Shown: positions 1-64,000 of the stretch, piece after piece
Layout of the letters: the number at the start of each line of letters is the position of its first letter
How positions within the stretch are numbered: the stretch's first letter is position 1
IMG/VR virus record: IMGVR_UViG_3300028048_002144
DNA length: 64,000 nucleotides
Origin: a virus
Taxonomy: Duplodnaviria; Caudoviricetes
Reading direction: 5' to 3' (one strand)
Program-made: the position numbers and the translations under genes
Notes under the pieces: model-generated
What the model was told of the DNA's origin: nothing
The model's database searches: none
Seen by the model: only the letters and a program-made list of their open reading frames with translations

Positions 1-413
1 AAAAAAATAGTTGAATAAAGCTATAACCTGTAATAGAAGTAAGCTGGTTAATGCTATATAACAAGACTCCATAAGAAGAATAAAATGAGTATATAGGTAA
101 TATAGAACCCTATGCCATAAATAATAAGCAAGCATAGTAAAAAGGATAATAAGATATACAGAAAATGAGATATAGATGGAGGATAAATAACCATAACCAG
201 AATGAATAAATATATAGTAAATGGATAATCCTCTCCCAATAGGTCAAAGAGATAAAAGTATATAGGGGCGAAATTGACATAGTGTTTCTACTCTACTCAG
301 TTTTTATTTCATAAATGCAGGATATTTATATTTTAGATGTTTACTTAATGAAATTTTGATACGACAAGAAGAGAGGACATAATCCTCTCTACAAAAAGTA
401 TTCAGTTATTCAT

Positions 414-2036
414 TCAGACTGGAACTAAAATAGATTCCTCATTATTTTCAACTGAGTATTTATTTGTATTCACTATTGTATAATTGATAATATTCTTATT
501 TTTATGCGCCAAAATAGACTTGATTAACTTACAAAGTTTATCAAGTATTTTCTTAACAGTATTATGAGAAATATTCAGTTCTTTAGCAATTCTATAATTA
601 GAATATCCTTTTAAGTGTAACCTTAATATAGCGCAGTTTCTCTGCACTTTTTTAGTGTTTTTCTTCTTTTTGTTTTTCTTATTATCTTTCTTATATAAGT
701 AAGCAAAACCTAGCAAATTATCAATGGTTTCATCTTTATACTTGTAATGCTTTCTCTGATCGCATTTAACGACCTTATATACGTCAGAATAGCTTAAAGG
801 CATAGCAAACAGCTGATTAAACTCTAAAGCCATTCTGAGGGCATCTACGCCCATAGAGACGTATTCTACGGTAGCAAGATGCAATAAAATATCTCTTTTA
901 CCAGCTCCTGCTTCACTTAAAGCCAAAGATTTGTACAGTTCAAGTCTTTCATTGCTATATTCAATCTTATATTCTTTATTAGGCTTAACGTGAGGCTTAA
1001 TGGTTTTAGGGTTTCTTTTTGAAGAAGATTTTTTGACAGTTACCTTCTCTTCTCCAATAGTACATAAGATATCATTTAGTGTACGGGAATGATCATTAGT
1101 ATATATAACTTCAACTTCTTTTAACGCACTAAAATTAAAGGAGCCAGGTAATCTAAACATACCCTCTAATCTATTTGATGCTATTCTATCCAATTCGAGA
1201 TATGATTCTATCTCAGTAAGAAAATTCTCATATACACTAATAAGTTTATCTTTAGCTATATTTACTTTCCAACGAAGAGTTTTATAAACCTCATCAAAAT
1301 TAAACCATAGCTGTAGTCCTCTTCCGGTAAATACAGCCTGGCTTGGTTTAATGATGTCTCGAGCTTTAATTTCATTTAATACATACTCACATTCAGCTTT
1401 AATATTAGAACCTTCATCATGGCAATCAAGATCCAATACAATTGTTCTATATGTAAAGGTATCTTCAGCACATGCTTTAGGAAGGTTGCAGAAAGGATTC
1501 CTAGTTTTGCTATTTTGTTCAGCATAAACCTTATCTAGTTCTAAATCTAACTTTTTAGTATTCCAACCTTTATTCTCATAATATCTAATCTTTGCTTTTA
1601 ATTCTTTTTCTTTCCAGGAATTTTCATAAGTCTGGGGCTTGCAGCAATATTTGTATCGTTCTTCTTTAGGCATACTAAAATAAGCCTTAGCAGAAACATA
1701 ATTTCCTCTAAGTCTTTGTGGGTAAATGTATAAGTTATATTTATACTTTTTAGCCCATGCAATCAATCCTGGGCCTTTTTTAGATGGATATAACGATGAT
1801 TTTAATTCTATAGATGGTATGTGGAAAGTAAAAACTTTTCGAGATTCCACTTCTTCTATATATGAATGGATATCAAAAGAATAGTTTCTTTTGACAATTT
1901 TGAAATCTTCCTCTATAATAACAGCAGGAAGTGCTTTGATTATTAGCATTTCTGATTTTGTACTTTTAAAACTAACTCCGGTATTAATATCTGCCACTTC
2001 CTTTCTGCAAGCAATGGATAGGTTTTTAGTGAGCAT
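414..2036 (-). CDS. Plasmid replication initiator-like protein (AEP primase-type Rep with PriCT-like region and C-terminal HTH)
   Basis: Motifs IVLDLDCH, FTGRGLQLWF and FRLPGSFN are AEP/replicase-type. GKRD...LEFNQLFAMPLSYSDV is PriCT-like. The C-terminal GYSNYRIAKELNISHNTVKK is an HTH. Confidence 0.7.
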   Translation of the reverse strand: MLTKNLSIACRKEVADINTGVSFKSTKSEMLIIKALPAVIIEEDFKIVKRNYSFDIHSYIEEVESRKVFTFHIPSIELKSSLYPSKKGPGLIAWAKKYKYNLYIYPQRLRGNYVSAKAYFSMPKEERYKYCCKPQTYENSWKEKELKAKIRYYENKGWNTKKLDLELDKVYAEQNSKTRNPFCNLPKACAEDTFTYRTIVLDLDCHDEGSNIKAECEYVLNEIKARDIIKPSQAVFTGRGLQLWFNFDEVYKTLRWKVNIAKDKLISVYENFLTEIESYLELDRIASNRLEGMFRLPGSFNFSALKEVEVIYTNDHSRTLNDILCTIGEEKVTVKKSSSKRNPKTIKPHVKPNKEYKIEYSNERLELYKSLALSEAGAGKRDILLHLATVEYVSMGVDALRMALEFNQLFAMPLSYSDVYKVVKCDQRKHYKYKDETIDNLLGFAYLYKKDNKKNKKKKNTKKVQRNCAILRLHLKGYSNYRIAKELNISHNTVKKILDKLCKLIKSILAHKNKNIINYTIVNTNKYSVENNEESILVPV

Positions 2037-2106
2037 AAAAACTAAGTGTTTGTTACGTCACGATTTTTAATCAAGTGATTTTGTAATCCTCAAAGGTTAC
2101 ATAAGA

Positions 2107-2135
2107 AATATGACAGAAACGAAATGTATGACAGA
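2107..2135 (-). promoter_or_regulatory. Two tandem copies of the TCTGTCATA motif upstream of rep
   Basis: + strand AATATGACAGA at 2107 and TATGACAGA at 2127. Confidence 0.65.
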
Positions 2136-2146
2136 TATTTTTACAT

Positions 2147-2179
2147 AAAAAAGCCATAGAATATTTCTATGGCTTTTTA
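2147..2179. terminator. Intrinsic terminator hairpin
   Basis: AAAAAAGCCATAGAA-tat-TTCTATGGCTTTTT, downstream of ORF 2249-2800. Confidence 0.75.
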
Positions 2180-2248
2180 TTATATTCTTGATATTCAATT
2201 TTGATTTGTAAAATATTTGTACAATTAATTGTATTGGCTTATGAAGTG

Positions 2249-2800
2249 TTAATCTTCTTTGACAATATAATAGGCTTCGTTATCAATATAAATTGGCTTA
2301 TCTTCCGGTTTTAAGCTTGGAAACAAATCGGTAAAAGTTGCGTTTGTTTCATAATCTTTTTCATCCCAAGATGTTGATTTTGTTTCACTTTTCCAGGCTT
2401 CAAGTTTTGAAATTAATTCGTCTTCGCTCAAATTATCTGTTTCTGATATATGAAAAATCATATCACTCGGCATTTCGTGAATCATCCCACCCAATGTCTT
2501 GAATTCTTCGAAATTATAGAAATGGAACGGTTCTCCCTTAACCCATGTTTTTAAACACTTACGTCCATTGGCATCTTTATTAACCTCGAAATCTTCACCT
2601 GGATAAACAGCAATCTTTACTTCTCCATCTACAAATACGAACCTATAAGAAAATGAATCGTCTTTCATGGCTTCATTTTCGTTTTTATAGGAAAATGGTG
2701 ATGGAATTTCAATGCAAAGAAAATCACGTTCAGTTCCTTTATGAATACATTCATACTTTTCTGGCGTGAACGTTCCACTTAACATATATCTGTATTTCAT
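2249..2800 (-). CDS. Hypothetical protein
   Basis: 183 aa ORF with an AAGGAGG RBS. Confidence 0.7.
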   Translation of the reverse strand: MKYRYMLSGTFTPEKYECIHKGTERDFLCIEIPSPFSYKNENEAMKDDSFSYRFVFVDGEVKIAVYPGEDFEVNKDANGRKCLKTWVKGEPFHFYNFEEFKTLGGMIHEMPSDMIFHISETDNLSEDELISKLEAWKSETKSTSWDEKDYETNATFTDLFPSLKPEDKPIYIDNEAYYIVKED

Positions 2801-2851
2801 ATAAAAATTCCTCCTTGTATGATTTTTATAAGATGTCTTTCACTGACATCT

Positions 2852-4420
2852 TTAATTCATTAATCGCAGTGCTTCAGCTGCAAGTTTTGAACGTACACAA
2901 TCCTTTTCTGAGAAATTGATCTGGGCACATAATGGCGAATCTTTCATCTTTTCAGATATATAAGTTAATCCATTATTTCTCTTATTTAGAATAGGATTAT
3001 CAATTTGAGATGGATCTCCACAAACGACTATTTTGGTACCCTCACCGGTTCTAGTTACAATATCCTTTATTTGTGTGATGGTTGAATTTTGCATTTCATC
3101 ACAAATAAGGAAACTATTAGATATAGAACGTCCTCTCATGTAAGCTAAAGGTGCTACTTGTATAGCTCCAGACGCAAATAAATCTTCAATTTGTACTGCT
3201 ATTTCATCATTCATTTCATTGCCTTTACCTCTAATAATAGCTTCCAGGTTATCATAGAATGGTGCTAGTAAAGGTTCCATCTTTTCTTCTAGTGAGCCAG
3301 GTAAATATCCGAATTGCTCATCTGATGTAATATTATTTCTAGTAATAAGTACCTTGTTAAACATCTTTCTTTCATCAAAGACCTGATCCAGGCCAGCAGC
3401 TAATGATAGGAAGGTTTTTGCAGTTCCAGCTTTACCTCGTAGGATTACAAGCGGAATTTCTTCAGCAGGGGCTAATAAGGCATATAGGGCAAACGTCTGC
3501 GCAGCATTTTTAGCCTTAACTCCATATGGAGTAAGTTTACTTTTGTCTATAAGCTCAATCGTATTATTTCTATAAATAGCTAAAGCACTATTATTAAGAT
3601 ATTTTAATACCAGGAATTCATTTGAATAAAATAGATGATTAAGTGCTTCATTATCTTCATCTGTAAAATCAAAAATACTAATAGATTTATTTCTATACAA
3701 ATAGTCTACAAGATTGAAGCTAAGATTTGATACATCTATCTCACTATATAGGCTCGTTACCTCTTCTGGTATTTTACCATTTCTATATATTTCAGAATTG
3801 ATTTTAGATAGACTAGCTTTAATTCTCATTCCAGTATCATTAGTGACTAGAGTTAGATCAGAAATGTCTTTAAAAAAGGCTTTTATTTCCTCTATAATAT
3901 TTTCATCTGGGGATTTATTAACATTATATTTAGATTCTTTTAAAAGATATAATTTGCCTCCTCTAGGAAGTTTGCCATACTCTTTTCCTATATCAGCCTG
4001 GAAAGCTTCAATAAGATTTAAACTCTTTCTAGCATTTCTTCCACGTTCAGATTTTTCGGCTTTAATTTTATCTAATTCATTTAATACTGTATAAGGAATA
4101 TAAATATTATTATTCTTAAAATTAATAAGTGATTTTGGATCTGAAATTAAGATATTCGTATCGAGAACATAATTAGAAATTTGTTTACTATTTCTATCTT
4201 CGACAACATCATCGGCAAAGACATCTTCGATAGATTTTTTAAGTTCATGGTTATCGTTAGTATCATTTAATACTTTGTCTACAACCATTTGTCTTGAGAC
4301 TGACATGATATTATTTGATTCTACAAATAAATCTCTGTCCTCTTTGCTCTCAAAAGAACCTTGTAAGAGGTCATCTGTAATTAAAGTTTTTGGAAGTACA
4401 TTTTTACTAGTTTTTCCCAT
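2852..4420 (-). CDS. phoH: PIN-PhoH family protein (PhoH2/YlaK-like)
   Basis: PIN motif VLDTNIL, Walker A GKAGTAKT, and PhoH motifs GYLPG, YMRGRS, DEMQN, GDPSQID. Confidence 0.9.
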   Translation of the reverse strand: MGKTSKNVLPKTLITDDLLQGSFESKEDRDLFVESNNIMSVSRQMVVDKVLNDTNDNHELKKSIEDVFADDVVEDRNSKQISNYVLDTNILISDPKSLINFKNNNIYIPYTVLNELDKIKAEKSERGRNARKSLNLIEAFQADIGKEYGKLPRGGKLYLLKESKYNVNKSPDENIIEEIKAFFKDISDLTLVTNDTGMRIKASLSKINSEIYRNGKIPEEVTSLYSEIDVSNLSFNLVDYLYRNKSISIFDFTDEDNEALNHLFYSNEFLVLKYLNNSALAIYRNNTIELIDKSKLTPYGVKAKNAAQTFALYALLAPAEEIPLVILRGKAGTAKTFLSLAAGLDQVFDERKMFNKVLITRNNITSDEQFGYLPGSLEEKMEPLLAPFYDNLEAIIRGKGNEMNDEIAVQIEDLFASGAIQVAPLAYMRGRSISNSFLICDEMQNSTITQIKDIVTRTGEGTKIVVCGDPSQIDNPILNKRNNGLTYISEKMKDSPLCAQINFSEKDCVRSKLAAEALRLMN

Positions 4421-4433
4421 ATTTTTCCTTTCC

Positions 4434-4619
4434 TCATCCTATAAGAGCCATTATTGATCTTATTAAAAATACTAAAGTTGCAAGTATAAAAATAAAGAGG
4501 GCGATTAGATTTGTCGCATACGCCCTCATGACTAATTGTTCTTGCTTCTTTAATATTCTATACGTAATAATTCCTTCAATAAGTAGGAAAAGTAGCGACA
4601 TTAGAATATTATAGCCCAT
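4434..4619 (-). CDS. Small membrane protein
   Basis: Two hydrophobic segments; packed in an operon with an RBS. Confidence 0.55.
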   Translation of the reverse strand: MGYNILMSLLFLLIEGIITYRILKKQEQLVMRAYATNLIALFIFILATLVFLIRSIMALIG

Positions 4620-4622
4620 TAC

Positions 4623-5120
4623 TTATTCTCCTTCTTTTACCAGCTTATGTGCAGGATTATCAGATGTGCTAGTGTCTGTTACCTCTGTAATAGGTGTGTA
4701 TAATGTCCACTTTCCATCTTTAGATTTAATAAGTTTGATCTTGTCGTTTTTAACAACCTTGAGATCGTTTTCGTCTGAATTAATAACATGTGAATTATTA
4801 GTTCCTACTTCAACAATAGTAATATCATAACCTTTAAGTCCTACAGAAGTATAATTAGGAACAACCTGCTTGATTTCAGCCTTGCCATTTGTAGCTTCTT
4901 TTAGGTATTTAAGTGTTTTAGCTTGTGCCTGGTCCTGCGCTCTAAATACGTAGAAAATTCCACCACCTAGCGTAACACCAAGAACTAGAATAGCAAATAA
5001 ATACTGTAATGGTTTCTGTTTAGACAAACCATTTGAGGCTAGAGCTGATGCTCCAAAAATTGCTATAGCTAAAAGTGTTATTAAGATAATTATTTCTCTT
5101 GTAGATAAAATAGATAACAT
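4623..5120 (-). CDS. Membrane protein, unknown function
   Basis: Two N-terminal TM segments; operonic. Confidence 0.7.
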   Translation of the reverse strand: MLSILSTREIIILITLLAIAIFGASALASNGLSKQKPLQYLFAILVLGVTLGGGIFYVFRAQDQAQAKTLKYLKEATNGKAEIKQVVPNYTSVGLKGYDITIVEVGTNNSHVINSDENDLKVVKNDKIKLIKSKDGKWTLYTPITEVTDTSTSDNPAHKLVKEGE

Positions 5121-5122
5121 AA

Positions 5123-6184
5123 TTACTCTCCTTCAGTTTCAGTTGCAGGGTTATTAGTTTCTGTATCTGATGATTCTGTTTCATTAGTTTCATCAGTTTC
5201 TTCAGTTTCTTCGGTATTATCAGTTTCTGATACATTCGGATCTTTCTTATTATCTTCTACTGTAATACTTTCTTCGTTAGAGTTTTGCTTTGTAAAGTCC
5301 TTGTCTGTTGTATATAAAACATTATTTAATCCTTTTTTAGAGATACTTACAGGTACAAAAACATCAATATCATCATAGCTCTTAAATTTCATACTAAATT
5401 TAAAGAATGATGGAATAATTTTATTTGTTTTCTTATTAATATGTTTAAAACTATCTTTATTGTTTACTACTTCTATCTTGTTGATATTACCTTTTCTATC
5501 TGTGAAAAGGTTCATTGTGAGATATATATTTTTACCATTTTTTCTGTAAAAGTTTTCGGTTTTAGATTTAAGCAGTTTTGTATTAGTTTCAAATACATTT
5601 CCGATAATAGCTTTTATAGAATCATATGGTAGATCGCAGCTGATTACATAATGATTAAAATCTTTCTTCAAACATTTAACGTTTTTGATATTCTTATTTG
5701 TAATGATTTCATTACTATCTGAATTAGGATCAATTTCTTCGAATTTAGTATCTGGATCATTTTCAGCACTAATTGGTTCGTAAACATTTACTCCCCAGGT
5801 TTTATCTTTTTGATAAAACAGAACATTTCGATCATAATTTTCAATATATCCTTCTTTAATCTTGCTGCCAGATTTAATTTTTAATCGATCAGTATCTTTA
5901 TCTCTGGTATCTTCAAGAGTGATTTTTGATTTTGTCCCCTTGTATTTTTCTTCAAAAGATACATCAATTTTTGTGGGATATACATTGCCTTTCGTTGTTA
6001 CATTAGTAAGAACTTTTCTAACAGAAGGTGGTTTTACAAATATATAGGTTCCAATTCCAGCAATTAAAACTATAACAGACAATACTCCCAATACTTTGAC
6101 TTTGGTACTTAAACTTTTGATAGTACCTTTAGGATTTGACGAAAACTTTTTAAAAAAAGAATCTTTGGTTTCTCTTCGAATCAT
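5123..6184 (-). CDS. Membrane-anchored extracellular protein with acidic T/E-rich tail
   Basis: N-terminal TM helix and C-terminal TEE/TDE/TNE low-complexity repeats. Confidence 0.7.
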   Translation of the reverse strand: MIRRETKDSFFKKFSSNPKGTIKSLSTKVKVLGVLSVIVLIAGIGTYIFVKPPSVRKVLTNVTTKGNVYPTKIDVSFEEKYKGTKSKITLEDTRDKDTDRLKIKSGSKIKEGYIENYDRNVLFYQKDKTWGVNVYEPISAENDPDTKFEEIDPNSDSNEIITNKNIKNVKCLKKDFNHYVISCDLPYDSIKAIIGNVFETNTKLLKSKTENFYRKNGKNIYLTMNLFTDRKGNINKIEVVNNKDSFKHINKKTNKIIPSFFKFSMKFKSYDDIDVFVPVSISKKGLNNVLYTTDKDFTKQNSNEESITVEDNKKDPNVSETDNTEETEETDETNETESSDTETNNPATETEGE

Positions 6185-6258
6185 AAAATAGTCCTTTCGT
6201 AAATATTTCTATATAAAATATGACAGATTGCAGCAGATATTAACAAAAAAAGAAGAGC

Positions 6259-7293
6259 TTATTCGCTCTTCTTAAATAATTTTTTATAACTCTCGTTAAT
6301 AATATGTGTTACTTCGTTAACTATTCTGATAGCACTATTTTTATTTGATACGATAGATTTGCTTAAATCTAACTGCTCTGCATGGACTATATCCCCACGG
6401 TTTAAAGTAAGATAATTAAATATCTCCTCAGATATATCTTTAAAATCATTGTTCTGTATTTTGATTATGATATCATCTGTTAATTTCCCTTTGTAAAAGA
6501 TTTTCCAGAAGTTTTTTCCTACGATAATATCTTCGTCTAAGAATAACCATTTTAAATATCCTTCTAGGGCCTTTAAAGCGGGTAAAATTACGCAGGAGTA
6601 ATCATCTAGTATTAAGTCTGCGTTGATTAGAACTTCAGCCGGTGTGAGCATTTTAATGATGGATATGTCCAGGTCTAAATAACAGTCGGGTAATTTCGTC
6701 TTTAATATTTCCCGTACTTCTTTTACTTTTAAATTTGTCTGTAAAGTAGAATTATATTTATTGATTAATTCTTCTAAAGTAAAGTCTTCCCATTCAGTCA
6801 TAAGAATTAGTATTTCAGCGAATATATAAACTGGCTTGCCTTGAATATTAAGAATTCGTTTCTCTTTGTTGTATTTTAGGTATAAATAATCGCCATAACT
6901 ACTTTGTACTAAATAGTTTATTGGCGTATTATTCTTTAAGGTTAATAAAAGTCTTGAATTAGATTTTAAGGTTTCTATTAACAAATTAAATTTTTCTATT
7001 TTAATATTAGATGAAGTATATGTTTTACTTCTGATATTAGAAGGGTAAGCTAATTTGCTTTCTATAAGTTCTTTTAGTTTTTTAGATTCAATACTATCAT
7101 CAGCAATAATAGCTGTAGTTTTGTTTTTGAACACAAAATGAAGATAATGCTTTTTCTTATTAACAAAAAAGATGATACTAGTTTTATTAATATTCTGGAA
7201 AAGATTTGTGCAAGAAAAAGTTTTTCCGAATAATTCTTTCCCAGAAGACTCTGTTAAAAAATGTATCTCTGGCTTTTCTATATAATAATACAT
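6259..7293 (-). CDS. RnlA/RNase LS-like HEPN endoribonuclease
   Basis: DYSCVILPALKALEGYLK and the HEPN R-x4-H motif (RGDIVH) are typical of the RnlA toxin C-terminal domain. Confidence 0.65.
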   Translation of the reverse strand: MYYYIEKPEIHFLTESSGKELFGKTFSCTNLFQNINKTSIIFFVNKKKHYLHFVFKNKTTAIIADDSIESKKLKELIESKLAYPSNIRSKTYTSSNIKIEKFNLLIETLKSNSRLLLTLKNNTPINYLVQSSYGDYLYLKYNKEKRILNIQGKPVYIFAEILILMTEWEDFTLEELINKYNSTLQTNLKVKEVREILKTKLPDCYLDLDISIIKMLTPAEVLINADLILDDYSCVILPALKALEGYLKWLFLDEDIIVGKNFWKIFYKGKLTDDIIIKIQNNDFKDISEEIFNYLTLNRGDIVHAEQLDLSKSIVSNKNSAIRIVNEVTHIINESYKKLFKKSE

Positions 7294-7356
7294 AATTACT
7301 CCAAAAAAATAACAGCATTACATTATTGTAATACTGTTATTCTAACAGAATATATT

Positions 7357-8007
7357 TTATTCTGCGATAAAAATTATATTTTTTGTAACTATTCCATCTG
7401 GCTTACCATTCTTAATTACTATAGTATTTTGATCGCCTTTTTCGACTTTCCATTTTGCACTAATTCCTGGTACAGGAACTTTTTCGTTTTCTTCGCAAGT
7501 GTATTTTTTAACCACTCGATTGTCTTTAGATTTATATGTTACTGTATATAATTCTTTTTCTTTTTCCTGGTCAAGTAAAGCTACTTTTTTAACTGTAATG
7601 TTTCCTATTTGACCATTAGGATGCGTAAATCTTTCTTTTACGACTACAGCTATAATACCTTTATCTGCGTCTACATTTCCGGCAATTTGAAGTCTGAAAT
7701 TAGGATCTGATTCCTTTTTTGTTACTTCTACCTTTTTACCATTATCTTTAGTAAAACTCTGCTCTTTAGTACCAGATAAAGATAGATTCTTTATTAGAAT
7801 CTCAGAAAAGTTTGTAATTAGAGATTCGTTATCGTTTATCGAGTATTCTCCGTCCAACACTAGCTGGCTTAAACTTGTGTCTACAGCCTTTTGTAATGCT
7901 TTCTCAGCTTCGTTTTCTCGAATATCACGATTAAATACGGTCATCAATATCATTACTGATAATACAATAATGATAAATCCGATAAAGGCTTTATATATAA
8001 TCTTCAT
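7357..8007 (-). CDS. Membrane-anchored pilin/TadE-like protein
   Basis: Single N-terminal TM followed by a helix; last gene of a cluster of pilin-like ORFs. Confidence 0.5.
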   Translation of the reverse strand: MKIIYKAFIGFIIIVLSVMILMTVFNRDIRENEAEKALQKAVDTSLSQLVLDGEYSINDNESLITNFSEILIKNLSLSGTKEQSFTKDNGKKVEVTKKESDPNFRLQIAGNVDADKGIIAVVVKERFTHPNGQIGNITVKKVALLDQEKEKELYTVTYKSKDNRVVKKYTCEENEKVPVPGISAKWKVEKGDQNTIVIKNGKPDGIVTKNIIFIAE

Positions 8008-8024
8008 AAACTATCCTCTTTTCG

Positions 8025-8510
8025 TTATTCGTGAACGCCCACATATAATGTTCTGGTAGTCTTTGTGTTATTAGTGCCTAATACTGTTAATCGAACAGTA
8101 TATAATCCTTCGGAGTTAAAAGTAATTGTTTTATCTACTGAATTTACTGTTGATTTGAATACATCCATTTTCTTATCTTTTTCAGTTTTATCTACAGAAA
8201 TGATATTTACTTTATTTATATTTGAACCTTTAATAAATCCAGTACCATCAGATTTATAATAACTATATGTTTGGTTAACGATAATATCATCATTAACCTT
8301 AAAATCTACTACAGTCTTATGGCTTTCTGCCTTTGCAGCATCGGTAGATTCTTTAGTTGACATATCTGTTTTTTTAACTCCAGCACTAATTTCCTGACCA
8401 GAAATTGTCGTGATAGATAAATTTCCAATATTGCTTATAGCAAAAATAATTACAATGGCGGTCATAGCTGCTATTATTGCTCCACCATATTGATCAAAAA
8501 ATGTTTTCAT
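8025..8510 (-). CDS. Pilin-like protein
   Basis: N-terminus MKTFFDQYGG followed by a hydrophobic helix. Confidence 0.5.
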   Translation of the reverse strand: MKTFFDQYGGAIIAAMTAIVIIFAISNIGNLSITTISGQEISAGVKKTDMSTKESTDAAKAESHKTVVDFKVNDDIIVNQTYSYYKSDGTGFIKGSNINKVNIISVDKTEKDKKMDVFKSTVNSVDKTITFNSEGLYTVRLTVLGTNNTKTTRTLYVGVHE

Positions 8511-8520
8511 AAAAAACCTC

Positions 8521-8664
8521 TTAGCCTATTAACGATAAAAACTGTCTAAATAGATCAGATAAAGGATTATTTGGTTGCATCATTAGAAAAACTACGCCTA
8601 AAAAGATGGTAAAACCAATTAAACCTAAAGCTAATCCACCGTTTTCCTCAATGATTCGCTTCAT
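8521..8664 (-). CDS. 47 aa pilin-like microprotein (not in ORF track)
   Basis: Translates as MKRIIEENGGLALGLIGFTIFLGVVFLMMQPNNPLSDLFRQFLSLIG; GAGGT RBS. Confidence 0.7.
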   Translation of the reverse strand: MKRIIEENGGLALGLIGFTIFLGVVFLMMQPNNPLSDLFRQFLSLIG

Positions 8665-8686
8665 AACTTAAATTACCTCTTCTAAA

Positions 8687-8794
8687 TTAAAAACTTGATA
8701 ATTGAACTAGTGTAGAACCCAAAAAGCCAATCGCAACTATACCTATAACGATAGCTAAAATCGTTCCACCATATTCAGATAAAAAATGTGGCAT
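8687..8794 (-). CDS. 35 aa pilin-like microprotein (not in ORF track)
   Basis: Translates as MPHFLSEYGGTILAIVIGIVAIGFLGSTLVQLSSF; AAGGAGTG RBS. Confidence 0.7.
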   Translation of the reverse strand: MPHFLSEYGGTILAIVIGIVAIGFLGSTLVQLSSF

Positions 8795-8807
8795 GGTATA
8801 TCACTCC

Positions 8808-9143
8808 TTATCTAATACTCGTAGTAATTTCATGTGTTTCATTAATGCTCAATAGCTTAATCTGATATTTATACTCAAGTGTTGCGCTACCATACATATG
8901 ATCTCCATCATTTGTACGACTCATCTTATTGACGGTTAATTTATAACCATTTTTATCAGCTTCGTCTTTCTGGGCAGAAATTACCTCATCTGCAAAATTA
9001 GAATTTTCGATCTCAGTTACATATTTATCTAATGATGCTCTTGCGTTACGTGTAGCAATAGATGATGTAACTAATCCTGTACCAACGAAAACAAGAAGTA
9101 AGATAAGAATTACAGTTACAAAACCTTTAATTATGTTTTCCAT
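8808..9143 (-). CDS. Pilin/TadE-like membrane-anchored protein
   Basis: N-terminal hydrophobic helix and small beta-rich C-terminus; first gene of the cluster. Confidence 0.5.
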   Translation of the reverse strand: MENIIKGFVTVILILLLVFVGTGLVTSSIATRNARASLDKYVTEIENSNFADEVISAQKDEADKNGYKLTVNKMSRTNDGDHMYGSATLEYKYQIKLLSINETHEITTSIR

Positions 9144-9258
9144 AAAACGCTCCTTAATTAAAAAATTATATTTTTATCACTATTATGAATATGACAGATT
9201 AGACCGTGCATAACCATGTATAAAAAGAAAAAGGACGTTAAAAACGTCCTTTTTAAGT

Positions 9259-9570
9259 TTACAGATTGTCAAATTTATCCAATCCATGTAATCTTTTCAT
9301 CTTCTTATACATTCTTAGATATTCAATAGGTTCTGTTTTGATATTGCACATACCGAAATATATATCTAAATTTCCGTTCTTAAAATCATCAACGAGTGTT
9401 TTTAATTTAAAAACGTTATTTCTATAAATTTCTGTATGATCTAAATTGCAACTCTCTAAAAATAGAAGATGTTTGTACAATTTCCCATAATCCTTTAAAG
9501 CTTGTTTAATAACCACGATTGAAAGATTAACTAACCCCGTTGAATCAAAAGTTGTAATTTCTTTCATCAA
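9259..9570 (-). CDS. Hypothetical protein
   Basis: 103 aa ORF with a GAGGT RBS, followed by a terminator. Confidence 0.6.
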   Translation of the reverse strand: MMKEITTFDSTGLVNLSIVVIKQALKDYGKLYKHLLFLESCNLDHTEIYRNNVFKLKTLVDDFKNGNLDIYFGMCNIKTEPIEYLRMYKKMKRLHGLDKFDNL

Positions 9571-9584
9571 ATATTACCTCTTTT

Positions 9585-10625
9585 CTAGTATGGATGGCAT
9601 TTATCTTTAAGTACAGTAAACTTAATACCGTATTTTTCAGATAAAGTCTTTAATTCAGCTCCAAAAGCTTTAAGAGAAGCGCTGTTACCATCTAATGAAA
9701 TTTCCATATGGTAATTAGGAGTAGAACTCTTTTTAAGTTCTTCCATCTTTTTCTTTTCAGCTTCTTCTTTTTCTTTTTTTAAGAGTGCTTCTTTTTCAAG
9801 CTGCTCTTTAAGTTCCTTAGCTTTTGCTTCTGCTTCAAGACGAGCTTTTTCAGCCTCTTCACGTTTTCTCTGTTCTTCGGCAAGTCGAAGAGCTTCCTTT
9901 TCTTTAGCCTGGGCCTTAATTCGCTCTTCATCTTCTTTTCGCTTGTTAACAGCAGCCATCATTTCTACACTGAAACCATTAACATCCAAAGTATCATCAG
10001 ACATATACTTGTTTTTCAACATTGCAAAATCTGATTCATTGAATTTCTGCTCTACGATTGTATTTGCAGTAGAAAGCACAATCTTGATCTGATTATCGAG
10101 ATTATCAACCTTATCCTGGGCAGCCTTAAATTCAATTCCCTGGGCCTTAATGTCTTCCTTGATTGCTTTCTTTGTAGTTGTAAGATTAGTAAAGAAATCT
10201 CTTTCTACAAAACGAGACTTGTACTCATCTCTCAATCCTAATTCTTCAGATACTTCAGTAATGCAACTTCTAGCATACTCAAGCTTTTCCTGACGAATCT
10301 TTTCATCATACTGGTCTGTCTGTAGAAGAATAGTTTCTTTTGCTTCGGAAAGAATGTTTTCAATTTCTTTACAGTTTGCATCAAACTCTTTAATAGGCTT
10401 TTCAAGTTCCTTTTTGATTGTTTTTCTGAACTTTTCAATATCAAGAATTGTTCCACCAATCTTCTTTGCATCAGCTTTAGAACTCTTATAATTATCTTCT
10501 GTAATTACAATGTTCTTGTAGGTTTCTACATATTCCAAAGCTTCCTTTTTAGCCTTTTCAAAGTCGCATACAACAGATGGGACTGTGGTTTTTGCATTTG
10601 TAATATCTAAAATTTCGTTGTTCAT
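9585..10625 (-). CDS. DUF1351-like coiled-coil protein (phage/MGE recombination-module associated)
   Basis: Pattern DFEKAK...YKNIVITED...RKTIKKEL.KPIKEF followed by a long charged coiled coil. Confidence 0.65.
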   Translation of the reverse strand: MNNEILDITNAKTTVPSVVCDFEKAKKEALEYVETYKNIVITEDNYKSSKADAKKIGGTILDIEKFRKTIKKELEKPIKEFDANCKEIENILSEAKETILLQTDQYDEKIRQEKLEYARSCITEVSEELGLRDEYKSRFVERDFFTNLTTTKKAIKEDIKAQGIEFKAAQDKVDNLDNQIKIVLSTANTIVEQKFNESDFAMLKNKYMSDDTLDVNGFSVEMMAAVNKRKEDEERIKAQAKEKEALRLAEEQRKREEAEKARLEAEAKAKELKEQLEKEALLKKEKEEAEKKKMEELKKSSTPNYHMEISLDGNSASLKAFGAELKTLSEKYGIKFTVLKDKCHPY

Positions 10626-10730
10626 GAGTTTCTCCTTTCATACTTTAAAAATATCAATTTTAATATGAAAGATTTTTAAGATAAAAATGAAGGGCTAAAA
10701 AGCCCTTCATTTAATATATTTTTATGGCGT

Positions 10731-11717
10731 TTAGTTAAAACATTTTTCACGAGTCAATTTATTTAATTCTTCAAGTACATCTGCATGTGAATTAAGGTAT
10801 TCTTTCACGTTTTCTCTTCCCTGGAATCTTTCTCCATTAGGTAATGTAAACCAAGCACCACTTTTTTCAATGATATCGTAATCGCATGCTAGATCAACAA
10901 GTTCTCCAGTAGTATCAATACCTTTGCCAAAAGTTATTTCTACTTGTGCTTTTCTAAAAGGTGGAGCTACCTTATTCTTTACTGTTTTAATAGTTACTTC
11001 ATTAGAAACAAGTTCTCCATCTTTCTTAATACTTCCAGTTCGTCTAATATCCAAACGTACAGAAGAGTAAAATTTAAGTGCACGACCTCCACAAGTTGTT
11101 TCTGGATTTCCAAACATAATTCCTACTTTTTCTCGAAGCTGATTAATGAAAATAACTGTACAACGAGTCTTAGAAACTATAGCTGTAAGTTTTCTTAATG
11201 CCTGAGACATAAGCCTTGCCTGGAGTCCAACATGCGCATCACCCATATCTCCATCAATTTCAGCTTTAGGAACGAGCGCAGCTACGGAATCTACTACAAT
11301 AAGATCTACTGCTCCAGAACGAACCAGCATTTCTGCGATTTCTAATGCCTGTTCTCCGCAGTCTGGCTGAGAAATATAAAGATTATCAGTATCTACACCA
11401 ATATTTTTAGCATAGACAGGATCAAGTGCGTGTTCTGCGTCAATAAAAGCTGCAACTCCACCAGTTTTTTGTACCTCAGCTACACAATGTAAGGCGATAG
11501 TTGTTTTACCACTACTTTCTGGACCGAACATTTCAATAATTCTACCCCTCGGAATTCCACCAACGCCTAAAGCAACATCAAGAGCAAGAGAACCAGATGA
11601 AAAAGTTTCTACATTCATATCTGTAGAATCTCCAAGCATCATGATTGCACCTTTGCCATACTGCTTATTGATTTGCTCAATAGCGGTGTTTAAAACTTTT
11701 TCTTTATCTTTGTTCAT
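10731..11717 (-). CDS. recA: Recombinase RecA
   Basis: [42 protein letters not shown] and KNKVAPPF. Probable start at 11717 (MNKDKE, GAGGT RBS). Confidence 0.98.
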
Positions 11718-11818
11718 AAAATACCTCACTTAGGTTTTTGACTACATATTTAATATGACTTGAAGAAAGCGTTTTTCATTGTTTTTAGTAATAAAAAAAG
11801 TGCTAATAATAGCACTTT

Positions 11819-12637
11819 TTATATGTATTTAATTTTCTTTTTTATTTCTTGAATCTCCTTCAATTGTTTCTTTAACGTAGTAATATTTTTGGCATCCTCT
11901 TTGGTCTTTGCTTCTTTGAAATTAGCTATTAGTTCCTTTACTTCTTTTTCTTTACTATTTGCTGCATCTTTTACAATATTTTTGTATACTTTAGGAGATT
12001 CGCAGTACAAATTTTGAAGACTAATAGGGTTTCTAACTGGAGTACCATATTCTACAGTAAAGAATTTGTTTTCTTTTTTTACAGCCGGTTTTTGATTGAT
12101 AAAATCCATGAAATTATTGTATGTAGGTTTTTCATCTAGGCTATTAGAATTAAGTGTGAATATTTTCTTCTGTTTATTAGTTTTATTTACAAAAGAAATG
12201 TCATCATAAGCTATATTCTCTAGCTGATTGAAGCATAATCCAATGGTTTCTAGCTCTTTAATGTTTAATAGCTTGCTTGAACTAATTCCATTTTCATACA
12301 TTTTACTAGCTTCTTTACCACCAGCAATAAATTCAAGAATTTTAGGATAGTCACTAACAATATCCCAGCCCATCTTATCGGCTACCATTTCAGCTAAAGA
12401 TACTGTTTTGCCACATACAAAACAATGCATTCCCTTAAAAACAGTTCCATCGCTTCTTTGATGTACGATAAGACTTGTACCAGATGAGTTATGATCATTA
12501 TGATATATACAAAGAAGATTGCAATGATTACCATTTGGCTCTAATTTTTTAGAATTATACTCATCTAAAGTAAATCCTGCTCTCTGTAATACATCTAACA
12601 TATCACAATTAGCAATAATACTATTACTATCTAACAT
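11819..12637 (-). CDS. CHC2 zinc-finger protein (DnaG-type Zn-binding domain without TOPRIM)
   Basis: CIYHNDH...HCFVCG near the N-terminus; no primase catalytic motifs recognised. Confidence 0.6.
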   Translation of the reverse strand: MLDSNSIIANCDMLDVLQRAGFTLDEYNSKKLEPNGNHCNLLCIYHNDHNSSGTSLIVHQRSDGTVFKGMHCFVCGKTVSLAEMVADKMGWDIVSDYPKILEFIAGGKEASKMYENGISSSKLLNIKELETIGLCFNQLENIAYDDISFVNKTNKQKKIFTLNSNSLDEKPTYNNFMDFINQKPAVKKENKFFTVEYGTPVRNPISLQNLYCESPKVYKNIVKDAANSKEKEVKELIANFKEAKTKEDAKNITTLKKQLKEIQEIKKKIKYI

Positions 12638-12740
12638 TTGTAAGCTCTCCTTTCATACTTAAAATTCTATTTTAAATATGAATTATTTTTAGAAAAAAAT
12701 AACTACCAACAAAAGTCGGTAGCTATTTTTATATTCAATA

Positions 12741-13790
12741 TTAAATTTTCCATAACAAGTTTTCGTTTTCTGCACTATCTTCAATTCTCTGAATAGAGAT
12801 TCTGGAATTAGCAGCAGTGTTTTTAATGCTCTTAGGCGTATCTTTCTTAAGTGCCTGTCTTACACATGGCAAGTTTCTAATATGTTTCTCAACTTCATTA
12901 TAAAGAGCATTTACTTTTTCCTTAGTAATGAACTCTCTATTATTATCCTGGACAATGAGATATTCATAACCAGCATCCTTTACAAGCTGTAGAAATTCTG
13001 GATCCTTGCCAATTTTATCAGCATTATATTTCATGTCAGGTGTATTTAGGATACTGTTTTTGGCCATAAGAAGAAATCTTTCATAAGGAAGAAGGCTCTG
13101 TAAAATACTATTTAAAAATTCATTCTGCTCTTTCTTAAAAAATTCTTCTTCGGGATTTCCAAAACTAGATGTTTTATCTAGTGTTGTCGTATCCAATTCC
13201 TCAATCTGAGTAAATCTTTCAGCTTCAAGTGCGCCTTCGATCTGTGCGGTAGTTAATCCAGTTTCTTCCTGGAGCATCTTAACAGTAATATCTTCTCGGT
13301 CAATTCCCTGCTTTTCATAAGCATCAAAGATTTTATGTAATCTAGGAATAATTTCGTTATGATACTGAGATAGATTTAATTTCTGTCTAACTGCTCTTGT
13401 GCCACCGTGGAGACTATGTAAATTTGTAAAAGTAGTAATTGCATGTTTGCCATCATACTTTCTAAAATTGTTGATATTCTCCATGATAGCTTCTGATACA
13501 ATATCTGCGCCCCACTCACTATCGTTACTTGAGGACATATAATTGCTGAACTTCTTTAGGCAAAAACCATTGATATAAGCACCTACCTGATCATAAAAAA
13601 TAGTGTTAATTGCGGTGATAAGTTCAGGATCCTGTGAAGATACATCTTTGTCTAATTCTTTATCTACAATCTGCGCTAGACGAAAAAAATACATATTCGA
13701 ATTATTTATTTCGGCTGCTGTTTCCTTTAGAAAAGGAAACTTTTTAAGATAGATGCGCTGAGATGTAGATTTGATTGTTTTCTTTCCCAC
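12741..13790 (-). CDS. Divergent sigma70-family RNA polymerase sigma factor (SigB/F/G/FliA-like layout)
   Basis: Region 2-like DIVSEAIMENINNFRKYDGKHAITTF, region 3 HTH-like TVKMLQEETGLTTAQIEGAL, region 4.1-like NPEEEFFKKEQNEFLNSILQSLLPYERFLL. Probable GTG start at 13790 behind GAGGAGGT. Confidence 0.65.
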   Translation of the reverse strand: MGKKTIKSTSQRIYLKKFPFLKETAAEINNSNMYFFRLAQIVDKELDKDVSSQDPELITAINTIFYDQVGAYINGFCLKKFSNYMSSSNDSEWGADIVSEAIMENINNFRKYDGKHAITTFTNLHSLHGGTRAVRQKLNLSQYHNEIIPRLHKIFDAYEKQGIDREDITVKMLQEETGLTTAQIEGALEAERFTQIEELDTTTLDKTSSFGNPEEEFFKKEQNEFLNSILQSLLPYERFLLMAKNSILNTPDMKYNADKIGKDPEFLQLVKDAGYEYLIVQDNNREFITKEKVNALYNEVEKHIRNLPCVRQALKKDTPKSIKNTAANSRISIQRIEDSAENENLLWKI

Positions 13791-13797
13791 GATTTTA

Positions 13798-14007
13798 TTA
13801 CCTCCTCGTTTCAAGAAAAATTTTGTTTGCTTTTTCCAAAATATCTTTTTCTTTTTGTTTAACTTGAGCCACATCGTTATATAATTCTCTCATTGTAGAA
13901 TCATTGATGTTATGCTCACGCATATAAAGTTCAGCGGAAGTAAAAAAATCTTTATTTTTGTCATTATTTTCTATGAAGGATTGTAACAATACATCTTCCT
14001 GTGTCAT
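13798..14007 (-). CDS. Small protein cotranscribed upstream of the sigma factor
   Basis: Probable start MTQEDV at 14007 behind AAAGGAG; stop abuts the sigma RBS. Confidence 0.6.
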   Translation of the reverse strand: MTQEDVLLQSFIENNDKNKDFFTSAELYMREHNINDSTMRELYNDVAQVKQKEKDILEKANKIFLETRR

Positions 14008-14134
14008 AAAGACTCCTTTCTTTTGAACTTTAAAAATAATATGACCAAAAATAAACAAAAATTAGTGTGGGTAATTCGCTCGAATGAGCTGATAATGTAT
14101 AGGATATTTTTATTAATATATTTAAACCTTATTC

Positions 14135-14177
14135 ATTATAATTTGTTATTATAGAAATTGCAACATTTTTTTTGCAA
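14135..14177 (-). promoter_or_regulatory. Tandem sigmaA-type promoters upstream of the sigma operon
   Basis: Minus-strand TTGCAA(14163-14158)-17 bp-TATAAT(14140-14135) and TTGCAA(14177-14172)-18 bp-TATAAT(14153-14148). Confidence 0.6.
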
Positions 14178-14224
14178 ATATAAAAGAGCGCTTTATTGCT
14201 TTGCGCTCTTCTATATTCTTATAT

Positions 14225-15460
14225 CTAAAATCCTTTAATTCTGAAGTTTTGCTCTTTCTGGTTTCTATTATATGAATTCTTATAATATTCTTGAATCCTT
14301 GCTTCAACATCATCTAGGTTTTTGCAGAATTCTTTATTGATTTCTTTTTTAGCATCATCAGATAGATATGCGTAATTATATAAATCATTCATTATTTCAT
14401 CTAAAGTATTATTTGGAAGTAACCTAGATTTATATTCAGCAAATTTACCGGACTTATATAAGTATTTTTCACGTTTTTTAAATATCTCAGTCTTTTTAGA
14501 GTGTTCTTGATAGAATGATTCTGGGAAAAAGGCATTTCCAAAATCAAAAAGTGGTGCTGGGCCTATATAATCTCCAGTATTTACATCTCTCAAGAAACCA
14601 AAATTACCTAAATGTCTATCGAAGTTCATAGTCAGTCTATCAACGATAATCATTTTGTCTATGAATTCTTTAGCATGTGGGATCTCAAAACGTTCTATGC
14701 ATCTTATAAGAACATCATAAGTATGTTCTGCAGTATTTTGCATTTCTTCTTTTTTTAAAGGAATCTGCCTATATAAATACCATGCTGGTACAAATTCAGT
14801 ATTCTCATTTACGAAATTTTCGCAGATACTACATACTTCATATCCTTCTATACGTAGTTCATATTTAACAAAATCAATAATATTAATCTTTCCTAATAAC
14901 TTGCTTACAAGATACTCATTTAAAGGTTCCTGGCAAAAATCTTTAGACATACTCTTTATCAAATAGTTTTTACCGTTTTCCTTAACCCATTTTTTCTTTA
15001 GTAGGCCATTAGTAGTTAACTCTGGTGCATTATGGTCCAAGTTTATTCTAGGCAGATTAACGATATTTTTTGAGAATGTAGTATCACCAAATACTGTTTT
15101 AAAATTATTGGTGAAAAAGTTGTATTTATCCCATGTTTCAGTATCTCTGTATTTAACCCAGTATTGATCAGTCATAGAAAAGAAATGTGGTTGTGTGCTA
15201 TCTGGATCCCAGTATACACTTTTACCAGTAGGGAAGTCATATCTGTTTTCTGAAATGATCCTTTTCTTAAACCAATAATTTAAGGCTTCAACACATTCGT
15301 TTGCATCAATAATACAAGGTGGTGCTAATTTCTTATTTATTATTTCTGCTTTATCAATATGAAAATATGGAATGTTTAATGCATTTCTTTGTATTTCGCC
15401 ATTTAATTTTACCACTTCTGTATTTTTATTCATAAGTGTTGCGGATATTTTATTTGCCAT
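14225..15460 (-). CDS. HipA/CtkA-family Ser/Thr kinase
   Basis: PELTTNGLLKKKW, YLIK, EPLNE, catalytic NFDRHLGNFG and APLFDFG motifs. Confidence 0.85.
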   Translation of the reverse strand: MANKISATLMNKNTEVVKLNGEIQRNALNIPYFHIDKAEIINKKLAPPCIIDANECVEALNYWFKKRIISENRYDFPTGKSVYWDPDSTQPHFFSMTDQYWVKYRDTETWDKYNFFTNNFKTVFGDTTFSKNIVNLPRINLDHNAPELTTNGLLKKKWVKENGKNYLIKSMSKDFCQEPLNEYLVSKLLGKINIIDFVKYELRIEGYEVCSICENFVNENTEFVPAWYLYRQIPLKKEEMQNTAEHTYDVLIRCIERFEIPHAKEFIDKMIIVDRLTMNFDRHLGNFGFLRDVNTGDYIGPAPLFDFGNAFFPESFYQEHSKKTEIFKKREKYLYKSGKFAEYKSRLLPNNTLDEIMNDLYNYAYLSDDAKKEINKEFCKNLDDVEARIQEYYKNSYNRNQKEQNFRIKGF

Positions 15461-15474
15461 AACAGTCTCCTAAA

Positions 15475-17178
15475 TTAAATCTCGATCGTGTCAGCACAAA
15501 GGATATCATCTTGCCACCAAGTTAGAATCTGATATTTATGCTGGCAATCATCAGTTGTATATTGCGTAATAGAATTAGGCATTGAGTGCATAATATCGAA
15601 ATTCTCTCCATCATGTTTATCAATACAAATCAAACATGGTGCAGCTCCGTTAGTATTATTTCTCGTTGATGTAGGCACGATATGGATTAATAGATCATCC
15701 TTTTTAATAACAAGATGTCCGAATCCAGTACCTTTCTTATCGTCAGAACGTACTTCTATTAAGTTAGAGTTTATATTGTAGCCCATAGCTGCAGTTGTAG
15801 ATCCAGGAACAATATATGTTCTGAAATTTCCATCAGCAAATGAACCTCTTACAATAAAAGAGTTATCTCCAATATTGATATCAATAGAAGTTCTGCCAGG
15901 TTCACTTACATATGCATACTGATTATTTGCACTGTCTACAAACAATGCCATGATTTTAGGGTTAGGGTTTGAATCAGACATTTTAAGTGGCGCAATAAGT
16001 GCTCTATACTTATCTCCATTAGTTGCTCCAGGAGATAACACCTCTAAATCGTATAAGTTATACACAAAGGTATTTAAACTTTTAGCAGTGCTAAAATCAT
16101 TGTTATAGATATCATCATTTGCTTCTTCTATCTTCTTGCTAACACTGTTTACATGCAAATCAAAAGATTCTAATTTTGATGCATCAACTTCGGCAGTCTT
16201 ATTATCTGGTACAATTTCTTCAATGGTAGAAGTAAGTGCATCTCTATCATAATGTGGATGTGCTTTTTTGTATTCAGCCTTATCAGAATACATTCTTCGA
16301 TCAGATTCTTCTTCGATTTCTTTTATGGTCATTTGTCCATCGCCTACGCAAAAGCCGGCAGAAATAGAATATTTGACACCATCTTCATCTTCATTTGTGA
16401 GTTGCTCTAATCTATCTTTTACGATTTGGATTTTATTTGTAGCTACAACCTGTCCCATTCCATCTACTAATACAGAGAACTCGTCACCACCGACTCTATA
16501 TACATGCTCTTCGCCAAAGGTTTCTTTTAAAACTTTGGATATGCCAGTAAGCAGAATATTTCCATAAGAATGACCATATGTATCATTAATCATTTTTAGG
16601 TTATTAGCATCAAAAGAAAAAACGCCAAGTGTAGAGATAGGGATCTTTTTAATATCATTAGCATAAGCATGTCTATTTAAAAGTCCCGTTAATTCATCAT
16701 GAATATAATATTGTTTTAGTTTAGCATTCTCTTCTTTTATTTTCTGAATAGTTAATGCATCTTCTGCTGATATATTGGAAGTAAGATTATCGTTTTCAGT
16801 CTCGTTTAACAATGTAAACTGTTCCTGGTTAATAGGCTCGATTACATTAAAATCTTTTGCAATATCTTTATAATCTTCTCCCAGGATCTTTTTGATTTTA
16901 TTAGCATCACTTTCATACTTAACAGAATCGATCATTATTGAAATCTTATCATTCGTGCCATTGACTGACTTGATGTAATCGGCTTTCAACCCTTCACGTA
17001 GTAACCCCGCAAAGATTAATGACTCTATATCAATAATTTCGTTTAACTGCTTTTCAGAAAGGTTATTCTGGAAAACAGCAATTTGCTCATTCTTTTTTAA
17101 TGAATTATTCTGCTGGAGCATGTTTAAGTAATAATGCTTTTTATTTAAAATAGAGTTAGTTACTTTTATATTACTCAT
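15475..17178 (-). CDS. Diguanylate cyclase (central GGDEF domain, unknown flanking domains)
   Basis: HDELTGLLNR, DANNLKMINDTYGH and YRVGGDEF. Confidence 0.9.
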   Translation of the reverse strand: MSNIKVTNSILNKKHYYLNMLQQNNSLKKNEQIAVFQNNLSEKQLNEIIDIESLIFAGLLREGLKADYIKSVNGTNDKISIMIDSVKYESDANKIKKILGEDYKDIAKDFNVIEPINQEQFTLLNETENDNLTSNISAEDALTIQKIKEENAKLKQYYIHDELTGLLNRHAYANDIKKIPISTLGVFSFDANNLKMINDTYGHSYGNILLTGISKVLKETFGEEHVYRVGGDEFSVLVDGMGQVVATNKIQIVKDRLEQLTNEDEDGVKYSISAGFCVGDGQMTIKEIEEESDRRMYSDKAEYKKAHPHYDRDALTSTIEEIVPDNKTAEVDASKLESFDLHVNSVSKKIEEANDDIYNNDFSTAKSLNTFVYNLYDLEVLSPGATNGDKYRALIAPLKMSDSNPNPKIMALFVDSANNQYAYVSEPGRTSIDINIGDNSFIVRGSFADGNFRTYIVPGSTTAAMGYNINSNLIEVRSDDKKGTGFGHLVIKKDDLLIHIVPTSTRNNTNGAAPCLICIDKHDGENFDIMHSMPNSITQYTTDDCQHKYQILTWWQDDILCADTIEI

Positions 17179-17189
17179 ACAAATCCTTC

Positions 17190-17921
17190 CTACTGTAAAC
17201 TACTAAAAATCTTTTTCGAGAGTTTCAGATCAAATTTTTTCCCTAGAATTGTATTAGAAGATATATCAAACCATAAACCTTCTATTTTTTTATTGTTATT
17301 CATTTTCTCAAGTATTTCTTTAAAAGAAACTACTATAGGCTTATAGCCATCTTTTTCGATATGATTATTCTGGTTATTTATGAAATTGTAATATTCTGAG
17401 GAATCAGTAAAAGCTAAATAATATTCTTTATCAGCATCCTGGTAGGTTGCATATTCAATTTTGCACCCATTTACTTTTCCTGGCACTACAAAATTAAATC
17501 TGGCCAATTTCTTATAAAACTTCTTCATTTTTGTTCGTTTTAAAAAGAAAAGAATTTCTTTAGCATATTTATTAGGATATTTGGAAACTGCCTCAGAATA
17601 TGGTTCATTTCGTCTTTCTCTCAACATAGAAGCTGGCACAATATCACCATTAGGCAGTTTAATATCTCTAACCATAAAATTATTAACGATTTCTTTTATC
17701 TGTATGATTGTATAATTATTCGCATGCATAGAATATGGTATTCTATGGTTCATATCCTGCAAATTAATGGTTGCAGCATTTTCTTTTTTAGCTAACTCTA
17801 ATTCTAAATAGGTTTCTGATGTTTTAGCATCTTTGCAAATATTAATGAATAAATATACTGGATCGCCATTTTTTAATTCATTAAAAATATTAGAAACCTG
17901 ATTTTGTTGGATTGTACTCAT
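17190..17921 (-). CDS. SseB-like domain protein
   Basis: FVVP...YYLAFTDSSEY...EGLWFD resembles the SseB N-terminal family. Confidence 0.45.
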   Translation of the reverse strand: MSTIQQNQVSNIFNELKNGDPVYLFINICKDAKTSETYLELELAKKENAATINLQDMNHRIPYSMHANNYTIIQIKEIVNNFMVRDIKLPNGDIVPASMLRERRNEPYSEAVSKYPNKYAKEILFFLKRTKMKKFYKKLARFNFVVPGKVNGCKIEYATYQDADKEYYLAFTDSSEYYNFINNQNNHIEKDGYKPIVVSFKEILEKMNNNKKIEGLWFDISSNTILGKKFDLKLSKKIFSSLQ

Positions 17922-17931
17922 AAAAATACTC

Positions 17932-18642
17932 CTATTTGATTATGTCTGAGAACTTAAGAAGTTTATCCTTTTTCTGCATAATGTAATGATTTCTGAGATA
18001 AAGGATTTCTACCTGGTTCTCTTCTTTAAGTGAAAAATGGAAATATGATAACGGAGAATCATAGAAAATCTTCATTGCATCATAAAGTTTATGCTTTTTA
18101 ATAAAATCATATCCTTCATCACTACTAAAGAAATCATATAAATCATAAATATCCATCTGAGCAGATAAATACTTCTCGATCAATAAACATAGTAATTCGT
18201 TTGCAATAAAAATCCCATCTTCTTCGCTGAATAAAGAAGGTAAATAAGTATCATGGTTGTTTTCTACATTCATAAAAAGTTTTTTAATGTTTTTCTTTTT
18301 ATTTTGATTAGCATATTCTGGGTAACATAAATTAATTATGTATTCAATCTTATTTTTACGATATGATTTAGGAATTTTAATATAATTTCTGATAATTTTG
18401 TCTAGTTTAAGATGCTTTAATACATTATCGTTTAAGTATTTTTTAGCTTCATCTGGAGTAAGATATAAAATATTTTCAATTGCATATTTTATAATTATGA
18501 TAGCAGTCTTTTGATTTTTCTTTTTTATACTATCACTAAAAACGCCATTTTCACTTTTTCTAAAAATATAGCCTGATAATTGTTCTATAGTTGGGCTAAG
18601 CAGCAAAGCTTCGTATTCTGAGTAAATATCAATTTTTCGCAT
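17932..18642 (-). CDS. DUF4046-like helical repeat protein
   Basis: IIKYAIENIL.LTP...LKHLKL...YP pattern repeated twice in degenerate form. Confidence 0.45.
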   Translation of the reverse strand: MRKIDIYSEYEALLLSPTIEQLSGYIFRKSENGVFSDSIKKKNQKTAIIIIKYAIENILYLTPDEAKKYLNDNVLKHLKLDKIIRNYIKIPKSYRKNKIEYIINLCYPEYANQNKKKNIKKLFMNVENNHDTYLPSLFSEEDGIFIANELLCLLIEKYLSAQMDIYDLYDFFSSDEGYDFIKKHKLYDAMKIFYDSPLSYFHFSLKEENQVEILYLRNHYIMQKKDKLLKFSDIIK

Positions 18643-18973
18643 TTTTTACCTCTTCTATTTCATAAAACAGTTCTTCAATATACTGATACAGATAATCAGA
18701 TATTTTGATTTTTTCTTTATCGTCCGGATCTGTTATAGATGCTTTAATAGATTCATTTAGATAAATTAGAAAAGGTAAACTTTCTTTTGTTTTTCTTTTA
18801 TTAAATTTCCACACGTTATTATCTAGCCCGTTACTACCAGTCTTTTTCTTCTCTTCCAAATGAGCGAAGATAATATCATTAATTGTAGGAGTATACCCTA
18901 CAATATAAGGAACTTTATTGATATTCTTTTCAATCTTCTTAGTTTGTTTCTCGTAATACTTTTCAAATGTCAT
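18629..18973 (-). CDS. Hypothetical protein
   Basis: AGGAGGAG RBS; overlaps the next gene. Confidence 0.65.
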   Translation of the reverse strand: MTFEKYYEKQTKKIEKNINKVPYIVGYTPTINDIIFAHLEEKKKTGSNGLDNNVWKFNKRKTKESLPFLIYLNESIKASITDPDDKEKIKISDYLYQYIEELFYEIEEVKNAKN

Positions 18974-18989
18974 AAAAAGTAGCTCCTCC

Positions 18990-19979
18990 TTACAGCCAGA
19001 ATACCGGTTTAATTATTTCTCTTGAATCTGCGTCAACCAAAATGCCCGAATTAGTATAAATAGTTTTAGCTGGTAATCCGAAGTCTCTAGCATAATGAGA
19101 AAAACAACGTTTTACATTTGTTAGATCAACACCATACATATCTTCGACTTTTTCTACAGTATCTCTATTGCAAATAGAATTCTTATCTGCAGATTCGCAT
19201 AATTCTTCTAGTGTGATAATTGAAGTAAACGCATCAGTTAAACATTTAGTTCTATATCCTACTGTGATGAAATTATCATCCATAATGGGTTCTATTTTAG
19301 GCATTAGGTCTGGGAATTCTTTTTTAGATTCTAATAGAATATTAGCCTTATCCTCAGTCATTTCCTCATGTTTGACTAACCAGTATTCTTTATCAATAAT
19401 ATCCCAGTATTTTGTTTTAGATCCATTCGTACAAAAGTCTGGAGTATTATAAGATACGTTATCTTTAATTTCGCAGCTTTCAGATAATACTGCATGCTTG
19501 AAATCTAATGCGAAACCATTTTTAACGAAATCCATATGTAAGTATTTACTTTTAGGAATAATCTCTTTATTAGATAATCCATTATGTACTGGCAAATCTA
19601 AAAATACCTGGGTTACAGGATTTTTCTCCCTATCTCTAGTAAGAGGAGTAAGCCAATACTTATCAGTCATACTTCTACTCATAGAAAGAAAGCCCATAAG
19701 TTCCATTTGGGCTTTAGTATTTAACGGTATTTCGATAGGAGTAGAAGACATTATCCTGGCGATTTTATCGAGATCAGGTCTATCTCTTGGAATTAGTCTC
19801 TTCTTCAACCAGTATTCTAATGATTTTGCTAAATAGTATTTAGGTGAATTTTGTAATAATAACGGAAGTCTGTTCTCGTTATATATTGCAGGAACTGACA
19901 TTACCCTAAAACCATTTTCGGATATCTTAATGTCAGCTAAAAGAACATTAAATCGTCTATCTTTAAGTAAAAAATACAT
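18990..19979 (-). CDS. Degenerate HipA-like kinase paralogue (probable pseudokinase)
   Basis: Shares YWLKKR, SMTDKYW and PDFCTNGSKTKYW with 14225-15460 but lacks DRH and DFG. Probable start MYFLLK at 19979. Confidence 0.6.
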   Translation of the reverse strand: MYFLLKDRRFNVLLADIKISENGFRVMSVPAIYNENRLPLLLQNSPKYYLAKSLEYWLKKRLIPRDRPDLDKIARIMSSTPIEIPLNTKAQMELMGFLSMSRSMTDKYWLTPLTRDREKNPVTQVFLDLPVHNGLSNKEIIPKSKYLHMDFVKNGFALDFKHAVLSESCEIKDNVSYNTPDFCTNGSKTKYWDIIDKEYWLVKHEEMTEDKANILLESKKEFPDLMPKIEPIMDDNFITVGYRTKCLTDAFTSIITLEELCESADKNSICNRDTVEKVEDMYGVDLTNVKRCFSHYARDFGLPAKTIYTNSGILVDADSREIIKPVFWL

Positions 19980-20059
19980 AATAGTCCTTTCTATTAAAAC
20001 AATCCTTTTAAAATAAATATGACAGATTTCAGCCATTCGAGAAGAAAAATTTAAAAAAA

Positions 20060-20091
20060 ATAATCGCCCCAGGTGAAATTAGGGGCGATTA
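20060..20091. terminator. Intrinsic terminator hairpin
   Basis: TAATCGCCCC...GGGGCGATTA with a flanking A tract. Confidence 0.7.
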
Positions 20092-20106
20092 TTACTATAT
20101 ATTTTA

Positions 20107-22782
20107 TTATTTTTTGTCTTTAGGAACGTAATTTCTCTTATATAGAGTCTTGAAAAGCATTCTCTTATTCTTATCGTCATAACCTCTTATGGCTACGATC
20201 TCTTCAATCTTAAAGTTCTTAATATAAACGATTGTCTGTAAATCTTTAAGCATTCTTTCAGCTTCTGAGAACGAGTAATCTGCTCCGTATTTGACGTAAT
20301 CTGCCAATCTGGAGATAGCACCCTCTGCACTGTCAGAGTGAACTGAACACCAGCATTTATGGCCTGTCTGGGACGCTCTAAGCATATCTCTTGCTTCTGC
20401 ACCTTTAATCTCACCGATAATCATATATCCAGTATCACAAAGAAGGTTGTTAGTTCCTAATTCAGATAGTCCAGTAATTACATTACCGTAATTATCTTTA
20501 ATAATGTGCTGGAAGTATGCATTTGGGTGAATATATGAAAACAACTCGTCAGATTCCTGTGCACATGAGATAGACGCTGTTTTTGGTATATAATCTATAA
20601 GAGCATTCATAAGTGTTGTCTTACCAGATGCAGATGGTCCAGCAAAGATAATTCCAGAAGAACTTACAATTTGCTCTAACAAGAACTTCGCAAGTTTCTG
20701 ATCTAACATTCCTGCATTAATAAGATCAGTTAATGTAGTTTTCTCTTTAGGAACTTTTCTTATGTGCAAATAATAACTGCCGCTCTGGTTAGTTGTAGGA
20801 TACGAAATATTAAATCTTAAAATGTATTTAGGATTAAATGTTGTATCCGTGAAAGGTAAAGGATTATATGAATTAATCGGCATTGCATTTCTTATAAGAA
20901 TACTCATAATAAAACGATTGTAATCTGCCCAATCTAAGAATTTAAGATTTTTAGCAGTATAATGTTTATCTTTTACTTTTACATTAATATTATTAGGACT
21001 GGTAATTCTTATATCAGTTATATTATCATCCATAATCGCATCAGTAAGAATATAGTATGAGAATATCGCTTTCTCTAACATATCCATCAAAACTTCAGTA
21101 TCTCTTTCAGTAAGTCGGCAATGTTTGTTTATAAATACTTTTGCCAGCTGCATAAAACTATCATGTGACTTCTGATCATTATCTCTAATTGCTCTTGAGA
21201 AAGAACTTCTTTCTACAGTTGTAAGATATTTAATTACTTTAGCGAAAGAGTTATCAATTACACTATAAGTTGCATCAGTTTGTGGTCTTGGTGGAGTAGG
21301 AACTATATAGCCTTCGTCTGGGGCTTCGAGAACAGAGATATCAAATTCTGGTGTATAATCATCTATCGCATTTAGAAATGGAACATGATTATTCTTTTTT
21401 GCGTTAATCTGTTCTACTGGCACTTTTTTATGTGGAGAATAAATAGCATGGATTAGATGATTTTTATCCTTTAATATTTTAGAACTGTCTCGCTTAATAA
21501 AATTTCTTTTAGTATGCGAGATATCGTCATAAAAGCCTTCATCATCTTCATCTGAAAAAATATTCTCTTCTTCGTCAAGAGTATTAATAGTTACTTCTGG
21601 TTCTGCAGTATCGTCTGATGCTGTTTCAGTTTCATTAGGGATTGTGACATCCTTAGTGTCTTCTGATTCGGCATTAGTTTCTAATGCAGTATCAGGAATA
21701 TTGTTTTTTGAAACGGTTTCTTTTTCTGATTCAGTAGCTACATGATTATCAGGTTCATTTGTAGAATATACCATTTTAGGCGTATCCATTTCATCTTTAG
21801 GACGAAGGGAAGATATATTCTGTGATGTCTCATTCTGTGGTGTTTCTTTTGGAACATCAATAGCTTCGGTATCGTTAACTAAAGCCTCGTTAACCATATC
21901 GGATTTATTATCAGAAAGAATATTCTCGTTATTAGAAACTGCAGTTGCCTGGTGCTTTAATGCTCGTGTTTCTACATTTAATTGTTCAAGCGCACCTAAA
22001 GCAGACTGAATTAAATTAGTCAGTTCTTCTACTTTCTGCTCATTACCAGCATACGTACTTTCTTTAGAATCATGCAAAGTGCTCCGATTGCTGTCAGGAT
22101 TATTAGTGGTTTCTTTAATTTGTTCATTATTCTGTACCTCTTCTCTAGAATTATCTGTTTCATCAGTTTTAGTTTCGTCAATTAGACTTGCTAAAGACTG
22201 TAAAGCATTTACATCGTAACTTGGTTCGATAGGTTTTGATATTTTTTCTTTAATTTGGTTGTTATTTTCTTTTGCTTGTGATAAATCTTCTTCCGTTGTT
22301 TCTGGTGATAACAATGTATTTGAATTAGGAGAATTAAAGAAATTCTTTGTTTTTTCTTTTAGTTCAGAAATAAAACTCTTCATAAAGAATTCTTTTTCTT
22401 CTTCAGACATTTCAGTATCTCTTTTAGAGATTACGTCAATGATAATAGAGTTATTTTCCTGTTTAAATTTTAAGTAAGAAAGACTCTTTAATTCATCAAT
22501 TTTTCCATTTTTACTATATGAACTATATATTGATGCGAGAATTGTTTGATAATAATTGTTTTGAATTGTATAGTTTATGATTTCAGAAATCATATCATCT
22601 GCCTGATCAATAGTAAGTCTTAAATTAAAAGTCAACACAGGGAGTTTGATAATATCTTCAAATTTTTCGTTACCTCTAAAATTTAAAGTATATTCTACTG
22701 ATTCGCCCCTGGTATATTCCTTTTTTAACACCGCTAATTGCTCAGGTTCAGTAATTAAATTTTGGTTGATTTGGTATTTCAT
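20107..22782 (-). CDS. TadA/CpaF (VirB11-like) secretion ATPase with long acidic N-terminal extension
   Basis: ITDIRI, HIRK, Walker A GPSASGKTT, QESDEL, IIGEIKGAEA, TGH and SVHSDS. Probable start at 22782 behind AAAGGAG. Confidence 0.85.
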   Translation of the reverse strand: MKYQINQNLITEPEQLAVLKKEYTRGESVEYTLNFRGNEKFEDIIKLPVLTFNLRLTIDQADDMISEIINYTIQNNYYQTILASIYSSYSKNGKIDELKSLSYLKFKQENNSIIIDVISKRDTEMSEEEKEFFMKSFISELKEKTKNFFNSPNSNTLLSPETTEEDLSQAKENNNQIKEKISKPIEPSYDVNALQSLASLIDETKTDETDNSREEVQNNEQIKETTNNPDSNRSTLHDSKESTYAGNEQKVEELTNLIQSALGALEQLNVETRALKHQATAVSNNENILSDNKSDMVNEALVNDTEAIDVPKETPQNETSQNISSLRPKDEMDTPKMVYSTNEPDNHVATESEKETVSKNNIPDTALETNAESEDTKDVTIPNETETASDDTAEPEVTINTLDEEENIFSDEDDEGFYDDISHTKRNFIKRDSSKILKDKNHLIHAIYSPHKKVPVEQINAKKNNHVPFLNAIDDYTPEFDISVLEAPDEGYIVPTPPRPQTDATYSVIDNSFAKVIKYLTTVERSSFSRAIRDNDQKSHDSFMQLAKVFINKHCRLTERDTEVLMDMLEKAIFSYYILTDAIMDDNITDIRITSPNNINVKVKDKHYTAKNLKFLDWADYNRFIMSILIRNAMPINSYNPLPFTDTTFNPKYILRFNISYPTTNQSGSYYLHIRKVPKEKTTLTDLINAGMLDQKLAKFLLEQIVSSSGIIFAGPSASGKTTLMNALIDYIPKTASISCAQESDELFSYIHPNAYFQHIIKDNYGNVITGLSELGTNNLLCDTGYMIIGEIKGAEARDMLRASQTGHKCWCSVHSDSAEGAISRLADYVKYGADYSFSEAERMLKDLQTIVYIKNFKIEEIVAIRGYDDKNKRMLFKTLYKRNYVPKDKK

Positions 22783-22860
22783 TAACTGCTCCTTTGTATA
22801 AAAAAATATCACTCTATCATTAAAAATATGACAGAATGATATTTTCATACAGTTATTTTA

Positions 22861-23520
22861 TTAACTTCTATTTCCAATGATTTTATAGGTTGTGGTATCT
22901 GTAAATATTTCACCAAAGGTTTTTCTCCTACAGTCTTTGAATAAGCTTCTAGTTGTGTAACTTAGGTGCTGATCATCTATATTATCTGGATTTATATGCC
23001 CATCATTATCACTTAAATCGTAATATTCAAGTGCTGTACAGACATATTTATTAGTCTTAAATAAACTCTTTAAATCTAAGAATCCTCTTTTGAAGAATAT
23101 GTCTTTTAATCCAGAATCTAATGCTTCAGTTCTTCTGGCTAAACTATGAAATGATATTCTTGAGAATACGGCTCCTAATATCATTGCTGGGTAGAAATCA
23201 TTAAACATTTCTTTAGACATAAAATGTTTTATAGCTAAAATACCAACGATAATAGCTATGTAATAACAAATAATCATTGTAGTCTTTCTTTTAGGTTCAT
23301 TATAAGAAATTCCATATGTATAGTATTCATAAGCCATTCTATTTAGATCCAAGAGGCACAGAATTAGATTTAAAGGTAATAATATGATATTAATCATATT
23401 TGGTCTTTTGATATATCTTTCATGTGCATTATAACCTTTGTTTCTTTTTAATAGATTTGGATTAAACGTAATTCTATCTCTATGATTATTTCCCGTTATT
23501 TCTGAATTGTATAACTTCAT
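22861..23520 (-). CDS. Membrane protein, unknown function
   Basis: Two to three hydrophobic segments; AAGGAG RBS. Confidence 0.65.
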   Translation of the reverse strand: MKLYNSEITGNNHRDRITFNPNLLKRNKGYNAHERYIKRPNMINIILLPLNLILCLLDLNRMAYEYYTYGISYNEPKRKTTMIICYYIAIIVGILAIKHFMSKEMFNDFYPAMILGAVFSRISFHSLARRTEALDSGLKDIFFKRGFLDLKSLFKTNKYVCTALEYYDLSDNDGHINPDNIDDQHLSYTTRSLFKDCRRKTFGEIFTDTTTYKIIGNRS

Positions 23521-23650
23521 AATATTTTTTCTCCTTAGTATAACATAATAAATTCTTTTTATTTATAATATGACTTGAAAAAGGTATTTTTTACAAAAAT
23601 AAGGTGTATATTTTTTAATATACACCTTATTTATTATAAATATTCTGTTT

Positions 23651-25939
23651 TTATCTATCAAGGTCAAAATCTAAAAGCGAATCTTCATGTGATCCGATAC
23701 TGTCTTCACTTGAGATATCTAAAATAGCATCCGTTTTACCAGATATTTTAGCATCATGGACTTCGTTAAGATTAAGCTTCTGTGAAACATCTTTATCATG
23801 ATTGATGTACTTATCATAGAGATTAATATCTTTGGATAAGTATTCTACTAATTGTTTTTCTTTAGCCTTATCTGTGAAGGACTTGATAGATGATTCAACA
23901 CCATAAAAATTCAATGCCTGTTTAGATTCATCTATTCCGTTTTCTACAAAAGTAGAAATAGTATCTTCTACGAAATTATCACAAATAGCATTTAGTTTAT
24001 TATAATCAGCTGAAAATTCTGCCTTAAACTTTGCAGCTAATTCTTTAGATATGATCTCATTATTGATTTCAGATACTGAAGTATCTTGCATTACTAAATT
24101 AACCATATCTGGAACATTTGATTTATCTTTTAATGTTTCACTAATACTAGCTTGACGTTCTGTAATATCTTTTATTGTTTTCTGGAAGTCAGGAGTAGAA
24201 CACCAAAAAGCTAACTCTTTTGTTCCTTTAAGTACATTATCTTTTGCGTCTTCTAATGTTGCTTTAGGGTTGTTATCTATTACTCTTTGAGACAACTTAT
24301 TTATTAAGTGCTTATCTCCTTCAAGAACTTTATTATTGATTACTCCATTTTCTTTTTCAGTAAGAGTTAAAGATATACTAGTATTTGCTTTCTCTATATA
24401 TTCCATTTGGTTATGTTTAGTAGCAATTTCTACTTGCTCCAAAGAATTTTTCATTTTCTCTTCTAGCTTATGATAAAAAAGATTTTCTACATCAAATTCT
24501 TTAGTGCTTTTTAAACCTTTTATAGTAGCTTCTTTAAAATCATCAAAATTTTTAATATCTGCATTTGCATAGACATTATCAATACGTGTTTTAATATCAT
24601 TTATTTTATTTGGTGGAAGTTTTAATTCTTTACCACATTTATCTATAGAATCTTTTATCTGCTCTTTAGCATCCATTATTCTATATGTCTGGGCCTTTTC
24701 TTCTACTTTAGATACATAATCTTTAGTGAATTTAGCCATGTTTTCACGTTCTTTTAAGATAGCATAATGTTGAGTTGGTAATGGTCTAGGTATTTCTTTA
24801 TGTGTTTTTGAAATAAGATCATTATCCAAACCTTGATCCTGGTGGAATTTCAATAATTCTTCCCCAGATAATCCTTTTTCTTTAGCAATCTGATTTAATT
24901 CCTGGTCAGTAAGTCTAGTCGGTTCACTAATACTATCCAAGAATGGATATAATTCTTTACCATATTTTGATAATGCTTCAGTATACTTTTCTTTATCTGC
25001 TTCATTTAAAGATGCATAGTCTTTCATAAGAATAGCTGGTCTCTCTATCTTTTTAGTAGTACCATCTTTAAAGAACACCGTAGCTTTATCTTTTTCGAGT
25101 TTTATATAATCTGATGCAGATCGTGCAGAAGTTATCCAGGCAGTTTCATTACTGAAAAGTGATTTTTCGCCAATTTCTTTTGCATCATACATAGCTGCTT
25201 CTAGGTCTTTAGCAAAAACAGAACCGGCTTTTAATGCAATAATATCTGAAAGCATGTCTGGGTTCATTCCATTATTTTCAAGATCTATGAAGTTACCCTG
25301 CATTGTAGCGACATCATAAAATACCTTACCATCTTTTTCATATGGCATAGCTGTAAACTGGTAATTAGCATTATTATCATTGAATTTTGTGAGATATAAA
25401 TATTCTAATTCACTTAAACCTTTTAATACTACAACATCTTTTTCTTTTGATAGCTTATCAAAGTTTAGAGTAGAGATTTCTCTTGCTTTATAGTTACCAC
25501 GATTTAAAGCATATTCCTGGATCAAGTCATTTAGTTTCTTGATACCATCTTCATTTGTAAAGATTTGTACTTTACCTTCGCCATTTCGTCTTAACTTTAA
25601 ACCACCATTAACAAGATCCTTTTGGTAAAGTAAGGTTTGAATTCCTTCTTTTCCACCAAAATCTGGATCATCTTTTAATTTATCAGCTATATATCCGAAA
25701 AATTCATCTGGTACATTATTAGAGAAAGTCTTTATCTGTGGAAATACCGTTCCGTCTCTTGTAATAGACATTAACGCTTTTCTTAACATCATCGCTTCAT
25801 GATGTTTTAAGGCTGTGTCTATTGCTTTTGAAAGTGTTATATCGCCTTTATCTATTAGTCGCCATATTTTCTCTAATATCGCACTAATATCATGAAAAGC
25901 TTGCTCTGTAGATTGATCATAAGCTTGAGTAATAGCCAT
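23651..25939 (-). CDS. Large hypothetical protein
   Basis: 762 aa ORF with AAGGAGG RBS, motif upstream and terminator downstream. Confidence 0.75.
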   Translation of the reverse strand: MAITQAYDQSTEQAFHDISAILEKIWRLIDKGDITLSKAIDTALKHHEAMMLRKALMSITRDGTVFPQIKTFSNNVPDEFFGYIADKLKDDPDFGGKEGIQTLLYQKDLVNGGLKLRRNGEGKVQIFTNEDGIKKLNDLIQEYALNRGNYKAREISTLNFDKLSKEKDVVVLKGLSELEYLYLTKFNDNNANYQFTAMPYEKDGKVFYDVATMQGNFIDLENNGMNPDMLSDIIALKAGSVFAKDLEAAMYDAKEIGEKSLFSNETAWITSARSASDYIKLEKDKATVFFKDGTTKKIERPAILMKDYASLNEADKEKYTEALSKYGKELYPFLDSISEPTRLTDQELNQIAKEKGLSGEELLKFHQDQGLDNDLISKTHKEIPRPLPTQHYAILKERENMAKFTKDYVSKVEEKAQTYRIMDAKEQIKDSIDKCGKELKLPPNKINDIKTRIDNVYANADIKNFDDFKEATIKGLKSTKEFDVENLFYHKLEEKMKNSLEQVEIATKHNQMEYIEKANTSISLTLTEKENGVINNKVLEGDKHLINKLSQRVIDNNPKATLEDAKDNVLKGTKELAFWCSTPDFQKTIKDITERQASISETLKDKSNVPDMVNLVMQDTSVSEINNEIISKELAAKFKAEFSADYNKLNAICDNFVEDTISTFVENGIDESKQALNFYGVESSIKSFTDKAKEKQLVEYLSKDINLYDKYINHDKDVSQKLNLNEVHDAKISGKTDAILDISSEDSIGSHEDSLLDFDLDR

Positions 25940-26038
25940 CTTTTTGTCCTCCTTGTAAAAAGTTTTTATCGTAGAAAATATGACAGAAGAAAAGAAAAAG
26001 TACCAAGAACGGATTGCTCCATTCTTGATACTTTTATA

Positions 26039-28855
26039 TTAATGGTTAAGTATTGTGCTAAATTCTTCGAGGATAAGATTTTTCTCTGGTTCTTTTATAG
26101 TACCGTTATTTTTAACACCAGTAATCACCAGATTATTCTTTGCTCGTGTAACACCTACGAACATTAAACGTCTAATCTCTTCGTTGTAATTAAGTCCTTT
26201 ATATATGTCTGAAGTAGACATAATAAGGTTGTCCCATTCAAGACCTTTAGCCGAATGATATGTAGTAATAACTACTCCAGGGTAATTCTTTACTCTTCTT
26301 ACAGCAACTTCTTCTCCATACTTTTCAAAATCATCAATAAAATTAACAAGCTTGATAAAGTTCTTTTCGAATTTAAGTCTATCAATGAAATCGCTCATAA
26401 TTTCATCATCATGATAATTAAGAGCTTCGATAGCCATAAGAGTCATTTTAACTTTATCTGGATTTAATGATGAAACTTTTGAAAGATATTCGATTTCTTG
26501 CTGATATAAGTAGATCAACTTATCAATTTCTTCTTTATCTAAATCGAATAAAATATTATCGAGAAGGCAATTAACGTATTCTACAACACATGTTTTAAGA
26601 GTAGGATTATTTACTGCTTTAATGAAAGCAATTCCTGCCTGTACACGACTGTTAGAGATTAACTGCATAGGATTCATTGTAATCCACTGAATTCCTTTTT
26701 CTGTTAAAACTGTACATACTTTATTGATGTTAGATTTATTAGGCAAAAGAACAGCAATAGATCCAAGAGGATATCCTTTATTAATGTATTCCTGTACTTT
26801 ACTTCCGATAAATTCAAATTCTTCATTCTTTTTCTCAAAAGGATAAAGTTCAATATCAGTACCAGCTGGTCGTGTAGCTATAAGATCTTTCTTAATTCCA
26901 GTTTTGTTGTGCTTAATGTAATTATTAGCAAGATCAATGATATTCTGCTGACATCTAAAGTTCTTTGTCATGTAGATATCATGTCTGTTTGCATTAGGAA
27001 TGATTGCTTCATCGAAATATGAAAAGAAATTAATCATATATTCTGGTGTAGTGTCTCTGAATGAGTAAATAGCCTGGGAATCATCTCCTACTACTGCAAG
27101 CATCTTAAAGTTCTCGCATTCAGTCAGCTTTACAAGCAAATCTAACTGTCTTTTTGAAGAATCCTGGAATTCGTCTACGATAATATATCTAAAGTCCTTT
27201 TTATCCAAGTAATAAGGATCCAGGTCTAAAATATCAAAGAATTTTAATTCCTGGTCCGCAAACTCCAGTAGATTATTACTGATTAGAATATTCTCATAGA
27301 TTTCATACAAGTCAAGAATCTGACTGTATCCTTCTTTAGTAATTTCCAATGAACGATAATTATGATGCATCTTTGCCTGAAGTGTTTCTTCATCACCTTT
27401 AGTAAGTCCTTCATTTTTAATGATATCAAAGGCTCTAGCTAATACTTTTGCACCAGAAGTAGGGAGTAAAAGATTATCGAAATTCTCGTAATCAAATCCA
27501 GAGATCTGATTATTTGTATTTAGAATTCTAGCAATAATTGGTACCTTCTTTACGAAGTCAATTACTCTAGGAGCTGATGTATAATTTAGATTAGAAAACT
27601 GTTCAAGTACACATTCATTGCAAAATGCGTTGAATGTTGTACATGTCATTTCAGACAAATCTACATTGCTCATTCCAAATTCATTCAAATACTTATTTAC
27701 TCTGTCCTTCATTTCTTTTGCTGCGTTATTTGTATAAGTAAGCAAAAGAATGTTTTTAGGATTAATTCCTTCTGAAATCATTTTAACTGCCTTTAGTGCA
27801 AGTACAGTTGTTTTACCAGAACCAGCACCAGCATTACATCTAATAAGTCCTTCATTGATGTCAATGAACTCCTGCTGAGGAGCATCTAAGTTGATTGATG
27901 AAAGCGGTGTAGTTTTCTGCTCTTTTTCTACAATGATTGGTGGCTTATTAAAATTGCAGCTAAATGATAGAACACAATTTTCGCAATCCTTTGAATTACA
28001 GTTATGTTCAAAGAATGAACCACTAGAGAACTTTGTAAGTTCTTCTTCAAAGGCATCATAAAAATCGTCTCTATTGTTTGTAGCTAATGTAACCGTGACT
28101 GTATTGTTTGTAGCCTTTCCAGAGTCATCATTAAAGAAGTTTTCATCATAATGATATTTTGAATCACTTACTCTATCAGTTTCCTTTCTGGTGTAATAAT
28201 ATGATGCAGTGATCATATAATTTCCACCATTATAGGTTTTAGGAATTAGTGAATCAGCTACAGCAATCATTATCTTCAGTTCAAGATTATCCAGTTCGTT
28301 TTTCTTTGATTTTCTATAAGCTGTTTTCTTACCGAATCTATATTTAATCAAATGTATAGTTTTTGTACTAACTAATGGATTCTGACTAATATATATAGCA
28401 TCGGCAGTCGCTGACAAATCAAAATCAAAGTCTGGCATTTCTAGTGTGCTTTTACTAACAAGCATTTCAGCTACGTTAACTAGTTCTGGTTCATCTGAAA
28501 TAATAGCCATAGGATCTACGCAGTATCTTGTTTCACTTAAAAGATAACGTGCAATATCTTTGGTAACGTGATTTATACGTTTATTTTTAGTATCCCTAGT
28601 TGGGAACGTTAAATCTTTGATGTCACAAGTATTTGTAATCCTCTTAACAAGATAAGCTTCCAAATCTTTAGTTGACTTAGTTCGAAGAATATCATCATGA
28701 ATACTTTCGAGAAGAATCTGTCTAGCTATATCATTAAGTACCAGAGTAGTTTTCTTTGATTCGATATCAATCTTTTTTGATGCGTATAACTTCCTTTTCT
28801 TACAGCTATTATTGATTCTAGCAAAATAGCTACTGTTTAATACTTTCTTTCCCAT
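26039..28855 (-). CDS. UvrD/PcrA-like SF1 helicase with Cys-containing N-terminal extension
   Basis: AGAGSGKT, LTYTNNAA, VDEFQD, VGDDSQAIYSFR, NFR, TYHSAKGLEW and FVGVTRAK. Confidence 0.9.
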   Translation of the reverse strand: MGKKVLNSSYFARINNSCKKRKLYASKKIDIESKKTTLVLNDIARQILLESIHDDILRTKSTKDLEAYLVKRITNTCDIKDLTFPTRDTKNKRINHVTKDIARYLLSETRYCVDPMAIISDEPELVNVAEMLVSKSTLEMPDFDFDLSATADAIYISQNPLVSTKTIHLIKYRFGKKTAYRKSKKNELDNLELKIMIAVADSLIPKTYNGGNYMITASYYYTRKETDRVSDSKYHYDENFFNDDSGKATNNTVTVTLATNNRDDFYDAFEEELTKFSSGSFFEHNCNSKDCENCVLSFSCNFNKPPIIVEKEQKTTPLSSINLDAPQQEFIDINEGLIRCNAGAGSGKTTVLALKAVKMISEGINPKNILLLTYTNNAAKEMKDRVNKYLNEFGMSNVDLSEMTCTTFNAFCNECVLEQFSNLNYTSAPRVIDFVKKVPIIARILNTNNQISGFDYENFDNLLLPTSGAKVLARAFDIIKNEGLTKGDEETLQAKMHHNYRSLEITKEGYSQILDLYEIYENILISNNLLEFADQELKFFDILDLDPYYLDKKDFRYIIVDEFQDSSKRQLDLLVKLTECENFKMLAVVGDDSQAIYSFRDTTPEYMINFFSYFDEAIIPNANRHDIYMTKNFRCQQNIIDLANNYIKHNKTGIKKDLIATRPAGTDIELYPFEKKNEEFEFIGSKVQEYINKGYPLGSIAVLLPNKSNINKVCTVLTEKGIQWITMNPMQLISNSRVQAGIAFIKAVNNPTLKTCVVEYVNCLLDNILFDLDKEEIDKLIYLYQQEIEYLSKVSSLNPDKVKMTLMAIEALNYHDDEIMSDFIDRLKFEKNFIKLVNFIDDFEKYGEEVAVRRVKNYPGVVITTYHSAKGLEWDNLIMSTSDIYKGLNYNEEIRRLMFVGVTRAKNNLVITGVKNNGTIKEPEKNLILEEFSTILNH

Positions 28856-29056
28856 TTTTTGAGTCTCCTTCCTTTTCTTAAAAATCTATTTGAAATATGA
28901 AAGATTTTTACAATAAAATACCCCTATGAATATTCATAGGGGCTAGAAAGGAGATAAAACTAGAGCTAGTTCCTTTAAAACTTATACAATATAGATCGCT
29001 CTCATATCTATAATTTTTAGAAACCACCACCCGTAGGTGGTGGTAGTTTACATTAT

Positions 29057-30070
29057 TTACTTTGTAATTTCCTTGCAGAGGTATGCAAGCATTTTCTTAG
29101 TCTTTTCGTCTGGTACAGAAAGACCATTCTTATATGCATCAATGAGTCGAGTTGCTGCAATATGATCATCAGAATCTTCATCAAAGTATGAGTTAATGAA
29201 ATATTCTACAGTCTTTTCCTTGAAAGGGATTGTAAATCCGACAATTGAATCGTGCGTAAAGCCAGATTCGTCTTTTTCGGTTACATTAGTTTCTGGTGCT
29301 TCGACAGGAACAGTTTCAGCATCAATAATAGTATCGTCATTTGTAGGTGCTCCTTCTGGGATATCAAATTCATCTACTTCATCTGCTTCTTCAGTAACAT
29401 TTGGAATATCTACAGTAGGGTTAACAACTTCTTCTTCCATAATTGGACATTCTGGAGCAGATTTAATTGTTGTATCTGTAGGCGCAGGTACAGGAGTATC
29501 TGTAGGTGCAGATGTTACCTTTTCTTCTGTAGGAACATTCTTTTCAGAATCTGTTATTTCGTTTTCTGCCTGGTTGTTTGCTTTAGCTTCACTTTTAATA
29601 TAAGGGAACTCAATAGAAGAAACCTTAGATGCAGAATGTGCGTTATTTGAAGGTGCAGAATTTAGATCAATAGCAATTTCTTCATTAGTGTAGTAATTGC
29701 CCAATCCAAAATAATTAATAATAGCACTACTCATCGCTCTATTAAGTGCGGTCTTAAGAGGAAAAGCCTTTGCAATTTCGCTATTAAGATTATTTGTATT
29801 AACTTCACCCATATACATAGATGAAATATTATTACTATCTGTGATCTTAAAATTAACGATACCACACAGCAAGCGTCCGTCTGGGGCGATTTCAGTATCG
29901 TATGAATAACTGTCTGAAAGCTTTAGTTCTCTCTTCCAGACATTATATAGTTCTCGCAAATGTGTAAATGATAATATGTAATTATCATCTTTTTTATAAG
30001 CAAATACTTCAACGTCTTTATTCAACAAAGTTGAATTAAGTTTAATTTTTTCAAGATTTGTAAATTCCAT
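29057..30070 (-). CDS. Hypothetical protein, possibly a Rad52/Sak-like annealing protein with acidic disordered linker
   Basis: FPLKTALNRAMSSAI resembles SSAP helix motifs; P/T/E/D-rich linker; recombination gene context. The function call is weak. Confidence 0.35.
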   Translation of the reverse strand: MEFTNLEKIKLNSTLLNKDVEVFAYKKDDNYILSFTHLRELYNVWKRELKLSDSYSYDTEIAPDGRLLCGIVNFKITDSNNISSMYMGEVNTNNLNSEIAKAFPLKTALNRAMSSAIINYFGLGNYYTNEEIAIDLNSAPSNNAHSASKVSSIEFPYIKSEAKANNQAENEITDSEKNVPTEEKVTSAPTDTPVPAPTDTTIKSAPECPIMEEEVVNPTVDIPNVTEEADEVDEFDIPEGAPTNDDTIIDAETVPVEAPETNVTEKDESGFTHDSIVGFTIPFKEKTVEYFINSYFDEDSDDHIAATRLIDAYKNGLSVPDEKTKKMLAYLCKEITK

Positions 30071-30201
30071 ACATTTATCTCCTTAAATAAATAGTATTGT
30101 TTTTCTATATATAATATGACTTGAAGAGGGCGTTTTTCGTTGTTTTTATTCCTATTTTTTGTAAAAAATAAAACCCCTTGCCGAAGCAAGGGATTTTAAT
30201 A

Positions 30202-30999
30202 TTAAATAGATGCGTAATGTGTTCCTTCTACTTTTACTGAGTAGTAAGTTTTTTTCTCTCCATCTTTTTCAACGGTATTTGCTGATAGGCCATTTGAATC
30301 AGCTTCAATCAGTCCTAAACGACATTTACCTTTTTCATTCTTCATAAAAGTAATATCTAAATCATTAGATACAGCTCCTTTTTCTCCATCTGAAATGCCA
30401 ACCCAAATATCAGCCAAATTATAAGCGTTTCCACTCTTAAACCATTTTGAGATATGCATTGAAAGACGAGTCTTTCCGTTTTTCTCAGAAGGTACTACAT
30501 ATCCGAAGAAGAAATGCTTTGCTGGCAAGATCTTACCTGTTCCATCACCATTATCAATAGTTGTTTTATTGAATGAAATCTCTGAACCTGGATAATATAC
30601 TTTATTACCGGTATAATTTACATATTCGCCCTGAGATCTGTTAGCAGAAATAGCTACGATATAATTCTCTTTTAACTTCATTTTTAGAAGCTTTTTCATG
30701 AGGCCATCTCTATCCCAAAAACGAACTTTGATTTTTTCTTCAGCTGCTGGTGCAGGAATCTGTACTCCAAGCACTTCATCTGTAACAGTTTTATTCGGAT
30801 CCTTAAATTCAGACGTATTAATTTCAATATCCATCCAACCAGGATATTTTTCATCTACAATTTCATCAAGCGTTGTTGCTCCATTTTCAGTTTTAATACT
30901 TTCAATTTTACCGCACAACAACACTCTTGACTGCTGTAGAGTTGTTCCGTCCTGTTTTACATAAGGGGCTAGTTCTCTTTCAAAAAAATTTACTGACAT
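30202..30999 (-). CDS. Hypothetical protein, possible OB-fold
   Basis: Beta-rich ORF (LCGKI...IKVRFWD) followed by a terminator. Confidence 0.45.
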   Translation of the reverse strand: MSVNFFERELAPYVKQDGTTLQQSRVLLCGKIESIKTENGATTLDEIVDEKYPGWMDIEINTSEFKDPNKTVTDEVLGVQIPAPAAEEKIKVRFWDRDGLMKKLLKMKLKENYIVAISANRSQGEYVNYTGNKVYYPGSEISFNKTTIDNGDGTGKILPAKHFFFGYVVPSEKNGKTRLSMHISKWFKSGNAYNLADIWVGISDGEKGAVSNDLDITFMKNEKGKCRLGLIEADSNGLSANTVEKDGEKKTYYSVKVEGTHYASI

Positions 31000-31544
31000 A
31001 ATTCTTTCTCCTTTTTATTTCTTATTACTTTCTTTGTAAAGTCAGAAAGTCCAAAACTATATGTCTCGTTGTTAAAAAACTCTGTAAAAATTCCCTTTTT
31101 ATATTCAAAACCAATGAATATGTTGTTAGTTTTTACATGATAATTAATGATCTTCCCTTTTCGTGAATAATCTGCTATCTCATAAAACCCTTTAGAGTTT
31201 TTATATAAAATAGCATTATAAAGCGACTCACTTCCGGTAGCGTTTTTTACACGAGTGGATAAATCAATTACCTTTTTACTTTTTACATTAAAAATTTTAT
31301 ACAAACTATTTAAAGCACTATCTGAAACTGGATAAAAGACTTTATCAATCTTGAATACAGCCTTATACTCTCCATTCCAGGGATCTTTGAAATCTTGTTT
31401 TTTATAGATAGGATTGTCTCCTCTATAAATAACTAATCCTTTCTTTATTTCAAAGATATCAGCTTTTTCAATCGGGAAATATTTAAAGAGTTTAATATTT
31501 TCTTCCATGTGTAGAAGAAAATCTTTATAACTCATTCTTCTCAT
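30990..31544 (-). CDS. Hypothetical protein
   Basis: Operonic ORF overlapping the next start. Confidence 0.6.
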   Translation of the reverse strand: MRRMSYKDFLLHMEENIKLFKYFPIEKADIFEIKKGLVIYRGDNPIYKKQDFKDPWNGEYKAVFKIDKVFYPVSDSALNSLYKIFNVKSKKVIDLSTRVKNATGSESLYNAILYKNSKGFYEIADYSRKGKIINYHVKTNNIFIGFEYKKGIFTEFFNNETYSFGLSDFTKKVIRNKKEKELCQ

Positions 31545-31552
31545 TATTTCTC

Positions 31553-32422
31553 CTATTCTAGTGGTTTAATTTCCTGGGTATTTCTATCGAAGATAAAGAG
31601 ATGTTTTGATATTGCTGTATGTTCATTAATACTGAACTGCATAAAAGCACTTTTAGCCTTATAAATATCTCTTGGATCATATTTCTGAATACATACATAA
31701 TCTGAGCAAACTGGAATAATTACTAGATCACCATTAAGATAATCTGCCAGGTCTTTGAGCTTATCAGTATAAAACATACAGAAAGCACCAAAAGTACGAT
31801 ATGAATTAGTCGCAATAAACATTACATCTTTCATACCATCAATATCCCAAATTTCGTTTTCAAGTGTTTCATTATCTATTTCATCATCATCCAATTTATC
31901 AGCAACCATTTCCATTTCTACAGCTGCAGAATTGATAATAGGTGGTAACAACTTACGAGTATTCTTTTTAGCACATTCATAAAGGGCATTTTCTGTCTGT
32001 CCCCAATGTTCAAGATCCTCATGTGTAATATCAGCTACTACGAAATCTTCAGACTCATTTATCCATAAAATCTTATAGATAATTGGAATATCATAAAACA
32101 TTCTATGTGGGATTAAGGCTAAATCCAAATTCCCATCACTCACAGTCATAATGATATTATTTTTAATACCATCAAAATTCTCTGATAATCTAACCATGTC
32201 AATAAATTCAATAAGTTTACTGGTACAGTATTCAACAATATCTTCCTCTGAAATAGGCAAATTGTGACACGACATGAAAAATGATTCCATCATAAATGGC
32301 TTATCAATACGATTTCCATTGTCATCTTTTGCATATATACAGTTATCATCAACTTCGAAACATCCAGGTCTTTCCTTTTTTAGTTCTTCTACAATTTTCT
32401 TTTCAAAGCTTTTATAAGTCAT
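31553..32422 (-). CDS. DUF5688-like protein
   Basis: M.Y..F...I; IPHRMFYDIPIIY; WG...LYECAKKNT; MFIATN...FGA; DLVIIP. Confidence 0.65.
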   Translation of the reverse strand: MTYKSFEKKIVEELKKERPGCFEVDDNCIYAKDDNGNRIDKPFMMESFFMSCHNLPISEEDIVEYCTSKLIEFIDMVRLSENFDGIKNNIIMTVSDGNLDLALIPHRMFYDIPIIYKILWINESEDFVVADITHEDLEHWGQTENALYECAKKNTRKLLPPIINSAAVEMEMVADKLDDDEIDNETLENEIWDIDGMKDVMFIATNSYRTFGAFCMFYTDKLKDLADYLNGDLVIIPVCSDYVCIQKYDPRDIYKAKSAFMQFSINEHTAISKHLFIFDRNTQEIKPLE

Positions 32423-32610
32423 ACATTCTCCTTTCTTTTTAAAAAGCTAATTAGAATATGAAAGATTTTTTAAACAAATTAAGCTAATTTAATTTTGCTC
32501 GTGTTTCAAATAGCTTTTAGTAAACTAAAGGTTATTATCTATATTCTACGCTGTAAGAAAACATAAAAATACCCTCTTTACTTATTATTTTGTAAAGAGG
32601 GTACTATTAT

Positions 32611-33402
32611 TTACTCTTCTGCATCTTCTGTAGCGTCAATCGTCTTTTTATAGTTTTTCAGGTATTCAGTTGCAAATGGGACAATTTCCATAGCATTGTC
32701 TCTCCATTCGTATTCTTTACCACAATCTGGGCATGTAGTTCTTCTCGTGAAAGAACGGGCCTGTATATAACCATCAATAAGAATTTCAGCACCCTTCTGT
32801 AAATGCTCCAGATCTTTATCTGCGTTTTTGCCATAAGATTTAACCCAAGGATAATCTGTATCGACATCATCATTCTGATTTTTAAGACGATATTTTCTCG
32901 GTACAGCTATCTGATACTGACAAATACTACCTATCTTCTTATTGACGATTTTAACCTTTTCTGGTTCGGTACATAAGTCTCCAATAATTTTAATATTATT
33001 AGACACTTCTTTTAAAGAATGGAGCATATCAATTGCCTGATCTTTGGTCTTGCATGATTTGATTTTTAATATATTAATAGGCTCAATATATACAATCGTT
33101 CCAGGGGTTGAAAATTCTTTTCCGCATTCTGGGCAAATTGTAGTTTTATTGATTGTTTTAGTTACTAATACGCCCTTAATCTGGATAATATCATTTTCTT
33201 CTATTTCTGCAAGCTGGTTAACTATATCTGTATCCTTAGTCATTACTAACGGAGAGTCTAATCTATTCTTCTTATCATTATCTTCTACTTCTCTATCGCT
33301 TCTTATAACTAAAAGCTGTGTTGTGCCCATAGACATATCTTCTGCAATCCTTGGATCATGCATGTTTATACCCTGTAGAATAACATCATTAAATCTTGCC
33401 AT
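32611..33402 (-). CDS. ssb: Tandem OB-fold single-stranded DNA-binding protein with Zn-ribbon inserts
   Basis: Two repeats (NDVILQG / NNIKIIG, TDYPWVKSYGKNA, GYIQARSF), each carrying CPxCG. Confidence 0.7.
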   Translation of the reverse strand: MARFNDVILQGINMHDPRIAEDMSMGTTQLLVIRSDREVEDNDKKNRLDSPLVMTKDTDIVNQLAEIEENDIIQIKGVLVTKTINKTTICPECGKEFSTPGTIVYIEPINILKIKSCKTKDQAIDMLHSLKEVSNNIKIIGDLCTEPEKVKIVNKKIGSICQYQIAVPRKYRLKNQNDDVDTDYPWVKSYGKNADKDLEHLQKGAEILIDGYIQARSFTRRTTCPDCGKEYEWRDNAMEIVPFATEYLKNYKKTIDATEDAEE

Positions 33403-33490
33403 TTTTATACCTCGTTAAAATGTATTATAAAATTACTTTCATCTATAAGAAATATGACAGATACCAATTTTTAGGTATCTGCCACACGAG

Positions 33491-34219
33491 TCATCTTACA
33501 TAGAAGTATTTTAAATCGTCTAATCTTAAACAACATAGTCTTCCTAATCCGTTCATTTTATGTGTTTTTTCAAAAGGTATCCTAGCACATCCACAATCTA
33601 TATTTATATAATGCCCTTTGCATCCATGAAACAGACATGTTTCTCTATGTGAATTAACTAAAGGACTTATAGAATGCCCTGCGATTACGGTTTGATGTTT
33701 TCGCTTTTTAAACGAATCAAAACAGCGAACTTCTGAGAAGGGATAATTTCTTTCCCAGAGAGCAGTATGTATATCATCACTATTTAAGTCTTTTATAGTT
33801 TTGATTTCATCATCTTCTATATCTATTGGTGATGAGTGGATTAAGTAATAATCTTTATTATTAACCGTTATTTTAGGAATCACAATCGGCATATTTTCGA
33901 TATAGTCTAAAACACATTCTTTAAGATTATCCGGTAAATCTTCATATTGATCCATAGTAGTTGTTCCACCATTAGATAACCAGAGCATAAAATCTTCTCC
34001 GAAGGCATAGACTTTATACATCATATATTCATGATTCCCCATTAAGCATGTGATATTTGAGAATTTCATTATATAAAGTAACATATCAATAGATTGTGGT
34101 CCCCTATCAATAACGTCACCTATGATATATAAAGTATCATTATTAGTGAAATTTATCGTTTTAAGCATTTTTTTAAATAACTCAAATTGTCCATGTATAT
34201 CTGACATTACATATACCAT
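33491..34219 (-). CDS. PPP-family metallophosphoesterase (lambda/PrpA-like Ser/Thr phosphatase)
   Basis: SDIHG, GDVIDRG, GNHE, AGHS and NIDCG. Confidence 0.88.
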   Translation of the reverse strand: MVYVMSDIHGQFELFKKMLKTINFTNNDTLYIIGDVIDRGPQSIDMLLYIMKFSNITCLMGNHEYMMYKVYAFGEDFMLWLSNGGTTTMDQYEDLPDNLKECVLDYIENMPIVIPKITVNNKDYYLIHSSPIDIEDDEIKTIKDLNSDDIHTALWERNYPFSEVRCFDSFKKRKHQTVIAGHSISPLVNSHRETCLFHGCKGHYINIDCGCARIPFEKTHKMNGLGRLCCLRLDDLKYFYVR

Positions 34220-34231
34220 AGGAAGTCCTTT

Positions 34232-34597
34232 CTAAAATGTTTTGTCAGACATATGTAATTCTTCCAAATTACCCTGTCTAACAGTTATTGCTCGTGATAT
34301 AGCTTGATATGATAGTTTTAATGAAGATATTATATCGTTTACTGCATCTCTTTTATCCATAAGAATAGTTTTCTCTTCTTTATTTCCTAACCTTGCAGCT
34401 TCATGTACTTCTCTTCGTAAAAACATCAGCAAAGTATTCAGGTACTGATAATTTCTGGCACAAATTAGCATGACCTTTGCAGCTTCTTCAGCTTCCTCTA
34501 TAGTTTCTATATGTACAGGAATATTTACAGAGAATTCTTTAATAAGATATTCAAAGAAATCTATGTTATCCATATTAATTAATTTGTCCATTCTCAT
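34232..34597 (-). CDS. Hypothetical helical protein
   Basis: Probable start MRMDK at 34597 behind GGAAGGTG. Confidence 0.55.
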   Translation of the reverse strand: MRMDKLINMDNIDFFEYLIKEFSVNIPVHIETIEEAEEAAKVMLICARNYQYLNTLLMFLRREVHEAARLGNKEEKTILMDKRDAVNDIISSLKLSYQAISRAITVRQGNLEELHMSDKTF

Positions 34598-34610
34598 ATA
34601 AACACCTTCC

Positions 34611-37064
34611 TTATACAGACATCTCTTGATAATCCTGGGCAATAGACAGATTAAGTGACGTATATCTGGTTCCACCATTTATGTTATTAATAGCAGTCTG
34701 GAAAGCCCATCTATTTCCGATCATATAACATTTTTCTTTTGCTCTTGTAATTCCCGTATAGAGAGTTTTCCTTGATAGCAATATAAAATCACTCTTTTCA
34801 AGTAAGCAAAATACACATTTGAACTGAGAGCCCTGGGACTTATGATATGTAAGAGCATAAGCTAAATCTAGCTGCTTAATCTCTTTCTTTGTGTAATTAA
34901 CTACCTTATCATCATCAAATTTAACGGTTGCATCTCCAGAGAAAGGATCTAAATATGTTATAGTTCCAGTTTCTCCATTAAAGGCATTAATATCATAGTT
35001 ATTTGTAGTCTGATATACTCTATCTCCAGTTCTTAACACTTTTCTATCAGCTATATTAATTAAATACTCACTCTTTTCTGGCGATTGTGGGTTTACAATT
35101 CTTTGTAATGTCTTATTTAAAGAAGCTACACCAGTTAAATTCTTCTTCATTGGAGTCAATATAATTATTTCTGATAATGGATAATTTTTTAGTGCTTCTT
35201 TATATAATTCTATAGTTTTTCGATAAGTAATATCTGGAGTGTAGCTCCACCATGTTTTGAAGTTATAGTCATTTGTAATAGCTTGTGTCTGCGCTCCTTC
35301 ATTTACTAATTTAGCATTCGCTTCAATAGAACCAAAATTTCTATGTGAAGTAATAAGTCTTGATGTAGGGATAACATCTGAATCAATCATGTCTTTTAAT
35401 ACTTCACCAGCACTTACTGAAGGTAACTGATCTGGATCTCCTACAAATACAAACTGCGCTTTTTTAGTTGAAGTTATAAGTTTAGTAAAATCTTTTAAAC
35501 CTACCATAGAAGTTTCATCTAAAATAATAATAGTATTGTCTGTAGTTAGAGTTCCACTTTTCTTTTTTAATTCAATCAAAAATCTAGCAACAGTATAAGC
35601 TTCATGGTTAGTCGCTTCTTTCATTCTTTTCGCAGCCTTACCAGTAGGTGCAAGCAAATATACATGAGAATCATCATCTTCCCATGCGTACAAAATAGCC
35701 TTAATAATAGATGTCTTTCCTCTTCCTGGGCCACCAGTAATAAGAGATATTCTATTATCTACAGATGTATATATAGCTTCTACTTGTTCTTTATCTAATT
35801 TTATAACTCTTCCGTCTACGCTTTCCTCTTCTTCTACTCGCTTGATAGCATTTTCGATTTTAGAGTCTTCTATATCTTTTAATTTTCCTTCTTCTAAAAG
35901 ATCTACGATAGTTATAGATACTCTGATTTCGCTTAAATAAAGACCCTTTTCATAAATACCTAAAGAACCATCATCAAATTTTCTAACAACAATTATTTTG
36001 TCTCGATTTTCTTCGGACATTAATTCATTTAATGTCGTTCTTATATTCTTATCTTCTGTAAAATAAGACTTCTCGTTAATGATTTTATTAAATATATTCT
36101 CAAATGAGTGTCTTTTTAAGATATACTGATTCAATGTTTCTATTTCTTCATCAGTAAATTTGTTTTCTTTGATATATTTATTTTTAGAAGTAGTGTTATC
36201 CCATTTGATAATAATATTAGACATCTTTCTTTTATGGTTTACTACAATATCTCTTAGAGTAGACTTATCCCATTCTGGAGTATCTGTAGGTACACCAGAA
36301 GCCTTGAAAACATCCATATACAAAATATCTTTTAAGGTCTGAGGAGCCAATATAATCTCTAATACTGCGTTTTTTAAGTCTTCTATAGTCATATAACAAC
36401 TACCATCTTGTTCAGAAGACTGTTTTAATACGTATGATGTTGCTGCTAAAATTCTTTCTGGAGAATCGTACTGCATACCAGCTTTTCTCGCTAAAGAATC
36501 AGCTTTTAAAAAACCAAATCTAGGTAAATCATATATAAGTTTATATGGGTTATCCTGTAAGATTTCTTGCGCTTTGTTTTTATATTTTGCGTAAATCGTT
36601 TCAGCCTGTTTTGTTGTGATATTACCTTTAGTTACGTAATATATTGGATATAAATTCTTATATTTATGGTACTCTTTTGTAATTCGTTCAGCCTGGGTTT
36701 CATTCAAACCGATCTTGGCATTAACAAGCATATCCTTATCTTTCATGAACTTATTGAAATTAAGTCCATATGCATCAATTAGCTTTCTAGCCGCAGTTTC
36801 TCCAATTCCAGAGAAGAAATCTGAACTAATAAAATTAATTACTGTATATCTCATATCTGAGGTATTAATAATAATTTTTAATGCTTCAAATTCTTTTTCT
36901 TCTTTATTGAATTCACCCTCAGCAACGAACTCAAAACCACAAACACAAGTAGGGAAAATACCCTTTACAGATATTTTCCCTATGCTTGTAGATGCATTTA
37001 CTATGGCATAATTTTTAGTACCCATATATGTTATTCTTGTGATAACACCAGTTATTTTTTCCAT
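34611..37064 (-). CDS. recD2: RecD2-like SF1B helicase
   Basis: GGPGRGKT, APTGKAAKR, DETSM, GDPDQLPSV, YALTYHKSQGS and LYTGITRAK; N-terminal GIG/NPY HhH region. Confidence 0.9.
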   Translation of the reverse strand: MEKITGVITRITYMGTKNYAIVNASTSIGKISVKGIFPTCVCGFEFVAEGEFNKEEKEFEALKIIINTSDMRYTVINFISSDFFSGIGETAARKLIDAYGLNFNKFMKDKDMLVNAKIGLNETQAERITKEYHKYKNLYPIYYVTKGNITTKQAETIYAKYKNKAQEILQDNPYKLIYDLPRFGFLKADSLARKAGMQYDSPERILAATSYVLKQSSEQDGSCYMTIEDLKNAVLEIILAPQTLKDILYMDVFKASGVPTDTPEWDKSTLRDIVVNHKRKMSNIIIKWDNTTSKNKYIKENKFTDEEIETLNQYILKRHSFENIFNKIINEKSYFTEDKNIRTTLNELMSEENRDKIIVVRKFDDGSLGIYEKGLYLSEIRVSITIVDLLEEGKLKDIEDSKIENAIKRVEEEESVDGRVIKLDKEQVEAIYTSVDNRISLITGGPGRGKTSIIKAILYAWEDDDSHVYLLAPTGKAAKRMKEATNHEAYTVARFLIELKKKSGTLTTDNTIIILDETSMVGLKDFTKLITSTKKAQFVFVGDPDQLPSVSAGEVLKDMIDSDVIPTSRLITSHRNFGSIEANAKLVNEGAQTQAITNDYNFKTWWSYTPDITYRKTIELYKEALKNYPLSEIIILTPMKKNLTGVASLNKTLQRIVNPQSPEKSEYLINIADRKVLRTGDRVYQTTNNYDINAFNGETGTITYLDPFSGDATVKFDDDKVVNYTKKEIKQLDLAYALTYHKSQGSQFKCVFCLLEKSDFILLSRKTLYTGITRAKEKCYMIGNRWAFQTAINNINGGTRYTSLNLSIAQDYQEMSV

Positions 37065-37138
37065 CTTTTATCATCCTTTCGAAGACAAATAATGTCCTAT
37101 ATATAATATGACTTGAGATAGACGTTTTTGGGCTTTTC

Positions 37139-39205
37139 TTATGCATTTTTTTCTAATAATTTTGAGAGATATGTATATCGTTTCTTTGGCATTGTTAAGA
37201 TAGCCTTTTTTAATAATCCTGGTGTTTCCATGATTATTACTTGCTTTTTTGCTCGTGTAACAGCAGTATATAATAACTGCTTATTTATCATATTTATTGA
37301 TTCTGGCGTTAATATAATTATCACGGAATCATATTCCTGACCTTGTGATTTATGTACAGTAATCGAATATGCTAGTTTAATATCTTTTAGATCCTTTTTG
37401 TTAATGAATAAGTCCTTGTTTAAGAACTTAACATATATACCATCATAATCTATAGACACAATCTTACCCATATCTCCATTTATATAGCCTACTGTATAAT
37501 TGTTTTCAGTGGCGATAATCATATCTCCTAGATGAAATTCGGTACTTCCAAAAGGAATACTGTCTGGGCATATCTTCTTAGTTTCTAACAATCTCTCCTG
37601 TATTATTTTATTGATATAGTTACAACCACTAATATGTTTATTTATAGGAGTAAGTATTTCTGAATTATCTGTATAAAATGAAGATGATAGTTCTACTATA
37701 CTGTTTGTATCCGGCATAGTATATACCTCAAAATCAGCGCAATTTGTAGGCAAATTCGTATCTCCGTTATTTATCTTATAACTTATATCTATAATATTAG
37801 AATCCTCTGTTTGCCTATATGTATGCGTTAATTTGTATACTTCCAAATCTGAAGAGATTAAGTCCTCTAGTATCTTCCCTGGTCCGATAGCTGGTAACTG
37901 GTCTACATCACCTATCAAAATAAGTGTAGAGTTATTTGGTATGCTGTTAAAAAGAACTTCGGCTAAATCAAGAGATAACATAGATGCTTCGTCTATAATA
38001 TATATCTTCTGATCTAGTTTTTGTGTAGCTAGAAGTTCATCATTATTTTCATACGGAATAATCTTTAATAATTTATTCAATGTATATGCTGGCAATCCAG
38101 TTTTAATAGACATATTCTGTGCAGCATTTCCCGTAGGAGATGCGAGGGCAATATCATCTAAAACATACCCAGTTCTTAAATAATAGTCTAATATAAGCTT
38201 TGTGATGGTTGTTTTGCCCGTTCCAGGGCCGCCAGTAATGACTTTTATGCCTTTTGAACTAATAGCCCCTAGAATAGCCGAATACTGGCTCTCAGAAGGT
38301 TTAAAATCGCCTATTACATTATTAAGAATATCTATGTTAATTTCTGTTTTTTCATTTTGTGACTTTAATCTATGGATATTTCTCGCAATAGACTTTTCCT
38401 TATAATAAGTCTTTTTAAAAAATATCTTATCATCAATGATTAGTACGTTTCTATCTAGTTCAGCACATGAGATAATAAACATATACATTCTATAATCAGA
38501 TACTCTTAAAGCTATATCTTTTAAAGTTATATATGTAGATCCAGACGATTCAGCTATATCTAATAGATTCCAAAGCATTCCTCGTGCTCGACATCTTCTA
38601 TATTTTGGTATATTAAACTGATTCGCTAAAGTTAATGCAATTTTGTAATCTACATAAGTAGATTTGCATACCGTAAAAGGATCTTTTTTTAATCTCTCTA
38701 TGGATTTTATTGAATATAGGTTATAGATTTTTTTAGTATCATAATAATTTCCACCAGCAGATGAAATTATGTCGTAAAGTTCTTTTTCGTGAAGTATGAA
38801 TTTTGCTTTCTTATAGATTTTGTGTATATCTTTATGGTATTTTTCATCTAGGTTATATAACAACTCTTTTTCACTAGAAGATGCGTTTATCAGTGAAACG
38901 ATATCTGGATAATCCGTGCATATATTAATACATGTATCGGTATCTAAAATGTCGAATGCAGCCATAAATTTTATAGCATTAGCAGAATCGTTATATAAAA
39001 TAGTATATTCGTTAAAAGCAAAGTATTCTTTACCATTTTTGTCTTTTTTATACGAACCGGTTAACTGTACAGGTGTTTTAGAGATTAAATCCTGGATTTT
39101 GCCTTTACAAAAAATTTTCCCAGAATTTGCACTCATATAAAACCCAGAAAATCCGGTTTCTGCATTTTCATATATCTTATGCTCAAAAAGACCTTCTAAC
39201 TTCAC
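37139..39205 (-). CDS. recD2: RecD2-like SF1B helicase (second paralogue)
   Basis: GGPGTGKT, SPTGNAA, DEASM, GDVDQLPAI, YSITVHKSQGQEY and LYTAVTRAK. Confidence 0.9.
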   Translation of the reverse strand: MKLEGLFEHKIYENAETGFSGFYMSANSGKIFCKGKIQDLISKTPVQLTGSYKKDKNGKEYFAFNEYTILYNDSANAIKFMAAFDILDTDTCINICTDYPDIVSLINASSSEKELLYNLDEKYHKDIHKIYKKAKFILHEKELYDIISSAGGNYYDTKKIYNLYSIKSIERLKKDPFTVCKSTYVDYKIALTLANQFNIPKYRRCRARGMLWNLLDIAESSGSTYITLKDIALRVSDYRMYMFIISCAELDRNVLIIDDKIFFKKTYYKEKSIARNIHRLKSQNEKTEINIDILNNVIGDFKPSESQYSAILGAISSKGIKVITGGPGTGKTTITKLILDYYLRTGYVLDDIALASPTGNAAQNMSIKTGLPAYTLNKLLKIIPYENNDELLATQKLDQKIYIIDEASMLSLDLAEVLFNSIPNNSTLILIGDVDQLPAIGPGKILEDLISSDLEVYKLTHTYRQTEDSNIIDISYKINNGDTNLPTNCADFEVYTMPDTNSIVELSSSFYTDNSEILTPINKHISGCNYINKIIQERLLETKKICPDSIPFGSTEFHLGDMIIATENNYTVGYINGDMGKIVSIDYDGIYVKFLNKDLFINKKDLKDIKLAYSITVHKSQGQEYDSVIIILTPESINMINKQLLYTAVTRAKKQVIIMETPGLLKKAILTMPKKRYTYLSKLLEKNA

Positions 39206-39347
39206 TTATATCTCCTTTAAAATAAAACTATGCATTTTTAATATGACTTGAACTGACTGTTTTTAAGAAGTTTGATGTATAAAATTTTATAAAAAATAAC
39301 GCACCACATAAAGTGATGCGCTATTTGCAATATTTTAAATTCTTATA

Positions 39348-39722
39348 TTACTTATCCAGACCTTTTATATAATCTTCTGGATCTTCAATATTTAATGCAC
39401 TAAACATCTGCTCTTCGTGTTCAGATGGTAGAACGGTCTTGTAACCATTCAATACCTTAACGAATTCAGCAAACAGATTTGGTTTAATATCTTCTTTCAA
39501 AACGAAAGGAGATAACATATCATTTCTGAACCCAGCATATACATATTTAGGCTCTTTTCTTTGTTCCTCTTCATCTACCAACTCTTCGTCTACACAAACT
39601 GAAACAAAAAATGGCATTTTTGCTTTAATACAAGCCTTCTTTAGTTCAATCAGCGCAGGAAGTACATATGTATTGTAATCCTTTAGACGTTCTTTATTTG
39701 TAATATCTAACTTCTTACCCAT
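39348..39722 (-). CDS. Hypothetical protein (par operon)
   Basis: Operonic ORF with AAAGGA RBS. Confidence 0.6.
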   Translation of the reverse strand: MGKKLDITNKERLKDYNTYVLPALIELKKACIKAKMPFFVSVCVDEELVDEEEQRKEPKYVYAGFRNDMLSPFVLKEDIKPNLFAEFVKVLNGYKTVLPSEHEEQMFSALNIEDPEDYIKGLDK

Positions 39723-39734
39723 TTATATTCCTTT

Positions 39735-40391
39735 CTAAAACATAGCATTTAATGAGTCTACACTACCAAATAAATCAAAATCATCATCATTTTCTTTTGG
39801 TTTAGGCATAACTGCAGCTTCCGTTACAGTAGGTTTTACTGGAGTTTCAACCTTTGCTTTTACTTTTGGTGATTCAGACTCTTTTTTCTGTTCTTTTTGC
39901 TCTTTTTGTTCTTTTAATTTTTTTAGCTCTTTATCTTCTTTTTTAGGAGTGATCTTCTTCTTTTTCTTATCAAACTTTTTCGGAATAGGTGGTTCCACCT
40001 TTATTTCTGTCTTGTCTGCTTCTGAATTTAGAATATCATTAACATTAGAATCAAGTTCTTTAAGACAAATAAAAGCATAATTCCCAACTAAAGATCCTCG
40101 TAATACAGATTTACAAAAAGCATTAAACATTTTAGGCTTAATGTTATCTAAAAAAGCAATTAGTTCTTTGTCTGTCTCTTCGTCTAAATATAAAAAACAC
40201 TGATATGCATATTTGAATTCGAAATTATTCATTTCTTTAGGGATATCTGGTGTTTTATATTTAATAGGCTGATTATTCATATAGGCATACAAAGAACGTT
40301 TAAGAGCCTTCTGAAAATTGAAATTTTTATTTTTATATAAGACCAATAAATCCATATCATGTCTTCTATAAAGTCGAATTGTCTTTTTCAT
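39735..40391 (-). CDS. Candidate ParR-like partition adaptor
   Basis: Directly downstream of the ParM-like gene; basic beta-helix-helix-like N-terminus and K/E-rich disordered tail. The call rests on context. Confidence 0.4.
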   Translation of the reverse strand: MKKTIRLYRRHDMDLLVLYKNKNFNFQKALKRSLYAYMNNQPIKYKTPDIPKEMNNFEFKYAYQCFLYLDEETDKELIAFLDNIKPKMFNAFCKSVLRGSLVGNYAFICLKELDSNVNDILNSEADKTEIKVEPPIPKKFDKKKKKITPKKEDKELKKLKEQKEQKEQKKESESPKVKAKVETPVKPTVTEAAVMPKPKENDDDFDLFGSVDSLNAMF

Positions 40392-40424
40392 ATATACATA
40401 CCTCTAAAAAGAAGATAGGTTTCC

Positions 40425-41606
40425 CTACCCTCTCTTTTTTAAAGAGTCATTGAGGTTCATATAATAACCTCTTACATTTGAAAAGATAGCAGGAATCTGC
40501 GCATCCTTTCCCCAACTAGGAACAACCTTTAATGTTTCCATTCCTTTAAAGTATTCCTTAATATATGGATACCAAGCCTTACCAGTACCACCAGTTACAA
40601 TAAGATAATCCTGATCCTGCAAGTTATTGTAGAAGTTGCAAAGAGTATTCAAAGCTTCGCTACAAACTTCCTTGTTTGCTCTATCCAAGATAGGCTCAAT
40701 ATCAATACTCTTTACAGAACGTGTTTTATGATCAAACTTTGTCTTAAAAGTACCATCTTCTAATACTTTCTGCATCATAGGAATTGTAATATTAGTATCA
40801 TACTCTTCCTTAATGATTTCACAGGCCCTCTCAAGTACGTTTTTCATACCGAGATTATCCCATGTCTTTGAAGTATCAAGATAATGGTTCTTAATATCGA
40901 AAGTATCAAGAGTTCCGAAACCTGGATCAAAAATCAGTACATTTGATGAAAAATATTCTCTTGCGTTTTCATTTGCTCCACCATTATCGTTTGTGGCTAC
41001 AGAAATAAGTGTTCCCATTGGCTGAGGGATAACCTTAATATTATTTTCAGCATCAATATCAAACTCAAAATCAATCCAATCAGATGTTCCAAACTTAATC
41101 TGAAATTTGTGATGTCCAGCGAATACATCTACAATCTGTTCCTTATCTGTAGAAAGATATTCTGGTGGAAGTCCAGTCTGAATACATGGTGTTTTACCAG
41201 TAGGATCTCCATACTGATTTTTCATCATTCCAAGAGCAATTCCTACTCTCATGATTACTTTGAATTCTGGTGAATAATATCTTGAACGTGTATAAAGTGC
41301 TGCAGTAGAGCTATCACTTTCTCCAGTCTTCAATCTTGACTGTGCTGCATCACCTACGAAATACTCGTTATTTTCTTCATCACGATATGCGATAAAGTTC
41401 TTATCCAGTTTACCGATAGGATTATCTGCCATGCCAAAAGGCACTTTCTTAGCATAGCTAGGGAATGAAGCTACGATATTTGGACTATATGTTTTTACAG
41501 ATGAATATCCAATATCAATTGCTACTCCCCAATACTTAGGATTAAGTGGGTTCTGTCGTGTCAGAGTGAATGTTTTTGTTTTAAAATCTTTAGAATTAAC
41601 TGACAT
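40425..41606 (-). CDS. parM: ParM/StbA-family actin-like partition ATPase
   Basis: Actin-fold motifs IDIGYSSVK, TGLP, VIPQPMG, FDPGFGTLD, VTGGTG and NVRGY. Confidence 0.88.
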   Translation of the reverse strand: MSVNSKDFKTKTFTLTRQNPLNPKYWGVAIDIGYSSVKTYSPNIVASFPSYAKKVPFGMADNPIGKLDKNFIAYRDEENNEYFVGDAAQSRLKTGESDSSTAALYTRSRYYSPEFKVIMRVGIALGMMKNQYGDPTGKTPCIQTGLPPEYLSTDKEQIVDVFAGHHKFQIKFGTSDWIDFEFDIDAENNIKVIPQPMGTLISVATNDNGGANENAREYFSSNVLIFDPGFGTLDTFDIKNHYLDTSKTWDNLGMKNVLERACEIIKEEYDTNITIPMMQKVLEDGTFKTKFDHKTRSVKSIDIEPILDRANKEVCSEALNTLCNFYNNLQDQDYLIVTGGTGKAWYPYIKEYFKGMETLKVVPSWGKDAQIPAIFSNVRGYYMNLNDSLKKRG

Positions 41607-41621
41607 AAATTATTCCTTTCT

Positions 41622-42089
41622 TTATAAAAAATGGCTTCCCTTTACAGGAATAGATACTATGAATTTAACGTTAGAAATAGGTACACAACCATAATCTCTA
41701 CTATCTCGGCTATGATCTCTGTTATCTCCCATAAGATATACATGATCTTCGGGTACTGTAACACCATCATTTAGATTGCCAATAATAGTTGTTTTTATAT
41801 TTCTTTCTTCTTTTTGATCGTTGATATATAAATATCCAGATTTGATTCTTAGTTTATCTCCAGAAACTCCTACTACTCGCTTAATAACTAATTTGTTATA
41901 GTTAGTTTTTGCTACGACAATATCGCCTTTTTCAATTGTCTTTTTAATAGGATTTCTGAATACTAACTGGCTATCCTTTAATGTAGGATACATTGAATCA
42001 CCGGCTACCTGGCTAGGCCTAAAGAAATAGACTGCCAAGATTTCAACTAATAAGATAGCCGATATAACGATTATTCTTTTTTTCTTCAT
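41622..42089 (-). CDS. lepB: Signal peptidase I
   Basis: GDSMYPTL, GDIVV, VIKRVVG and MGDNRDHSRDSRDYG. Confidence 0.93.
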   Translation of the reverse strand: MKKKRIIVISAILLVEILAVYFFRPSQVAGDSMYPTLKDSQLVFRNPIKKTIEKGDIVVAKTNYNKLVIKRVVGVSGDKLRIKSGYLYINDQKEERNIKTTIIGNLNDGVTVPEDHVYLMGDNRDHSRDSRDYGCVPISNVKFIVSIPVKGSHFL

Positions 42090-42097
42090 AGAAGCAC

Positions 42098-42454
42098 CTA
42101 TTTGTAAATCTTTCTGTTATAGATTATTAAGTCGATCCTATCTTCTGAATAAGATTTAACCTTTACATCAATAACCTTCTTTACTTTAAATTTCATTCCG
42201 GTGTAATCTTTGATATTGAAATTCTTCATATCTTCATCAATGATCTTAGAAAATGCTTCTACTACAGCTTCAGCATCAAAGAAATTTAATCGCATCGAGC
42301 ACATATGCTCATTTTCTGTTCGGTTCTCTTCATAATACTTAGGGCATGAATAAAAATTCGACATGTTCTCTGCGCCAGCATGCACGGTCATTTCTACTGG
42401 ATCATGATTATTTGCACAGAAAAAATGTATCTTTTTCCATAGATTTTTCTGCAT
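42098..42454 (-). CDS. Cys/His-containing hypothetical protein
   Basis: C-x3-H...FYSCPKY...C pattern; motif upstream. Confidence 0.6.
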   Translation of the reverse strand: MQKNLWKKIHFFCANNHDPVEMTVHAGAENMSNFYSCPKYYEENRTENEHMCSMRLNFFDAEAVVEAFSKIIDEDMKNFNIKDYTGMKFKVKKVIDVKVKSYSEDRIDLIIYNRKIYK

Positions 42455-42594
42455 ATCTTTGCCTTTCTAATCATCTAATTAGTGGTAACTTTTATTATTA
42501 ATATGACAGATATAAGAACGTTTCTTGATTTTTGCATAAAAAAAGAGAAGTTCCAAAGAACCTCTCTTAAAATAAAATATAAACTTTACACAAA

Positions 42595-42748
42595 AACAAA
42601 AGCTCCTGGGTTATCCCAGGAGCTTATATCGGCAATCGTTCACCATTATTTTTTATACAGGGGAAGTGCCCGGTTCAGCCGATATGAATCCCTCAGCAAG
42701 TGAGCCTGTATTGATTTTTTATACGTAATTTACGTACAACAACTATGA
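42595..42748 (-). ncRNA. Putative structured small RNA of unknown family
   Basis: Has its own sigmaA-like promoter, a GC-rich four-way junction with an 8-bp pseudoknot, and a terminator hairpin at 42599-42625. Confidence 0.6.
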
Positions 42749-42753
42749 AATAT

Positions 42754-42782
42754 AATATACACTATGTTACAAAAAATGTCTA
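42754..42782 (-). promoter_or_regulatory. SigmaA-type promoter for the small RNA
   Basis: TAGACA-17 bp-TATATT on the minus strand. Confidence 0.55.
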
Positions 42783-43049
42783 GTCTAATTTGTAATTAGA
42801 ATATTCTACGTCCATACTTGTACCATTTATATTTCTGCAATAAGGACAGATATCTTCACTTCTATCTCTGAATCCTGGTACTTGATCTTCCGTGAATTGC
42901 TTATATTTCTTATTACATTTCGGACAAGTAACAACATTACTAGACTCTCTGAAATACTCTAAATCCCCATCGCCATTGTAATATACTCCCATAGCATTTT
43001 CTCCTTTACTAACATAATTAGTATTTAGGTTTCCCTTTTTGTATCTCAC
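42780..43049 (-). CDS. Small Zn-ribbon protein
   Basis: CPKC...CPYC; likely start MGVYY behind AAAGGAG. Confidence 0.6.
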   Translation of the reverse strand: MRYKKGNLNTNYVSKGENAMGVYYNGDGDLEYFRESSNVVTCPKCNKKYKQFTEDQVPGFRDRSEDICPYCRNINGTSMDVEYSNYKLD

Positions 43050-43635
43050 TTAAAAACTGGCATAAGATTTTAGGGCAAAAATTCTTTTCAACTAAATTTG
43101 CCATTTCTTTTAAAACATCAGCTTCGTTTTTCTGATCATGGTATGGTCTTTTATCCGTCATAGCATCAAATGTATCTGTTATACGCACTAGTTTAGCTAA
43201 CAATGGGATTTGTTCGCCCTTCAAACCATAATATCCAGATCCATCGAAATTTTCATGATGATACAATATTCCATTTACAACATCATCAGAAAAATATCCA
43301 CTTTGTTTTATTTCTTGAGCACCCCATTTAGGGTGGTTCTTTATGATTTCAAATTCTTCATTTGTAAGCTTACCTTTTTTATTTAAGATATTAATATCAA
43401 TATATTTTTTACCAATATCATGAAGTAAGGCTGCTTCGATTAATTTTTCCATCAAATCTTCATTTAATCCCATCTGGAATCCAGTATAAGCAGATTCAAC
43501 AGCTACATTTAAAGAATGATAATAAGTATATATATCATAGTCCTTTAAAATAGATAGTTCTTTTTTAATAAAATCGTTTTTGTTTAATGTTGCTTTTATA
43601 AGTTCAGTAACTATTTCAGATAAATTCTGTTCCAT
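43018..43635 (-). CDS. HD-GYP family phosphodiesterase (stand-alone)
   Basis: HSLNVA, LLHDIGK, IKNHP, HHENFDGSGYYGL and DTFDAMT.RPY. Confidence 0.88.
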   Translation of the reverse strand: MEQNLSEIVTELIKATLNKNDFIKKELSILKDYDIYTYYHSLNVAVESAYTGFQMGLNEDLMEKLIEAALLHDIGKKYIDINILNKKGKLTNEEFEIIKNHPKWGAQEIKQSGYFSDDVVNGILYHHENFDGSGYYGLKGEQIPLLAKLVRITDTFDAMTDKRPYHDQKNEADVLKEMANLVEKNFCPKILCQFLSEIQKGKPKY

Positions 43636-43648
43636 TATAGAGTCCTTT

Positions 43649-46054
43649 CTACGAGTTGAACTTGAATTTTAACATGCTTTTTTCTCCATTCTTTTCAAGG
43701 ACTAATCTTGCTTTGAATTTTTTACCGGCTTTAGAAACAAAACCACTTAATTCTTTTGTCTTTCCTTTTTCGATTGCATCTCTTAATTCGTCATTTGTTA
43801 ATCGTCTCTTACATACATTGGCCCAGAGCGTAAAATCACAAGAAGGGCAAGATACTTTATCACCTTGTCTTTGTAATTCTTCCATACAGTCAGGGCATTG
43901 AATTCCTATGTCTACTTTTTGAGCTTGTATAAAATCTAGTTTACCTTCAGTTGCATTAAATTTTAGTTTTTGCATCCAAGTTGCACTTTTATCTTTTTTA
44001 GTAAGCTTCTTCTCTACTGTATTGCCATTAAATAGATTAATAGCATCTTCTTTAGTGAATGTAGCTCCTAGAAAATTCTTAATTAGAGTATATTTACAGC
44101 CATCACTATAACCTAAACAATAGAAGTTTTTAGGGCCTTCCATAATATCTTTTCCACATGAAGGGCATGTCATGATTGGCTCTTTTTTATAATTATTTGC
44201 ATCACCATAATATGTTTTATTGACAAGTTTTATTTCATTAATCAGTTTAACGGTTTCTTCCTTCATTATCTCTTCGCCAGCAGCTAAGGATAACTCTCCG
44301 TTTCTGATTTTTAATAACATCTGCTCCCAATGTCCAGTAGTGTCTATATTACATAGGGATACATCATTTATAGTATGAATCATAAATGATCCAAAATCGG
44401 TTGGTACAAGATTATTCTTAACTCGCTTAATATATTTATCTTTTATAAGCTTTTCGATAATTCCAGCTCTGGTTGCTGGTGTACCGATACTTAAATCTTT
44501 AATATCTTCTTTAATAGTTTTATCAGTTAAGTATTTAGTAGGATTTTCCATAGCCGCAATAAGTGTACCATCAGTGAAACGTTTAGGCTTCTGGCTTATT
44601 TTTTCAACCTTATCGAAGCTACTAACTGAATATGTTTCTCCCTCATTAACGAGAGGAATCTCAATATCATTTACTTTTGTTTCAAGGAATTCAGTAAAAC
44701 CTTTATCTACTACTATTTTTCCAGATGATCTAAATAAATATTTATTACCGTTATAATCTTCTACTTCAGATATAACTGTAGTTTTATCCTGGATAAGAGG
44801 TAACTGGAATATGGCTAAAAACCTTTTTACGACCAGACTGTAGATATCTAATTCTTTATTAGATAACTGCTCAAGATCTGGCTTTTCTGTTGTAGGAATA
44901 ATAGCTGAATGTCCATGCTTTTTTAATTCTGCATCATTAACATATTTCTTAATGCTTTTTACATTAGAAATTCTTGTAGATGCAAATGCAACTTCTTTAG
45001 AAAATTCCATAAATGTTGCACAAGATGATAAAATACCTCTAAAATTCTCATTAGAAGATATAACTTCACAATCAGTTCTAGGGTAAGACAGTAAATGCTT
45101 TTCATACAGACTTTGGATAATCTCCAGAGTATCATTAGCTGAATAACCTAGTTTAGCTGCATCCATCTGTAGAGTTGCCAGTTTATATAATTTAGGGGCA
45201 AAAGATGTTGTTCTCTTTTTATCTACAGATATAATCTTACCGCTATCATTTAAAGTATCAATAAGATCTCTTACAGATTCCTCTGTATCGAATACTTTTA
45301 CTCCAATTTGATTATTAGTTTCTTCATCTGAAACCGTTTCTTTCTGATCTTCGTAAAGATATCCGCTTAATCCATTAGCATAATTTACATTTAATCCATA
45401 TGTAGTTTTAGGAATGAAATTTATAATTTCATCTTCTCTTTTTACAATAGTTGACTGAACCGCAGTCATTACTCTTCCAACTGCGATAGTATTTCCTTTA
45501 GCATATAATCTATTTCCTAATGCTCTTGAACCATTCATACCAAATCTGTAATCAGAATGCTGTCTAATTAAGGCAGCAGCCATAAGATTTTTGTACATAG
45601 GTTCATCATCGGATTTTAGATTCTTTAGAGCATTTATAATTCCATCTTGAGTTGTATCATTTGCCCAGAATCTTAGTACGGGAAGTTTATTATTAAATTG
45701 CTGTAATACTAGATTAACTAACAATTCACCTTCCTGGTCTGGATCTCCTGCATGTATAATTACATCATACTTACCAGAAGTGGCCATTTTCTTAATTTCT
45801 TCGTACTGTTTTTTGGTACTCTTTTTTACTTTGTACTGCCAGCCACCTTCATTCTCAGGCTCTATTGGTAGTAATTTTTCATCCCAGCTAACATAAATAG
45901 GATTCATTTCAGCTGGATCTTTTAACTCAATTAAATGTCCAAACTGCGCAGTAAAATCAATATCATATTCGATATCTTTTGCGCACTTTTTATATGCTCT
46001 TTGAATATCTCTCATTAGAGAGGGTTTTTCTGCTATTAATAAAGCTTTTTTCAT
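43649..46054 (-). CDS. topB: Type IA DNA topoisomerase III
   Basis: IAEKPS, GHL, DPDQEGE, GRV, YPRTD, HSAIIPT, IGTPATRA; C-terminal Zn ribbons and Toprim_Crpt-like repeat (GFVSKAGKKFKA). Confidence 0.92.
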   Translation of the reverse strand: MKKALLIAEKPSLMRDIQRAYKKCAKDIEYDIDFTAQFGHLIELKDPAEMNPIYVSWDEKLLPIEPENEGGWQYKVKKSTKKQYEEIKKMATSGKYDVIIHAGDPDQEGELLVNLVLQQFNNKLPVLRFWANDTTQDGIINALKNLKSDDEPMYKNLMAAALIRQHSDYRFGMNGSRALGNRLYAKGNTIAVGRVMTAVQSTIVKREDEIINFIPKTTYGLNVNYANGLSGYLYEDQKETVSDEETNNQIGVKVFDTEESVRDLIDTLNDSGKIISVDKKRTTSFAPKLYKLATLQMDAAKLGYSANDTLEIIQSLYEKHLLSYPRTDCEVISSNENFRGILSSCATFMEFSKEVAFASTRISNVKSIKKYVNDAELKKHGHSAIIPTTEKPDLEQLSNKELDIYSLVVKRFLAIFQLPLIQDKTTVISEVEDYNGNKYLFRSSGKIVVDKGFTEFLETKVNDIEIPLVNEGETYSVSSFDKVEKISQKPKRFTDGTLIAAMENPTKYLTDKTIKEDIKDLSIGTPATRAGIIEKLIKDKYIKRVKNNLVPTDFGSFMIHTINDVSLCNIDTTGHWEQMLLKIRNGELSLAAGEEIMKEETVKLINEIKLVNKTYYGDANNYKKEPIMTCPSCGKDIMEGPKNFYCLGYSDGCKYTLIKNFLGATFTKEDAINLFNGNTVEKKLTKKDKSATWMQKLKFNATEGKLDFIQAQKVDIGIQCPDCMEELQRQGDKVSCPSCDFTLWANVCKRRLTNDELRDAIEKGKTKELSGFVSKAGKKFKARLVLEKNGEKSMLKFKFNS

Positions 46055-46104
46055 AAGTTCTCCTTAAAATTCAGCTTTTCTATAAAAATATGACAGATTC
46101 GCTT

Positions 46105-46470
46105 TTATACGAACAGACTACAATGCTTTGGTAAAAATTCTCTGTTAAACTTTGTACCAATACGTTTTCCACCAAAGCTATTCATAATTTCTCCATTGAA
46201 AATCGGATAATATAAGAGGTTGATATCTTTATCTACAAAGTAAATAGAACTATTATGCTTCTGCGCATAATCCATAATTTCAGAGAACTCCGGATTCTCC
46301 CATAACAGAGTTTCATTAGGTTCATCATCTAAAACCAGAATAAACTTCGATTCTTCGTAATAACTATTAAATATATTTTCTCTAGTTATATCTTTTTTAC
46401 GAGTAATTAGATTTTCTATTACATCTTCGTAATTGTATTTTGAAAAGTTTTTTACACAGAATTTATTCAT
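46105..46470 (-). CDS. Hypothetical protein
   Basis: 121 aa ORF with a TAAGGAG RBS. Confidence 0.6.
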   Translation of the reverse strand: MNKFCVKNFSKYNYEDVIENLITRKKDITRENIFNSYYEESKFILVLDDEPNETLLWENPEFSEIMDYAQKHNSSIYFVDKDINLLYYPIFNGEIMNSFGGKRIGTKFNREFLPKHCSLFV

Positions 46471-46524
46471 AATGTTCTCCTTATGAAAATGTTGTCTATT
46501 ATGTTAAAGTGTACTCAAATGTGC

Positions 46525-47766
46525 TTACACTGCATTGTCAAACCAATATATCTTTGAATATTTCCAAAGTAGTTTGCATTTTTTGGCATTAACCTTTTTA
46601 CAATGTTTTGTAGGACTCTGAAAATTCAAAGCATTTAACTTTGGATAAAGTGCGGTTACGTAACCTCTATGAGTTTCACCATTTTTGAAGGTATATTCAA
46701 CTAAATCTCTATGTTTTATACTTAAAACGTTATCCGTTTTAGCTTTACTTTGCCTACGTATTGGTTTTATTATCCATTCTATAATATCTGTAGTATCTGG
46801 TTTTAGATCTGTTATACAGATAGCATCGTTCGAATGTGATTTTTCTATATCCCAGTCAATGCGTTTATTTGCAGTATCACCACCATTTGTTAAATGTAAA
46901 ATACCAAGTTCTGATAACTGTTTTCTCAACCAATTTTTACCTATCATTACATGACTTGCATAATTAAGATTTTTATTATCAGAAGAATTAAGCATATTAA
47001 AATAATGTTTCATATACTGTTCTTCTTTGCCTTCTGTCTTTTGGTGGCAATCACTACATAAAGTTATGAGATTATCTAATGTATTAGAACCGTTAAGTCT
47101 TCGTGGTTTTATATGATGTACTTCCAATACAGTATTAGATTTACCACATTCCATACATTTGTGGCCATCACGGAAAATAACTGCTTTACGAATATTCTCA
47201 TCTAAACGATTTGATTTTTGATATTGCCAATTATAAGGTTTATAACCATCTGTTAAGGCTCTTATATCAATAGCAACATCTTCGAGCCAATAATTGGTAA
47301 TATTAATCCATTTATTCAGATGGTATATTACTCGCATTGTAGCTTGTCGTTTTTGTAAAATACTTGGTGCTATTCTCCCGTTTCGTTTAGATGATTTACG
47401 ATTATAAAATCGTGCCTTACGATATCTTTTTTGATATCTGTGATATCTACGATAGCTTCTGCGAACATCCATAAGATGCTTTACGTCATTACGCTGTTCG
47501 ATTGTACCTTTAAATAAAACCTTATTCTTAGTTTGACATTTCTGCACTAGAGCTATACCTGCATGTAATCCACCATCATCAATACCAAGGCGAATTTCAT
47601 CTTTACAGATTTCATCATTAGGAATAACTCTATTGAGTTGTATTACCATAGGATATTTAGATACGAGTTTCGCTTTGCCTTTTCGTATCATATACCACGC
47701 TTTAGTTTCTTTCGTTGGGCTTAACTGCTTACCGTCAGCGTCCAACACAAAACTATAATTTGTCAT
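46525..47766 (-). CDS. iscB: RNA-guided endonuclease IscB
   Basis: PLMP-like QLSP, RuvC-I LGIDDG, Arg-rich bridge helix, RuvC-II WLED, HNH (CMECG...EVHHI...[10 protein letters not shown]) and RuvC-III HSNDA. Confidence 0.92.
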
Positions 47767-47769
47767 TTC

Positions 47770-48087
47770 TGACCACCTTCCTTTCGGAGAATTGTTCCTC
47801 GTGCCAATGACAGAAAGAAGTGTTTATGTTTCGCTGTTTGCACCACAGGACATTAGTGGTGTTTCTTGCTTGGCAATCACAGAGCAACGGACTGAGAATA
47901 CATCCGAGGGTGTGTCTTTAACTTATCTCTCTATCGTAGTTCATCATGCAGAGTAGCTTTCGCTATCAGCACTCACTTAGGCTCGAAACCTACTGTTAAA
48001 TTCATGGCTCAAAAAGCTTAATTGTGTCCACTTTTGAGTATGTTTAAACATATATTGCTATGTTTTTAATTACTTAACAGTTAGTCC
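47770..48087 (-). ncRNA. omegaRNA-like guide scaffold of IscB element 1
   Basis: Non-coding structured leader with AGCCTAAG, ACTACG, GGATG...TCC..GCTCTG and CATTGGC.CGAGG segments similar to element 2; first helix 48074-48084 pairs with 47990-47999. Confidence 0.7.
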
Positions 48088-48918
48088 TTATTCGTGAATA
48101 TAAACTGGCGTTCCTACATCTACATTTGCATATAGATTTTTCATTACAGAATATGGTGTATTAACACAGCCATGTGATCCGTTCCTATGATAGATATTGC
48201 CACCAAATGAACCTCGCCAGGTTGCGTCATGTATGCCTATTCCGCTTCCAGTTAATCGCATCCAATAATTTACCCAGCTACTATATCCAGGGCCTTTGAG
48301 AGTCTTCCCAGGCACTTTTGAAGTAATATAGTAAGCTCCTACAGGTGTTTTAGTTGTATCTTTACCCGTTACAACAGATGTTTCTATTACAGGGTTATAA
48401 ATATTGTTTTTATTTTTCTCGTATAGATACATTTTCTGGTTAGAAATAGATACTTCTATATATTTGTTAGCTGGATAATCGCTATATCTTATTGGTTCTC
48501 TATTAGCTAAAGATTCATGCTTTAAAAAACATTCTTTTAAATATTTAATCTCAGCCTTCTTATCTATATCTAATAGGGTGCCTTCGGTTATTAGCGAATC
48601 CTCACCAGACATTGTTTTAAAGGGTATAGGTTTCTTATCAAAATCTATTTTTTCTACTTGTTCATCTATAAATGATAAATCTGTATTTTTATAATCCTTT
48701 TCATTAAGAATCTCTGATTCCACTTTCGCCCCATTAGAATACTCACACACCCATTTGAAAAGTTTAGGTTTTTCTTCTGATTTATTCTTCTTGTCTAAAT
48801 TTTCAATATTATTAGTGTTTACGTATGGGCTAATATTTTTACTATGGAATCTATATACTTGTATAAGAATACCTAGCAATAACAAACCGATAATTATATA
48901 TTTGATATAATTTTTCAT
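48088..48918 (-). CDS. L,D-transpeptidase (YkuD family), membrane-anchored
   Basis: IEVSISNQKM, VVTG...TPVG, GIGIHDA.WR and catalytic GSHGCVN. Confidence 0.92.
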   Translation of the reverse strand: MKNYIKYIIIGLLLLGILIQVYRFHSKNISPYVNTNNIENLDKKNKSEEKPKLFKWVCEYSNGAKVESEILNEKDYKNTDLSFIDEQVEKIDFDKKPIPFKTMSGEDSLITEGTLLDIDKKAEIKYLKECFLKHESLANREPIRYSDYPANKYIEVSISNQKMYLYEKNKNNIYNPVIETSVVTGKDTTKTPVGAYYITSKVPGKTLKGPGYSSWVNYWMRLTGSGIGIHDATWRGSFGGNIYHRNGSHGCVNTPYSVMKNLYANVDVGTPVYIHE

Positions 48919-48968
48919 CTATTTCTTAGCAGGATACCCTGGCTTTTATAAGCCGAGGATGAATGCGA

Positions 48969-50219
48969 TTAAGCACACTCCATGCTTCTCCTTTCCGTAA
49001 GATAACTATTAGGTGTATACAGATATTTTAATTTTTTATAACTGATATTACCCTTATTTACTTTTTCTCTCTGTAGATTTCTTATATCAAAAAATCCGCT
49101 AGTTCTTCTTCCAAAAACGAAATACTCTTTGTCATCAAAGCTTACCTTATCGAATAGCCTGAATCCTTTTACCTTATATTCAGCTTGATTATTCTTGCGT
49201 ATACCGCCTTTATTAATCTTATACTTATGTATCTGCCTGTTATGGCAGCGTATTTTCTTTTGATAATATACATATCCCAGAGGCTTAGCTAATGGGTTTT
49301 TGCTGATACATCTGGCATCTATATAGTGCTCTTTAGGAAGGTTATTTTTTATACGAGTATTTTTAGTTATATATCCGTATGTAAGACTTACATTCGGATA
49401 AGTCTCTTTTAACTTGTTGTAAAACGCCCATCTCATTATTCCCATAAAAGTAGCATCTTTAAAACTCATGCCACGTTTGATAGTCTTTGGTAGTTTTACG
49501 GTTCCTTTGTGGTACCCTTTATGACAAGTCTCACATAGAGTAATAAGGTTATTCGGTGCATTTCCTCCAGTTTTTCGGCTTTCGATATGATGTACATTAA
49601 GAATTTTATCCTTTGACTTTCCTTTGCAACACTGGCAAATGTGACCATCTCTGGAAAGCACATATTCTCTAACATTCCAAAAATCTAACTGTTCACCTTG
49701 TTGATACTCTGTTCCACTTATGGTGGGATTCTTAATCTTTTGAATGTCAAAAGACGCAACTTCTACGATTATTCTTGTGACAGGAAGTATTTTGTATACA
49801 TCCTCAACAACTTTTAGGTGAGTATCTACTTTTGCCTGTACTGAAGGTGCAAGCCATCTGTCAGATCTTTTACGGTTATTAAATTTTGGTTTTCTGTATC
49901 TTGTTTTACGATTTCGTCTTGTTCTGCGAGCTTCTCTGCGTGTAGAAAGTAAATTCACAATATCATTTCGTAGTTCTACATCTGCAGCATATAGTTCTTT
50001 ATCAGTAGTAGTTGCTGACACGCCTATATGTTTACTGCCTGCATCAATACCTAAAGATACATCCTGAGTATAAGTCGTACTCTTATACATTAATTGTATT
50101 GTAAACGGACATCTTTTAATTACTTTTGCTTTACCTTTGTTAAGTAATCTGCGTACTTTGCCACATCTATTTGTTGGCATTAATGGTTGTCCGTTTATAT
50201 CTAATACATATACCAACAT
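48969..50219 (-). CDS. iscB: RNA-guided endonuclease IscB
   Basis: QPLMPT, GIDAGSK, RREARRTRRNRKTRYR, IIVE, HNH (NVHHIESR...NLITLCETCH) and HYIDA. Confidence 0.95.
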   Translation of the reverse strand: MLVYVLDINGQPLMPTNRCGKVRRLLNKGKAKVIKRCPFTIQLMYKSTTYTQDVSLGIDAGSKHIGVSATTTDKELYAADVELRNDIVNLLSTRREARRTRRNRKTRYRKPKFNNRKRSDRWLAPSVQAKVDTHLKVVEDVYKILPVTRIIVEVASFDIQKIKNPTISGTEYQQGEQLDFWNVREYVLSRDGHICQCCKGKSKDKILNVHHIESRKTGGNAPNNLITLCETCHKGYHKGTVKLPKTIKRGMSFKDATFMGIMRWAFYNKLKETYPNVSLTYGYITKNTRIKNNLPKEHYIDARCISKNPLAKPLGYVYYQKKIRCHNRQIHKYKINKGGIRKNNQAEYKVKGFRLFDKVSFDDKEYFVFGRRTSGFFDIRNLQREKVNKGNISYKKLKYLYTPNSYLTERRSMECA

Positions 50220-50544
50220 AGATTTGGCTCCTTTCTGTAAATTACTGATATGTTTATTGCTATAAGCCGGTACATATCAACCGTAATGCAGCCTTCGCCA
50301 ATGTTATTATGAGGTTTTTGTAAGCAACACCGTTCCTACCCATTAGAACTGTTTAATCACTTATCTTAGAGCTGCAGACTAGGCTGAACATCCACAGGTA
50401 ACTATACATAACAATGAAACTACTAATGTTTCATTGTATATTCTCACATAACGTAGTCAGTTAAGACTTAGGCTAGTCAACAAAGGCTTTTACAAGCCTC
50501 CACTTCAACAATTATAAAATAATCGCAAGTGGTGAGTTATTGAC
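50220..50544 (-). ncRNA. omegaRNA (HEARO-like) of IscB element 2
   Basis: GTCAA.../...GTTGACTAGCCTAAG helix, GACTACGTT and AACATTGGCGAAGG segments upstream of iscB. Confidence 0.8.
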
Positions 50545-52502
50545 CCTACTCGTAGGTTTTGATATACCGTTTTATCTTCAATATTTCTGATGAAGATATT
50601 TGCAGTTCCAGGAATGTATTCTCCGTGGAAAAGAATACTTCCAGGGACCATTAGATAGAGTCTTTTCTTTGCTCTAGTAATCGCTACATACCAGAGTCGC
50701 AAGGACTCTTGAAACTCGTCCTGTGATATAAAACTGCTTTCTCCAGGGAATATTCCGTCTATGCAGTTCTGGACAAAGACATGTTCAAACTCAAGACCTT
50801 TAGCAGAATGTATAGTGCTTATAGTTAATGCATTATCATCTTTCTTCTGATCCGGTGTTCTGTCTAGGGTAAATGCATCTAACATTGATTTAATGCTTGT
50901 ATAGTCATTTGCAATTTCTAATAAAACCTTTATAGTCTTCTTATCATTTTTAATTGCATCAATCTGCTTTTCTTTACTGCTCTCACTTGATCTTGAAAGA
51001 TTTACTTTTTCTTCGGCCATTGAGAAATAGAATTCCTTTATTTTATTAAGCTGGGTTTTGTAATCAGAGTCTTTTAATTCAATATAAAAATTATGAAGAT
51101 CGTTTAAATATGGTTTAATACTATTAAGATGTGAATATGGATTATCAATAATAAAATTATCTCTTTTACAATCACAGGCAATTACTTTAGAACGTTTAGT
51201 TCCTATTTTAGGTAGAACGTCTAATACACTAAACCAAGCAAGTTCATCATATGGATTAACAATAATCTTACAGAAGTTTAGGAAATCAATTACGCATTTA
51301 TGCTCTAAAAATTTGAGTCCACCTAGCTTTTTATATGGAATTCCTTCTTTGTCCAAAAGGAGTTCTAGCTTATAACTTTCTTTTGATGTACGACTTAAAA
51401 CAGCTATATCTTTTACTGTATTATTTGCGTAGAAGTAATCTTTGATGAAGTTGAATTCGTATTCTAATTCATCTCTATCAGTGTCTAATAACACACACTT
51501 TGGCTTACTCTCGTTATCTGTATATGTGCCGATCATTTCTTTATCAAAGTTATTAATATTACTAGAATTAAATGACTGATTAGCAAACTCTACAATTTCA
51601 TTTGATGAACGATAATTCGTTTTTAGAACTGTAGTAATACATTCTGGGAAAGTATCCTGGAATGATAAGATGTTTCTTACATCAGCTCCTCTAAATGCAT
51701 AGATACTCTGCGCATCGTCACCTACTACAGTAATATTCCTATTCTTACTACCAATAAGCTTTATGATTTTAGCTTGTAGTATATTAGTATCCTGGTACTC
51801 ATCTACCATAATGAACTTATATCGAGTAGCTATTTTATTTAATACTTCTTCGTTCTGAAGTAATTCATAGAACTTTACCAGCAGATCATCATAATCAAGC
51901 ATTCTATTTTCTTTTTTATATTCATCATATTTAGTTTTTAACTGTTTTATGTATGCAATGACTTCTGGGTAAATGTCTTCATAAGAGTTAGAAACCTTTT
52001 TAGGAATAATTTCCTCGAAAGTTCTTTCTGTATTTATATGCTCAGAAATACAAGCTATGATCTTATTAGTATTTAATCCTTTAATCTTGTTTCTATCGCC
52101 AAAATCTTCTTTTATAAAAGACATCGCTGTTACAGTTTCTGGTGGTGTTAGAATAGAAAAATTACTCGAAACACCAATAAAGCGTCCATATTTTCTTAAC
52201 ATAAGCGCACAAAAAGAATGATAAGTACAGGCAGTGATTTGCTCTGTATTATCACCCTCATAATTTTCTAGGTTCTTCTTTATTCTTTCCTTCATTTCAT
52301 TAGCAGCTGCATTTGTAAAAGTAAGAAGTAATATTTCTTTTGGTGTAGCTACTTTTTCTGAAAGTAAATACGATACTCTTGTAGTAAGAGTGTGTGTTTT
52401 TCCAGAACCAGCTCCGGCTAATATTAAAAGTGGTCCATATGTATGTGTAGCAGCTTTATACTGCTCTTTATTTAATCTTGATAACGTTTCTTTTATGTTC
52501 AT
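50505..52502 (-). CDS. UvrD/PcrA-family helicase
   Basis: AGAGSGKT, LTFTNAAA, VDEYQDTN, VGDDAQSIYAFRGA, NYRS, TIHSAKGLEF and YVAITRAK. The last 12 codons lie inside IscB element 2. Confidence 0.93.
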   Translation of the reverse strand: MNIKETLSRLNKEQYKAATHTYGPLLILAGAGSGKTHTLTTRVSYLLSEKVATPKEILLLTFTNAAANEMKERIKKNLENYEGDNTEQITACTYHSFCALMLRKYGRFIGVSSNFSILTPPETVTAMSFIKEDFGDRNKIKGLNTNKIIACISEHINTERTFEEIIPKKVSNSYEDIYPEVIAYIKQLKTKYDEYKKENRMLDYDDLLVKFYELLQNEEVLNKIATRYKFIMVDEYQDTNILQAKIIKLIGSKNRNITVVGDDAQSIYAFRGADVRNILSFQDTFPECITTVLKTNYRSSNEIVEFANQSFNSSNINNFDKEMIGTYTDNESKPKCVLLDTDRDELEYEFNFIKDYFYANNTVKDIAVLSRTSKESYKLELLLDKEGIPYKKLGGLKFLEHKCVIDFLNFCKIIVNPYDELAWFSVLDVLPKIGTKRSKVIACDCKRDNFIIDNPYSHLNSIKPYLNDLHNFYIELKDSDYKTQLNKIKEFYFSMAEEKVNLSRSSESSKEKQIDAIKNDKKTIKVLLEIANDYTSIKSMLDAFTLDRTPDQKKDDNALTISTIHSAKGLEFEHVFVQNCIDGIFPGESSFISQDEFQESLRLWYVAITRAKKRLYLMVPGSILFHGEYIPGTANIFIRNIEDKTVYQNLRVGSITHHLRLFYNC

Positions 52503-52537
52503 TTATTTACCTCTATATTGGTGACTAATCTATTATT

Positions 52538-52598
52538 AATATGACAGTTTTGGCATTGTTTTACGGTTTTTGTACAAAAACATTGTTTCTGTCATATT
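52538..52598. promoter_or_regulatory. Back-to-back pair of GTCATATT motifs in a divergent intergenic region
   Basis: AATATGAC at 52538-52545 faces uvrD (minus) and GTCATATT at 52591-52598 faces the plus-strand gene at 52618. Confidence 0.75.
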
Positions 52599-52617
52599 TT
52601 AAATAGGAGATTTTATA

Positions 52618-52965
52618 ATGCTTTTGTTAGAAAGTAGGTTATTTATGCATTGCGAAGATAATGTAAAAATATCTAAACATGCATCCAAACGATTAAAAGA
52701 ACGTCAAGGTTTTAAAAAACGTAGTAATACAAGAATGATAGAAAAAGTTTTAAATGAAGGTTATGATCTCGATGAAACTAAAGGAGTTTTGAATAACTAT
52801 TTAAGAAATAAAAAAGATAATTATAAAGAACTGGGAGAATTTATTTATAGAGTATATGGAGAGTATGTTTATATATTTAATGAAAACGAAGTTTTAGTTA
52901 CTTCTATTCTCTTACCGCCTTATATTAAAAAGAATCTTAAAAAATTAGTATTTAAGAAAATATAA
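52618..52965 (+). CDS. Small protein, DUF4258/RelE-like fold possible
   Basis: ISKHASKRLKER...VYIF...VLVT pattern; AGGAG RBS. Confidence 0.55.
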   Translation: MLLLESRLFMHCEDNVKISKHASKRLKERQGFKKRSNTRMIEKVLNEGYDLDETKGVLNNYLRNKKDNYKELGEFIYRVYGEYVYIFNENEVLVTSILLPPYIKKNLKKLVFKKI

Positions 52966-52979
52966 TCGATTTTAAAAAG

Positions 52980-53013
52980 AAAAGCCTTACTACAAATGTA
53001 GTAAGACTTTTTT
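52980..53013. terminator. Bidirectional terminator between convergent genes
   Basis: AAAAGCCTTACTACA-aa-TGTAGTAAGACTTTT. Confidence 0.75.
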
Positions 53014-53030
53014 AATTGTTAAAAATCATA

Positions 53031-53420
53031 TTACAAGCATGCACATCTATCCATTCGATCGAACAAAACTTTTACATCATGTTCCAGATTATTGAATGAT
53101 GTAAAATGATTTGAACCACCCTTATAATCTGTAGAGTTTTTAGCTGTTCTATAAAGAACCCCGTTCATACATGATGATTCTGAAAAATCATGGTATCCAC
53201 GGAATCGATCCATACCAGAACTAATGTAGATATATTTATCATCCTTTTTAATGAACCCAGAGGTATCATAATGATTAGCTTTGAATCCAATAATTTCTGC
53301 ATCTGGGAAAGTTCGCTCCAGGTAATGTCTGAGAGCTTTGCAAAACTGCTTATACTCTCCACTGCATGTAGAACCATTGTCTGTAATGTGCTTCTTATCC
53401 CACTTTCTAAATATCTTCAT
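53031..53420 (-). CDS. Hypothetical protein
   Basis: 129 aa ORF with AAAGGAG RBS and motif upstream. Confidence 0.7.
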   Translation of the reverse strand: MKIFRKWDKKHITDNGSTCSGEYKQFCKALRHYLERTFPDAEIIGFKANHYDTSGFIKKDDKYIYISSGMDRFRGYHDFSESSCMNGVLYRTAKNSTDYKGGSNHFTSFNNLEHDVKVLFDRMDRCACL

Positions 53421-53524
53421 TTCGTTTCTCCTTTCATACTTTAAAAATTCTATTTAAAATATGAAAGATTTTTGCATAAAAATAGATGGACACGGTTAAT
53501 ACCATGCCCATCCATTTATTATTT

Positions 53525-55600
53525 TTACAGCTCTAAATCATCAATAATGTTATCTTTAATAGCTTCGCCAATTTCTTCTTTAGATATATCAGATAACTCT
53601 TTAACATCCTTCTTTAAGGCTTCAATATTCTTAATATCTATACCCTTAATATCACATCTGAGTTCTTTATTCTCTAATATGTTATCTAATTTCTTTGCCA
53701 GATCATAATCATTAGTGATATACGTCTTAGTATTTATACCTTCTAGCTCATTATTAAAGGATATTAGATTATTAGATAATTCTGTATCTAATCCTAACTG
53801 AGCGTCACCGTATACGTTTACTACATAAAGCATTTCATCTTTATCACCCAGAACTAAATCACCCTTTTGAATATCTTCAATAATTTCGTTTCCGACATAT
53901 TCAGTCATTAGCATATCAGATACTTCTTCTATCGGTGCAGCTTCTAAGGCTTCTTCGTATTTAGCATAATTTGCAGTTAGTTCAGTAACTTTATCTAATT
54001 TCTGATCAGTTACTGCAGCTATATACTCTTCTAATTTGTCCGGTTCAGTCTGAATGATATTTTCAATTTCTGGATCCAAAGTACGTCTAACTGATTCATC
54101 ATGTAATGTATACACGATAGCTTCAGCCATAGCCTTTTCGCCATCTTCTTGATTGAATACCATTTCAAGAGACTCTTTATCCAGGTTATTATCTAATCCA
54201 AATTTAAGAGCAGATAACTTCTTCTCGCTCATATCCTCTGGGAATTTCTCTACGTTATCTTTAACGATACCCCGTTCCTTTAAAGTATCGAGGATTGCTG
54301 TTTTATCCATTTCAGATACTTTGGTTACATCTGGTAATTCGATACCCATTCTAGCATTGTCTCTTCTTAAACTAGCAATATCTTTTTCGATATTCGCCAT
54401 TTTACTTAATGTAGCTACCTTTTCTTTTTCAAGTTCTTTTAATTCTAAAGAATAAGGTCTCTTCATTCTCTGATGATGAGTAATTTCCTTATCAATACGA
54501 GCCTGATTTTCTTTGATAACATCCATCTTACGTTCAGCTTTATCTTTTACATAAACCTTTTCGGCAACTCTTCCAAAATCTATAGCATGTCTTTGGGCCT
54601 TACGGTTTTGATGTATTAATCTTGTTTCTTCAATTTTAGCTGAAATCGAAGTTTTTGTATCTCTGAACTTAGTCATTAAAGTATCATTTAATGATCTCTG
54701 ATATAATCTCTTTGCTTCGAGTTTATATGTCTGCTCATTGATCTTATTAATCTTTTCCTGGGCACGAGCAAATTGCCACTCTTTTACTTTAATTTCAATA
54801 GAGTTAACTTTTGCAAGTACCTTATTCTTTGTTTTAACAAGAGTGTTATTAAGCTGATCTCTATAAGCTTTACCCTTCTCCTGCATCTTTTCGTAGCTTT
54901 CTTTTGTTCTAGTAGTAAGTCTTTCTTTTACACTTAAAAGGAATTCATCTCTACGTTTAAAATGCTCTTCTAATGCTGTATTAAGTTTATTAGCCTGATT
55001 AACTATAGCATCTTTCATAGCTTTAAGTGGGCTTAATGTAAACTCTGCCGCTTTCTTCATATTGTGAGGAAGACTCTGAACCTTTTCAGCAGCTTTTCTA
55101 TAGATATCACTAATATTGATTGCACGTTCGTTAATGCCTATAGCATCTTCATAAATACCCTTTAACATCTTATAGTTCACAAGGAAACTCTTAAAGTCTT
55201 TACTATCAAGATTTCCTACTGGATCTGGTACATCCCCTTCACCAATTAACAGATGATAATTATCCTGGAGGATAGAACGAGGAATCTGAAGCTGTTTAAC
55301 TATATTGTCTAAACTTAAAAAGCCTTCCTGCTGCGAGAATTCATCAAAGAACTCATTTAAGTCTGGGTACTTATCAATGATTTCATCAATACTTTTTATG
55401 CTTTTGATCTTTGAAATTTGTTTTAATGCAGAATTAATTGTATTTACTGTGTCCTTTCTTTTTGTGTCCATAATATCCTGGACTACAGATAAAGTATCGT
55501 TAGCGCCTGTAGAAAGGTCTGTATTTTGATCCGTTAAAAAACTTACTGTTTCTTTCAAATTTGTCATTTCTTTTGTTATTTGTCCATTAAAATCGTTCAT
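53525..55600 (-). CDS. Large coiled-coil protein, unknown function
   Basis: 691 aa ORF with long charged helical segments. Confidence 0.75.
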   Translation of the reverse strand: MNDFNGQITKEMTNLKETVSFLTDQNTDLSTGANDTLSVVQDIMDTKRKDTVNTINSALKQISKIKSIKSIDEIIDKYPDLNEFFDEFSQQEGFLSLDNIVKQLQIPRSILQDNYHLLIGEGDVPDPVGNLDSKDFKSFLVNYKMLKGIYEDAIGINERAINISDIYRKAAEKVQSLPHNMKKAAEFTLSPLKAMKDAIVNQANKLNTALEEHFKRRDEFLLSVKERLTTRTKESYEKMQEKGKAYRDQLNNTLVKTKNKVLAKVNSIEIKVKEWQFARAQEKINKINEQTYKLEAKRLYQRSLNDTLMTKFRDTKTSISAKIEETRLIHQNRKAQRHAIDFGRVAEKVYVKDKAERKMDVIKENQARIDKEITHHQRMKRPYSLELKELEKEKVATLSKMANIEKDIASLRRDNARMGIELPDVTKVSEMDKTAILDTLKERGIVKDNVEKFPEDMSEKKLSALKFGLDNNLDKESLEMVFNQEDGEKAMAEAIVYTLHDESVRRTLDPEIENIIQTEPDKLEEYIAAVTDQKLDKVTELTANYAKYEEALEAAPIEEVSDMLMTEYVGNEIIEDIQKGDLVLGDKDEMLYVVNVYGDAQLGLDTELSNNLISFNNELEGINTKTYITNDYDLAKKLDNILENKELRCDIKGIDIKNIEALKKDVKELSDISKEEIGEAIKDNIIDDLEL

Positions 55601-55710
55601 AACATACGCTCCTTATTTAAAAAATGAGTTAATAATACAAAAAAGAGAAGATATATAAATCTTCTCTTTAAATAATATGACTAAAAAATATTTAATTTTT
55701 AAGATTACTT

Positions 55711-57498
55711 TTATAAGAATATTCCATGATAATAATATTCAACATCAGAAAGTTCACATTGCAAATCTTTTTTTACTTGTTTCGTAAGACGATCATATCT
55801 CATATATAAAGGTTTATTAGTGTCTAACATAAGTGATGGCACAAAAGCATCATCAGTTGAATTAGTTAATGTAGGAACTGCCTGGTTAAAATACTCCGTA
55901 TACTGCTCTTTATTATTAAAATCTTTTATATCTTTATACACTGATTTCATATGAGAATAAATAATATTCCATATAAAAAGTATTTCTTCATCAGACAATT
56001 CTTCATATTTCGGTAATTTATATCCTGGGAAAATATATTCCAGAGAATATGCTCTAAAAAATCCAGTAATATAAGCTACATAATATAAAGTATTATGAAT
56101 ATCTTCGCTATTATTTTTGTCAAGAACATTATTGATTAGATTATTAGCAATGTCAAATTCTTCAACATAATTCTTGAAGCAATACTTGAGATTTATACCC
56201 CTACCATACAAATTGCAAGTACCTCTAAGTGAAGATGTATCCCAATTATCTTCTACGCCATAAATTGCTTTGTATGGATCGTTATCAAATTCTTCATCAG
56301 AAAAAATAATTCCTTCGGCTTTAGCTTCTCTTTTTAAAGCTTCAAGATATTTAGAATTATCACTTGATACAGGGATACCAGTAATTAGTGTTCTAAATAA
56401 AATTGAAGAGCCACCAAGATAAAACCCATCTCTAAGCGAGCCAGTTGCACGAAGTAGCTTAATACGGTTAAGATATACTATATCATCATAATAATATACA
56501 TGATTCCAATGTAAATTGTCTTCCATCATATCTCCGGTTCCGGATCCAACCTGGCAAGGTCTTACAAAAGAATATACATCTAATTCTTTAAAACGTTTTC
56601 TTACTTCATCAGAATTAGTGTTATTAATCATATTGCTTATGCAGCTTTCCCCATCTTCAAGTGCATAATATCCAGGATGTAAATTTGAGCGTGTTAAACA
56701 CATATCATTAGGTTTACCGTCTACAGAAGGATATTTACACATATTCTGAAATTTTTCATAATCTAATTCAGAATATTTTTCATCGTCATATTGTTTTTTT
56801 AATATAGGATAAAAATTCCCTTTAAATTCAAAAATACTTCTAAAAAACTGTTCTGCATAATACGTTGGACTAACATATTTGTCTGAAAATGATTTTTCAA
56901 TACGGTGAAAACCGTGGTTGAATCTCTCTACAAATCCATTTCTTAAGCAATCTACAAAGCCACCTTTTACTGGATCGCTGCACTTAATTGCTTCTGGATT
57001 CTCATGGTAGAAATTGCTGATATAACAAGCACGGTTATACATTTCTTCCCAACGAGGATACATATCTTCTGCAGATACTTCCTTTGTAAGAAGACGCATT
57101 TTTTCTCTATTCTCACAAGTATCTTCTGGGAGAATAGGTGTATAATCATCAAATTCCTTTTTGTTCTCTTCTGACTTAAACTGCTTACCAGGGAAAAGAA
57201 ATCCTTCTTTGTATGAATCAACAGTTACTTTAGAATAAAGCTCATCTTTAACTTCAAAAGTATCCATATTGCTATGTGTACATGGATGTAAAATTCCCTT
57301 TTTAGCATATGCTGTCAAAATAGGGTGTTTAAGATCACAAATATCGCCACCAATAGCGTCAATAAGTTTTTCGCCAGCTTTCGGATCCTTGCACTCATCT
57401 TTTAAGATATATGTTCCATATTTACGAAATTCTCTTATATGCTTTTCGTAACGTGACATTTTCTTTTTTGGTTTAATTAGTTTCTTAAAAAGTCCCAT
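55711..57498 (-). CDS. Hypothetical protein
   Basis: 595 aa ORF with AAGGAG RBS. Confidence 0.75.
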   Translation of the reverse strand: MGLFKKLIKPKKKMSRYEKHIREFRKYGTYILKDECKDPKAGEKLIDAIGGDICDLKHPILTAYAKKGILHPCTHSNMDTFEVKDELYSKVTVDSYKEGFLFPGKQFKSEENKKEFDDYTPILPEDTCENREKMRLLTKEVSAEDMYPRWEEMYNRACYISNFYHENPEAIKCSDPVKGGFVDCLRNGFVERFNHGFHRIEKSFSDKYVSPTYYAEQFFRSIFEFKGNFYPILKKQYDDEKYSELDYEKFQNMCKYPSVDGKPNDMCLTRSNLHPGYYALEDGESCISNMINNTNSDEVRKRFKELDVYSFVRPCQVGSGTGDMMEDNLHWNHVYYYDDIVYLNRIKLLRATGSLRDGFYLGGSSILFRTLITGIPVSSDNSKYLEALKREAKAEGIIFSDEEFDNDPYKAIYGVEDNWDTSSLRGTCNLYGRGINLKYCFKNYVEEFDIANNLINNVLDKNNSEDIHNTLYYVAYITGFFRAYSLEYIFPGYKLPKYEELSDEEILFIWNIIYSHMKSVYKDIKDFNNKEQYTEYFNQAVPTLTNSTDDAFVPSLMLDTNKPLYMRYDRLTKQVKKDLQCELSDVEYYYHGIFL

Positions 57499-57663
57499 TT
57501 TTTTATCTCCTTAATGAATCGTACTTTATGATAATATGGTTATTTTCTATTAGTATATTATCATATATTTGGTATTTTTCTATATATAATATGACATGAT
57601 TTAGTGTTATTTCGTCATTTTTTGTACTATTTATCTTTTTAGAGATTTCTTGCTTATGGTGTG

Positions 57664-58812
57664 TTAAAAATTTACCTTCTGGAATCTATATGTCCAGAGA
57701 TTAGCTTTAAAATCACCAACCTCATCTGCAGTAGATACTAAAATAGCTCTTTCTGCTAGATTACCAGCACCATCTCTTATAAAACATCCATTGTGGTTTC
57801 TATTATGCCCTGTATTACCTGGACCAATAGCAGCCACTCTATTCCATCCAACACCTTGTAAGTCTCCTAAATCACCATTCCAAGACGTTACATAGATACT
57901 CTGGGTCTGGGAAATATTAGATAATGCACCAGCAGGGAACATGTAATTCACATGTGTATCACAAGTCATATATAATTCATCACCACTAACAGCAAAATCT
58001 GCATTACTGATAAAATCTCCACCCATATTTCTTACTGTTACTGGTTGAGATAGATTTACACTAGTTAGATCATTAGATATAAGTTCTCTACATAGAGTAG
58101 AAGTAAGTGAAGTAGTTCCTCTTGTATAGAAGAGAAATGTCTTACCATTTTTAGTTAAAAGTGAAGGTTGACCTACGCCCCAACCACCTTCAGTTCCAAC
58201 TACTCTTCCTACTTTTGTCCAGTTGTAAAGGTCATTTGATACTGCAAAGCCTATTTCATTATTTGTACAGTCATAAGTTCTACATCCAAGATATGCCATC
58301 AGATAAGAGTAATTACTTCCCTGGAATGAAAAGTTCCCAGATATTACTGATGGATCACAAACCTGTACACTATCCCATGCTCCAGGTGTTGTAGTAAGAA
58401 CTCTTCTACCATTTAAACTAATACCATCTTTTATCTCTCCAGGAGTAGCTTCGTTAGAGCAATAAAGAACTGTTCCATTTATAACTGTAGGACAATATTT
58501 ATACACATATCGCTCTACTTTTTGATTAACCGAAGGAGTTCTTGTATTAGTCTTTCTAAATGTAATCCTTTTAGAAGGCGTACTTTTACTTACTTCTTTT
58601 ACTTCTGCTATAGGTTTAGCATCTTTTAAAAGTGGATTTTCTTTTTTACTTACCTTTTCTTTAACAGAGGGTTTATTTGTAGATTCTGTCTTTGTTTCTA
58701 TTTTTTTATTACTACGTTGGTTTGTTTTAACAACAAAAACAGATAATGTAGATATTCCTATAATTATTAATAGTAACTTGATTAGATTTTTGCGGCATAA
58801 AAAATTCTTCAT
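57664..58812 (-). CDS. Exported glycoside-hydrolase-like five-bladed beta-propeller (GH43/32/130-like)
   Basis: N-terminal TM and linker, then WDS..VCDPSV, IGFAVSNDLYNW and GQPSL blade motifs. Confidence 0.6.
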   Translation of the reverse strand: MKNFLCRKNLIKLLLIIIGISTLSVFVVKTNQRSNKKIETKTESTNKPSVKEKVSKKENPLLKDAKPIAEVKEVSKSTPSKRITFRKTNTRTPSVNQKVERYVYKYCPTVINGTVLYCSNEATPGEIKDGISLNGRRVLTTTPGAWDSVQVCDPSVISGNFSFQGSNYSYLMAYLGCRTYDCTNNEIGFAVSNDLYNWTKVGRVVGTEGGWGVGQPSLLTKNGKTFLFYTRGTTSLTSTLCRELISNDLTSVNLSQPVTVRNMGGDFISNADFAVSGDELYMTCDTHVNYMFPAGALSNISQTQSIYVTSWNGDLGDLQGVGWNRVAAIGPGNTGHNRNHNGCFIRDGAGNLAERAILVSTADEVGDFKANLWTYRFQKVNF

Positions 58813-59058
58813 ATCTTGTATTCCTCCTATTATTTGCCTATCTTTAATATGACAACTTGGGAATTCTACAAAATACGAAGAATGAGATAATTACGATATA
58901 TTAGTGCTTCTATTGCCGAAATTAATGGAGTTCCTATCTTAACGTTTATAAAGAGAAAATATTAGTAGATTATATTAGACTTTAATTTTAATGATAAAAG
59001 AGATAAGATTAGAAATAGATTATTATAATCTAAAGATTTTAATATAGGGAGAATAGAA

Positions 59059-59664
59059 ATGGATGCTACTTTCTTAATTAAGAAAATATACCAAGATTAT
59101 GAATGCTCAGAATATTTAGTGAATGGTGCCATTAAATATACTTTAAATTATAATGAGCATCCTGTAACAATAATGTATTCAAAAGACAATAATTTAAGTA
59201 ATGCATTACGAATAATTATAACCGTAGATAGAACAGATTATTTATTGATAGAATATATTTATAAAAATGATGATAATTTTGAAATAAATACTTTCATTGA
59301 TAATGAAGTATATAATGAACTACAATTTTCCTTTTTTCAATTAAAAAATAAAAAGTGCCCAACAGAACCTTTTTTCGATAAAATTAAAGATCATATTATT
59401 AATAACGAACCTGTAATAACGCCTGAACCAGAACGACATTATTATCAGCGTCATAACAATAATTTTTTGCCTTATTTCGAGACAGTAGTTAGACATAAAA
59501 TGTCAAATATAATGAGACAAAGAATTACTCATTCATACCCAAAAGATCTAGCATATAAAATATTAGAGTATTGCAAAAATACTTATACGCTGCGATTTAC
59601 TGAAGATGAGAATAGAGCAAAAGATATTGTTATTGCTTTAGACCTAAATAAATTAAATGATTGA
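59059..59664 (+). CDS. Hypothetical protein (counter-oriented accessory gene)
   Basis: 201 aa ORF with GGGAG RBS; very AT-rich. Confidence 0.65.
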   Translation: MDATFLIKKIYQDYECSEYLVNGAIKYTLNYNEHPVTIMYSKDNNLSNALRIIITVDRTDYLLIEYIYKNDDNFEINTFIDNEVYNELQFSFFQLKNKKCPTEPFFDKIKDHIINNEPVITPEPERHYYQRHNNNFLPYFETVVRHKMSNIMRQRITHSYPKDLAYKILEYCKNTYTLRFTEDENRAKDIVIALDLNKLND

Positions 59665-59871
59665 AATGCTAGAAATATCATCTATTGGTAATGATGTTTT
59701 CCCATATCTTTCCGAGCTAATATTATCGTTTGGCATTTGTTCTAAGGATATATATCCGGCAAGTTTTGAATCTTCAATTATAACCTCAGAATTGAAGACA
59801 ATACCGAAATATTTATTGTTATCATTTGTGCAAATAATTGCTTTTTTATTTTTTAATCGTTGAATATTCAT
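59653..59871 (-). CDS. Small hypothetical protein (Sm/SH3-like beta fold possible)
   Basis: AAAGGA RBS; third gene of a small operon. Confidence 0.5.
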   Translation of the reverse strand: MNIQRLKNKKAIICTNDNNKYFGIVFNSEVIIEDSKLAGYISLEQMPNDNISSERYGKTSLPIDDISSISII

Positions 59872-59898
59872 AAAGTATTCCTTTCAAACTTATTGTAA

Positions 59899-60123
59899 CT
59901 AGTTAGATATTTTTCTTCCGCAAAATGGGCAAAAAAGTATATCAACATTAATTTCTGAAACACATTGGTCGTTTTTAAATGCCTGTGTAACAAAAGTGTC
60001 ACCAACGACAAAAGAAAGACTATAGTCATTTTCAGATGCTTGGTGACTTGTTTTCCATTTTAAAAGATTTTTATCTTTTTCTCTTAGGCAATATTTACAT
60101 CCATTTTTGTTATTCATATACAC
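59899..60123 (-). CDS. Small CxxC...CPFCG Zn-binding protein
   Basis: GCKYC and FCPFCGRK, a pattern common in phage/MGE small proteins. Confidence 0.6.
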   Translation of the reverse strand: MYMNNKNGCKYCLREKDKNLLKWKTSHQASENDYSLSFVVGDTFVTQAFKNDQCVSEINVDILFCPFCGRKISN

Positions 60124-60132
60124 GTTCCTTTC

Positions 60133-60477
60133 TTACAAAACATACATTTCGTGTGCTGAAATATGCTTGTACGGTGCGAATTTATCGTAATTAATGATTA
60201 TAAATTTTCTAGCATCTGGTACTGTGATATTAGAAGGCTCACCCGTTTCGTCCCAAATAGTAGCGTCAATCAGCTTATATGGTACTTCACATTTAATAGT
60301 AAAACCTTCTTGTTTGTCTATATACAAAACACAGTCTGTAGTATCTGTTTTCTCGTCTCCGAATTCTATGTTTATACTTACTTGTGGTTGATATAATTTG
60401 GAGCCAAATTTAATAAGGTCTTTTCTTGATTCATGTTTACCTAGTATCAAATATCCTAAAATTGTCGTTTCACTCAT
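60133..60477 (-). CDS. Hypothetical protein
   Basis: AAAGGA RBS; motif at 60541. Confidence 0.6.
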   Translation of the reverse strand: MSETTILGYLILGKHESRKDLIKFGSKLYQPQVSINIEFGDEKTDTTDCVLYIDKQEGFTIKCEVPYKLIDATIWDETGEPSNITVPDARKFIIINYDKFAPYKHISAHEMYVL

Positions 60478-60620
60478 TTTAAAATCCTTTACTAAATTAC
60501 TATAATGCCAGTATTTTGTTTATGAACTTATTTCATATACAATATGACAGAACATACAAAAAGAGGTTTCGCAATGAAACCTCTTTATATATTACTCGTA
60601 TATTACATTTCATTCACACA

Positions 60621-61304
60621 CTACATTTCAAGTGTTACATTTTCATCTAAAGTTACATTCTCAGATACTTTTGTCTTGCTGTTATAACCAGATACATAAT
60701 CATAAAACTCTGCACAAGCAAGAGCCATGTATGGCATAGTGAAGAAAAGATTAAGAATATTAAGTGTAAACATACCAAGGATTGCCCAGCCAATGAATGA
60801 TAACTCAAGTACGAAAAGATGCCACTTATTTCCATGCATCATCTGTCTGGACTCTGTAATTACTTCTTTCCAATTCTTATTTGGATCCTCTGCTAAAATA
60901 TAAGGAACCATTGCATATGAGAAACATTTTACATATGCTGGAATAATAAGAAGTGACCAAAGGAGATAAAAAAGACCTGTCATGAACATTGTAAAAGTAA
61001 TGTTAAGCCATTCCTTACCCTTGAAATAAGCAAATAGTTCTTTCTTTGTTACTTCGATTCCTCTGTTCTTCTTCATAATGTATGAAACCATACCAACACC
61101 CATTGGACAACCAATAAAGATTGAACACAGTGATAAGATCGAAAGAATTGGAACAATACTTCCAAGAATTCCTGCAACAGTACCAACGATCGCACCACCT
61201 ATCATACTAACTACAAGCCCTAGCATGATAACTCCGACAATCTGGAGACCACATTCCTTTCTAACAGATTTTGCTTTGTTTTTAATTGCTTTTCTCGAAT
61301 ACAT
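60621..61304 (-). CDS. DUF975 family membrane protein
   Basis: LWSLLIIP...SYAMVPYILAE.P...SRQMMHGNKW.LFVLELSFIGW. Confidence 0.85.
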   Translation of the reverse strand: MYSRKAIKNKAKSVRKECGLQIVGVIMLGLVVSMIGGAIVGTVAGILGSIVPILSILSLCSIFIGCPMGVGMVSYIMKKNRGIEVTKKELFAYFKGKEWLNITFTMFMTGLFYLLWSLLIIPAYVKCFSYAMVPYILAEDPNKNWKEVITESRQMMHGNKWHLFVLELSFIGWAILGMFTLNILNLFFTMPYMALACAEFYDYVSGYNSKTKVSENVTLDENVTLEM

Positions 61305-61705
61305 AATAATTTCCTCTCTAGTTTTAATTATTTTAGTGAAGTTATTGAAATATATGTATTTACTTCATAAATTTATATTTCGTTTATAATATGACAGAAC
61401 AAAAAAGAACGCAGCTATTAACTGCGCTCTTACATGTAAATAATTGTTTTTTTTGGATAGGATTGCCTTAGAACAAAGGCGTAAGACAATAATTTTTGTT
61501 TATTAGTGAGCATATTTATTATAATAAATATTAATTATAAAAGTCAAGAAGAATTGAGAAAATTCTATTCTAAATACAACAGTCTCAGATTAAATGTAAC
61601 TGAAATATACTATGTTGCATTTAATTTGAGAATAAATAAAATAAGTTCGAAGAAAAGATTCTCAATTATATGGAGAGAAAATTCTCATAAACACAAAAAA
61701 AGTGG

Positions 61706-62341
61706 TTAGTTGCCACTTCTTTTTGTTACTTTATAACTATTTGCAATCCCTTCTAATAGTCTATAGTTACAGTGATACCTTTTTATAACACCAGTAACTA
61801 CTTGTTTATTATATATAGTATCTGCTTTTTGCTCTATTTCTTTAATTATTCTTCTACAAAAAAGATACTCTTTTCTCATCAGAATACGTCTTTTTTCTTC
61901 ATCGGAATCTTTAGAAGGCTGGTCTAAATCAATAATCGTATAAACTCCATCTATAACAGGGAACATCTTTTTTATCTCTAAAACAGAAAGTAATCGCTTT
62001 TGATAAAACTGTCGCTCTTCCTCTGGCACTTCCATTTTATCAAGTTTAAACTCACCAACAGACAATAAAATATCGTTCTCATCAACTGGTGTATTCCTAA
62101 TATCAATAATTTCATATACCCTAAAATTTGTCGGGCCTACATCCTTCCAATTCCTGTGTTTTTCTTTTGCAGATGTCAAGGGAATTACATATTGATAACC
62201 ATCGTTATTTACCAAAATCCCTAAATGTGGCTTTTTATTATAGTTTCCCTCCGGATCATACATAACTTCTTTATCTGCATCGTGCAATGTTGCCAGATAG
62301 TTTATATCGATATAAACCATCTTAAAATCTGTTAAATTCAT
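61706..62341 (-). CDS. toxN: Type III toxin-antitoxin toxin, ToxN/AbiQ family
   Basis: YIDINYL...KPHLGIL...YVIPLTSAKEKH...MFPV; lies downstream of tandem RNA repeats and a terminator. Probable start MNLTDF at 62341. Confidence 0.88.
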   Translation of the reverse strand: MNLTDFKMVYIDINYLATLHDADKEVMYDPEGNYNKKPHLGILVNNDGYQYVIPLTSAKEKHRNWKDVGPTNFRVYEIIDIRNTPVDENDILLSVGEFKLDKMEVPEEERQFYQKRLLSVLEIKKMFPVIDGVYTIIDLDQPSKDSDEEKRRILMRKEYLFCRRIIKEIEQKADTIYNKQVVTGVIKRYHCNYRLLEGIANSYKVTKRSGN

Positions 62342-62356
62342 AATTCTCCCCTTTGC

Positions 62357-62390
62357 AAAAAATATGGGAAGCCTCAAGAAGCTTCCCATA
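62357..62390 (-). terminator. Terminator between toxI repeats and toxN
   Basis: TATGGGAAGC...GCTTCCCATA hairpin followed by a U tract on the minus strand. Confidence 0.85.
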
Positions 62391-62504
62391 AAACATTATC
62401 GTTCCTCGCTTTCTGGTGGAGGTTCACCAAACATTATCGTTCCTCGCTTTCTGGTGGAGGTTCACCAAACATTATCGTTCCTCGCTTTCTGGTGGAGGTT
62501 CACC
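62391..62504 (-). ncRNA. toxI: ToxI-type RNA antitoxin: three identical 38-nt tandem repeats
   Basis: Unit GGUGAACCUCCACCAGAAAGCGAGGAACGAUAAUGUUU x3 (62391-62428, 62429-62466, 62467-62504); GGUG/CACC and CCUC/GAGG form an H-type pseudoknot. Confidence 0.9.
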
Positions 62505-62848
62505 AAAACTATATAAATATGTCAACACATATTTAGTTCTTATTTGTTTATGTGAAATATACACGCAGGTATTATATTAATCTTTTATAGAAAAATTGTC
62601 AACACATTTTTTGTTACTAATAATATATCACTATATTATAGGGAATGCAAGTGTTTTCATTATTTATATCGGATAATATGACGTATTTATTATATTTGAG
62701 AAGTACCTCTTTCTTATATTTTTAAAATTTAATCTAAATATAAAAGTAGGTACTTCTCTTATTTCGTTTTATTAAATATTTTATTAATGTCAATATCTTT
62801 TATTATACGATAAGCTGATATGATGATAAAAGTAATATGGTTAAAGAA

Positions 62849-63997
62849 TTAGTGATTAAGATAATACAAAGGTAAGTGTAATGCTGTCGAGTAATAAGTT
62901 TTTACTTTCCCTGTTCTAATTGCTTCCTCAAGAGTTGCTGGGAAATCATTTATCATATTGCCTTCTTCTCCATACCACAATTCATTTCTTTCTCTCTGAT
63001 ATTCTGCTTCGTTTTTAATGGCATATTCAGCCTGATTATGAGAATATGCATTAGGAAGAATACTTCTTGCTCCCATATGTTTTGAAGGAACATCACCATA
63101 ATGAAGAATTTCTTCTGTTCCATCCTGGTAAATGATTTTTATATCATTATATGGATCATTTCTGTTAGTATTATATTTTGAGCAAGCTGCTGAACCCCAT
63201 TTATAATTAGGCCAATCTTCATTAATTAATGCTTCGTAATCACATTCACGGAACCAAGCTTCTTTATCAAAACCACTATTGTTACCATTATTTGCGTTAC
63301 CAGATTTGGCAGCCTTACCGCTCTTAGTACCCTTAGTACCCTTCGCACTCTTAGTAGCACCATTTGGTGTATTAGTATCAGTTGTAGCTTCTGTTGTAGG
63401 AGTCTCTACTGCACTATCCTTTGCAGTGATATATTCCTTAAACTTGTTTTCAAGTTCAGATGTAATATCATAAAGGGCCTTTACAGATGTATCCTTTGAG
63501 ATTACATTCTTTTTAGTTTCGCCAAACTTACCGTCAAGGCTATTGATAGTCTTAGTCATAGCATCATCAAAGTATGTATTATCGTTGTCATACTTTGCAT
63601 GCCAGTAATCCTTAAACAGACGTTTACGTTCATCATCTGCCTTGTCGACATCAGCCATGAGATCCTTCCTTACTGACTTCTGAAGATCACGAAGCTTATT
63701 CATTTCATCCTGAGTAAGAGAAAGCTTGATGTCCTTATTATTATGTGCTTCTGTTTCAGCAGATACATATTCATCAAGCTGGGCAAGGATTGGTTTCTTA
63801 TACTTATCGTCTCTAATAGAGTTGTTAAGCATTCTTCTGATATCCTTATTGATGCTAGTTACTTCCTTGTAAGTAACATCTTCTGCGGATACATCCTGCT
63901 CTACTCTATAATTGTGGTAAGTTACTCCACCACCTACAGCTCCACCAGCAACAGCAACTGTTACTACTCCAGCTGCAATCTTCGTTTTAAGTGCCAT
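62849..63997 (-). CDS. Exported/membrane-anchored protein with low-complexity linker
   Basis: N-terminal hydrophobic helix, helical domain and T/K/G/N-rich linker. Confidence 0.7.
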   Translation of the reverse strand: MALKTKIAAGVVTVAVAGGAVGGGVTYHNYRVEQDVSAEDVTYKEVTSINKDIRRMLNNSIRDDKYKKPILAQLDEYVSAETEAHNNKDIKLSLTQDEMNKLRDLQKSVRKDLMADVDKADDERKRLFKDYWHAKYDNDNTYFDDAMTKTINSLDGKFGETKKNVISKDTSVKALYDITSELENKFKEYITAKDSAVETPTTEATTDTNTPNGATKSAKGTKGTKSGKAAKSGNANNGNNSGFDKEAWFRECDYEALINEDWPNYKWGSAACSKYNTNRNDPYNDIKIIYQDGTEEILHYGDVPSKHMGARSILPNAYSHNQAEYAIKNEAEYQRERNELWYGEEGNMINDFPATLEEAIRTGKVKTYYSTALHLPLYYLNH

Positions 63998-64000
63998 ACC

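Follow-up and report, generated by a model that had tools for sequence, protein, structure and literature searches.

An intergenic, gene-oriented motif with extended -10 geometry and its candidate sigma factor in a large plasmid-like element

Introduction

The late promoters of phage T4 (TATAAATA) are read by the truncated sigma factor gp55, which consists of region 2 only and requires gp33 and the sliding clamp. A-11 and T-7 are required in all -10 elements of the sigma-70 type. In E. coli sigma-70, His455 and Glu458 read the -14 G of the TGn extension, and the Q437H substitution, a classical suppressor of the T-to-C change at -12, shifts the preference at this position from T to C (PMC2613000). 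A plasmid-encoded sigma factor, SigN (ZpdN) of Bacillus subtilis pBS32, is expressed from host sigmaA promoters and from its own promoter, with positive feedback, and its regulon, which includes DNA-metabolism genes, is essentially confined to pBS32 (PMC6751061).

Here, a motif is described that recurs before the gene cassettes of an element of ~205 kb that resembles a large plasmid and belongs to a gut or rumen Firmicute. The stretch that was analysed (the window) comprises 64 kb of this element, and all motif and gene counts cover the window alone. It contains 53 intergenic regions, which make up 9.6% of its length, and 57.8 kb of coding sense strand; start codons were refined via Shine-Dalgarno sites before motif copies were assigned to intergenic DNA. 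Two genes lie on the plus strand, and the motif-headed units are otherwise on the minus strand.

Distribution of the motif

The word AATATGAC occurs 24 times in the window versus 4.57 +/- 2.17 times in shuffled sequences, and 24 copies were reached in none of 100 shuffles. The plus strand carries 22 of these copies, which in the sense of the minus-strand genes read GTCATATT. Each of the 22 sense copies falls between genes, and the coding sense strand has none; by the authors' own arithmetic, the chance of such placement is 0.096^22, or about 5e-23. In an unbiased count, GTCATATT was also the commonest sense-strand intergenic 8-mer, present in 22 of the 53 intergenic regions. In the plus sense, it is found twice, at 56785 within a gene, a copy that is missing from the list of the initial annotation and looks like chance, and at 52591, the single intergenic copy on the opposite strand, which heads one of the two plus-strand genes (Table 1). 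The complete set of 28 consists of the 22 sense copies, this flipped copy and five intergenic TTCATATT variants. As a bare word, TTCATATT is not enriched in the window (11 copies vs 13.6 expected); the five intergenic copies (class A) have common flanks, with AAAAATCT on the 5' side and nnAAATAGA on the 3' side, followed by a common leader. Class B copies are preceded by AAAAACG-N-TTCAA. Directly upstream of the copy at 2107..2114 lies a degenerate second copy, GTCATACA.

The cassettes are laid out as a terminator, then the promoter, then a ribosome-binding site, and they include replication, recombination, partition, pilus and ATPase genes. Terminator hairpins precede many motif copies. In 27 of 28 copies, the start codon follows the motif after 19-89 nt, mostly 30-48 nt, and because of this spacing the motif is not a translation signal. 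The exception is the copy at 62675, which had been doubted from the outset for want of a nearby start. Judged from its position, the one-mismatch variant GACATATT at 62516 is more likely to be the toxIN promoter than this exact copy, as its predicted start would fall just ahead of the non-coding ToxI repeat array. A renewed search returned every copy at the position listed in the initial annotation. Its description of a motif that lies between genes before nearly every backbone unit, mostly 20-90 nt from start codons and often after terminators, with an inverted copy before a plus-strand gene, agreed with the comparisons of intergenic with coding DNA and of the two orientations.

Table 1. Motif copies, sigma operon and associated promoters in the window
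Feature	Coordinates	Strand	Context
GTCATATT	2107..2114	-	70 nt before 540-aa HTH protein gene 414-2036
GTCATATT	6217..6224	-	32 nt before gene 5123-6184; operon extends to PIN-PhoH 2852-4420
GTCATATT	9188..9195	-	44 nt before gene 8808-9143; L020 orthologue also motif-headed
TTCATATT, class A	10662..10669	-	36 nt before DUF1351 gene 9585-10625
GTCATATT, class B	11752..11759	-	34 nt before recA 10731-11717
TTCATATT, class A	12675..12682	-	37 nt before gene 11819-12637, first gene past sigma gene
Sigma gene P0003	12741..13790	-	divergent sigma-70-family protein, 349 aa; candidate motif reader
Small ORF, 69 aa	13798..14007	-	cotranscribed with sigma gene
GTCATATT	14038..14045	-	30 nt before small ORF-sigma operon; candidate auto-activation promoter
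Two overlapping host-type promoters, TTGCAA-17/18-TATAAT	14135..14177	-	upstream of sigma operon
GTCATATT	20016..20023	-	36 nt before gene 18990-19979; motif at same gene-order position in L020
GTCATATT	22825..22832	-	42 nt before T2SSE-type ATPase gene 20107-22782; L020 orthologue also motif-headed
GTCATATT	23567..23574	-	46 nt before gene 22861-23520
GTCATATT	25977..25984	-	37 nt before 762-aa gene 23651-25939
TTCATATT, class A	28894..28901	-	38 nt before UvrD-like helicase gene 26039-28855
GTCATATT, class B	30113..30120	-	42 nt before gene 29057-30070
TTCATATT, class A	32455..32462	-	32 nt before DUF5688 gene 31553-32422
GTCATATT	33451..33458	-	48 nt before SSB-like gene 32611-33402
GTCATATT, class B	37105..37112	-	40 nt before RecD2-like helicase gene 34611-37064
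GTCATATT, class B	39240..39247	-	34 nt before RecD2-like helicase gene 37139-39205
GTCATATT	42500..42507	-	45 nt before operon 42098-42454, then signal peptidase and ParM-like genes
GTCATATT	46087..46094	-	32 nt before topoisomerase gene 43649-46054
GTCATATT	52538..52545	-	35 nt before UvrD helicase gene 50505-52502; divergent pair with 52591 copy
GTCATATT, flipped	52591..52598	+	19 nt before plus-strand gene 52618-52965
TTCATATT, class A	53458..53465	-	37 nt before gene 53031-53420
GTCATATT	55674..55681	-	73 nt before gene 53525-55600; hairpin in leader
GTCATATT	57588..57595	-	89 nt before gene 55711-57498
GTCATATT	58846..58853	-	33 nt before gene 57664-58812
GTCATATT	60541..60548	-	63 nt before gene 60133-60477
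GTCATATT	61388..61395	-	83 nt before DUF975 gene 60621-61304
One-mismatch variant GACATATT-tat-ATAG	62516..62523	-	predicted start 2-6 nt before first ToxI repeat
GTCATATT, exact	62675..62682	-	no nearby gene start; 167 nt upstream of ToxI array; function doubtful

Consensus and geometry of the motif

The full consensus is wTCT-GTCATATT-N3-WATAGA, and in the position matrix conservation is limited to the stretch from 4 nt before the GTCATATT word through 10 nt after it. No -35 hexamer was found 16-18 bp upstream, and at no constant distance did the copies have a column or word in common; since no -35 element is conserved at a fixed distance, the putative promoter would belong to the -35-independent class. 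When the word is numbered T(-15)G(-14)T(-13)C(-12)A(-11)T(-10)A(-9)T(-8)T(-7), its bases correspond to extended -10 geometry. CATATT is invariant in all 28 copies, including A-11 and T-7 as well as C at -12 and T at -8. The -14 G is present in 23 copies and is preceded by T in 19; in the five class A copies, T takes its place. As with sigma-70-type -10 elements, the motif is asymmetric, lies 5' of genes and is oriented with transcription. Further downstream, index 13 of the motif is T in 23 of 28 copies and index 14 is a purine in 27 of 28, with TAG in 13-14, in keeping with the pyrimidine-purine step, TAG in about half the copies, that the initial annotation had noticed. The start is predicted at this purine, which lies 7 nt downstream and is flanked as in A-T-R(+1)-R-A-A.

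The sigma factor of the element and its relatives

P0003 is a sigma-70-family protein with regions 2, 3 and an altered region 4. A profile of 28 P0003 relatives matched SigA structures with E = 3.5e-11 over regions 2-4; Pfam Sigma70_r2 was detected in 4 of the 28, and P0003 itself gave no direct Pfam match. With the AlphaFold model of P0003 (pLDDT 84), all 50 Foldseek matches listed were sigma factors, nearly all of them in RNA polymerase complexes. A tblastn search with P0003 against 72,556 plasmids returned no match at E <= 0.01. Host-type consensus promoters are not enriched in the window, and one of the few good matches on the gene strand belongs to the sigma operon.

Two distant relatives of the element carry a member of this sigma family. 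The first is represented by human-gut contigs (L018-L022) that are collinear with the window over 7-23 kb, with 23-55% protein identity, and whose sigma factor is 26% identical to P0003. In these contigs, CTGTCATAT occurs 7 times versus 0.30 expected, always intergenic and on the gene strand. Among the genes it precedes are the orthologues of the ATPase gene and of gene 8808-9143; at matching gene positions, this relative has the same word. The second is the megaplasmid pCY360 of a cultured bacterium, Butyrivibrio proteoclasticus, which has backbone genes in common with the window and carries a small-ORF-plus-sigma pair (sigma profile match E = 3e-19). Its dominant intergenic word is CATAAT(A), with 20 sense-intergenic versus 3 antisense-intergenic copies of CATAAT. 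Members of the sigma family and C-first, -10-like words ahead of genes occur together in both distant relatives. The small ORF occupies the same position beside the sigma gene in L020 and pCY360; the window and L020 small ORFs, the two that were compared, have no detectable sequence similarity.

In P0003, the pCY360 sigma and other family members, 20 of the 28 in all, the position aligned with Gln437 of E. coli sigma-70 is His. The L020 sigma has Lys there, yet the motif word is unchanged. In the profile alignment, which is the only basis for this correspondence, Tyr143 and Glu146 of P0003 align with His455 and Glu458; across the family, the His455 position is Tyr in 20 of 28 and His in 5 of 28, and Glu is found at the Glu458 position in 21 of 28. 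The recognition helix of SigA region 4.2 is replaced in P0003 by non-basic residues, and a 13-residue stretch present there in the pCY360 sigma is missing from P0003 and the L020 sigma. Such an altered region 4.2 is consistent with the absent -35 box.

Comparison with described systems

At the sequence level, the sigma gene of the element resembles that of pBS32 SigN in having both a host-type promoter (14135-14177) and its own GTCATATT copy at 14038. Unlike SigN promoters, which have -35 and -10 parts, the element's motif has no -35. Unlike sigN, which is guarded by LexA, the sigma gene has no LexA box nearby (no GAAC-N4-GTTC with up to 1 mismatch within 13.8-14.3 kb), and the regulon seems to span nearly all units of the 205-kb element, unlike that of SigN. 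As in T4 late promoters, the motif is an 8-bp, -10-only word repeated over a mobile genome and, as proposed here, recognized by a divergent sigma of the genome's own; unlike gp55, P0003 is not reduced to region 2. As in the extended -10 promoters of sigma-70, TGn precedes a hexamer, and the sigma family has His/Lys and Tyr/His-x-x-Glu at the aligned positions. Q437H is known from a laboratory-derived mutant housekeeping sigma, whereas in this plasmid sigma family the residue, if the profile alignment is right, would have become fixed naturally.

Candidate readers of the motif

It is on balance probable that GTCATATT marks an extended -10-type, -35-independent promoter that is read by the element's own sigma and primed by the host-type promoter before the sigma gene. 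The reader would be host core RNA polymerase with the element's divergent sigma (gene 12741-13790). Because this gene lies behind host-type promoters as well as its own GTCATATT copy, host sigmaA would prime it from the TTGCAA-17-TATAAT promoters, and the sigma would reinforce its own expression through the GTCATATT copy ahead of the operon and then turn on nearly all other cassettes. That P0003 reads the motif, where transcription starts and how the cascade runs are points that we infer, and the sigma is linked to the motif by residue logic and by their occurring together in three lineages only. The initial annotation had proposed that the backbone units are served by their own class of promoters independent of sigmaA, in which CATATT is the -10 box and transcription begins some 7 nt beyond it. 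The sequence evidence supports this: the motif is oriented, intergenic and without a -35, has C-first counterparts in the relatives and is matched by the sigma residues. It had also pointed to the CATA-type -10 boxes of the Firmicute sporulation sigmas; a host sporulation sigma is not the likely reader, as the partner element is absent.

Phages T4 (AsiA) and P23-45 (gp39/gp76) block sigma region 4. With or without help from an element protein of this kind, the sites might be -35-independent extended -10 promoters of the host housekeeping sigmaA, which we regard as unlikely. Since TGn plus CATATT retains four of the six consensus -10 bases (A-11, T-10, A-9 and T-7), host sigmaA might use some sites, and in C. 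phytofermentans, a member of the Lachnospiraceae, TG before TATAAT is common in sigmaA promoters (PMC5171806). However, selection for sigmaA would favour T at -12, whereas C-12 and T-8 never vary among the 28 copies and C-first hexamers are dominant in both relatives; moreover, the element retains its own sigma, and the region 2.4 residue of this protein matches the known C-at-minus-12 suppressor.

Another element-encoded factor is a rather improbable reader; candidates would be the ECF-like sigma fusion reported at the window end and, in the other 140 kb, a non-canonical RNA polymerase. With its short word at a fixed spacing from a conserved T-purine start, the motif is similar to the AR9/phiKZ layout, in which the promoter of jumbo phage AR9 is AACA-N6-TA/G (PMC5312081). 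However, a Pfam analysis of ~57 window proteins revealed no RNA polymerase subunit and no split beta/beta'-like protein, and the strong -35 AAC box that is normal for ECF promoters is absent here.

CATA begins the -10 boxes of the sporulation sigmas E, K, F and G, and TCATATT resembles the sigmaE -35 consensus. Nevertheless, it is very unlikely that a host alternative sigma of this kind reads the motif and ties plasmid expression to the host developmental state: conservation is seen neither at an upstream -35 box nor 14 nt downstream, where a CATACA-T box would lie, and replication and partition genes would be silent during growth. Because there is no fixed -35 or sigmaE-type -10 partner, the likely reader is the sigma of the element itself rather than a sporulation sigma of the host. 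It is equally hard to credit that the word is an operator of a global plasmid repressor or activator beside the real promoters: although plasmid-wide operator sets are known (e.g., KorB of IncP plasmids) and a second, partly palindromic T-tract/A-tract motif lies near some sites, GTCATATT has no dyad symmetry, is strictly oriented with the gene and sits exactly at -10 relative to the conserved purine, and its surroundings contain no further conserved promoter-like element.

Implications

If the element's own sigma reads the motif, the genes of the element would run largely apart from the normal host promoter code. A broader proposal, which is tentative, is that in Lachnospiraceae-type megaplasmids, from uncultured gut elements to pCY360, nearly all genes may be on an orthogonal, -35-independent code, in which C-first -10 boxes would be read by a plasmid sigma that naturally has a Q437H-like residue and whose region 4.2 is remodelled, and box and sigma would have drifted together (CATAAT in one lineage, TGTCATATT in another). 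If true, hundreds of kilobases would be insulated from host sigmaA, and these megaplasmids would offer ready-made orthogonal sigma/promoter pairs for Clostridia.

Distribution of the motif

The word AATATGAC occurs 24 times in the window versus 4.57 ± 2.17 expected, a number that none of 100 dinucleotide-preserving shuffles reached; the counts cover the window only, which is between a quarter and a third of the element. On the plus strand lie 22 of these copies, which are GTCATATT in gene sense, as the minus strand carries 57 of the 59 mapped genes. The initial annotation had listed 28 intergenic copies of a promoter-like motif, all at coordinates that proved correct upon recheck, and had proposed a comparison of intergenic with coding DNA. 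With start codons refined by Shine-Dalgarno sites, all 22 sense copies are intergenic (intergenic DNA makes up 9.6% of the window), and none is found in 57.8 kb of the coding sense strand. The two opposite-strand copies lie at 52591, intergenic and before one of the two plus-strand genes, and at 56785, within a gene. Moreover, GTCATATT heads an unbiased ranking of the 8-mers on the intergenic sense strand (present in 22 of 53 intergenic regions), followed by its own overlapping neighbours, TGTCATAT and TCTGTCAT. A strand-biased chromosomal word of the Chi or FtsK-orienting type was rejected, since the copies are confined to intergenic DNA and their orientation follows that of the genes. As a bare word, TTCATATT is not enriched in the window; however, the five copies in intergenic DNA stand apart as class A, with upstream AAAAATCT, downstream nnAAATAGA and a common leader. 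A full-text literature search for GTCATATT returned only primers, and scans of IMG/VR with two motif patterns gave only chance single matches located inside genes.

Anatomy of the putative promoter

In an alignment of the 28 copies, information is confined to the region from 4 bases before to 10 bases after the word (w-T-C-T GTCATATT N3 W-A-T-R-G/A-A-A). No conserved column or common word at a fixed distance upstream that could represent a -35 element was found among these copies; only terminator T-runs and A-runs precede the motif, at variable distances. Many copies follow a terminator hairpin, and the element is therefore built of terminator-promoter-ribosome-binding-site cassettes. Read as a promoter, the word would provide T-15 G-14 T-13 and then C-12 A-11 T-10 A-9 T-8 T-7, i.e., the geometry of an extended -10 promoter in which A-11 and T-7 are kept and a conserved T-purine step would fall at -1/+1. 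Given such a geometry, host sigmaA might use the sites directly as extended -10 promoters, which we regard as unlikely. Host-type consensus promoters are not enriched in the part tested (bases 1-20,000). Two other readings were discarded: a translation signal, ruled out by motif-to-start-codon spacings of 19-89 nt (mostly 30-48), and a SigmaE-type promoter with TCATATT as the -35 box, since no -10 partner was found.

At 62516, a one-mismatch copy, GACATATT-tat-ATAG, is placed such that transcription is predicted to begin 2-6 nt ahead of the ToxI repeats that precede toxN; the motif would thus head a gene for a non-coding RNA, at the distance expected. No start lies near the exact copy at 62675, which was already doubted in the initial annotation and remains doubtful.

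Class A copies lie in near-identical cassettes of ~50 bp, AAAAATCT-TTCATATT-nnAAATAGA-wTTTTwAAG...GAAAGGAGA, that suggest reuse of one promoter-leader-RBS module in front of unrelated genes. Class B copies carry an extra AAAAACG-N6-8-TTCAA directly upstream of GTCATATT; as three of the five head recA and both RecD2-like helicase genes, they may constitute a sub-regulon under a regulator of its own. A second word, TTTTTATGCAAAAAT, also recurs in intergenic DNA; it has a short GC-containing core between a T-run and an A-run, and its spacing to the -10-like word is variable. Between the divergent promoters 52538 and 52591 it takes the form of a perfect palindrome, GTTTTTGTACAAAAAC, and all seven sense-strand copies of its counterpart TGTGCAGAAA in the Butyrivibrio megaplasmid pCY360 are intergenic. 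In both the window and L020, one of the human-gut contigs described below, the word TATGTAAC comes after one of the motif copies, and the leader there is unusually long (by our own count, 70 nt in the window and about 150 nt in L020); this may be a conserved leader element. GTCATATT is absent from the gaps before both IscB-like genes, as expected for inserted mobile genes, and the 321-nt gap before the first of them has no Rfam match.

Features of the window and of related elements (window coordinates unless stated otherwise)
Feature	Position	Detail
Class A motif copies	10662, 12675, 28894, 32455, 53458	
Class B motif copies	11752, 23567, 30113, 37105, 39240	
TTTTTATGCAAAAAT-type word	about 52565-52581, 53469, 42529, 2138	counterpart in L026/L028 (pCY360)
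Motif copy with TATGTAAC leader	2107-2140; L020 415-440	
Inverted repeat ATTCG-AG-CGAAT	14074-14085	sigma-operon leader
Conserved block upstream of sigma operon	14225-22782; L020 1402-9663	
Two IscB-like RRXRR-HNH genes	46525-47766 and 48969-50219	within 46525-50544
HEARO/omega RNA	50283-50544	114 bits; belongs to second IscB-like gene
Type III toxin-antitoxin locus	61706-62507	ToxN gene, Pfam E = 3e-32
ToxI-like repeat array	62391-62507	perfect 38-nt x 3.1; precedes ToxN gene

A sigma factor encoded by the element

Pfam and PHROG scans of ~57 window proteins revealed helicases, RecA, a topoisomerase, a ParM-like protein, an ATPase and toxin genes, and found no RNA polymerase subunit among them. 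Another factor or polymerase could be encoded in the remaining 140 kb of the element and read the motif; this, too, is improbable. The candidate reader encoded in the window, the 349-aa protein P0003 (12741-13790, minus strand), has no Pfam match, and an exhaustive phmmer search of 1.84 billion representatives yielded 50 relatives. A profile built from 28 of them hits the SigA chains in solved holoenzyme structures, with the match spanning regions 2 to 4 (E = 3.5e-11), four of the 28 carry Sigma70_r2, and the protein-atlas neighbours of P0003 include sigma-70-family clusters as well as phage proteins without a name. Its AlphaFold model (pLDDT 84) has only sigma factors among the Foldseek matches listed. 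On the basis of the profile match, Sigma70_r2 in relatives, the atlas neighbours and the fold, P0003 is a sigma factor.

The sigma gene is preceded by a 69-aa ORF, and upstream of the pair lie both TTGCAA-17/18-TATAAT, a rare case of a good host-type promoter in gene orientation, and a copy of GTCATATT. No LexA box was found at the sigma gene, and LexA control was accordingly rejected. Between the host-type promoters and the GTCATATT copy, the leader contains the inverted repeat ATTCG-AG-CGAAT, which is not a LexA box and is possibly an operator.

In the profile alignment, the helix ITTFxxxHxxHG sits on sigma-70 FSTYATWWIRQA. In particular, the position of Gln437 is His128 in P0003, histidine in 20 of 28 members (including the pCY360 protein) and lysine in L020, while His455 and Glu458 align with Tyr143 and Glu146. 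According to a review on sigma-70 (PMC2613000), a promoter change from T to C at -12 is suppressed by Q437H, and His455 and Glu458 recognise G at -14 in the TGn element. Non-basic residues replace the region 4.2 recognition helix in P0003, and 13 residues of the pCY360 sigma at region 4.2 are missing from P0003 and the L020 sigma; judging from the alignment, these changes would fit the absent -35 box. The residue-motif matches are likewise inferences from alignments.

Conservation in related elements

A homologue-based scan identified five near-identical human-gut contigs (L018-L022; 88-400 kb, 27% GC) that are collinear with the window at 7-23 kb. Identities are 55% for the ATPase, 41% for the HipA-like protein, 34% for GGDEF and 26% for sigma, and apart from the motif the intergenic DNA looks unrelated. 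In the gut relative, CTGTCATAT occurs seven times versus 0.30 expected, always intergenic and on the gene strand, among them copies preceding the orthologues of the ATPase gene and of gene 8808-9143. The conserved block, which adjoins the sigma operon on its upstream side in both elements, comprises unknown genes together with those for a T2SSE-type ATPase, a GGDEF protein and a HipA-like kinase; in L020, the ATPase-block operon appears to end with the sigma gene.

Through the ATPase, a further relative was identified in a cultured rumen bacterium, Butyrivibrio proteoclasticus B316: its plasmid pCY360, which shares topoisomerase, ParM, signal peptidase, metallophosphoesterase and DUF1351 genes with the window. 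Its small ORF is followed by a sigma gene that matches the family profile (E = 3e-19) and is annotated by NCBI as sigma-70 family. CATAAT(A) is its dominant intergenic word (20 sense versus 3 antisense intergenic copies); in coding sequence (65 kb) it occurs 16 times, and it is commoner than TATAAT. Since the window, the gut relative and pCY360 each have the sigma and a C-first -10-like word, the two are kept together in three independent lineages. Throughout the pCY360 record (NC_014389.1), GTCATATT occurs 24 times on the forward and 0 times on the reverse strand, the latter being the gene strand in three examined regions (about 105 kb), and a reversed control word occurs 14 and 8 times; this suggests that pCY360 avoids GTCATATT in gene sense though it uses CATAAT. 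B. hungatei pNP144 shares the ATPase, has no match to the sigma profile and was set aside as a further sigma-bearing relative. Searches of phage and plasmid collections with P0003 and a 762-aa protein (tblastn) and with 10 kb of the window (megablast) gave no match; IMG/VR scans with protein P0001, the topoisomerase and the L020 sigma gave only chance single matches inside genes, and GTDB scans with protein P0056 and an ATPase alignment nothing related. Butyrivibrio (B316) megaplasmids have been described as consisting mostly of genes of unknown function (PMC2914790), and no paper on transcription of such elements was found.

Proposed mechanism and significance

The GTCATATT sites are probably promoters read by the element's own sigma, whose synthesis would be primed by host sigmaA. 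Host sigmaA would transcribe the small ORF and the sigma gene, whose product would activate its own synthesis via the copy at 14038 and direct core polymerase to about 28 promoters of the window. That a host alternative sigma reads the motif is very improbable, and there is just as little reason to expect an operator. In wiring, SigN of pBS32 (PMC6751061) is closest to this system, which differs in lacking a -35 box and a LexA box and in apparently covering nearly the whole replicon; in layout, the motif resembles T4 gp55 late promoters.

If one plasmid sigma reads a private promoter code, the cassette architecture of terminator, promoter and ribosome-binding site would be explained, a replicon of 200-360 kb would have one master switch, and it would become possible to predict promoters and operons in uncultured relatives. 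What appears to be a natural equivalent of the textbook Q437H/-12C change offers a simple, testable rule of sigma-promoter matching, and a -35-independent sigma/promoter pair may be of use for orthogonal expression in gut Firmicutes. Because pCY360 resides in a cultured strain, the idea is directly testable.

Follow-up and report, generated by a model that had tools for sequence, protein, structure and literature searches.

A divergent sigma-70-family protein that probably drives an element-wide promoter motif, its own operon included, on a plasmid-like element

Analysis of a 64-kb stretch (hereafter the window) of a 205-kb, plasmid-like metagenomic contig identified a very divergent protein of the sigma-70 family, P0001, on an element where nearly every operon is headed by an extended -10 motif that has no -35 partner. 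The explanation that best accommodates these findings, and which we consider likely, is that P0001 is a functional sigma factor that drives the motif throughout the element and in front of its own operon, and that its gene is a backbone component in a family of plasmid-like elements of 100-300 kb. The description of the DNA as a plasmid-like replicon in an initial annotation agrees with its actin-type partition gene and with a backbone held in common with plasmid pCY360, and no virion genes were seen among the open reading frames of the window. The features discussed below are listed in Table 1.

Table 1. Coordinates of the sigma operon, its predicted control elements and the copies of the promoter motif in the window.
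Feature	Position	Strand	Details
Sigma-70-family gene (P0001)	12741..13790	-	349 aa; 1.2-like, sigma2, sigma3 and sigma4 domains
Small ORF	13798..14007	-	69 aa; stop 7 nt before sigma start; sigma ribosome-binding site inside the ORF
Motif copy of the sigma operon	14031..14048	-	core GTCATATT 14045-14038
12-bp near-palindrome ATTCGAGCGAAT	14074..14085	.	between the sigmaA-like sites and the motif
Two overlapping sigmaA-like promoters	14135..14177	-	sequence and consensus scan; function predicted
Intrinsic terminator of upstream HipA_C-like gene	14179..14215	-	13-bp stem, -17.3 kcal/mol, z -6.0, U run
Intrinsic terminator closing the bicistronic operon	12690..12730	-	16-bp stem, -19.4 kcal/mol, z -8.5, U run
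Candidate regulon, 29 intergenic motif copies	2107..62682	-	22 GTCATATT, 5 TTCATATT, 2 other one-mismatch
GTCATATT copies, position of G	2114, 6224, 9195, 11759, 14045, 20023, 22832, 23574, 25984, 30120, 33458	-
GTCATATT copies, position of G (continued)	37112, 39247, 42507, 46094, 52545, 55681, 57595, 58853, 60548, 61395, 62682	-
TTCATATT copies	10669, 12682, 28901, 32462, 53465	-

The open frame of the sigma gene extends from 12741 to 13874, and the real start is the GTG at 13790, which lies 8-9 nt 3' of an AGGAGG; the gene caller of the source assembly made the identical call. Taken as a single sequence, P0001 had no sigma match in Pfam or PHROGs and no match to the NCBIfam sigmaE and sigmaK models, and its match to NCBIfam TIGR02937 was sub-threshold (E 9.5e-4). 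No match was obtained by tblastn among 50,697 phage records or among 72,556 plasmid records (PLSDB), and a word-indexed protein search returned only the protein itself. An exhaustive phmmer search recovered 50 distant relatives; in a collection of 1.8 billion representative proteins, the clade makes up about 50 clusters, all of them from metagenomes. Pfam domains Sigma70_r2/r4 were present in 12 of 48 relatives and Sigma70_r3 in 7 of them. A profile built from the 16 closest relatives matched SigA over regions 2, 3 and 4.1 (E 1e-7), ending at the start of region 4.2, and a 48-member profile matched SigA with an E value of 5.6e-21. Structure prediction, a check that the initial annotation had proposed, gave an AlphaFold (AF2) model with a pLDDT of 87, for which the top 50 matches were all sigma chains both in Foldseek and in VIA-align (Z 10.5-12.4, residues 5-317). 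On these profiles and this predicted structure, P0001 is confirmed as a very divergent member of the sigma-70 family.

The earlier description of the protein, with regions 2, 3 and 4.1 recognizable and region 4.2 atypical, was accurate in both the profiles and the structure. Region 2 (2.1-2.4, with the core-binding helix 2.2) is homologous to SigA in the family profiles and forms a sigma2 domain in the model. Region 3 aligns without a break, and E146, at the position of sigma70 E458, is conserved, as is P213-E214 at the junction of regions 3.2 and 4.1. Region 4.1 and the recognition helix are present (TKEKVNALY aligned to TRERIRQIE); within region 4.2, an insertion of about 25 residues (263-288, a helix and a beta-hairpin) splits the helix-turn-helix. 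The insertion is conserved in the clade and its fold is predicted confidently (pLDDT 97-98), and distant family members have a normal region 4.2. With its core-binding helix 2.2, regions 2.3/2.4 and 3.0, the 3.2 linker and region 4.1 all retained, P0001 should bind the core polymerase of its host.

We think it very improbable that P0001 is a sigma-derived relic, unable to initiate transcription, that might now repress by binding DNA or serve as a decoy sequestering core polymerase or another partner. The silence of Pfam on the single sequence and the interrupted helix-turn-helix of region 4.2 would suit such a relic, as would the replacement of the tryptophan pair of region 2.3 (sigma70 W433/W434) by Leu/His. 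However, W433 is often missing in alternative sigmas, the core-binding helix, the TTF motif (Y430 position) and the P-E of the 3.2/4.1 junction are kept family-wide, the insertion has the confident fold noted above, and even between deeply diverged relatives the gene has retained both its sequence and its place.

The word GTCATATT occurs 24 times in the window, compared to 4.5 expected, and none of 100 shuffles reached this number; 22 of the 24 copies are on the coding strand. The intergenic copies of the motif, 29 in all, are found mostly 38-56 nt upstream of start codons, and nearly each intergenic region of at least 70 nt contains one. Exceptions include the regions before the two IscB genes, probably inserted at a later time. 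Among the operons headed by the motif are those for replication, partition, recombination and tRNAs. Read as -14 to -7, the motif is followed by a purine at +1 in 21 of 22 copies and preceded at the start site by a pyrimidine at -1 in 19 of 22, giving the geometry T-15 G-14 T-13 C-12 A-11 T-10 A-9 T-8 T-7, a 6-nt discriminator and Y-1 R+1, in which the two flipped-out bases, A-11 and T-7, are retained. No conservation was detected in the -35 zone, since beyond three bases 5' of the core no upstream column exceeded 0.5 bit, and a class-wide -35 box sought among the motif copies was not found. A AATTTTAAAAA box before some sites of the relative L013 lay partly in duplicated leaders and was therefore not used. 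These data support the idea that the motif is a -35-less, extended -10 promoter-like element of the type used by bacterial polymerase, and they uphold the claim of a -10-dominated promoter motif across the element. A full-text literature search for the motif word returned unrelated primer sequences only.

The ...ATAG ending of the motif bears a superficial resemblance to the region around the start of T7/SP6 promoters. A promoter for a T7-like single-subunit polymerase was set aside, with the -10, discriminator and start spacing of the sigma type and no such polymerase seen. The likeness of the ending is also one of the points that can be raised for the reading of the motif by some other element-encoded factor, either a 540-aa helix-turn-helix protein or a polymerase whose gene would lie in the 141 kb beyond the window, in which case the 349-aa sigma would be one product of the regulon. 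The window covers one third of the contig, and the 540-aa protein (414-2036) has a GerE/sigma4-like (sigma4/LuxR-type) helix-turn-helix. In contrast, the combination of TG and a hexamer with A-11 and T-7, the 6-nt spacing and the YR start point to an open complex of the sigma70 type, for which regions 2 and 3.0 are required; ECF sigmas need a -35 element and do not have region 3. A polymerase domain was absent from the window's open reading frames and from the listings for the relatives' loci, and the 349-aa sigma family alone was present in every motif-bearing locus, these loci having been found via the sigma. Another element-encoded reader thus appears improbable.

Within the element, the protein that probably reads the motif is P0001. 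We infer this from the promoter geometry, from the pairing of a -35-less motif with the insertion in region 4.2, from a switch of the base at -13 between elements and from the His at the position of sigma70 Q437. The conserved insertion that divides the helix-turn-helix of region 4.2 is consistent with the absence of a -35 element, and P0001 would direct polymerase to an element-wide extended -10 promoter that has none. Of the 51 TGnCATAT(T/A) sites in the window clade, 45 have T at -13; in L013, which has a sigma from a different subclade, A takes its place in 9 of 10 sites. Such constancy inside each element, with a change from one element to the next, is what is expected of a reader co-evolving with the element. 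A gapless HMM alignment placed His128 of P0001 at sigma70 Q437 and Glu146 at E458. In sigma70, Q437H suppresses a T-to-C change at -12, and E458 contacts the G:C pair at -14 (PMC2613000), so that the positions of His128 and Glu146 match the invariant C-12 and G-14. Most family members have His and Glu aligned at these positions; the link to the two bases is an alignment-based analogy. The residue-level arguments are not clean, being weakened by exceptions within the family: P0007, the sigma of L006, has Arg at the Q437 position and C-12 is still kept, and P0027, of the L013 clade, has Met aligned to E458 and TG is still kept.

The motif might be read by a host sigma factor, either one of the mother-cell sigmaE/sigmaK type, with a -10 of CATATTAT/CATATAAT, or sigmaA acting on the extended -10, and the element's sigma would then serve another promoter set or compete for core polymerase; we regard this as unlikely. 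The motif shares its -10 core CATAT(T/A) with clostridial sigmaE/sigmaK promoters, C taking the place of the sigmaA T (Saujet et al., 2013; PMC3789822). CATATTAT has been called the canonical mother-cell -10 box of C. difficile, where the -35 of sigmaK is 'AC' only (PMC3789822), and 8 of 22 motif copies read CATATTAT, the core CATATT being invariant. The classical sigmaA extended -10 has this TG at -15/-14, full TTGACT-17-(TGa)CATAAT promoters occur in a distant relative (L014), and the relatives mostly have no separate priming promoter, which would be simpler if a host enzyme already reads the motif. However, unlike at the clostridial promoters, neither ATA (sigmaE) nor AC (sigmaK) is conserved 16-18 nt upstream of the motif, and G-14 and T-13, which are outside the sigmaE and sigmaK consensus sequences, are invariant here. 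The element-wide change from T to A at -13 in L013 also argues against a host reader, as does C at -12, a change poorly read by wild type sigma70 (PMC2613000). A stably inherited replicon needs its replication, partition, recombination and tRNA operons in growing cells, and thus not in the sporulating mother cell alone. Finally, no second promoter class that the element sigma could serve was evident within the 64 kb. The alternative of a host sporulation sigma, raised in the initial annotation, is somewhat strengthened by the match of the core to the mother-cell -10 box, but the -35 elements of those sigmas are absent.

If P0001 reads the motif, as we favor, its production would be self-reinforcing, and a single private regulon would take in nearly all operons of the element. 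The motif reported at 14038-14045, before the sigma operon, was found there on the minus strand. It is 38 nt upstream of the bicistron formed by the small ORF and the sigma gene, with a predicted start at A 14031 (T at -1) and a 24-nt leader. This copy is weaker, with G for T at -15 and no downstream ATAG box. Of the seven larger relatives, six (L002, L004, L006, L008, L009 and L013) likewise have the motif ahead of the sigma operon, and because it is found there both here and in these relatives, an autoregulatory loop is plausible.

The sigmas of the seven larger relatives are 21-30% identical to P0001, and the gene order HipA-like/small ORF/sigma is kept in all seven along with the same motif, with a GGDEF gene also present in five. 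In L004, L006, L008, L009 and L010, whose sigmas are 25-30% identical and which have the order GGDEF/HipA-like/small ORF/sigma where the DNA covers it, GTCATAT was enriched on the coding strand (p 4e-5 to 4e-7 each). The co-occurrence of this sigma clade and the motif in related replicons, which the initial annotation had named as a check, was thus seen, in relatives that were all found via the sigma, so that co-occurrence is true by construction.

A further comparison is offered by pCY360 of Butyrivibrio proteoclasticus B316 (NC_014389.1), which has the best match to the element's secretion-type ATPase (40.6% identity) and shares a ParM-type actin, a topoisomerase, a signal peptidase I and a metallophosphoesterase. 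Unlike the element described here, pCY360 has no P0001 homologue and is not enriched for GTCATATT (24 copies, compared to 22 for a control word), and its genes are often preceded by cCATAAT. A plasmid that shares the backbone but has neither the sigma nor the motif enrichment favors a link between the two, as judged from these sequence comparisons. Megablast of 24 kb of the window found no match among plasmids and phages, and searches for related loci returned no relatives with P0051 among genome contigs or with P0001 or P0051 among viral contigs. The sole match in a scan with the HipA-like alignment was a stand-alone homologue in Lachnospira multipara ATCC 19207, at a locus with neither sigma nor motif, and it supports no more than an apparent Lachnospiraceae affinity. 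The hosts of the element family are probably of the Lachnospiraceae type.

Strong predicted terminators flank the sigma operon on both sides, and the one belonging to the upstream HipA_C-like gene would insulate it, a role read from its predicted stem and U run. The small ORF that had been reported to precede the sigma gene is at the place described, and an ORF is in the equivalent position in all relatives examined, with a weak shared pattern, IN.FM....S....R.MLE.I..AY. From the layout, it is probably co-transcribed and translationally coupled with the sigma gene. The model of its 69-aa product has three helices (pLDDT 85) and no match to the PDB at E <= 0.001, and a predicted complex with the sigma scored 0.20 relative to a mark of 0.32, which gives no verdict either way. 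This helical protein may be a conserved companion of the sigma, acting as partner, chaperone or inhibitor. Late transcription in phage T4 uses gp55 with gp33 on TATAAATA promoters, which have an extended -10-like box without a -35. The two systems have in common a sigma-type factor of a mobile element, a -35-less box and a small gene, that of a co-factor in T4 and the small ORF here. Unlike P0001, which has full sigma2-sigma3-sigma4, gp55 is minimal, with region 2 only, and needs the sliding clamp, and no resemblance to gp33 was detected in the small ORF. The near-palindrome upstream of the motif is a possible operator, to judge from its sequence and placement. The idea that ATTCGAGCGAAT serves as a repeated operator was rejected; TTCGNNCGAA was found twice in the window, compared to 0.32 expected.

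Two near-consensus sigmaA promoters had been proposed upstream of the operon. The sites are present at 14135-14177 as claimed, the first with TTGCAA at 14177-14172, an 18-nt spacer and TATAAT at 14153-14148, and the second with TTGCAA at 14163-14158, a 17-nt spacer and TATAAT at 14140-14135, but with 10 of 12 consensus positions each, 'near-consensus' is generous. Matches to the sigmaA-like consensus were not enriched in this AT-rich window (46, compared to 62.7 in shuffles), and a coding-strand site was found in 5 of 35 intergenic regions, that of the sigma operon among them. Most relatives have no sigmaA-type promoter upstream of the sigma operon; L006, L009, L005 and L013 have too little space for one, and in L004 the operon has another sigmaA-like site and, between that site and the motif, a perfect LexA box, CGAACACGTGTTCG. 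Priming by host sigmaA, which the initial annotation had inferred, is consequently unsupported as a general rule, with two 10/12 matches that are unconserved in relatives, and only in this element could the overlapping sites provide the initial sigma.

Among known systems, SigN (ZpdN) of Bacillus subtilis pBS32 comes nearest (Burton et al., 2019; PMC6751061). In both cases a sigma is carried by a plasmid or plasmid-like element, with an element-borne regulon, which in SigN includes replication and nucleotide genes and here is a candidate deduced from the motif. Upstream of the sigN gene are sigmaA-type promoters and a promoter of its own class, giving positive feedback; the sigmaA-like sites and the motif copy before the P0001 operon are the putative counterparts. 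The arrangement in L004, where a sigmaA-like promoter and the LexA box precede the motif, parallels the LexA-repressed PsigN1. In contrast to pBS32, a LexA box (GAAC-N4-GTTC) is absent throughout the 64-kb window, and the LexA-repressed priming of the SigN type is thus not encountered there. SigN is an ECF-like, two-domain protein that reads a -35 of TTTACG and a -10 of GATATA (PMC6751061), unlike P0001 with its three to four domains (1.2-like, 2, 3 and 4), its insertion in region 4.2 and its -35-less motif. In addition, rather than a damage-induced programme like that of SigN, a motif on nearly every operon looks like housekeeping of the element.

Very few plasmid-borne sigmas are known to control a plasmid-wide regulon; the one that has been studied is SigN of pBS32. 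The clade described here is missed by standard domain libraries, and its conserved insertion accompanies a -35-less promoter found at the head of nearly all operons in the 205-kb element and its relatives. As a broader proposal, which we advance tentatively and with more doubt than conviction, the widespread 100-300-kb elements of gut and rumen Firmicutes may be transcriptionally autonomous, essentially the whole of each replicon, with its replication, partition, recombination and tRNA genes and the sigma itself, being driven by a private sigma that does not read a -35 and uses one class of extended -10 promoter. It is equally tentative, as part of the same proposal, that the insertion in region 4.2 came at the cost of -35 reading, that the element behaves as a bistable, phage-like unit, and that promoter and sigma co-evolve, with the T/A switch at -13 between lineages as an example. 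If P0001 does read the motif, this would account for the way giant elements keep their gene expression separate from that of the host, would supply a compact orthogonal sigma/promoter pair for use in low-GC Firmicutes, and would constitute a natural experiment in which sigma specificity (at -13, at -12 and in the loss of the -35) and some hundred promoters evolve side by side. The promoter model provides an immediate annotation rule for transcription units on elements that are otherwise unannotatable.

The sigma70-like protein described in the initial annotation, with recognizable regions 2, 3 and 4.1 and an atypical region 4.2, was confirmed in both respects by profile and structure comparison. 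As a single sequence, the 349-aa product P0001 had no match in Pfam or PHROGs and a marginal one to TIGR02937 (E = 9.5e-4). Exhaustive phmmer searching of 1.84 billion representative proteins recovered 50 relatives with 19-35% identity, and Pfam Sigma70_r2 and r4 were present in 12 of 48 relatives. A profile built from the closest 16 relatives, none picked by sigma annotation, aligned with regions 2.1 to 4.1 of SigA structures (E = 1e-7) and ended at the start of 4.2; the 48-member profile matched SigA with E = 5.6e-21, with a gap over 4.2 opposite about 25 family-specific residues. The AlphaFold model of P0001 (pLDDT 87.3) retrieved sigma chains only, both as the Foldseek top 50 and by VIA-align (Z 10.5-12.4, residues 5-317), indicating that the protein has a region-1.2-like helix, sigma2, sigma3 and sigma4. 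In the model, the insertion (residues 263-288, pLDDT 97-98) is a helix and beta-hairpin that splits the HTH between its first helix and the recognition helix. Its pattern, P.FI.L.K..G...LI, is kept in the near clade; distant members have a normal HTH. P0001 is almost certainly a sigma factor.

The window lies within a metagenomic contig of 205,255 bp (ERZ27252073 k141_863469). All features of the sigma operon are on the minus strand. The AGGAGG for the sigma GTG lies inside the small ORF, which ends seven bases before the sigma start, and because strong terminators stand on both sides, the two genes form an insulated bicistron; cotranscription had been proposed, and the source assembly's gene calls agree. 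The small ORF is weakly similar among nine elements; its product is predicted to have three helices, and a structure search found no match to this fold. Directly upstream, two genes encode a 567-aa GGDEF protein and a 411-aa protein with a HipA_C-like kinase fold. The HipA-like gene is in the same place in the window and in all seven larger relatives, with GGDEF ahead in the window and five of these, and on gene order these genes and the small ORF/sigma operon form a conserved module. Next downstream of sigma, a zinc-ribbon protein of CHC2/DnaG type (272 aa) is encoded; its counterpart in two relatives (L009 and L013) is followed by DnaE and SSB, which places sigma at the head of the replication module.

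Features of the window, with basis or score where available
Feature	Position	Strand	Basis or score
Strong terminator before operon	14215-14179	-	-17.3 kcal/mol
SigmaA-like site 1, TTGCAA-18-TATAAT	14177-14148	-	sequence
SigmaA-like site 2, TTGCAA-17-TATAAT, overlapping site 1	14163-14135	-	sequence
12-bp near-palindrome between sigmaA-like sites and motif	14085-14074	-	sequence
Operon's motif copy, GTCATATT	14045-14038	-	sequence
Small ORF, 69 codons, preceded by RBS	14007-13798	-	
Sigma ORF, 349 codons, GTG start at 13790	13790-12741	-	
Second strong terminator, after sigma	12730-12690	-	-19.4 kcal/mol
aaaaatctTTCATATTtaaaATAGaatttt copies	10662-10669, 12675-12682, 28894-28901, 32455-32462, 53458-53465		
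caaGTCATATT copies	11759, 23574, 30120, 37112, 39247		
Zinc-ribbon protein gene	11819-12637		
GGDEF and HipA_C-like genes	14225-17178		
540-aa HTH protein gene	414-2036		
PIN-PhoH fusion gene	2852-4420		
RnlA/RNase LS-like toxin gene	6259-7293		
RecA gene	10731-11717		
IscB-type region	46525-50544		
IscB-type genes	46525-47766, 48969-50219		
HEARO/omega RNA	50283-50544		114 bits
ToxN gene and repeats	61706-62507		
ToxN gene	61706-62389		
38-nt tandem repeats	62391-62507		

Host sigmaA had been proposed to prime the sigma from two promoters. Both sites are present, each matching 10 of 12 consensus positions, but matches of that quality are not enriched in the AT-rich window DNA. Coding-strand sigmaA-like sites occur in only 5 of 35 intergenic regions, the other four regions being 400 nt or longer, and L006, L009, L005 and L013 have no space for such a promoter ahead of the sigma operon. 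Since this design is not conserved in relatives, priming by sigmaA looks lineage-specific. Before the sigma operon of another relative (L004:9655-9706), TTGACT-16-TATACT is followed by a 14-bp LexA/Cheo box without mismatches, CGAACACGTGTTCG, and then by tctGTCATATT; no other GAAC-N4-GTTC site was found in the window or in any of the loci examined. The arrangement closely parallels PsigN1, the LexA-repressed promoter of sigN on Bacillus subtilis pBS32 (PMC6751061), and suggests SOS control of this element's sigma, as for SigN.

The motif noted ahead of the operon was found there, and its core occurs 24 times in the window against 4.5 expected, 22 of these on the coding strand. With one mismatch allowed, there are 29 intergenic copies, mostly 38-56 nt ahead of a start codon, and nearly all intergenic regions of at least 70 nt contain one; exceptions include the regions ahead of two IscB genes, one with a HEARO/omega RNA. 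The aligned copies have no information content in the -35 zone, and the motif reads as a predicted extended -10 element, T-15 G-14 T-13 C-12 A-11 T-10 A-9 T-8 T-7. Sigma70-type factors flip out A-11 and T-7. The motif keeps both bases and TG, and exactly 7 nt past the hexamer comes a pyrimidine-purine step, with Y at -1 in 19 and R at +1 in 21 of the 22 copies; this predicted geometry belongs to the open complex of a bacterial holoenzyme rather than to a single-subunit polymerase. Three sub-classes are tctGTCATATT-N4-ATAG, caaGTCATATT with AAAAACG about 10 nt upstream, and five aaaaatctTTCATATTtaaaATAGaatttt copies in which -14 is T and conservation extends far into the flanks; the latter two may differ in strength or timing.

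The motif core matches CATATTAT, the -10 box that Saujet et al. call canonical for mother-cell sigmas of C. difficile, for which they list AC or ATA as -35 elements (PMC3789822). That a host mother-cell sporulation sigma reads the motif, or that host sigmaA does so weakly, is nevertheless unlikely: the copies lack any conserved -35 element, invariance extends to G-14 and T-13, and the motif stands ahead of genes for replication, partition and recombination, functions that a replicon with stable inheritance requires in growing cells.

Related contigs (L004, L006/L007, L008, L009 and L010) encode sigmas 25-30% identical to P0001 and keep, over the DNA present in each locus, the order secretion-type ATPase, GGDEF, HipA_C-like, small ORF, sigma. 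Downstream there are often genes for a zinc-ribbon protein of DnaG type, DnaE and SSB. GTCATAT is enriched on the coding strand in each (p = 4e-5 to 4e-7 against shuffles), about 40 nt ahead of start codons. L002, L004, L006, L008 and L009 have the motif ahead of the small ORF/sigma operon, where L010 has CTCATAAT; as all relatives were retrieved via their sigmas, the sigma accompanies the motif among them by construction. The more distant L013 (150-kb contig), whose sigma matches Pfam r2 and has a normal region 4.2, retains the HipA-like/small ORF/sigma portion and carries a variant, tctGACATATT, ahead of 9 of 13 genes (L013:1100-19131), that operon included; several sites have AATTTTAAAAA at -35..-25, partly inside duplicated leaders. 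Among TGnCATAT(T/A) sites, L013 has A at -13 in 9 of 10, and the window clade has T in 45 of 51. SigmaA does not read -13, and a base fixed within each element and differing between elements points to a reader carried by the element itself. Plasmid pCY360 of Butyrivibrio proteoclasticus has backbone genes in common with the window element, and a search of it found neither a P0001 homologue nor enrichment of the motif. Many of its genes (NC_014389.1:214468-255580) have (c/g)CATAAT 26-55 nt ahead, another -10-like box with C at -12, on a replicon without the P0001 sigma family.

The best explanation, and probably the correct one, is that P0001 recognizes its own promoter as well as those across the element; it would direct transcription from motif promoters throughout the element, including that of its operon. 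Of the self-amplifying programme proposed initially, the sigma, the -35-less motif and the operon's own copy stand, and the reader's identity is what we infer. In gapless HMM alignments, His128 of P0001 aligned with sigma70 Q437 and Glu146 with E458. The Q437H substitution suppresses T-to-C at -12, and the G:C pair at -14 is contacted by E458 (PMC2613000), so His128 and Glu146 would fit C-12 and G-14. Given exceptions in the L006 sigma (P0007, Arg) and the L013-clade sigma (P0027, Met), this match is consistent with the assignment, not probative.

Elsewhere in the window, two IscB-type genes (RRXRR + HNH) flank an L,D-transpeptidase gene, each with a long structured upstream region devoid of the promoter motif; that of the second is a full HEARO/omega RNA. 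A ToxN toxin gene has 3.1 perfect 38-nt tandem repeats directly ahead, arranged by sequence as in type III ToxIN toxin-antitoxin pairs. A 540-aa protein with a C-terminal GerE/LuxR or sigma4-like HTH (residues 463-499) is a possible second transcription regulator. The backbone includes PIN-PhoH fusion and RnlA/RNase LS-like toxin genes, and the element has its own RecA gene.

This kind of system is already known from SigN and phage sigmas; new here are the sigma clade, the insertion in its region 4.2, a promoter that lacks a -35 element and a scope covering the whole replicon.

Follow-up and report, generated by a model that had tools for sequence, protein, structure and literature searches.

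An orphan pseudoknotted RNA gene on a plasmid-like element belongs to an RNA family found upstream of PBECR4 genes and may be an antitoxin RNA

What is encoded between the zinc-ribbon gene and the operon leading to a ParM-like actin in the 64,000-nt stretch of viral-record DNA analyzed here (the window), and what could its function be? An earlier note, made by reading the letters, had described positions 42595-42782 as a stand-alone small RNA of about 150 nt with a four-way junction and a long-range pseudoknot, and had offered a list of possible functions. We found the feature to be a real RNA gene, ~130-150 nt long, located on the minus strand and equipped with its own promoter and terminator. 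The fold energy of the 151-nt stretch was -48.6 kcal/mol, compared with -31.9 +/- 3.5 in shuffled sequences (z = -4.8), and the coordinates and sequences that had been given for the promoter, the closing stem, the three hairpins, the two pseudoknot strands and the terminator all proved exact. The statement that the region contains no credible ORF was also borne out, as the one AUG frame inside the RNA spans 11 codons and is absent from the homologues described below, which have AUC or AUU at this position. Leader-peptide attenuation was rejected as an explanation on the same grounds, the AUG of this frame not being conserved.

The promoter is of the sigma-A type (TAGACA-17-TATATT, 42754..42782, minus strand; score 10/12), with TAGACA at 42782-42777 and TATATT at 42759-42754. 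Its -35 box and the TAG that ends the upstream zinc-ribbon gene overlap, and chromosomal copies of the RNA, for instance at L207 and L085, have a promoter homologous to its TAGACATTTTT...GTGTATA(A/T)T sequence. Folding places a 5′ hairpin (42719..42739, minus strand), made of TACGTAA and TTACGTA around a single A, in the interval separating this promoter from the conserved RNA. This perfect 15-bp palindrome, TACGTAAATTACGTA (42722-42736), lies just 3′ of the -10 box, occurs once in the window and could be either an operator or a 5′ stabilizing hairpin. It is specific to the window, since none of the homologues has such a hairpin; in them the -10 box is separated from the closing stem by only ~20 nt. 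On the opposite strand, a sigma-70-like promoter with a score of 10/12 (42729-42756, plus strand) is aimed into the 3′ end of the zinc-ribbon gene and is probably a chance occurrence in AT-rich DNA.

The conserved RNA occupies 42580..42712 (minus strand, as are all coordinates in this paragraph) and consists of the junction domain, a linker, the second pseudoknot strand and the terminator. It was delimited with a covariance model, R1, which matched the window over its full length at 42712-42580 with 139.9 bits and an E-value of 7.5e-31, a score to be read in light of the fact that the window sequence is among the 48 used for building R1. The window RNA also has 94% identity to copies that were recovered independently. 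Pair counts defined a four-way junction domain (42655..42711) that is closed by P1 (42711-42705 with 42661-42655) and contains P2 (42704-42701 with 42695-42692), P3 (42691-42686 with 42676-42672, including one bulged A) and P4 (42671-42670 with 42663-42662), the last of which forms G-C or G-U pairs only. The P3 loop, AUAUCGGCU (42677..42685), provides the 5′ strand of the pseudoknot. As had been noted, AUAUCGGC at 42685-42678 is the perfect complement of GCCGAUAU at 42626..42633, which provides the 3′ strand. The junction is followed by an A-rich linker with a GUGAACGA box (AAAAAAUAAUnGUGAACGAUUG; together 42634..42654), composed of near-invariant columns. The 3′ pseudoknot strand then directly abuts an intrinsic terminator (42590..42625) with an 11-bp stem, an AUAA loop and a U tract, which forms the 3′ end of the RNA; the strong terminator proposed previously was located at 42625-42600. 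All pairs of P1, P3 and the loop-to-3′ pseudoknot are standard pairs in the window RNA.

If this structure is real, its helices should be maintained by compensatory changes, and covariation in homologues had been named in the earlier note as a way of checking it. We found such covariation in 50 homologues, using pair counts from a MAFFT alignment of 48 sequences and from a second alignment of 51 that adds loci found independently via the protein described below; it affects the closing stem, the middle hairpin, the pseudoknot and the terminator. In the closing stem (AUACAG/CUGUAU, 42711-42706 with 42660-42655) the outer pair occurs as A-U, G-C and U-A. Covariation was present in 4/5 pairs of the middle hairpin, in 5/7 pairs of the pseudoknot, where both sides change (e.g., in L190, L128, L226/L227 and the L083 lineage), and in 10/11 pairs of the terminator. 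None of 500 shuffles reached the observed covariation measures, and when the partners were slid by 1-3 columns the pairing dropped from 97.6% to 37-53%. The support for the pseudoknot does not come from model fitting, because the pseudoknot was left out of the covariance model used for the alignment. It comprises seven pairs in the family and 8 bp in the window only. The three proposed hairpins fared differently. While the middle one is confirmed, the stem of hairpin 1 (CUCA/UGAG) shows no variation, not even among loci that were recovered without the probe (only the loop changes), and is therefore neither supported nor refuted by covariation; hairpin 3 is weak, its 2-3 G-C pairs being in competition with the closing stem. 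A small hairpin that can be drawn in the linker and GUGAACGA box (UCG-UGAA-CGA) showed no covariation in the alignment. In one contig, L176, the pseudoknot is broken because its loop and its 3′ strand match two different lineages; recombination or chimeric assembly is the probable explanation.

To collect the homologues we used an 18-mer probe that spans hairpin 1 and the junction, and all were verified by alignment. There are ~110 true homologues, comprising 3 in viral contigs, ~90 in metagenome contigs (mostly human gut) and ~20 in Lachnospiraceae genomes, and they derive from human-gut and rumen metagenomes, genomes of Blautia, Butyrivibrio, Dorea, Agathobacter and Maccoyibacter, and phage contigs. 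They represent 49 distinct variants, to which the window core is 80-94% identical. Each of five RNA-carrying genomes examined has exactly one copy. A 21-mer probe returned nothing in viral contigs, a 17-mer probe returned only chance matches in genome contigs, the region had no blastn match among PLSDB plasmids or INPHARED phages, and R1 did not match the sequences carrying ParM relatives (pRUMAL01, pCY360 and MT835474). The view that the RNA could be assigned to no known family was upheld by an Rfam scan, in which neither the gathering thresholds nor a cutoff of E up to 10 produced more than chance-level rows for the RNA. A tRNA-like cloverleaf was rejected because the arms are too short and ARAGORN found no tRNA in the RNA region. 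We searched the literature and retrieved no paper on this RNA family or on the RNA-protein pairs described below. Taken together, these data define a well-supported RNA family of gut and rumen Lachnospiraceae, uncatalogued in Rfam and characterized by a covarying pseudoknot.

An indication of function came from the genes that follow the RNA in other genomes. At most loci an ORF starts 8-13 nt past the terminator region of the RNA, behind a good ribosome-binding site, and its product matches PF18813 with E-values of 1e-9 to 1e-22. This Pfam family is PBECR4, for phage-Barnase-EndoU-ColicinE5/D-RelE-like nuclease 4. The usual layout is promoter, RNA, strong terminator, ribosome-binding site and a PBECR4 gene (252 aa). 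The association was equally evident in the reverse direction. Among 23 PBECR4 loci fetched by protein similarity and scanned with R1, the RNA lies directly upstream of the gene in 21 of the 22 located on genome contigs as well as in the one on a viral contig (L232), and the sole locus without it is cut by the contig end. The linkage holds down to 56% protein identity, including in Clostridium lundense, and four of the five genomes with a single RNA copy also have PBECR4 genes. The genes flanking the RNA differ in every lineage, leaving PBECR4 as the only conserved neighbor. Thus the candidate functions listed in the earlier note could be narrowed. The comparative data favor its antitoxin or decoy RNA, because the RNA family is the upstream partner of PBECR4 nuclease genes, and nothing in them speaks for a ribozyme, a riboswitch or a base-pairing sRNA. 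The suggested connection to the HD-GYP genes, the par operon or c-di-GMP found no support, and a c-di-GMP/HD-GYP link was rejected for lack of a conserved association. A gene with its own promoter and terminator and with exposed conserved loops might still be a base-pairing sRNA, a ribozyme, or an element tied to the adjacent HD-GYP or par genes; we regard this as very improbable, given the variable flanking genes, the existence of a relative (L014, discussed below) that keeps those genes without the RNA, and the absence of any Rfam ribozyme or riboswitch match at E up to 10.

PBECR4 is predicted to be a BECR-type, RNase-like toxin, an assignment that rests on Pfam PF18813. The protein family is small: among 1.84 billion representatives it accounts for 52 clusters at 50% identity, fragments making up many of these, and models from PADLOC and NCBIfam gave no match to the partner proteins. 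Invariant residues include His43 (in an NFPHL motif), Ser86, Lys91 and Glu165 (WIDES). An AlphaFold model of the protein has a pLDDT of 94.5; with this model Foldseek gave no match, and a profile search of the PDB produced nothing useful. Structural comparison using VIA-align returned weak rows, namely a colicin D tRNase (Z 3.3, 83 aligned, rmsd 3.5), the toxin chain of the Salmonella TA complex 7vd7 (Z 2.9) and BrnT (Z 2.8).

The R1 family is not the only structured RNA in this position. In Butyrivibrio, Maccoyibacter and Blautia genomes, a drum RNA (RF02958; 65-92 bits), a terminator and a ribosome-binding site directly precede PBECR4 paralogues (L233:1328-1438, L234:1327-1437 and L235:1312-1423), which suggests that drum is the same kind of PBECR4 partner RNA. 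Weinberg et al. (2017, PMC5737381) reported a compelling association of drum with a nearby protein, considered a riboswitch improbable and left the function unknown. The two RNAs share strong conservation of a structured fold, a 3′ terminator and the position upstream of PBECR4, whereas they have no detectable similarity in sequence or structure: the drum model did not match window positions 42300-43000 at E up to 10, and R1 did not match the drum loci. A fourth PBECR4 paralogue (L238:1170-1500) lies behind a GC-rich segment of ~200 nt, in which two similar units (…TCGGAAGG…) are accompanied by a strong terminator; neither R1 nor drum matches this repeat-like RNA.

In the window, the RNA stands without this partner. 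A tblastn search of the 64 kb with three PBECR4 proteins found no PBECR4, and the window copy is therefore an orphan member of the family, consisting of promoter, RNA and terminator with no toxin gene. Upstream of it are genes for a topoisomerase, an HD-domain protein and the 70-aa zinc-ribbon protein; downstream are genes for a 118-aa protein, an S26 signal peptidase and the ParM-like actin. The 118-aa protein is unrelated to PBECR4 and has no relatives in genome or viral contigs, its one homologue being in another context. A second terminator (42543..42568, minus strand), the ordinary cassette terminator of the element, separates the RNA from these downstream genes, and after it the private promoter motif of the element, GTCATATT (42500..42507, minus strand), heads the operon of the 118-aa protein, S26 peptidase and ParM. 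The RNA is consequently not the leader of that operon.

Orphan copies also occur elsewhere. Three toxin-less lineages retain an intact RNA: the window, the phage contigs L080/L081, in which the RNA comes after the tape-measure gene, and Blautia wexlerae (L083/L185), which has pseudoknot compensations of its own in a genome without any PBECR4. No hidden PBECR4 relatives were detected among the proteins downstream of the orphan loci (hhalign probability below 1%). More generally, 97 of 113 RNA loci had enough downstream sequence for the ORF to be scored; it was full in 37, shortened in 38 and missing in 22, indicating that the RNA outlives the toxin. In the most abundant gut variant (L201 type, ~20 gut metagenome contigs), the RNA is intact and the PBECR4 frame is broken after ~30 codons (L240:1636-1800). 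In another locus (L118), sequence has been deleted so that the A-rich linker of the RNA continues directly into the interior of the toxin ORF.

By analogy with known RNA-toxin pairs, we lean, with slightly more than even confidence, toward the reading that the RNA is the antitoxin of PBECR4 and that in the window it occurs as an orphan, serving as a decoy or persisting as a relic. The RNA most likely acts in two ways, both modeled on ToxI/ToxN and RCd22/AbiF. In cis, the terminator of the RNA would keep transcription of the toxin gene low; in trans, the abundant terminated RNA would bind the PBECR4 protein and neutralize it. The closest match is RCd22/AbiF of Clostridioides difficile, for which it was demonstrated experimentally that a non-repetitive RNA represses the toxin gene in cis and neutralizes the protein in trans (Saunier et al., bioRxiv 10.1101/2025.04.15.648962). 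Both systems have a sigma-A promoter, a non-repetitive structured RNA, a Rho-independent terminator and an RNase-type toxin gene, and both occur on mobile elements. They differ in that the abiF RNA (RF03085) gives no match here, in that the toxin is Abi_2/HEPN there and PBECR4 here, and in that the present system is known from its sequence. The ToxIN, CptIN and TenpIN systems, in which antitoxins of tandem 34-38-nt repeats are processed by ToxN-family toxins (Blower et al., 2012, PMC3401426), likewise have the order promoter, pseudoknotted RNA, terminator, endoribonuclease gene and are often found on mobile elements. The type III arrangement of a terminator between RNA and toxin under one promoter is found in our toxin-bearing homologues, whereas the window has the promoter and terminator only. 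The R1 RNA is also one unit of ~110 nt, and its partner is PBECR4 rather than a ToxN/AbiQ-type protein; Tandem Repeats Finder detected no tandem repeats in window positions 42450-42850. Lack of the tandem repeats seen in classical type III antitoxins argues against the antitoxin reading, as do the deletion of the RNA in the close relative L014 and the fact that the Pfam assignment is the one basis for regarding PBECR4 as an RNase or toxin. The three toxin-less lineages with intact RNA, on the other hand, argue for action in trans.

The same loci could be interpreted in another way. The RNA may be purely a cis leader of PBECR4, such as a riboswitch-like or protein-sensing attenuator of terminator read-through, in which case the toxin-less copies would be non-functional leftovers. 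Intact loci always have the RNA in the 5′ UTR with the terminator between RNA and gene, the complex and highly conserved fold recalls riboswitch aptamers, and the copy in the window can be lost, as L014 demonstrates. We nonetheless think this explanation unlikely. The minimum-free-energy folds of six members revealed no shared anti-terminator, and the pseudoknot strand abuts the terminator without overlapping it. Orphan lineages retain promoter, fold and terminator, with the Blautia lineage having acquired its own compensatory pseudoknot changes in a genome that has no PBECR4, and in the window another terminator, together with a separate promoter, lies downstream of the RNA. Furthermore, a riboswitch role was argued against for the analogous drum motif (Weinberg et al., 2017).

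The fate of the RNA in a close relative of the window bears on whether the orphan copy has a present role. L014, a 508-bp metagenome contig, encodes a zinc-ribbon protein 96% identical to that of the window. At L014:380-508 a promoter-like sequence is kept and then runs straight into the second terminator, which L014 shares with the window; the RNA is gone. The segment that is present in the window and missing from L014 (42575..42747, minus strand; 173 bases) is bounded by the 8-bp direct repeat TTATATTT. Insertion of a MITE or other mobile element was rejected as the cause of the indel, as terminal inverted repeats are absent. Since the RNA family's own promoter is homologous to the one that L014 has retained, the difference is best read as a 173-bp deletion between the TTATATTT repeats in L014, not an insertion in the window, and the RNA is dispensable there. 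This raises the possibility that the window copy, irrespective of the function of the family, is the decaying remnant of a module whose toxin has been lost, with no present role on the plasmid. Such decay would agree with the absence of PBECR4 from the window, with how common toxin decay is across loci, with the loss already seen in L014 and with one non-consensus base in the GUGAACGA-box hairpin of the window, where G replaces the C or U found elsewhere. The state of the window RNA itself makes this improbable in our judgment: its promoter, all covarying helices and its terminator are intact, its pseudoknot is perfect and one pair longer than the consensus, its P3 stem carries a compensated change, and its nearest relatives, at 94% identity, are another orphan copy, that of the phage contigs L080/L081.

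Returning to the antitoxin reading, the orphan could be accounted for in either of two ways. Carried on a 205-kb plasmid-like element, the window RNA may serve as a free antidote against the PBECR4 toxins of hosts or competing elements. Alternatively, it may be the remnant of a module that lost its toxin and is en route to a deletion of the L014 type. Among the classical type III systems, a phage is reported to have escaped ToxIN by means of a pseudo-ToxI RNA. More speculatively, PBECR4 and its upstream RNAs (the R1 family, drum and at least one repeat-type RNA) might constitute a large undescribed class of RNA-antitoxin/toxin defense modules, with the 205-kb plasmid and some phages carrying the RNA alone as an anti-defense decoy against host PBECR4; we put this forward tentatively and consider it more doubtful than the antitoxin role itself. 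If it were correct, the drum RNA, an orphan motif unexplained since 2017, would gain a testable function, and the giant plasmid and the phages that carry toxin-less copies would offer natural examples of RNA-based counter-defense in abundant human-gut and rumen bacteria. Neutralization of PBECR4 by the RNA would be a new RNA-antitoxin/toxin pairing, which would combine a BECR-type nuclease, in place of ToxN or AbiF, with an antitoxin made of one pseudoknotted RNA and not of a repeat array. At a minimum, the data provide a well-supported structured RNA family that is new to Rfam. Elsewhere in the window, a HEARO/IscB omega-RNA match of 114 bits was observed at 50283-50544 (minus strand), upstream of a 416-aa ORF.

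Follow-up and report, generated by a model that had tools for sequence, protein, structure and literature searches.

A viral IscB element with ends resembling those of IS607 serine-transposase elements

IscB elements are normally of the IS200/IS605 type and carry their omegaRNA at the right end (PMC10055086). Very few iscB genes adjoin a transposase (~1.5% lie beside a Y1 tnpA), and surveys have associated tnpB, but not iscB, with IS607 serine recombinases (PMC10055086; PMC10691335). IS607 elements have neither terminal inverted repeats nor a target duplication; GG occurs in both termini and in the target, and an imperfect subterminal inverted repeat sits at unequal distances from the two ends (PMC6188088). 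The IS607 TnpBs of gut Firmicutes have an experimentally determined TAM, AGGAG in 18/22 strains (PMC11061315).

We analysed an IscB element (element 1) in a 64,000-nucleotide stretch of viral DNA, hereafter the window (Table 1). Our reading, to which we give a probability of roughly 70%, is that element 1 is a non-autonomous IscB element built on IS607-type rather than IS200/IS605 hairpin ends, and is moved in trans. It uses the same target and junction motif as the AGGAG-TAM group of IS607 (ISFba1, ISRin and ISEre1; PMC11061315), and has the end architecture of IS607/IS1535 (PMC6188088), lacking terminal inverted repeats and a fixed duplication. Left-end motifs are common to the two (TAAGTAAYY-AAAA... 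and TGTTTAAAYATACTCAAA), at equal distance from the boundary. Both kinds of element sit between the Shine–Dalgarno and start codon of genes that run in their own direction, and they are frequent in the same phages and hosts. They differ in cargo: IS607 carries tnpA(S) and TnpB with a 3′ guide on the right-end side, whereas element 1 carries an omegaRNA and the Cas9-like IscB with a 5′ guide on the left-end side. Unlike IS607, it encodes no transposase, ends on the right in ...AGGA rather than ...GCAG, and has its left-end motifs embedded in a guide-RNA helix.

Canonical IscB/HEARO elements of the IS200/IS605 superfamily (ISGst5, PMC10055086; also element 2 of the window, 48969–50544) have the same RRXRR–RuvC–HNH protein and the same upstream HEARO-type omegaRNA, with its first helix abutting the flank, and are likewise mostly non-autonomous. 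Their ends are hairpins and their AT-rich TAMs are shared with a Y1 TnpA, whereas the element 1 clade has AGGA(G) junctions and IS607-like subterminal repeats. Free-standing phage homing endonuclease genes (T4 seg/mob, PMC13565253) share its intergenic, co-oriented and transposase-free placement and, like it, may be present in one phage genome and absent from another that is nearly identical elsewhere. In contrast to these, element 1 would recognize DNA by an RNA guide, and it has base-precise junctions at one motif and recombinase-type end repeats.

Table 1 Features of the IscB element and its surroundings in the window
Feature	Coordinates	Strand	Details
L,D-transpeptidase gene (YkuD; ldt), upstream	48088..48918	(-)	Pfam YkuD, E 3.9e-24
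Left-flank ATAAGGA	48085..48091	(-)	target DNA; remnant of original AGGAG Shine–Dalgarno/target motif
Mobile element (element 1)	46478..48084	(-)	1607 bp, CTAAC... to ...ATAAGGA; basis: homology breakpoints in ~80 loci, empty alleles
omegaRNA helix P1, 5′ strand	48073..48084	(-)	begins at first element base; stop codon in all three frames
IS607 left-end-like motif TTAAGTAATTAAAAACATAG	48058..48077	(-)	19/20 to the L162 IS607 left end
Left inverted-repeat copy TGTTTAAACATACTCAAAAG	48031..48050	(-)	matches IS607 left-end/right-end repeat; 5′ strand of inserted omegaRNA hairpin
omegaRNA scaffold, HEARO-type, divergent member	47787..48021	(-)	Rfam RF02033, 37.1 bits, E 1.4e-5
iscB	46525..47766	(-)	413 aa, intact; Pfam RRXRR E 4e-47, HNH E 9.8e-13
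Right inverted-repeat copy TTTGAGTACACTTTAACAT	46501..46519	(-)	resembles IS607 right-end motif TTTGAGTATATTTAAACAC
Right terminal ATAAGGA	46478..46484	(-)	with next G restores AGGAG, Shine–Dalgarno of following gene
Downstream gene	46105..46470	(-)	121 aa, no Pfam family; insertion targets its ribosome-binding site

In comparisons with relatives (55 viral, 15 genomic and several from Staphylococcus phages), homology ends at ~48087–48092 and ~46477–46498, in agreement with the boundaries drawn in a preliminary description of this DNA. The ~80 related loci all break at these two points, the left flank reading ...(A)GGA^CTAAY and the right end ...AGGA^G. ATAAGGA is present at both ends, as first described, and this 7-bp direct repeat does flank the element; it is, on the other hand, not a target duplication but a shared core of 3–4 bp with an extension that we ascribe to chance or target preference. 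Its systematic part is the (A)GGA core only, the extra ATAA having a chance expectation of ~6%. Across 21 sites the match runs 0 to 9 nt past GGA (mean 2.38 for cognate versus 1.43 for non-cognate comparisons, permutation p 1e-4), with individual positions barely above chance and a direct-repeat length of 2–12 bp between sites. The crossover point is ambiguous within AGGA.

GGA closes the left flank at 21/25 distinct sites. The element is placed within the Shine–Dalgarno of a co-oriented gene at 30/30 sites, the start codon following 7–13 nt after GGA in every case (ORF of at least 40 codons). Identical, base-precise AGGA junctions are found at no fewer than 25 distinct insertion sites in unrelated genes, and AGGA(G) is retained at the two junctions in relatives as distant as 52–62% amino-acid identity, three Bacillus taeanensis copies among them. 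Empty-site alleles, the comparison proposed at the outset, were found at three other, independent sites, each with AGGAG at the insertion point and the element inserted after AGGA. The empty phage phiSA_BS1, whose flanks are 99% identical to those of JDF86, has a single AGGAG where JDF86 is occupied; the L010 site is empty in nine contigs, each with one TTTTTAAGAAGGAGG; and seven empty contigs for the L035 site again put the insertion after the AGGA of an AGGAG. The occupied L035 allele has 11–17 nt fewer than the empty ones, which is not what a single conservative exchange predicts. A further copy, L049, sits at the L010 site but its right terminus differs, which assigns the right AGGA copy to the element and not to a duplicated target; the JDF86 comparison likewise places it within the element. 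For the window's own site, the empty ldt/121-aa junction is predicted to read ...CACGAATAAGGAGAACATTATG. No such allele was found in look-ups and scans with both flanking proteins: apart from the same 205-kb contig, exact-protein look-ups returned only a 3-kb contig of identical occupied layout, and viral and metagenome scans gave no relatives of either protein. A search of the phage collection gave no DNA near-identical to the window.

There are no terminal inverted repeats at the element ends. The subterminal inverted repeat (48052–48029 and 46523–46500, with a core at 48050–48031 and 46519–46501) gave the same 19/24 matches when we recounted it, its copies lying 34–53 nt from the left end and 18–41 nt from the right. 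In 18/20 relatives the right copy sits at a constant 38 nt from the right end and, by class, it covaries with the left one (permutation p 0.018). Aligning the ends of homologous loci, as had been suggested, showed the flanking (A)GGA core and conserved inverted repeats in the other copies. This imperfect, unequally spaced repeat, together with a G-containing core in both termini and the empty target, agrees with the IS607 pattern.

Three comparisons relate the ends themselves to those of IS607. A profile made from five IS607 left ends only was scanned over 194 kb of IscB loci: 28/30 of the top matches fell at an IscB left junction in register, or at a right end inverted, with a best E of 7e-4 for the in-register left junction, and 0 of the top 30 fell on element 2. 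Among 1136 AGGA-anchored 60-mers, the top seven were IS607 left ends, ~5 SD above the mean. A blastn-short search of the left 77 nt of element 1 against 585 kb of non-IscB DNA gave 29 matches, of which 16 were IS607 left ends in the same orientation, 6 were IS607 right ends inverted and 1 was unrelated. The comparison elements are genuine IS607s (serine tnpA plus tnpB) from the same gut Firmicutes and phages, and match in register with the boundary. One of them, L162, is carried on the same phage contig as the IscB locus L026, and its left end matches the TTAAGTAATTAAAAACATAG motif at 19/20 and stands at the same distance from AGGA. Two IscB end subtypes (ACTCAAA/TTTGAGT and AGACAAA/TTTGTCT) parallel two IS607 subtypes, the L121 and L162 types. 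Individual matches are short, AT-rich and of modest E-value (best 5e-4 to 7e-4), and the tnpA promoter probably accounts for part of the left-end sequence that is shared. The IS607 right-end profile matched IscB ends weakly (best E 0.083), so the case is carried mainly by the left end and the shared inverted-repeat motif. Group-A IS607 right ends finish in ...GCAG rather than ...AGGA, and the crossover register is off by 1–2 nt.

The effector has the domain layout of an IscB, with a RuvC-like domain (RRXRR/PLMP) interrupted by HNH and a length within the expected ~400–500 aa; relatives share 52–88% amino-acid identity with it. Directly upstream lies the HEARO-type omegaRNA, whose scaffold has a mean column identity of 85% across 21 relatives. 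Compared with canonical HEARO RNAs, those of this clade hold ~60 extra nucleotides (two hairpins) inside P1, which accounts for an Rfam score of 37 bits, under the RF02033 gathering score of 83, against 114 bits for element 2. The first helix starts right at the junction, as the preliminary description had it: 48084–48073 pairs with 48000–47989, 89% paired across 21 sequences with 3 compensatory pairs, where slid controls gave 28–47%. One inserted hairpin (48042–48031 with 48016–48003) has 7 compensatory pairs.

No transposase is linked to any copy. A serine TnpA is found within 4 kb of 0/74 IscB loci, iscB lies beside viral IS607 tnpA at 0/67 loci, and neither set contains an autonomous tnpA(S)–iscB copy. 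The window has no IS607 TnpA or TnpB homologue. Given this absence from the element, the window and the 74 loci, the element can be at most a non-autonomous derivative. The neighbours of distant copies are housekeeping genes. IS607 TnpA, called by NF033518 at over 200 bits, is encoded by 3/5 element-carrying host genomes, versus 10/121 sampled genomes from the family of one host (G005), and by 3 of ~11 IscB-bearing phage records; it is missing from several element-bearing phage genomes that appear to be complete. Two kinds of candidate partner were rejected. The IS607 copies in the L027 and L031 phage contigs belong to another TnpA group (37–39% identity) and have unrelated ends, and small resolvase/invertase genes from host genomes and two phage records have N-terminal catalytic domains, fall under the IS607 cut-off and are >10 kb away.

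We propose that a group-A IS607 (tnpA(S) plus tnpB), in the host or on the same replicon, would provide a serine transposase of the IS607 family that acts on the element in trans. This enzyme would bind the subterminal repeat motifs and excise the element as a double-stranded circle, which would insert by short-core exchange inside AGGA^G; the exchange may fall at GG or at GA. In low-GC Firmicutes and their phages, AGGAG is almost always a Shine–Dalgarno. The element therefore lands between a ribosome-binding site and the upstream gene, co-oriented with both. Read directly, its first 15 nt hold a stop codon in all three frames (CTAACTGTTAAGTAA), and its terminal ...AGGA, read on into the flanking G, restores the ribosome-binding site; operon damage should thus be limited. 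In the window the ldt stop codon (TAA, 48090–48088) falls within the left ATAAGGA copy. Read-through from the upstream gene, here ldt, would transcribe the omegaRNA with the flank just upstream of P1 as its guide, and the last ldt codons would template it. The IscB–omegaRNA complex would then cut empty alleles (target plus AGGAG...) and spare the occupied junction, AGGAC.

Homing could explain some of these observations by itself. Transposition would have been lost from ends of IS607 descent, with IscB cutting the empty allele during co-infection and recombination copying the element in. Close relatives carry one copy per genome, many contigs fall into groups of 4–10 with the same site, and no copy has a transposase at hand. 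A 148-bp mini-element of Eubacterium ruminantium, which we had considered as a proliferating MITE, is single-copy and so a deletion derivative. A ~19-bp imperfect duplication surrounds one Silviavirus relative, and the adjacent gene has a recoded serine codon at its start, as in free-standing homing genes, and the small deletion at L035 fits the same picture. Against this, base-precise AGGA junctions at so many unrelated sites require site-specific insertion, not homologous copying. The conserved and covarying repeats at both ends speak for continuing selection for recombinase recognition, and the three B. taeanensis copies each have their own chromosomal site. We judge homing as the sole process to be unlikely; homing would not preclude transposition.

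A Y1 (HUH) TnpA acting in trans on an ordinary IS200/IS605 element, with TCCT on the opposite strand serving as both target and right-end cleavage site and so mimicking a direct repeat, predicts the same empty site as exchange at a GG core, and sequence alone cannot separate the two. All five host genomes encode Y1 TnpAs, small conserved hairpins lie near both ends, and this is the usual type of IscB element. We nevertheless hold it to be very improbable. No Y1 TnpA occurs within 4 kb of any IscB locus or in four phage records, of which two are ≥98% complete. Known TAMs of Y1-mobilized elements are AT-rich (TTCAT, TTTAT, TTGAT and TTAC), not TCCT. IS200/IS605 elements use same-strand hairpins, whereas the ends here form an inverted repeat at an AGGA(G) junction rather than an AT-rich target. 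The preliminary description was right that element 1 lacks the GC-rich terminal hairpins of element 2: the region's only one, at the 3′ end of element 2, reaches -6.6 kcal/mol, and element 1 has weak AT-rich hairpins of -3.4 to -4.4 kcal/mol (z -0.35 to -1.4). The ends match those of IS607 and not the Y1 loci used as decoys; the B. taeanensis Y1 loci share no more than 8–10-mers with the IscB ends. Copies without a flanking repeat or conserved inverted repeats and associated with Y1 TnpA, or an empty allele unlike the reconstructed one, were named beforehand as the contrary outcome; nothing of the kind appeared.

A DDE or tyrosine-recombinase element with a true target-site duplication, which the 7-bp repeat here and those of 6–12 bp around some other copies might recall, is hardly credible given the varying repeat length, the lack of terminal inverted repeats and the differing right termini of L049 and L010. 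Among the enzymes first put forward, these two thus find no support, and the favoured option is a serine recombinase of the IS607 kind that works in trans on a core containing GG, as the in-register IS607 ends, the AGGAG TAM and the architecture suggest.

Whether the whole IscB clade has exchanged IS200/IS605 for IS607 ends, needs IS607 serine transposases supplied in trans and relies on AGGAG for integration as well as for its IscB TAM seems to us evenly balanced. The clade occurs in phages of gut Firmicutes, phage-plasmids, prophages, Twortvirinae phages of Staphylococcus and Bacillus chromosomes. If this holds, it mirrors the IS607–TnpB arrangement on the other side of AGGAG, and insertion would be operon-neutral, with all-frame stops at one end and a replacement Shine–Dalgarno at the other. 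An IscB clade with IS607-type ends would be a concrete, testable answer on mobility for part of IscB diversity, and would mean that the two superfamilies can exchange OMEGA cargo modules and transposon ends. It predicts compact IscBs with a TAM at or next to AGGAG. Insertion at the ribosome-binding site within an operon, with little polar damage, may explain how such elements are tolerated in densely packed phage and plasmid genomes.

Elsewhere in the window, a 29-nt self-match at 61263–61291 lies within a DUF975 coding region, and we judged it to be chance.

Element 1, the IscB element between the L,D-transpeptidase gene (ldt) and a 121-aa ORF, is flanked entirely by minus-strand genes, in the order UvrD-type helicase, element 2 (the second IscB element), ldt, element 1, 121-aa ORF and topoisomerase. 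The two IscB proteins share only 33% identity. The end features given in the preliminary description hold up: ATAAGGA (minus strand) lies at both ends, the subterminal inverted repeat is genuine and the first omegaRNA helix begins at the very first element base, with support in 21 relatives. Across these the helix is 89% paired, with compensatory changes at three pairs (slid controls, 28–47% paired). It encloses ~60 extra nt with two hairpins, one showing seven compensatory pairs; this insertion accounts for the score of only 37 bits from the Rfam HEARO model, whose alignment begins at 48021. The GC-rich terminal hairpin of element 2 is indeed missing from element 1: the element 2 3′ end folds at −6.6 kcal/mol, whereas the element 1 ends fold weakly. 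The right terminus of element 1 rebuilds a ribosome-binding site, and direct reading of the sequence places a stop codon in every frame of its CTAACTGTTAAGTAA.

Positions of element 1, its end features and other features of the window
Feature	Position	Strand	Remarks
UvrD-type helicase gene	50505-52502	-	
IscB element 2	48919-50560	-	
HEARO RNA of element 2	50283-50544	-	114 bits
iscB of element 2	48969-50219	-	
L,D-transpeptidase gene (ldt)	48088-48918	-	
IscB element 1	46478-48084	-	1607 bp
iscB of element 1	46525-47766	-	413 aa
ATAAGGA copies	48091-48085 and 46484-46478	-	
Inverted-repeat core	48050-48031 and 46519-46501		
First omegaRNA helix	48084-48073 with 48000-47989	-	
121-aa ORF	46105-46470	-	downstream of element 1
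Type IA topoisomerase gene	43649-46054	-	
ToxN-family type III toxin gene	61706-62389	-	E 3e-32
HipA-like kinase gene (weak)	14225-15460	-	28.6 bits, under Pfam cut-off
Paralogous 382-aa ORFs	57664-58812 and 62849-63997		no Pfam family

Relatives of this IscB occur at 55 IMG/VR viral loci (54–88% amino-acid identity), in Staphylococcus Twortvirinae phages (55–61%) and at 15 loci in bacterial genomes (Fusicatenibacter, Sharpea, Eubacterium, Coprobacillaceae, Selenomonas, Bacillus taeanensis and others), and their DNA homology to the window ends at the two boundaries already proposed. We distinguish 25 insertion sites. At 21 of them the flank on the left (the omegaRNA side, in the window toward ldt) ends in GGA, mostly AGGA, immediately 5′ of CTAAYTGTTAAG; the right end reads into AGGAG. 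At 30/30 right junctions the start codon of an ORF of ≥40 codons lies 7–13 nt past the GGA, so that each copy sits in the Shine–Dalgarno sequence of a co-oriented gene. AGGA(G) is kept at both junctions in more distant relatives, including three chromosomal B. taeanensis copies. Internally deleted derivatives also exist: a 148-bp element in Eubacterium ruminantium (L080:3959-4106) consists of left and right ends only, with AAAGGA on either side and a single copy in the genome, and two viral contigs (L054, L055) carry copies without most of iscB.

Empty-site alleles, sought among relatives as had been proposed, were found at three independent sites, and in 3/3 the insertion point follows the AGGA of an AGGAG. 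Staphylococcus phage phiSA_BS1, with flanks 99% identical to the occupied phage JDF86, reads ...CCTATAAAGGAGAAAAGAC, and JDF86 has AGGA at each side of the element. Nine empty viral contigs at the site of locus L010 have one TTTTTAAGAAGGAGG each. Seven empty contigs at the L035 site (L206-L212) read AGGAG-N12-AGGAG; in the occupied allele the element lies after the first AGGA and before the second AGGAG, and the 11–17 nt between the motifs are gone. This allele does not follow from one conservative exchange; it needs either another ancestral allele or a secondary deletion from one AGGAG repeat to the other. The last four codons of the upstream ORF are there swapped for an element-encoded LIVK-stop. 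For the window's own ldt/121-aa site, look-ups and scans of viral and metagenome data with both flanking proteins found no empty allele.

The AGGAG signature points to IS607, since IS607 TnpBs of gut Firmicutes use a 5′-AGGAG TAM in 18/22 strains (PMC11061315) and IS607 elements have a matching end architecture: neither terminal inverted repeats nor target duplications, an imperfect inverted repeat at unequal distances from the two ends, and GG in termini and target (PMC6188088). We took as genuine IS607 those loci with a TnpA scoring >200 bits against NF033518, followed by tnpB. Such elements occur in 3/5 host genomes bearing the IscB element and in 10/121 sampled genomes from the family of one bacterial genome (G005); of 67 viral IS607 loci, 60 have tnpB. 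Their left ends adjoin AGGAG, with TAAGTAAYY-AAAA and TGTTTAAAYATACTCAAA 6–7 bases further on, and an inverted copy, TTTGAGTATATTTAAACAC, lies at their right ends. These left-end motifs recur in the IscB element, equally far from AGGA, and its inverted repeat occupies the position of the IS607-type subterminal repeat.

A profile built from five IS607 left ends alone was run over 194 kb of IscB loci. Of the 30 best hits, 28 mark either the IscB left junction, where they are in register (best E 7e-4), or the right end in inverted orientation; element 2 receives none. Among 1136 AGGA-anchored 60-mers (IS607, Y1, resolvase and window DNA), the seven that best match IscB left ends all come from the left ends of IS607, ~5 SD over the mean. 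With blastn-short against 585 kb, the window's left 77 nt gave 29 hits. Among them, 16 lie at IS607 left ends in matching orientation, 6 lie inverted at the right ends of IS607 and 1 is unrelated. On contig 3300000302_000049, which also bears an IscB locus (L026), the IS607 matches the IscB left-end motif at 19/20 positions. Two IscB end subtypes, ACTCAAA/TTTGAGT (window, L031, L069) and AGACAAA/TTTGTCT (most other copies), correspond to two subtypes of IS607. These matches involve short, AT-rich stretches, and the IS607 left end probably includes a promoter. The conserved right end of group-A IS607 stops at ...GCAG, leaving its register off by one or two bases relative to the IscB element. 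In this group (loci L121-L205), the two bases after ...GAGTRGCAG differ from copy to copy, and the 6–7 nt between AGGAG and TAAGTAA at IS607 left ends are hypervariable even where TnpA is >90% identical; the group-A exchange core may thus be AG instead of GG.

Given the agreement of the ends in four tests, we favour the first option of the preliminary description, mobilization in trans by an IS607-like serine recombinase acting on IS607-type ends (probability roughly 0.7). A serine TnpA supplied in trans would exchange DNA inside AGGA^G, the alignment being compatible with a GG or a GA core. The geometry would be the mirror image of IS607-TnpB. There, the flank at the right end templates the target, with AGGAG on the 5′ side of the latter; in the IscB element the guide precedes the scaffold and lies toward the left end, and an IscB-type 3′ TAM would coincide with the same AGGAG of the empty site. 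Either the guide would end with AGGA or the scaffold would begin with it. At the left junction the occupied allele has AGGAC, which would offer a route to avoiding self-cleavage; the AGGAG/AGGAC contrast resembles the TCGG/TGGG discrimination of a clostridial IS607 (PMC10690162). Our literature search, which took in the principal publications on how OMEGA systems associate with transposons, found no IscB elements described as having IS607 ends.

The donor enzyme would act from elsewhere: the window has no IS607 TnpA, neither do several apparently complete phages carrying the IscB element, and in two phages with IscB the IS607 copies present belong to a different group. Neither the flanks of 74 IscB loci nor 67 viral IS607 tnpA loci contain an autonomous tnpA(S)–iscB element. 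IS607 serine resolvases are known to associate with tnpB and not with iscB genes (PMC10055086; PMC10691335). The neighbours of chromosomal IscB copies are ordinary genes, and a 'transposase' close to the phage Golestan101-M copy turns out to be a TnpB.

Close relatives carry one copy per genome, from which present-day spread may be mostly homing. That the element is a relic now spreading by homing alone we consider unlikely. A Silviavirus relative does look like a homing-gene insertion, the start of the neighbouring gene being duplicated and recoded. Homing-endonuclease insertions typically show a duplicated target with a recoded, rebuilt gene start. Compared with Romulus (L061), phages VL10 and MRSA28 (L058/L062) have a 55%-identical IscB between two overlapping genes, flanked left and right by ~19 bp of target; the right copy of this target has a serine codon changed from AGT to TCG and a rebuilt start of the resolvase gene.

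Movement by a Y1 TnpA is very improbable: a search of four phage records, of which two are ≥98% complete, found none. Linkage is uncommon in general, iscB adjoining tnpA in about 1.5% of cases, and the right end of IS605-type IscB elements is the omegaRNA side (PMC10055086; PMC10691335). In Sharpea azabuensis a Y1_Tnp domain (G006:C40:6771-7112) lies within a 632-aa open frame that may represent TnpA fused to a second protein.

The tyrosine recombinase and DDE transposase also put forward earlier can practically be dismissed, because the flanking direct repeat varies from 2 to 12 bp between sites and is not a fixed target duplication. Its right copy is the element's own: at one and the same site the terminus is ...AATAGGA in L049 and ...AAGAAGGA in L010, and the JDF86 right terminus ...TTTTAAGAAGG is clearly missing from the empty allele. 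Cognate flanks do match further beyond the GGA core than non-cognate pairs (mean 2.38 versus 1.43 nt; permutation p 1e-4), with per-position rates only slightly over background; the window's four extra repeat bases have a chance expectation of roughly 6%. The surplus of long matches most plausibly reflects preferential insertion at sites resembling the element's own right terminus.

Element 2, one gene away from the IS607-type element 1, has the appearance of a conventional IscB element of the IS200/IS605 type. Its canonical HEARO RNA starts within the 3′ end of the UvrD-helicase ORF, whose frame extends ~13 codons into the element, and at the opposite end a GC-rich hairpin immediately precedes the ldt start codon. 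ENA contig k141_863469 (L225 and L056; 205,255 bp) has both assembled ends inside the element 1 iscB, which indicates a circular replicon broken there by the assembler. The same replicon encodes two paralogous 382-aa proteins, a weak HipA-like kinase and a ToxN-family type III toxin.
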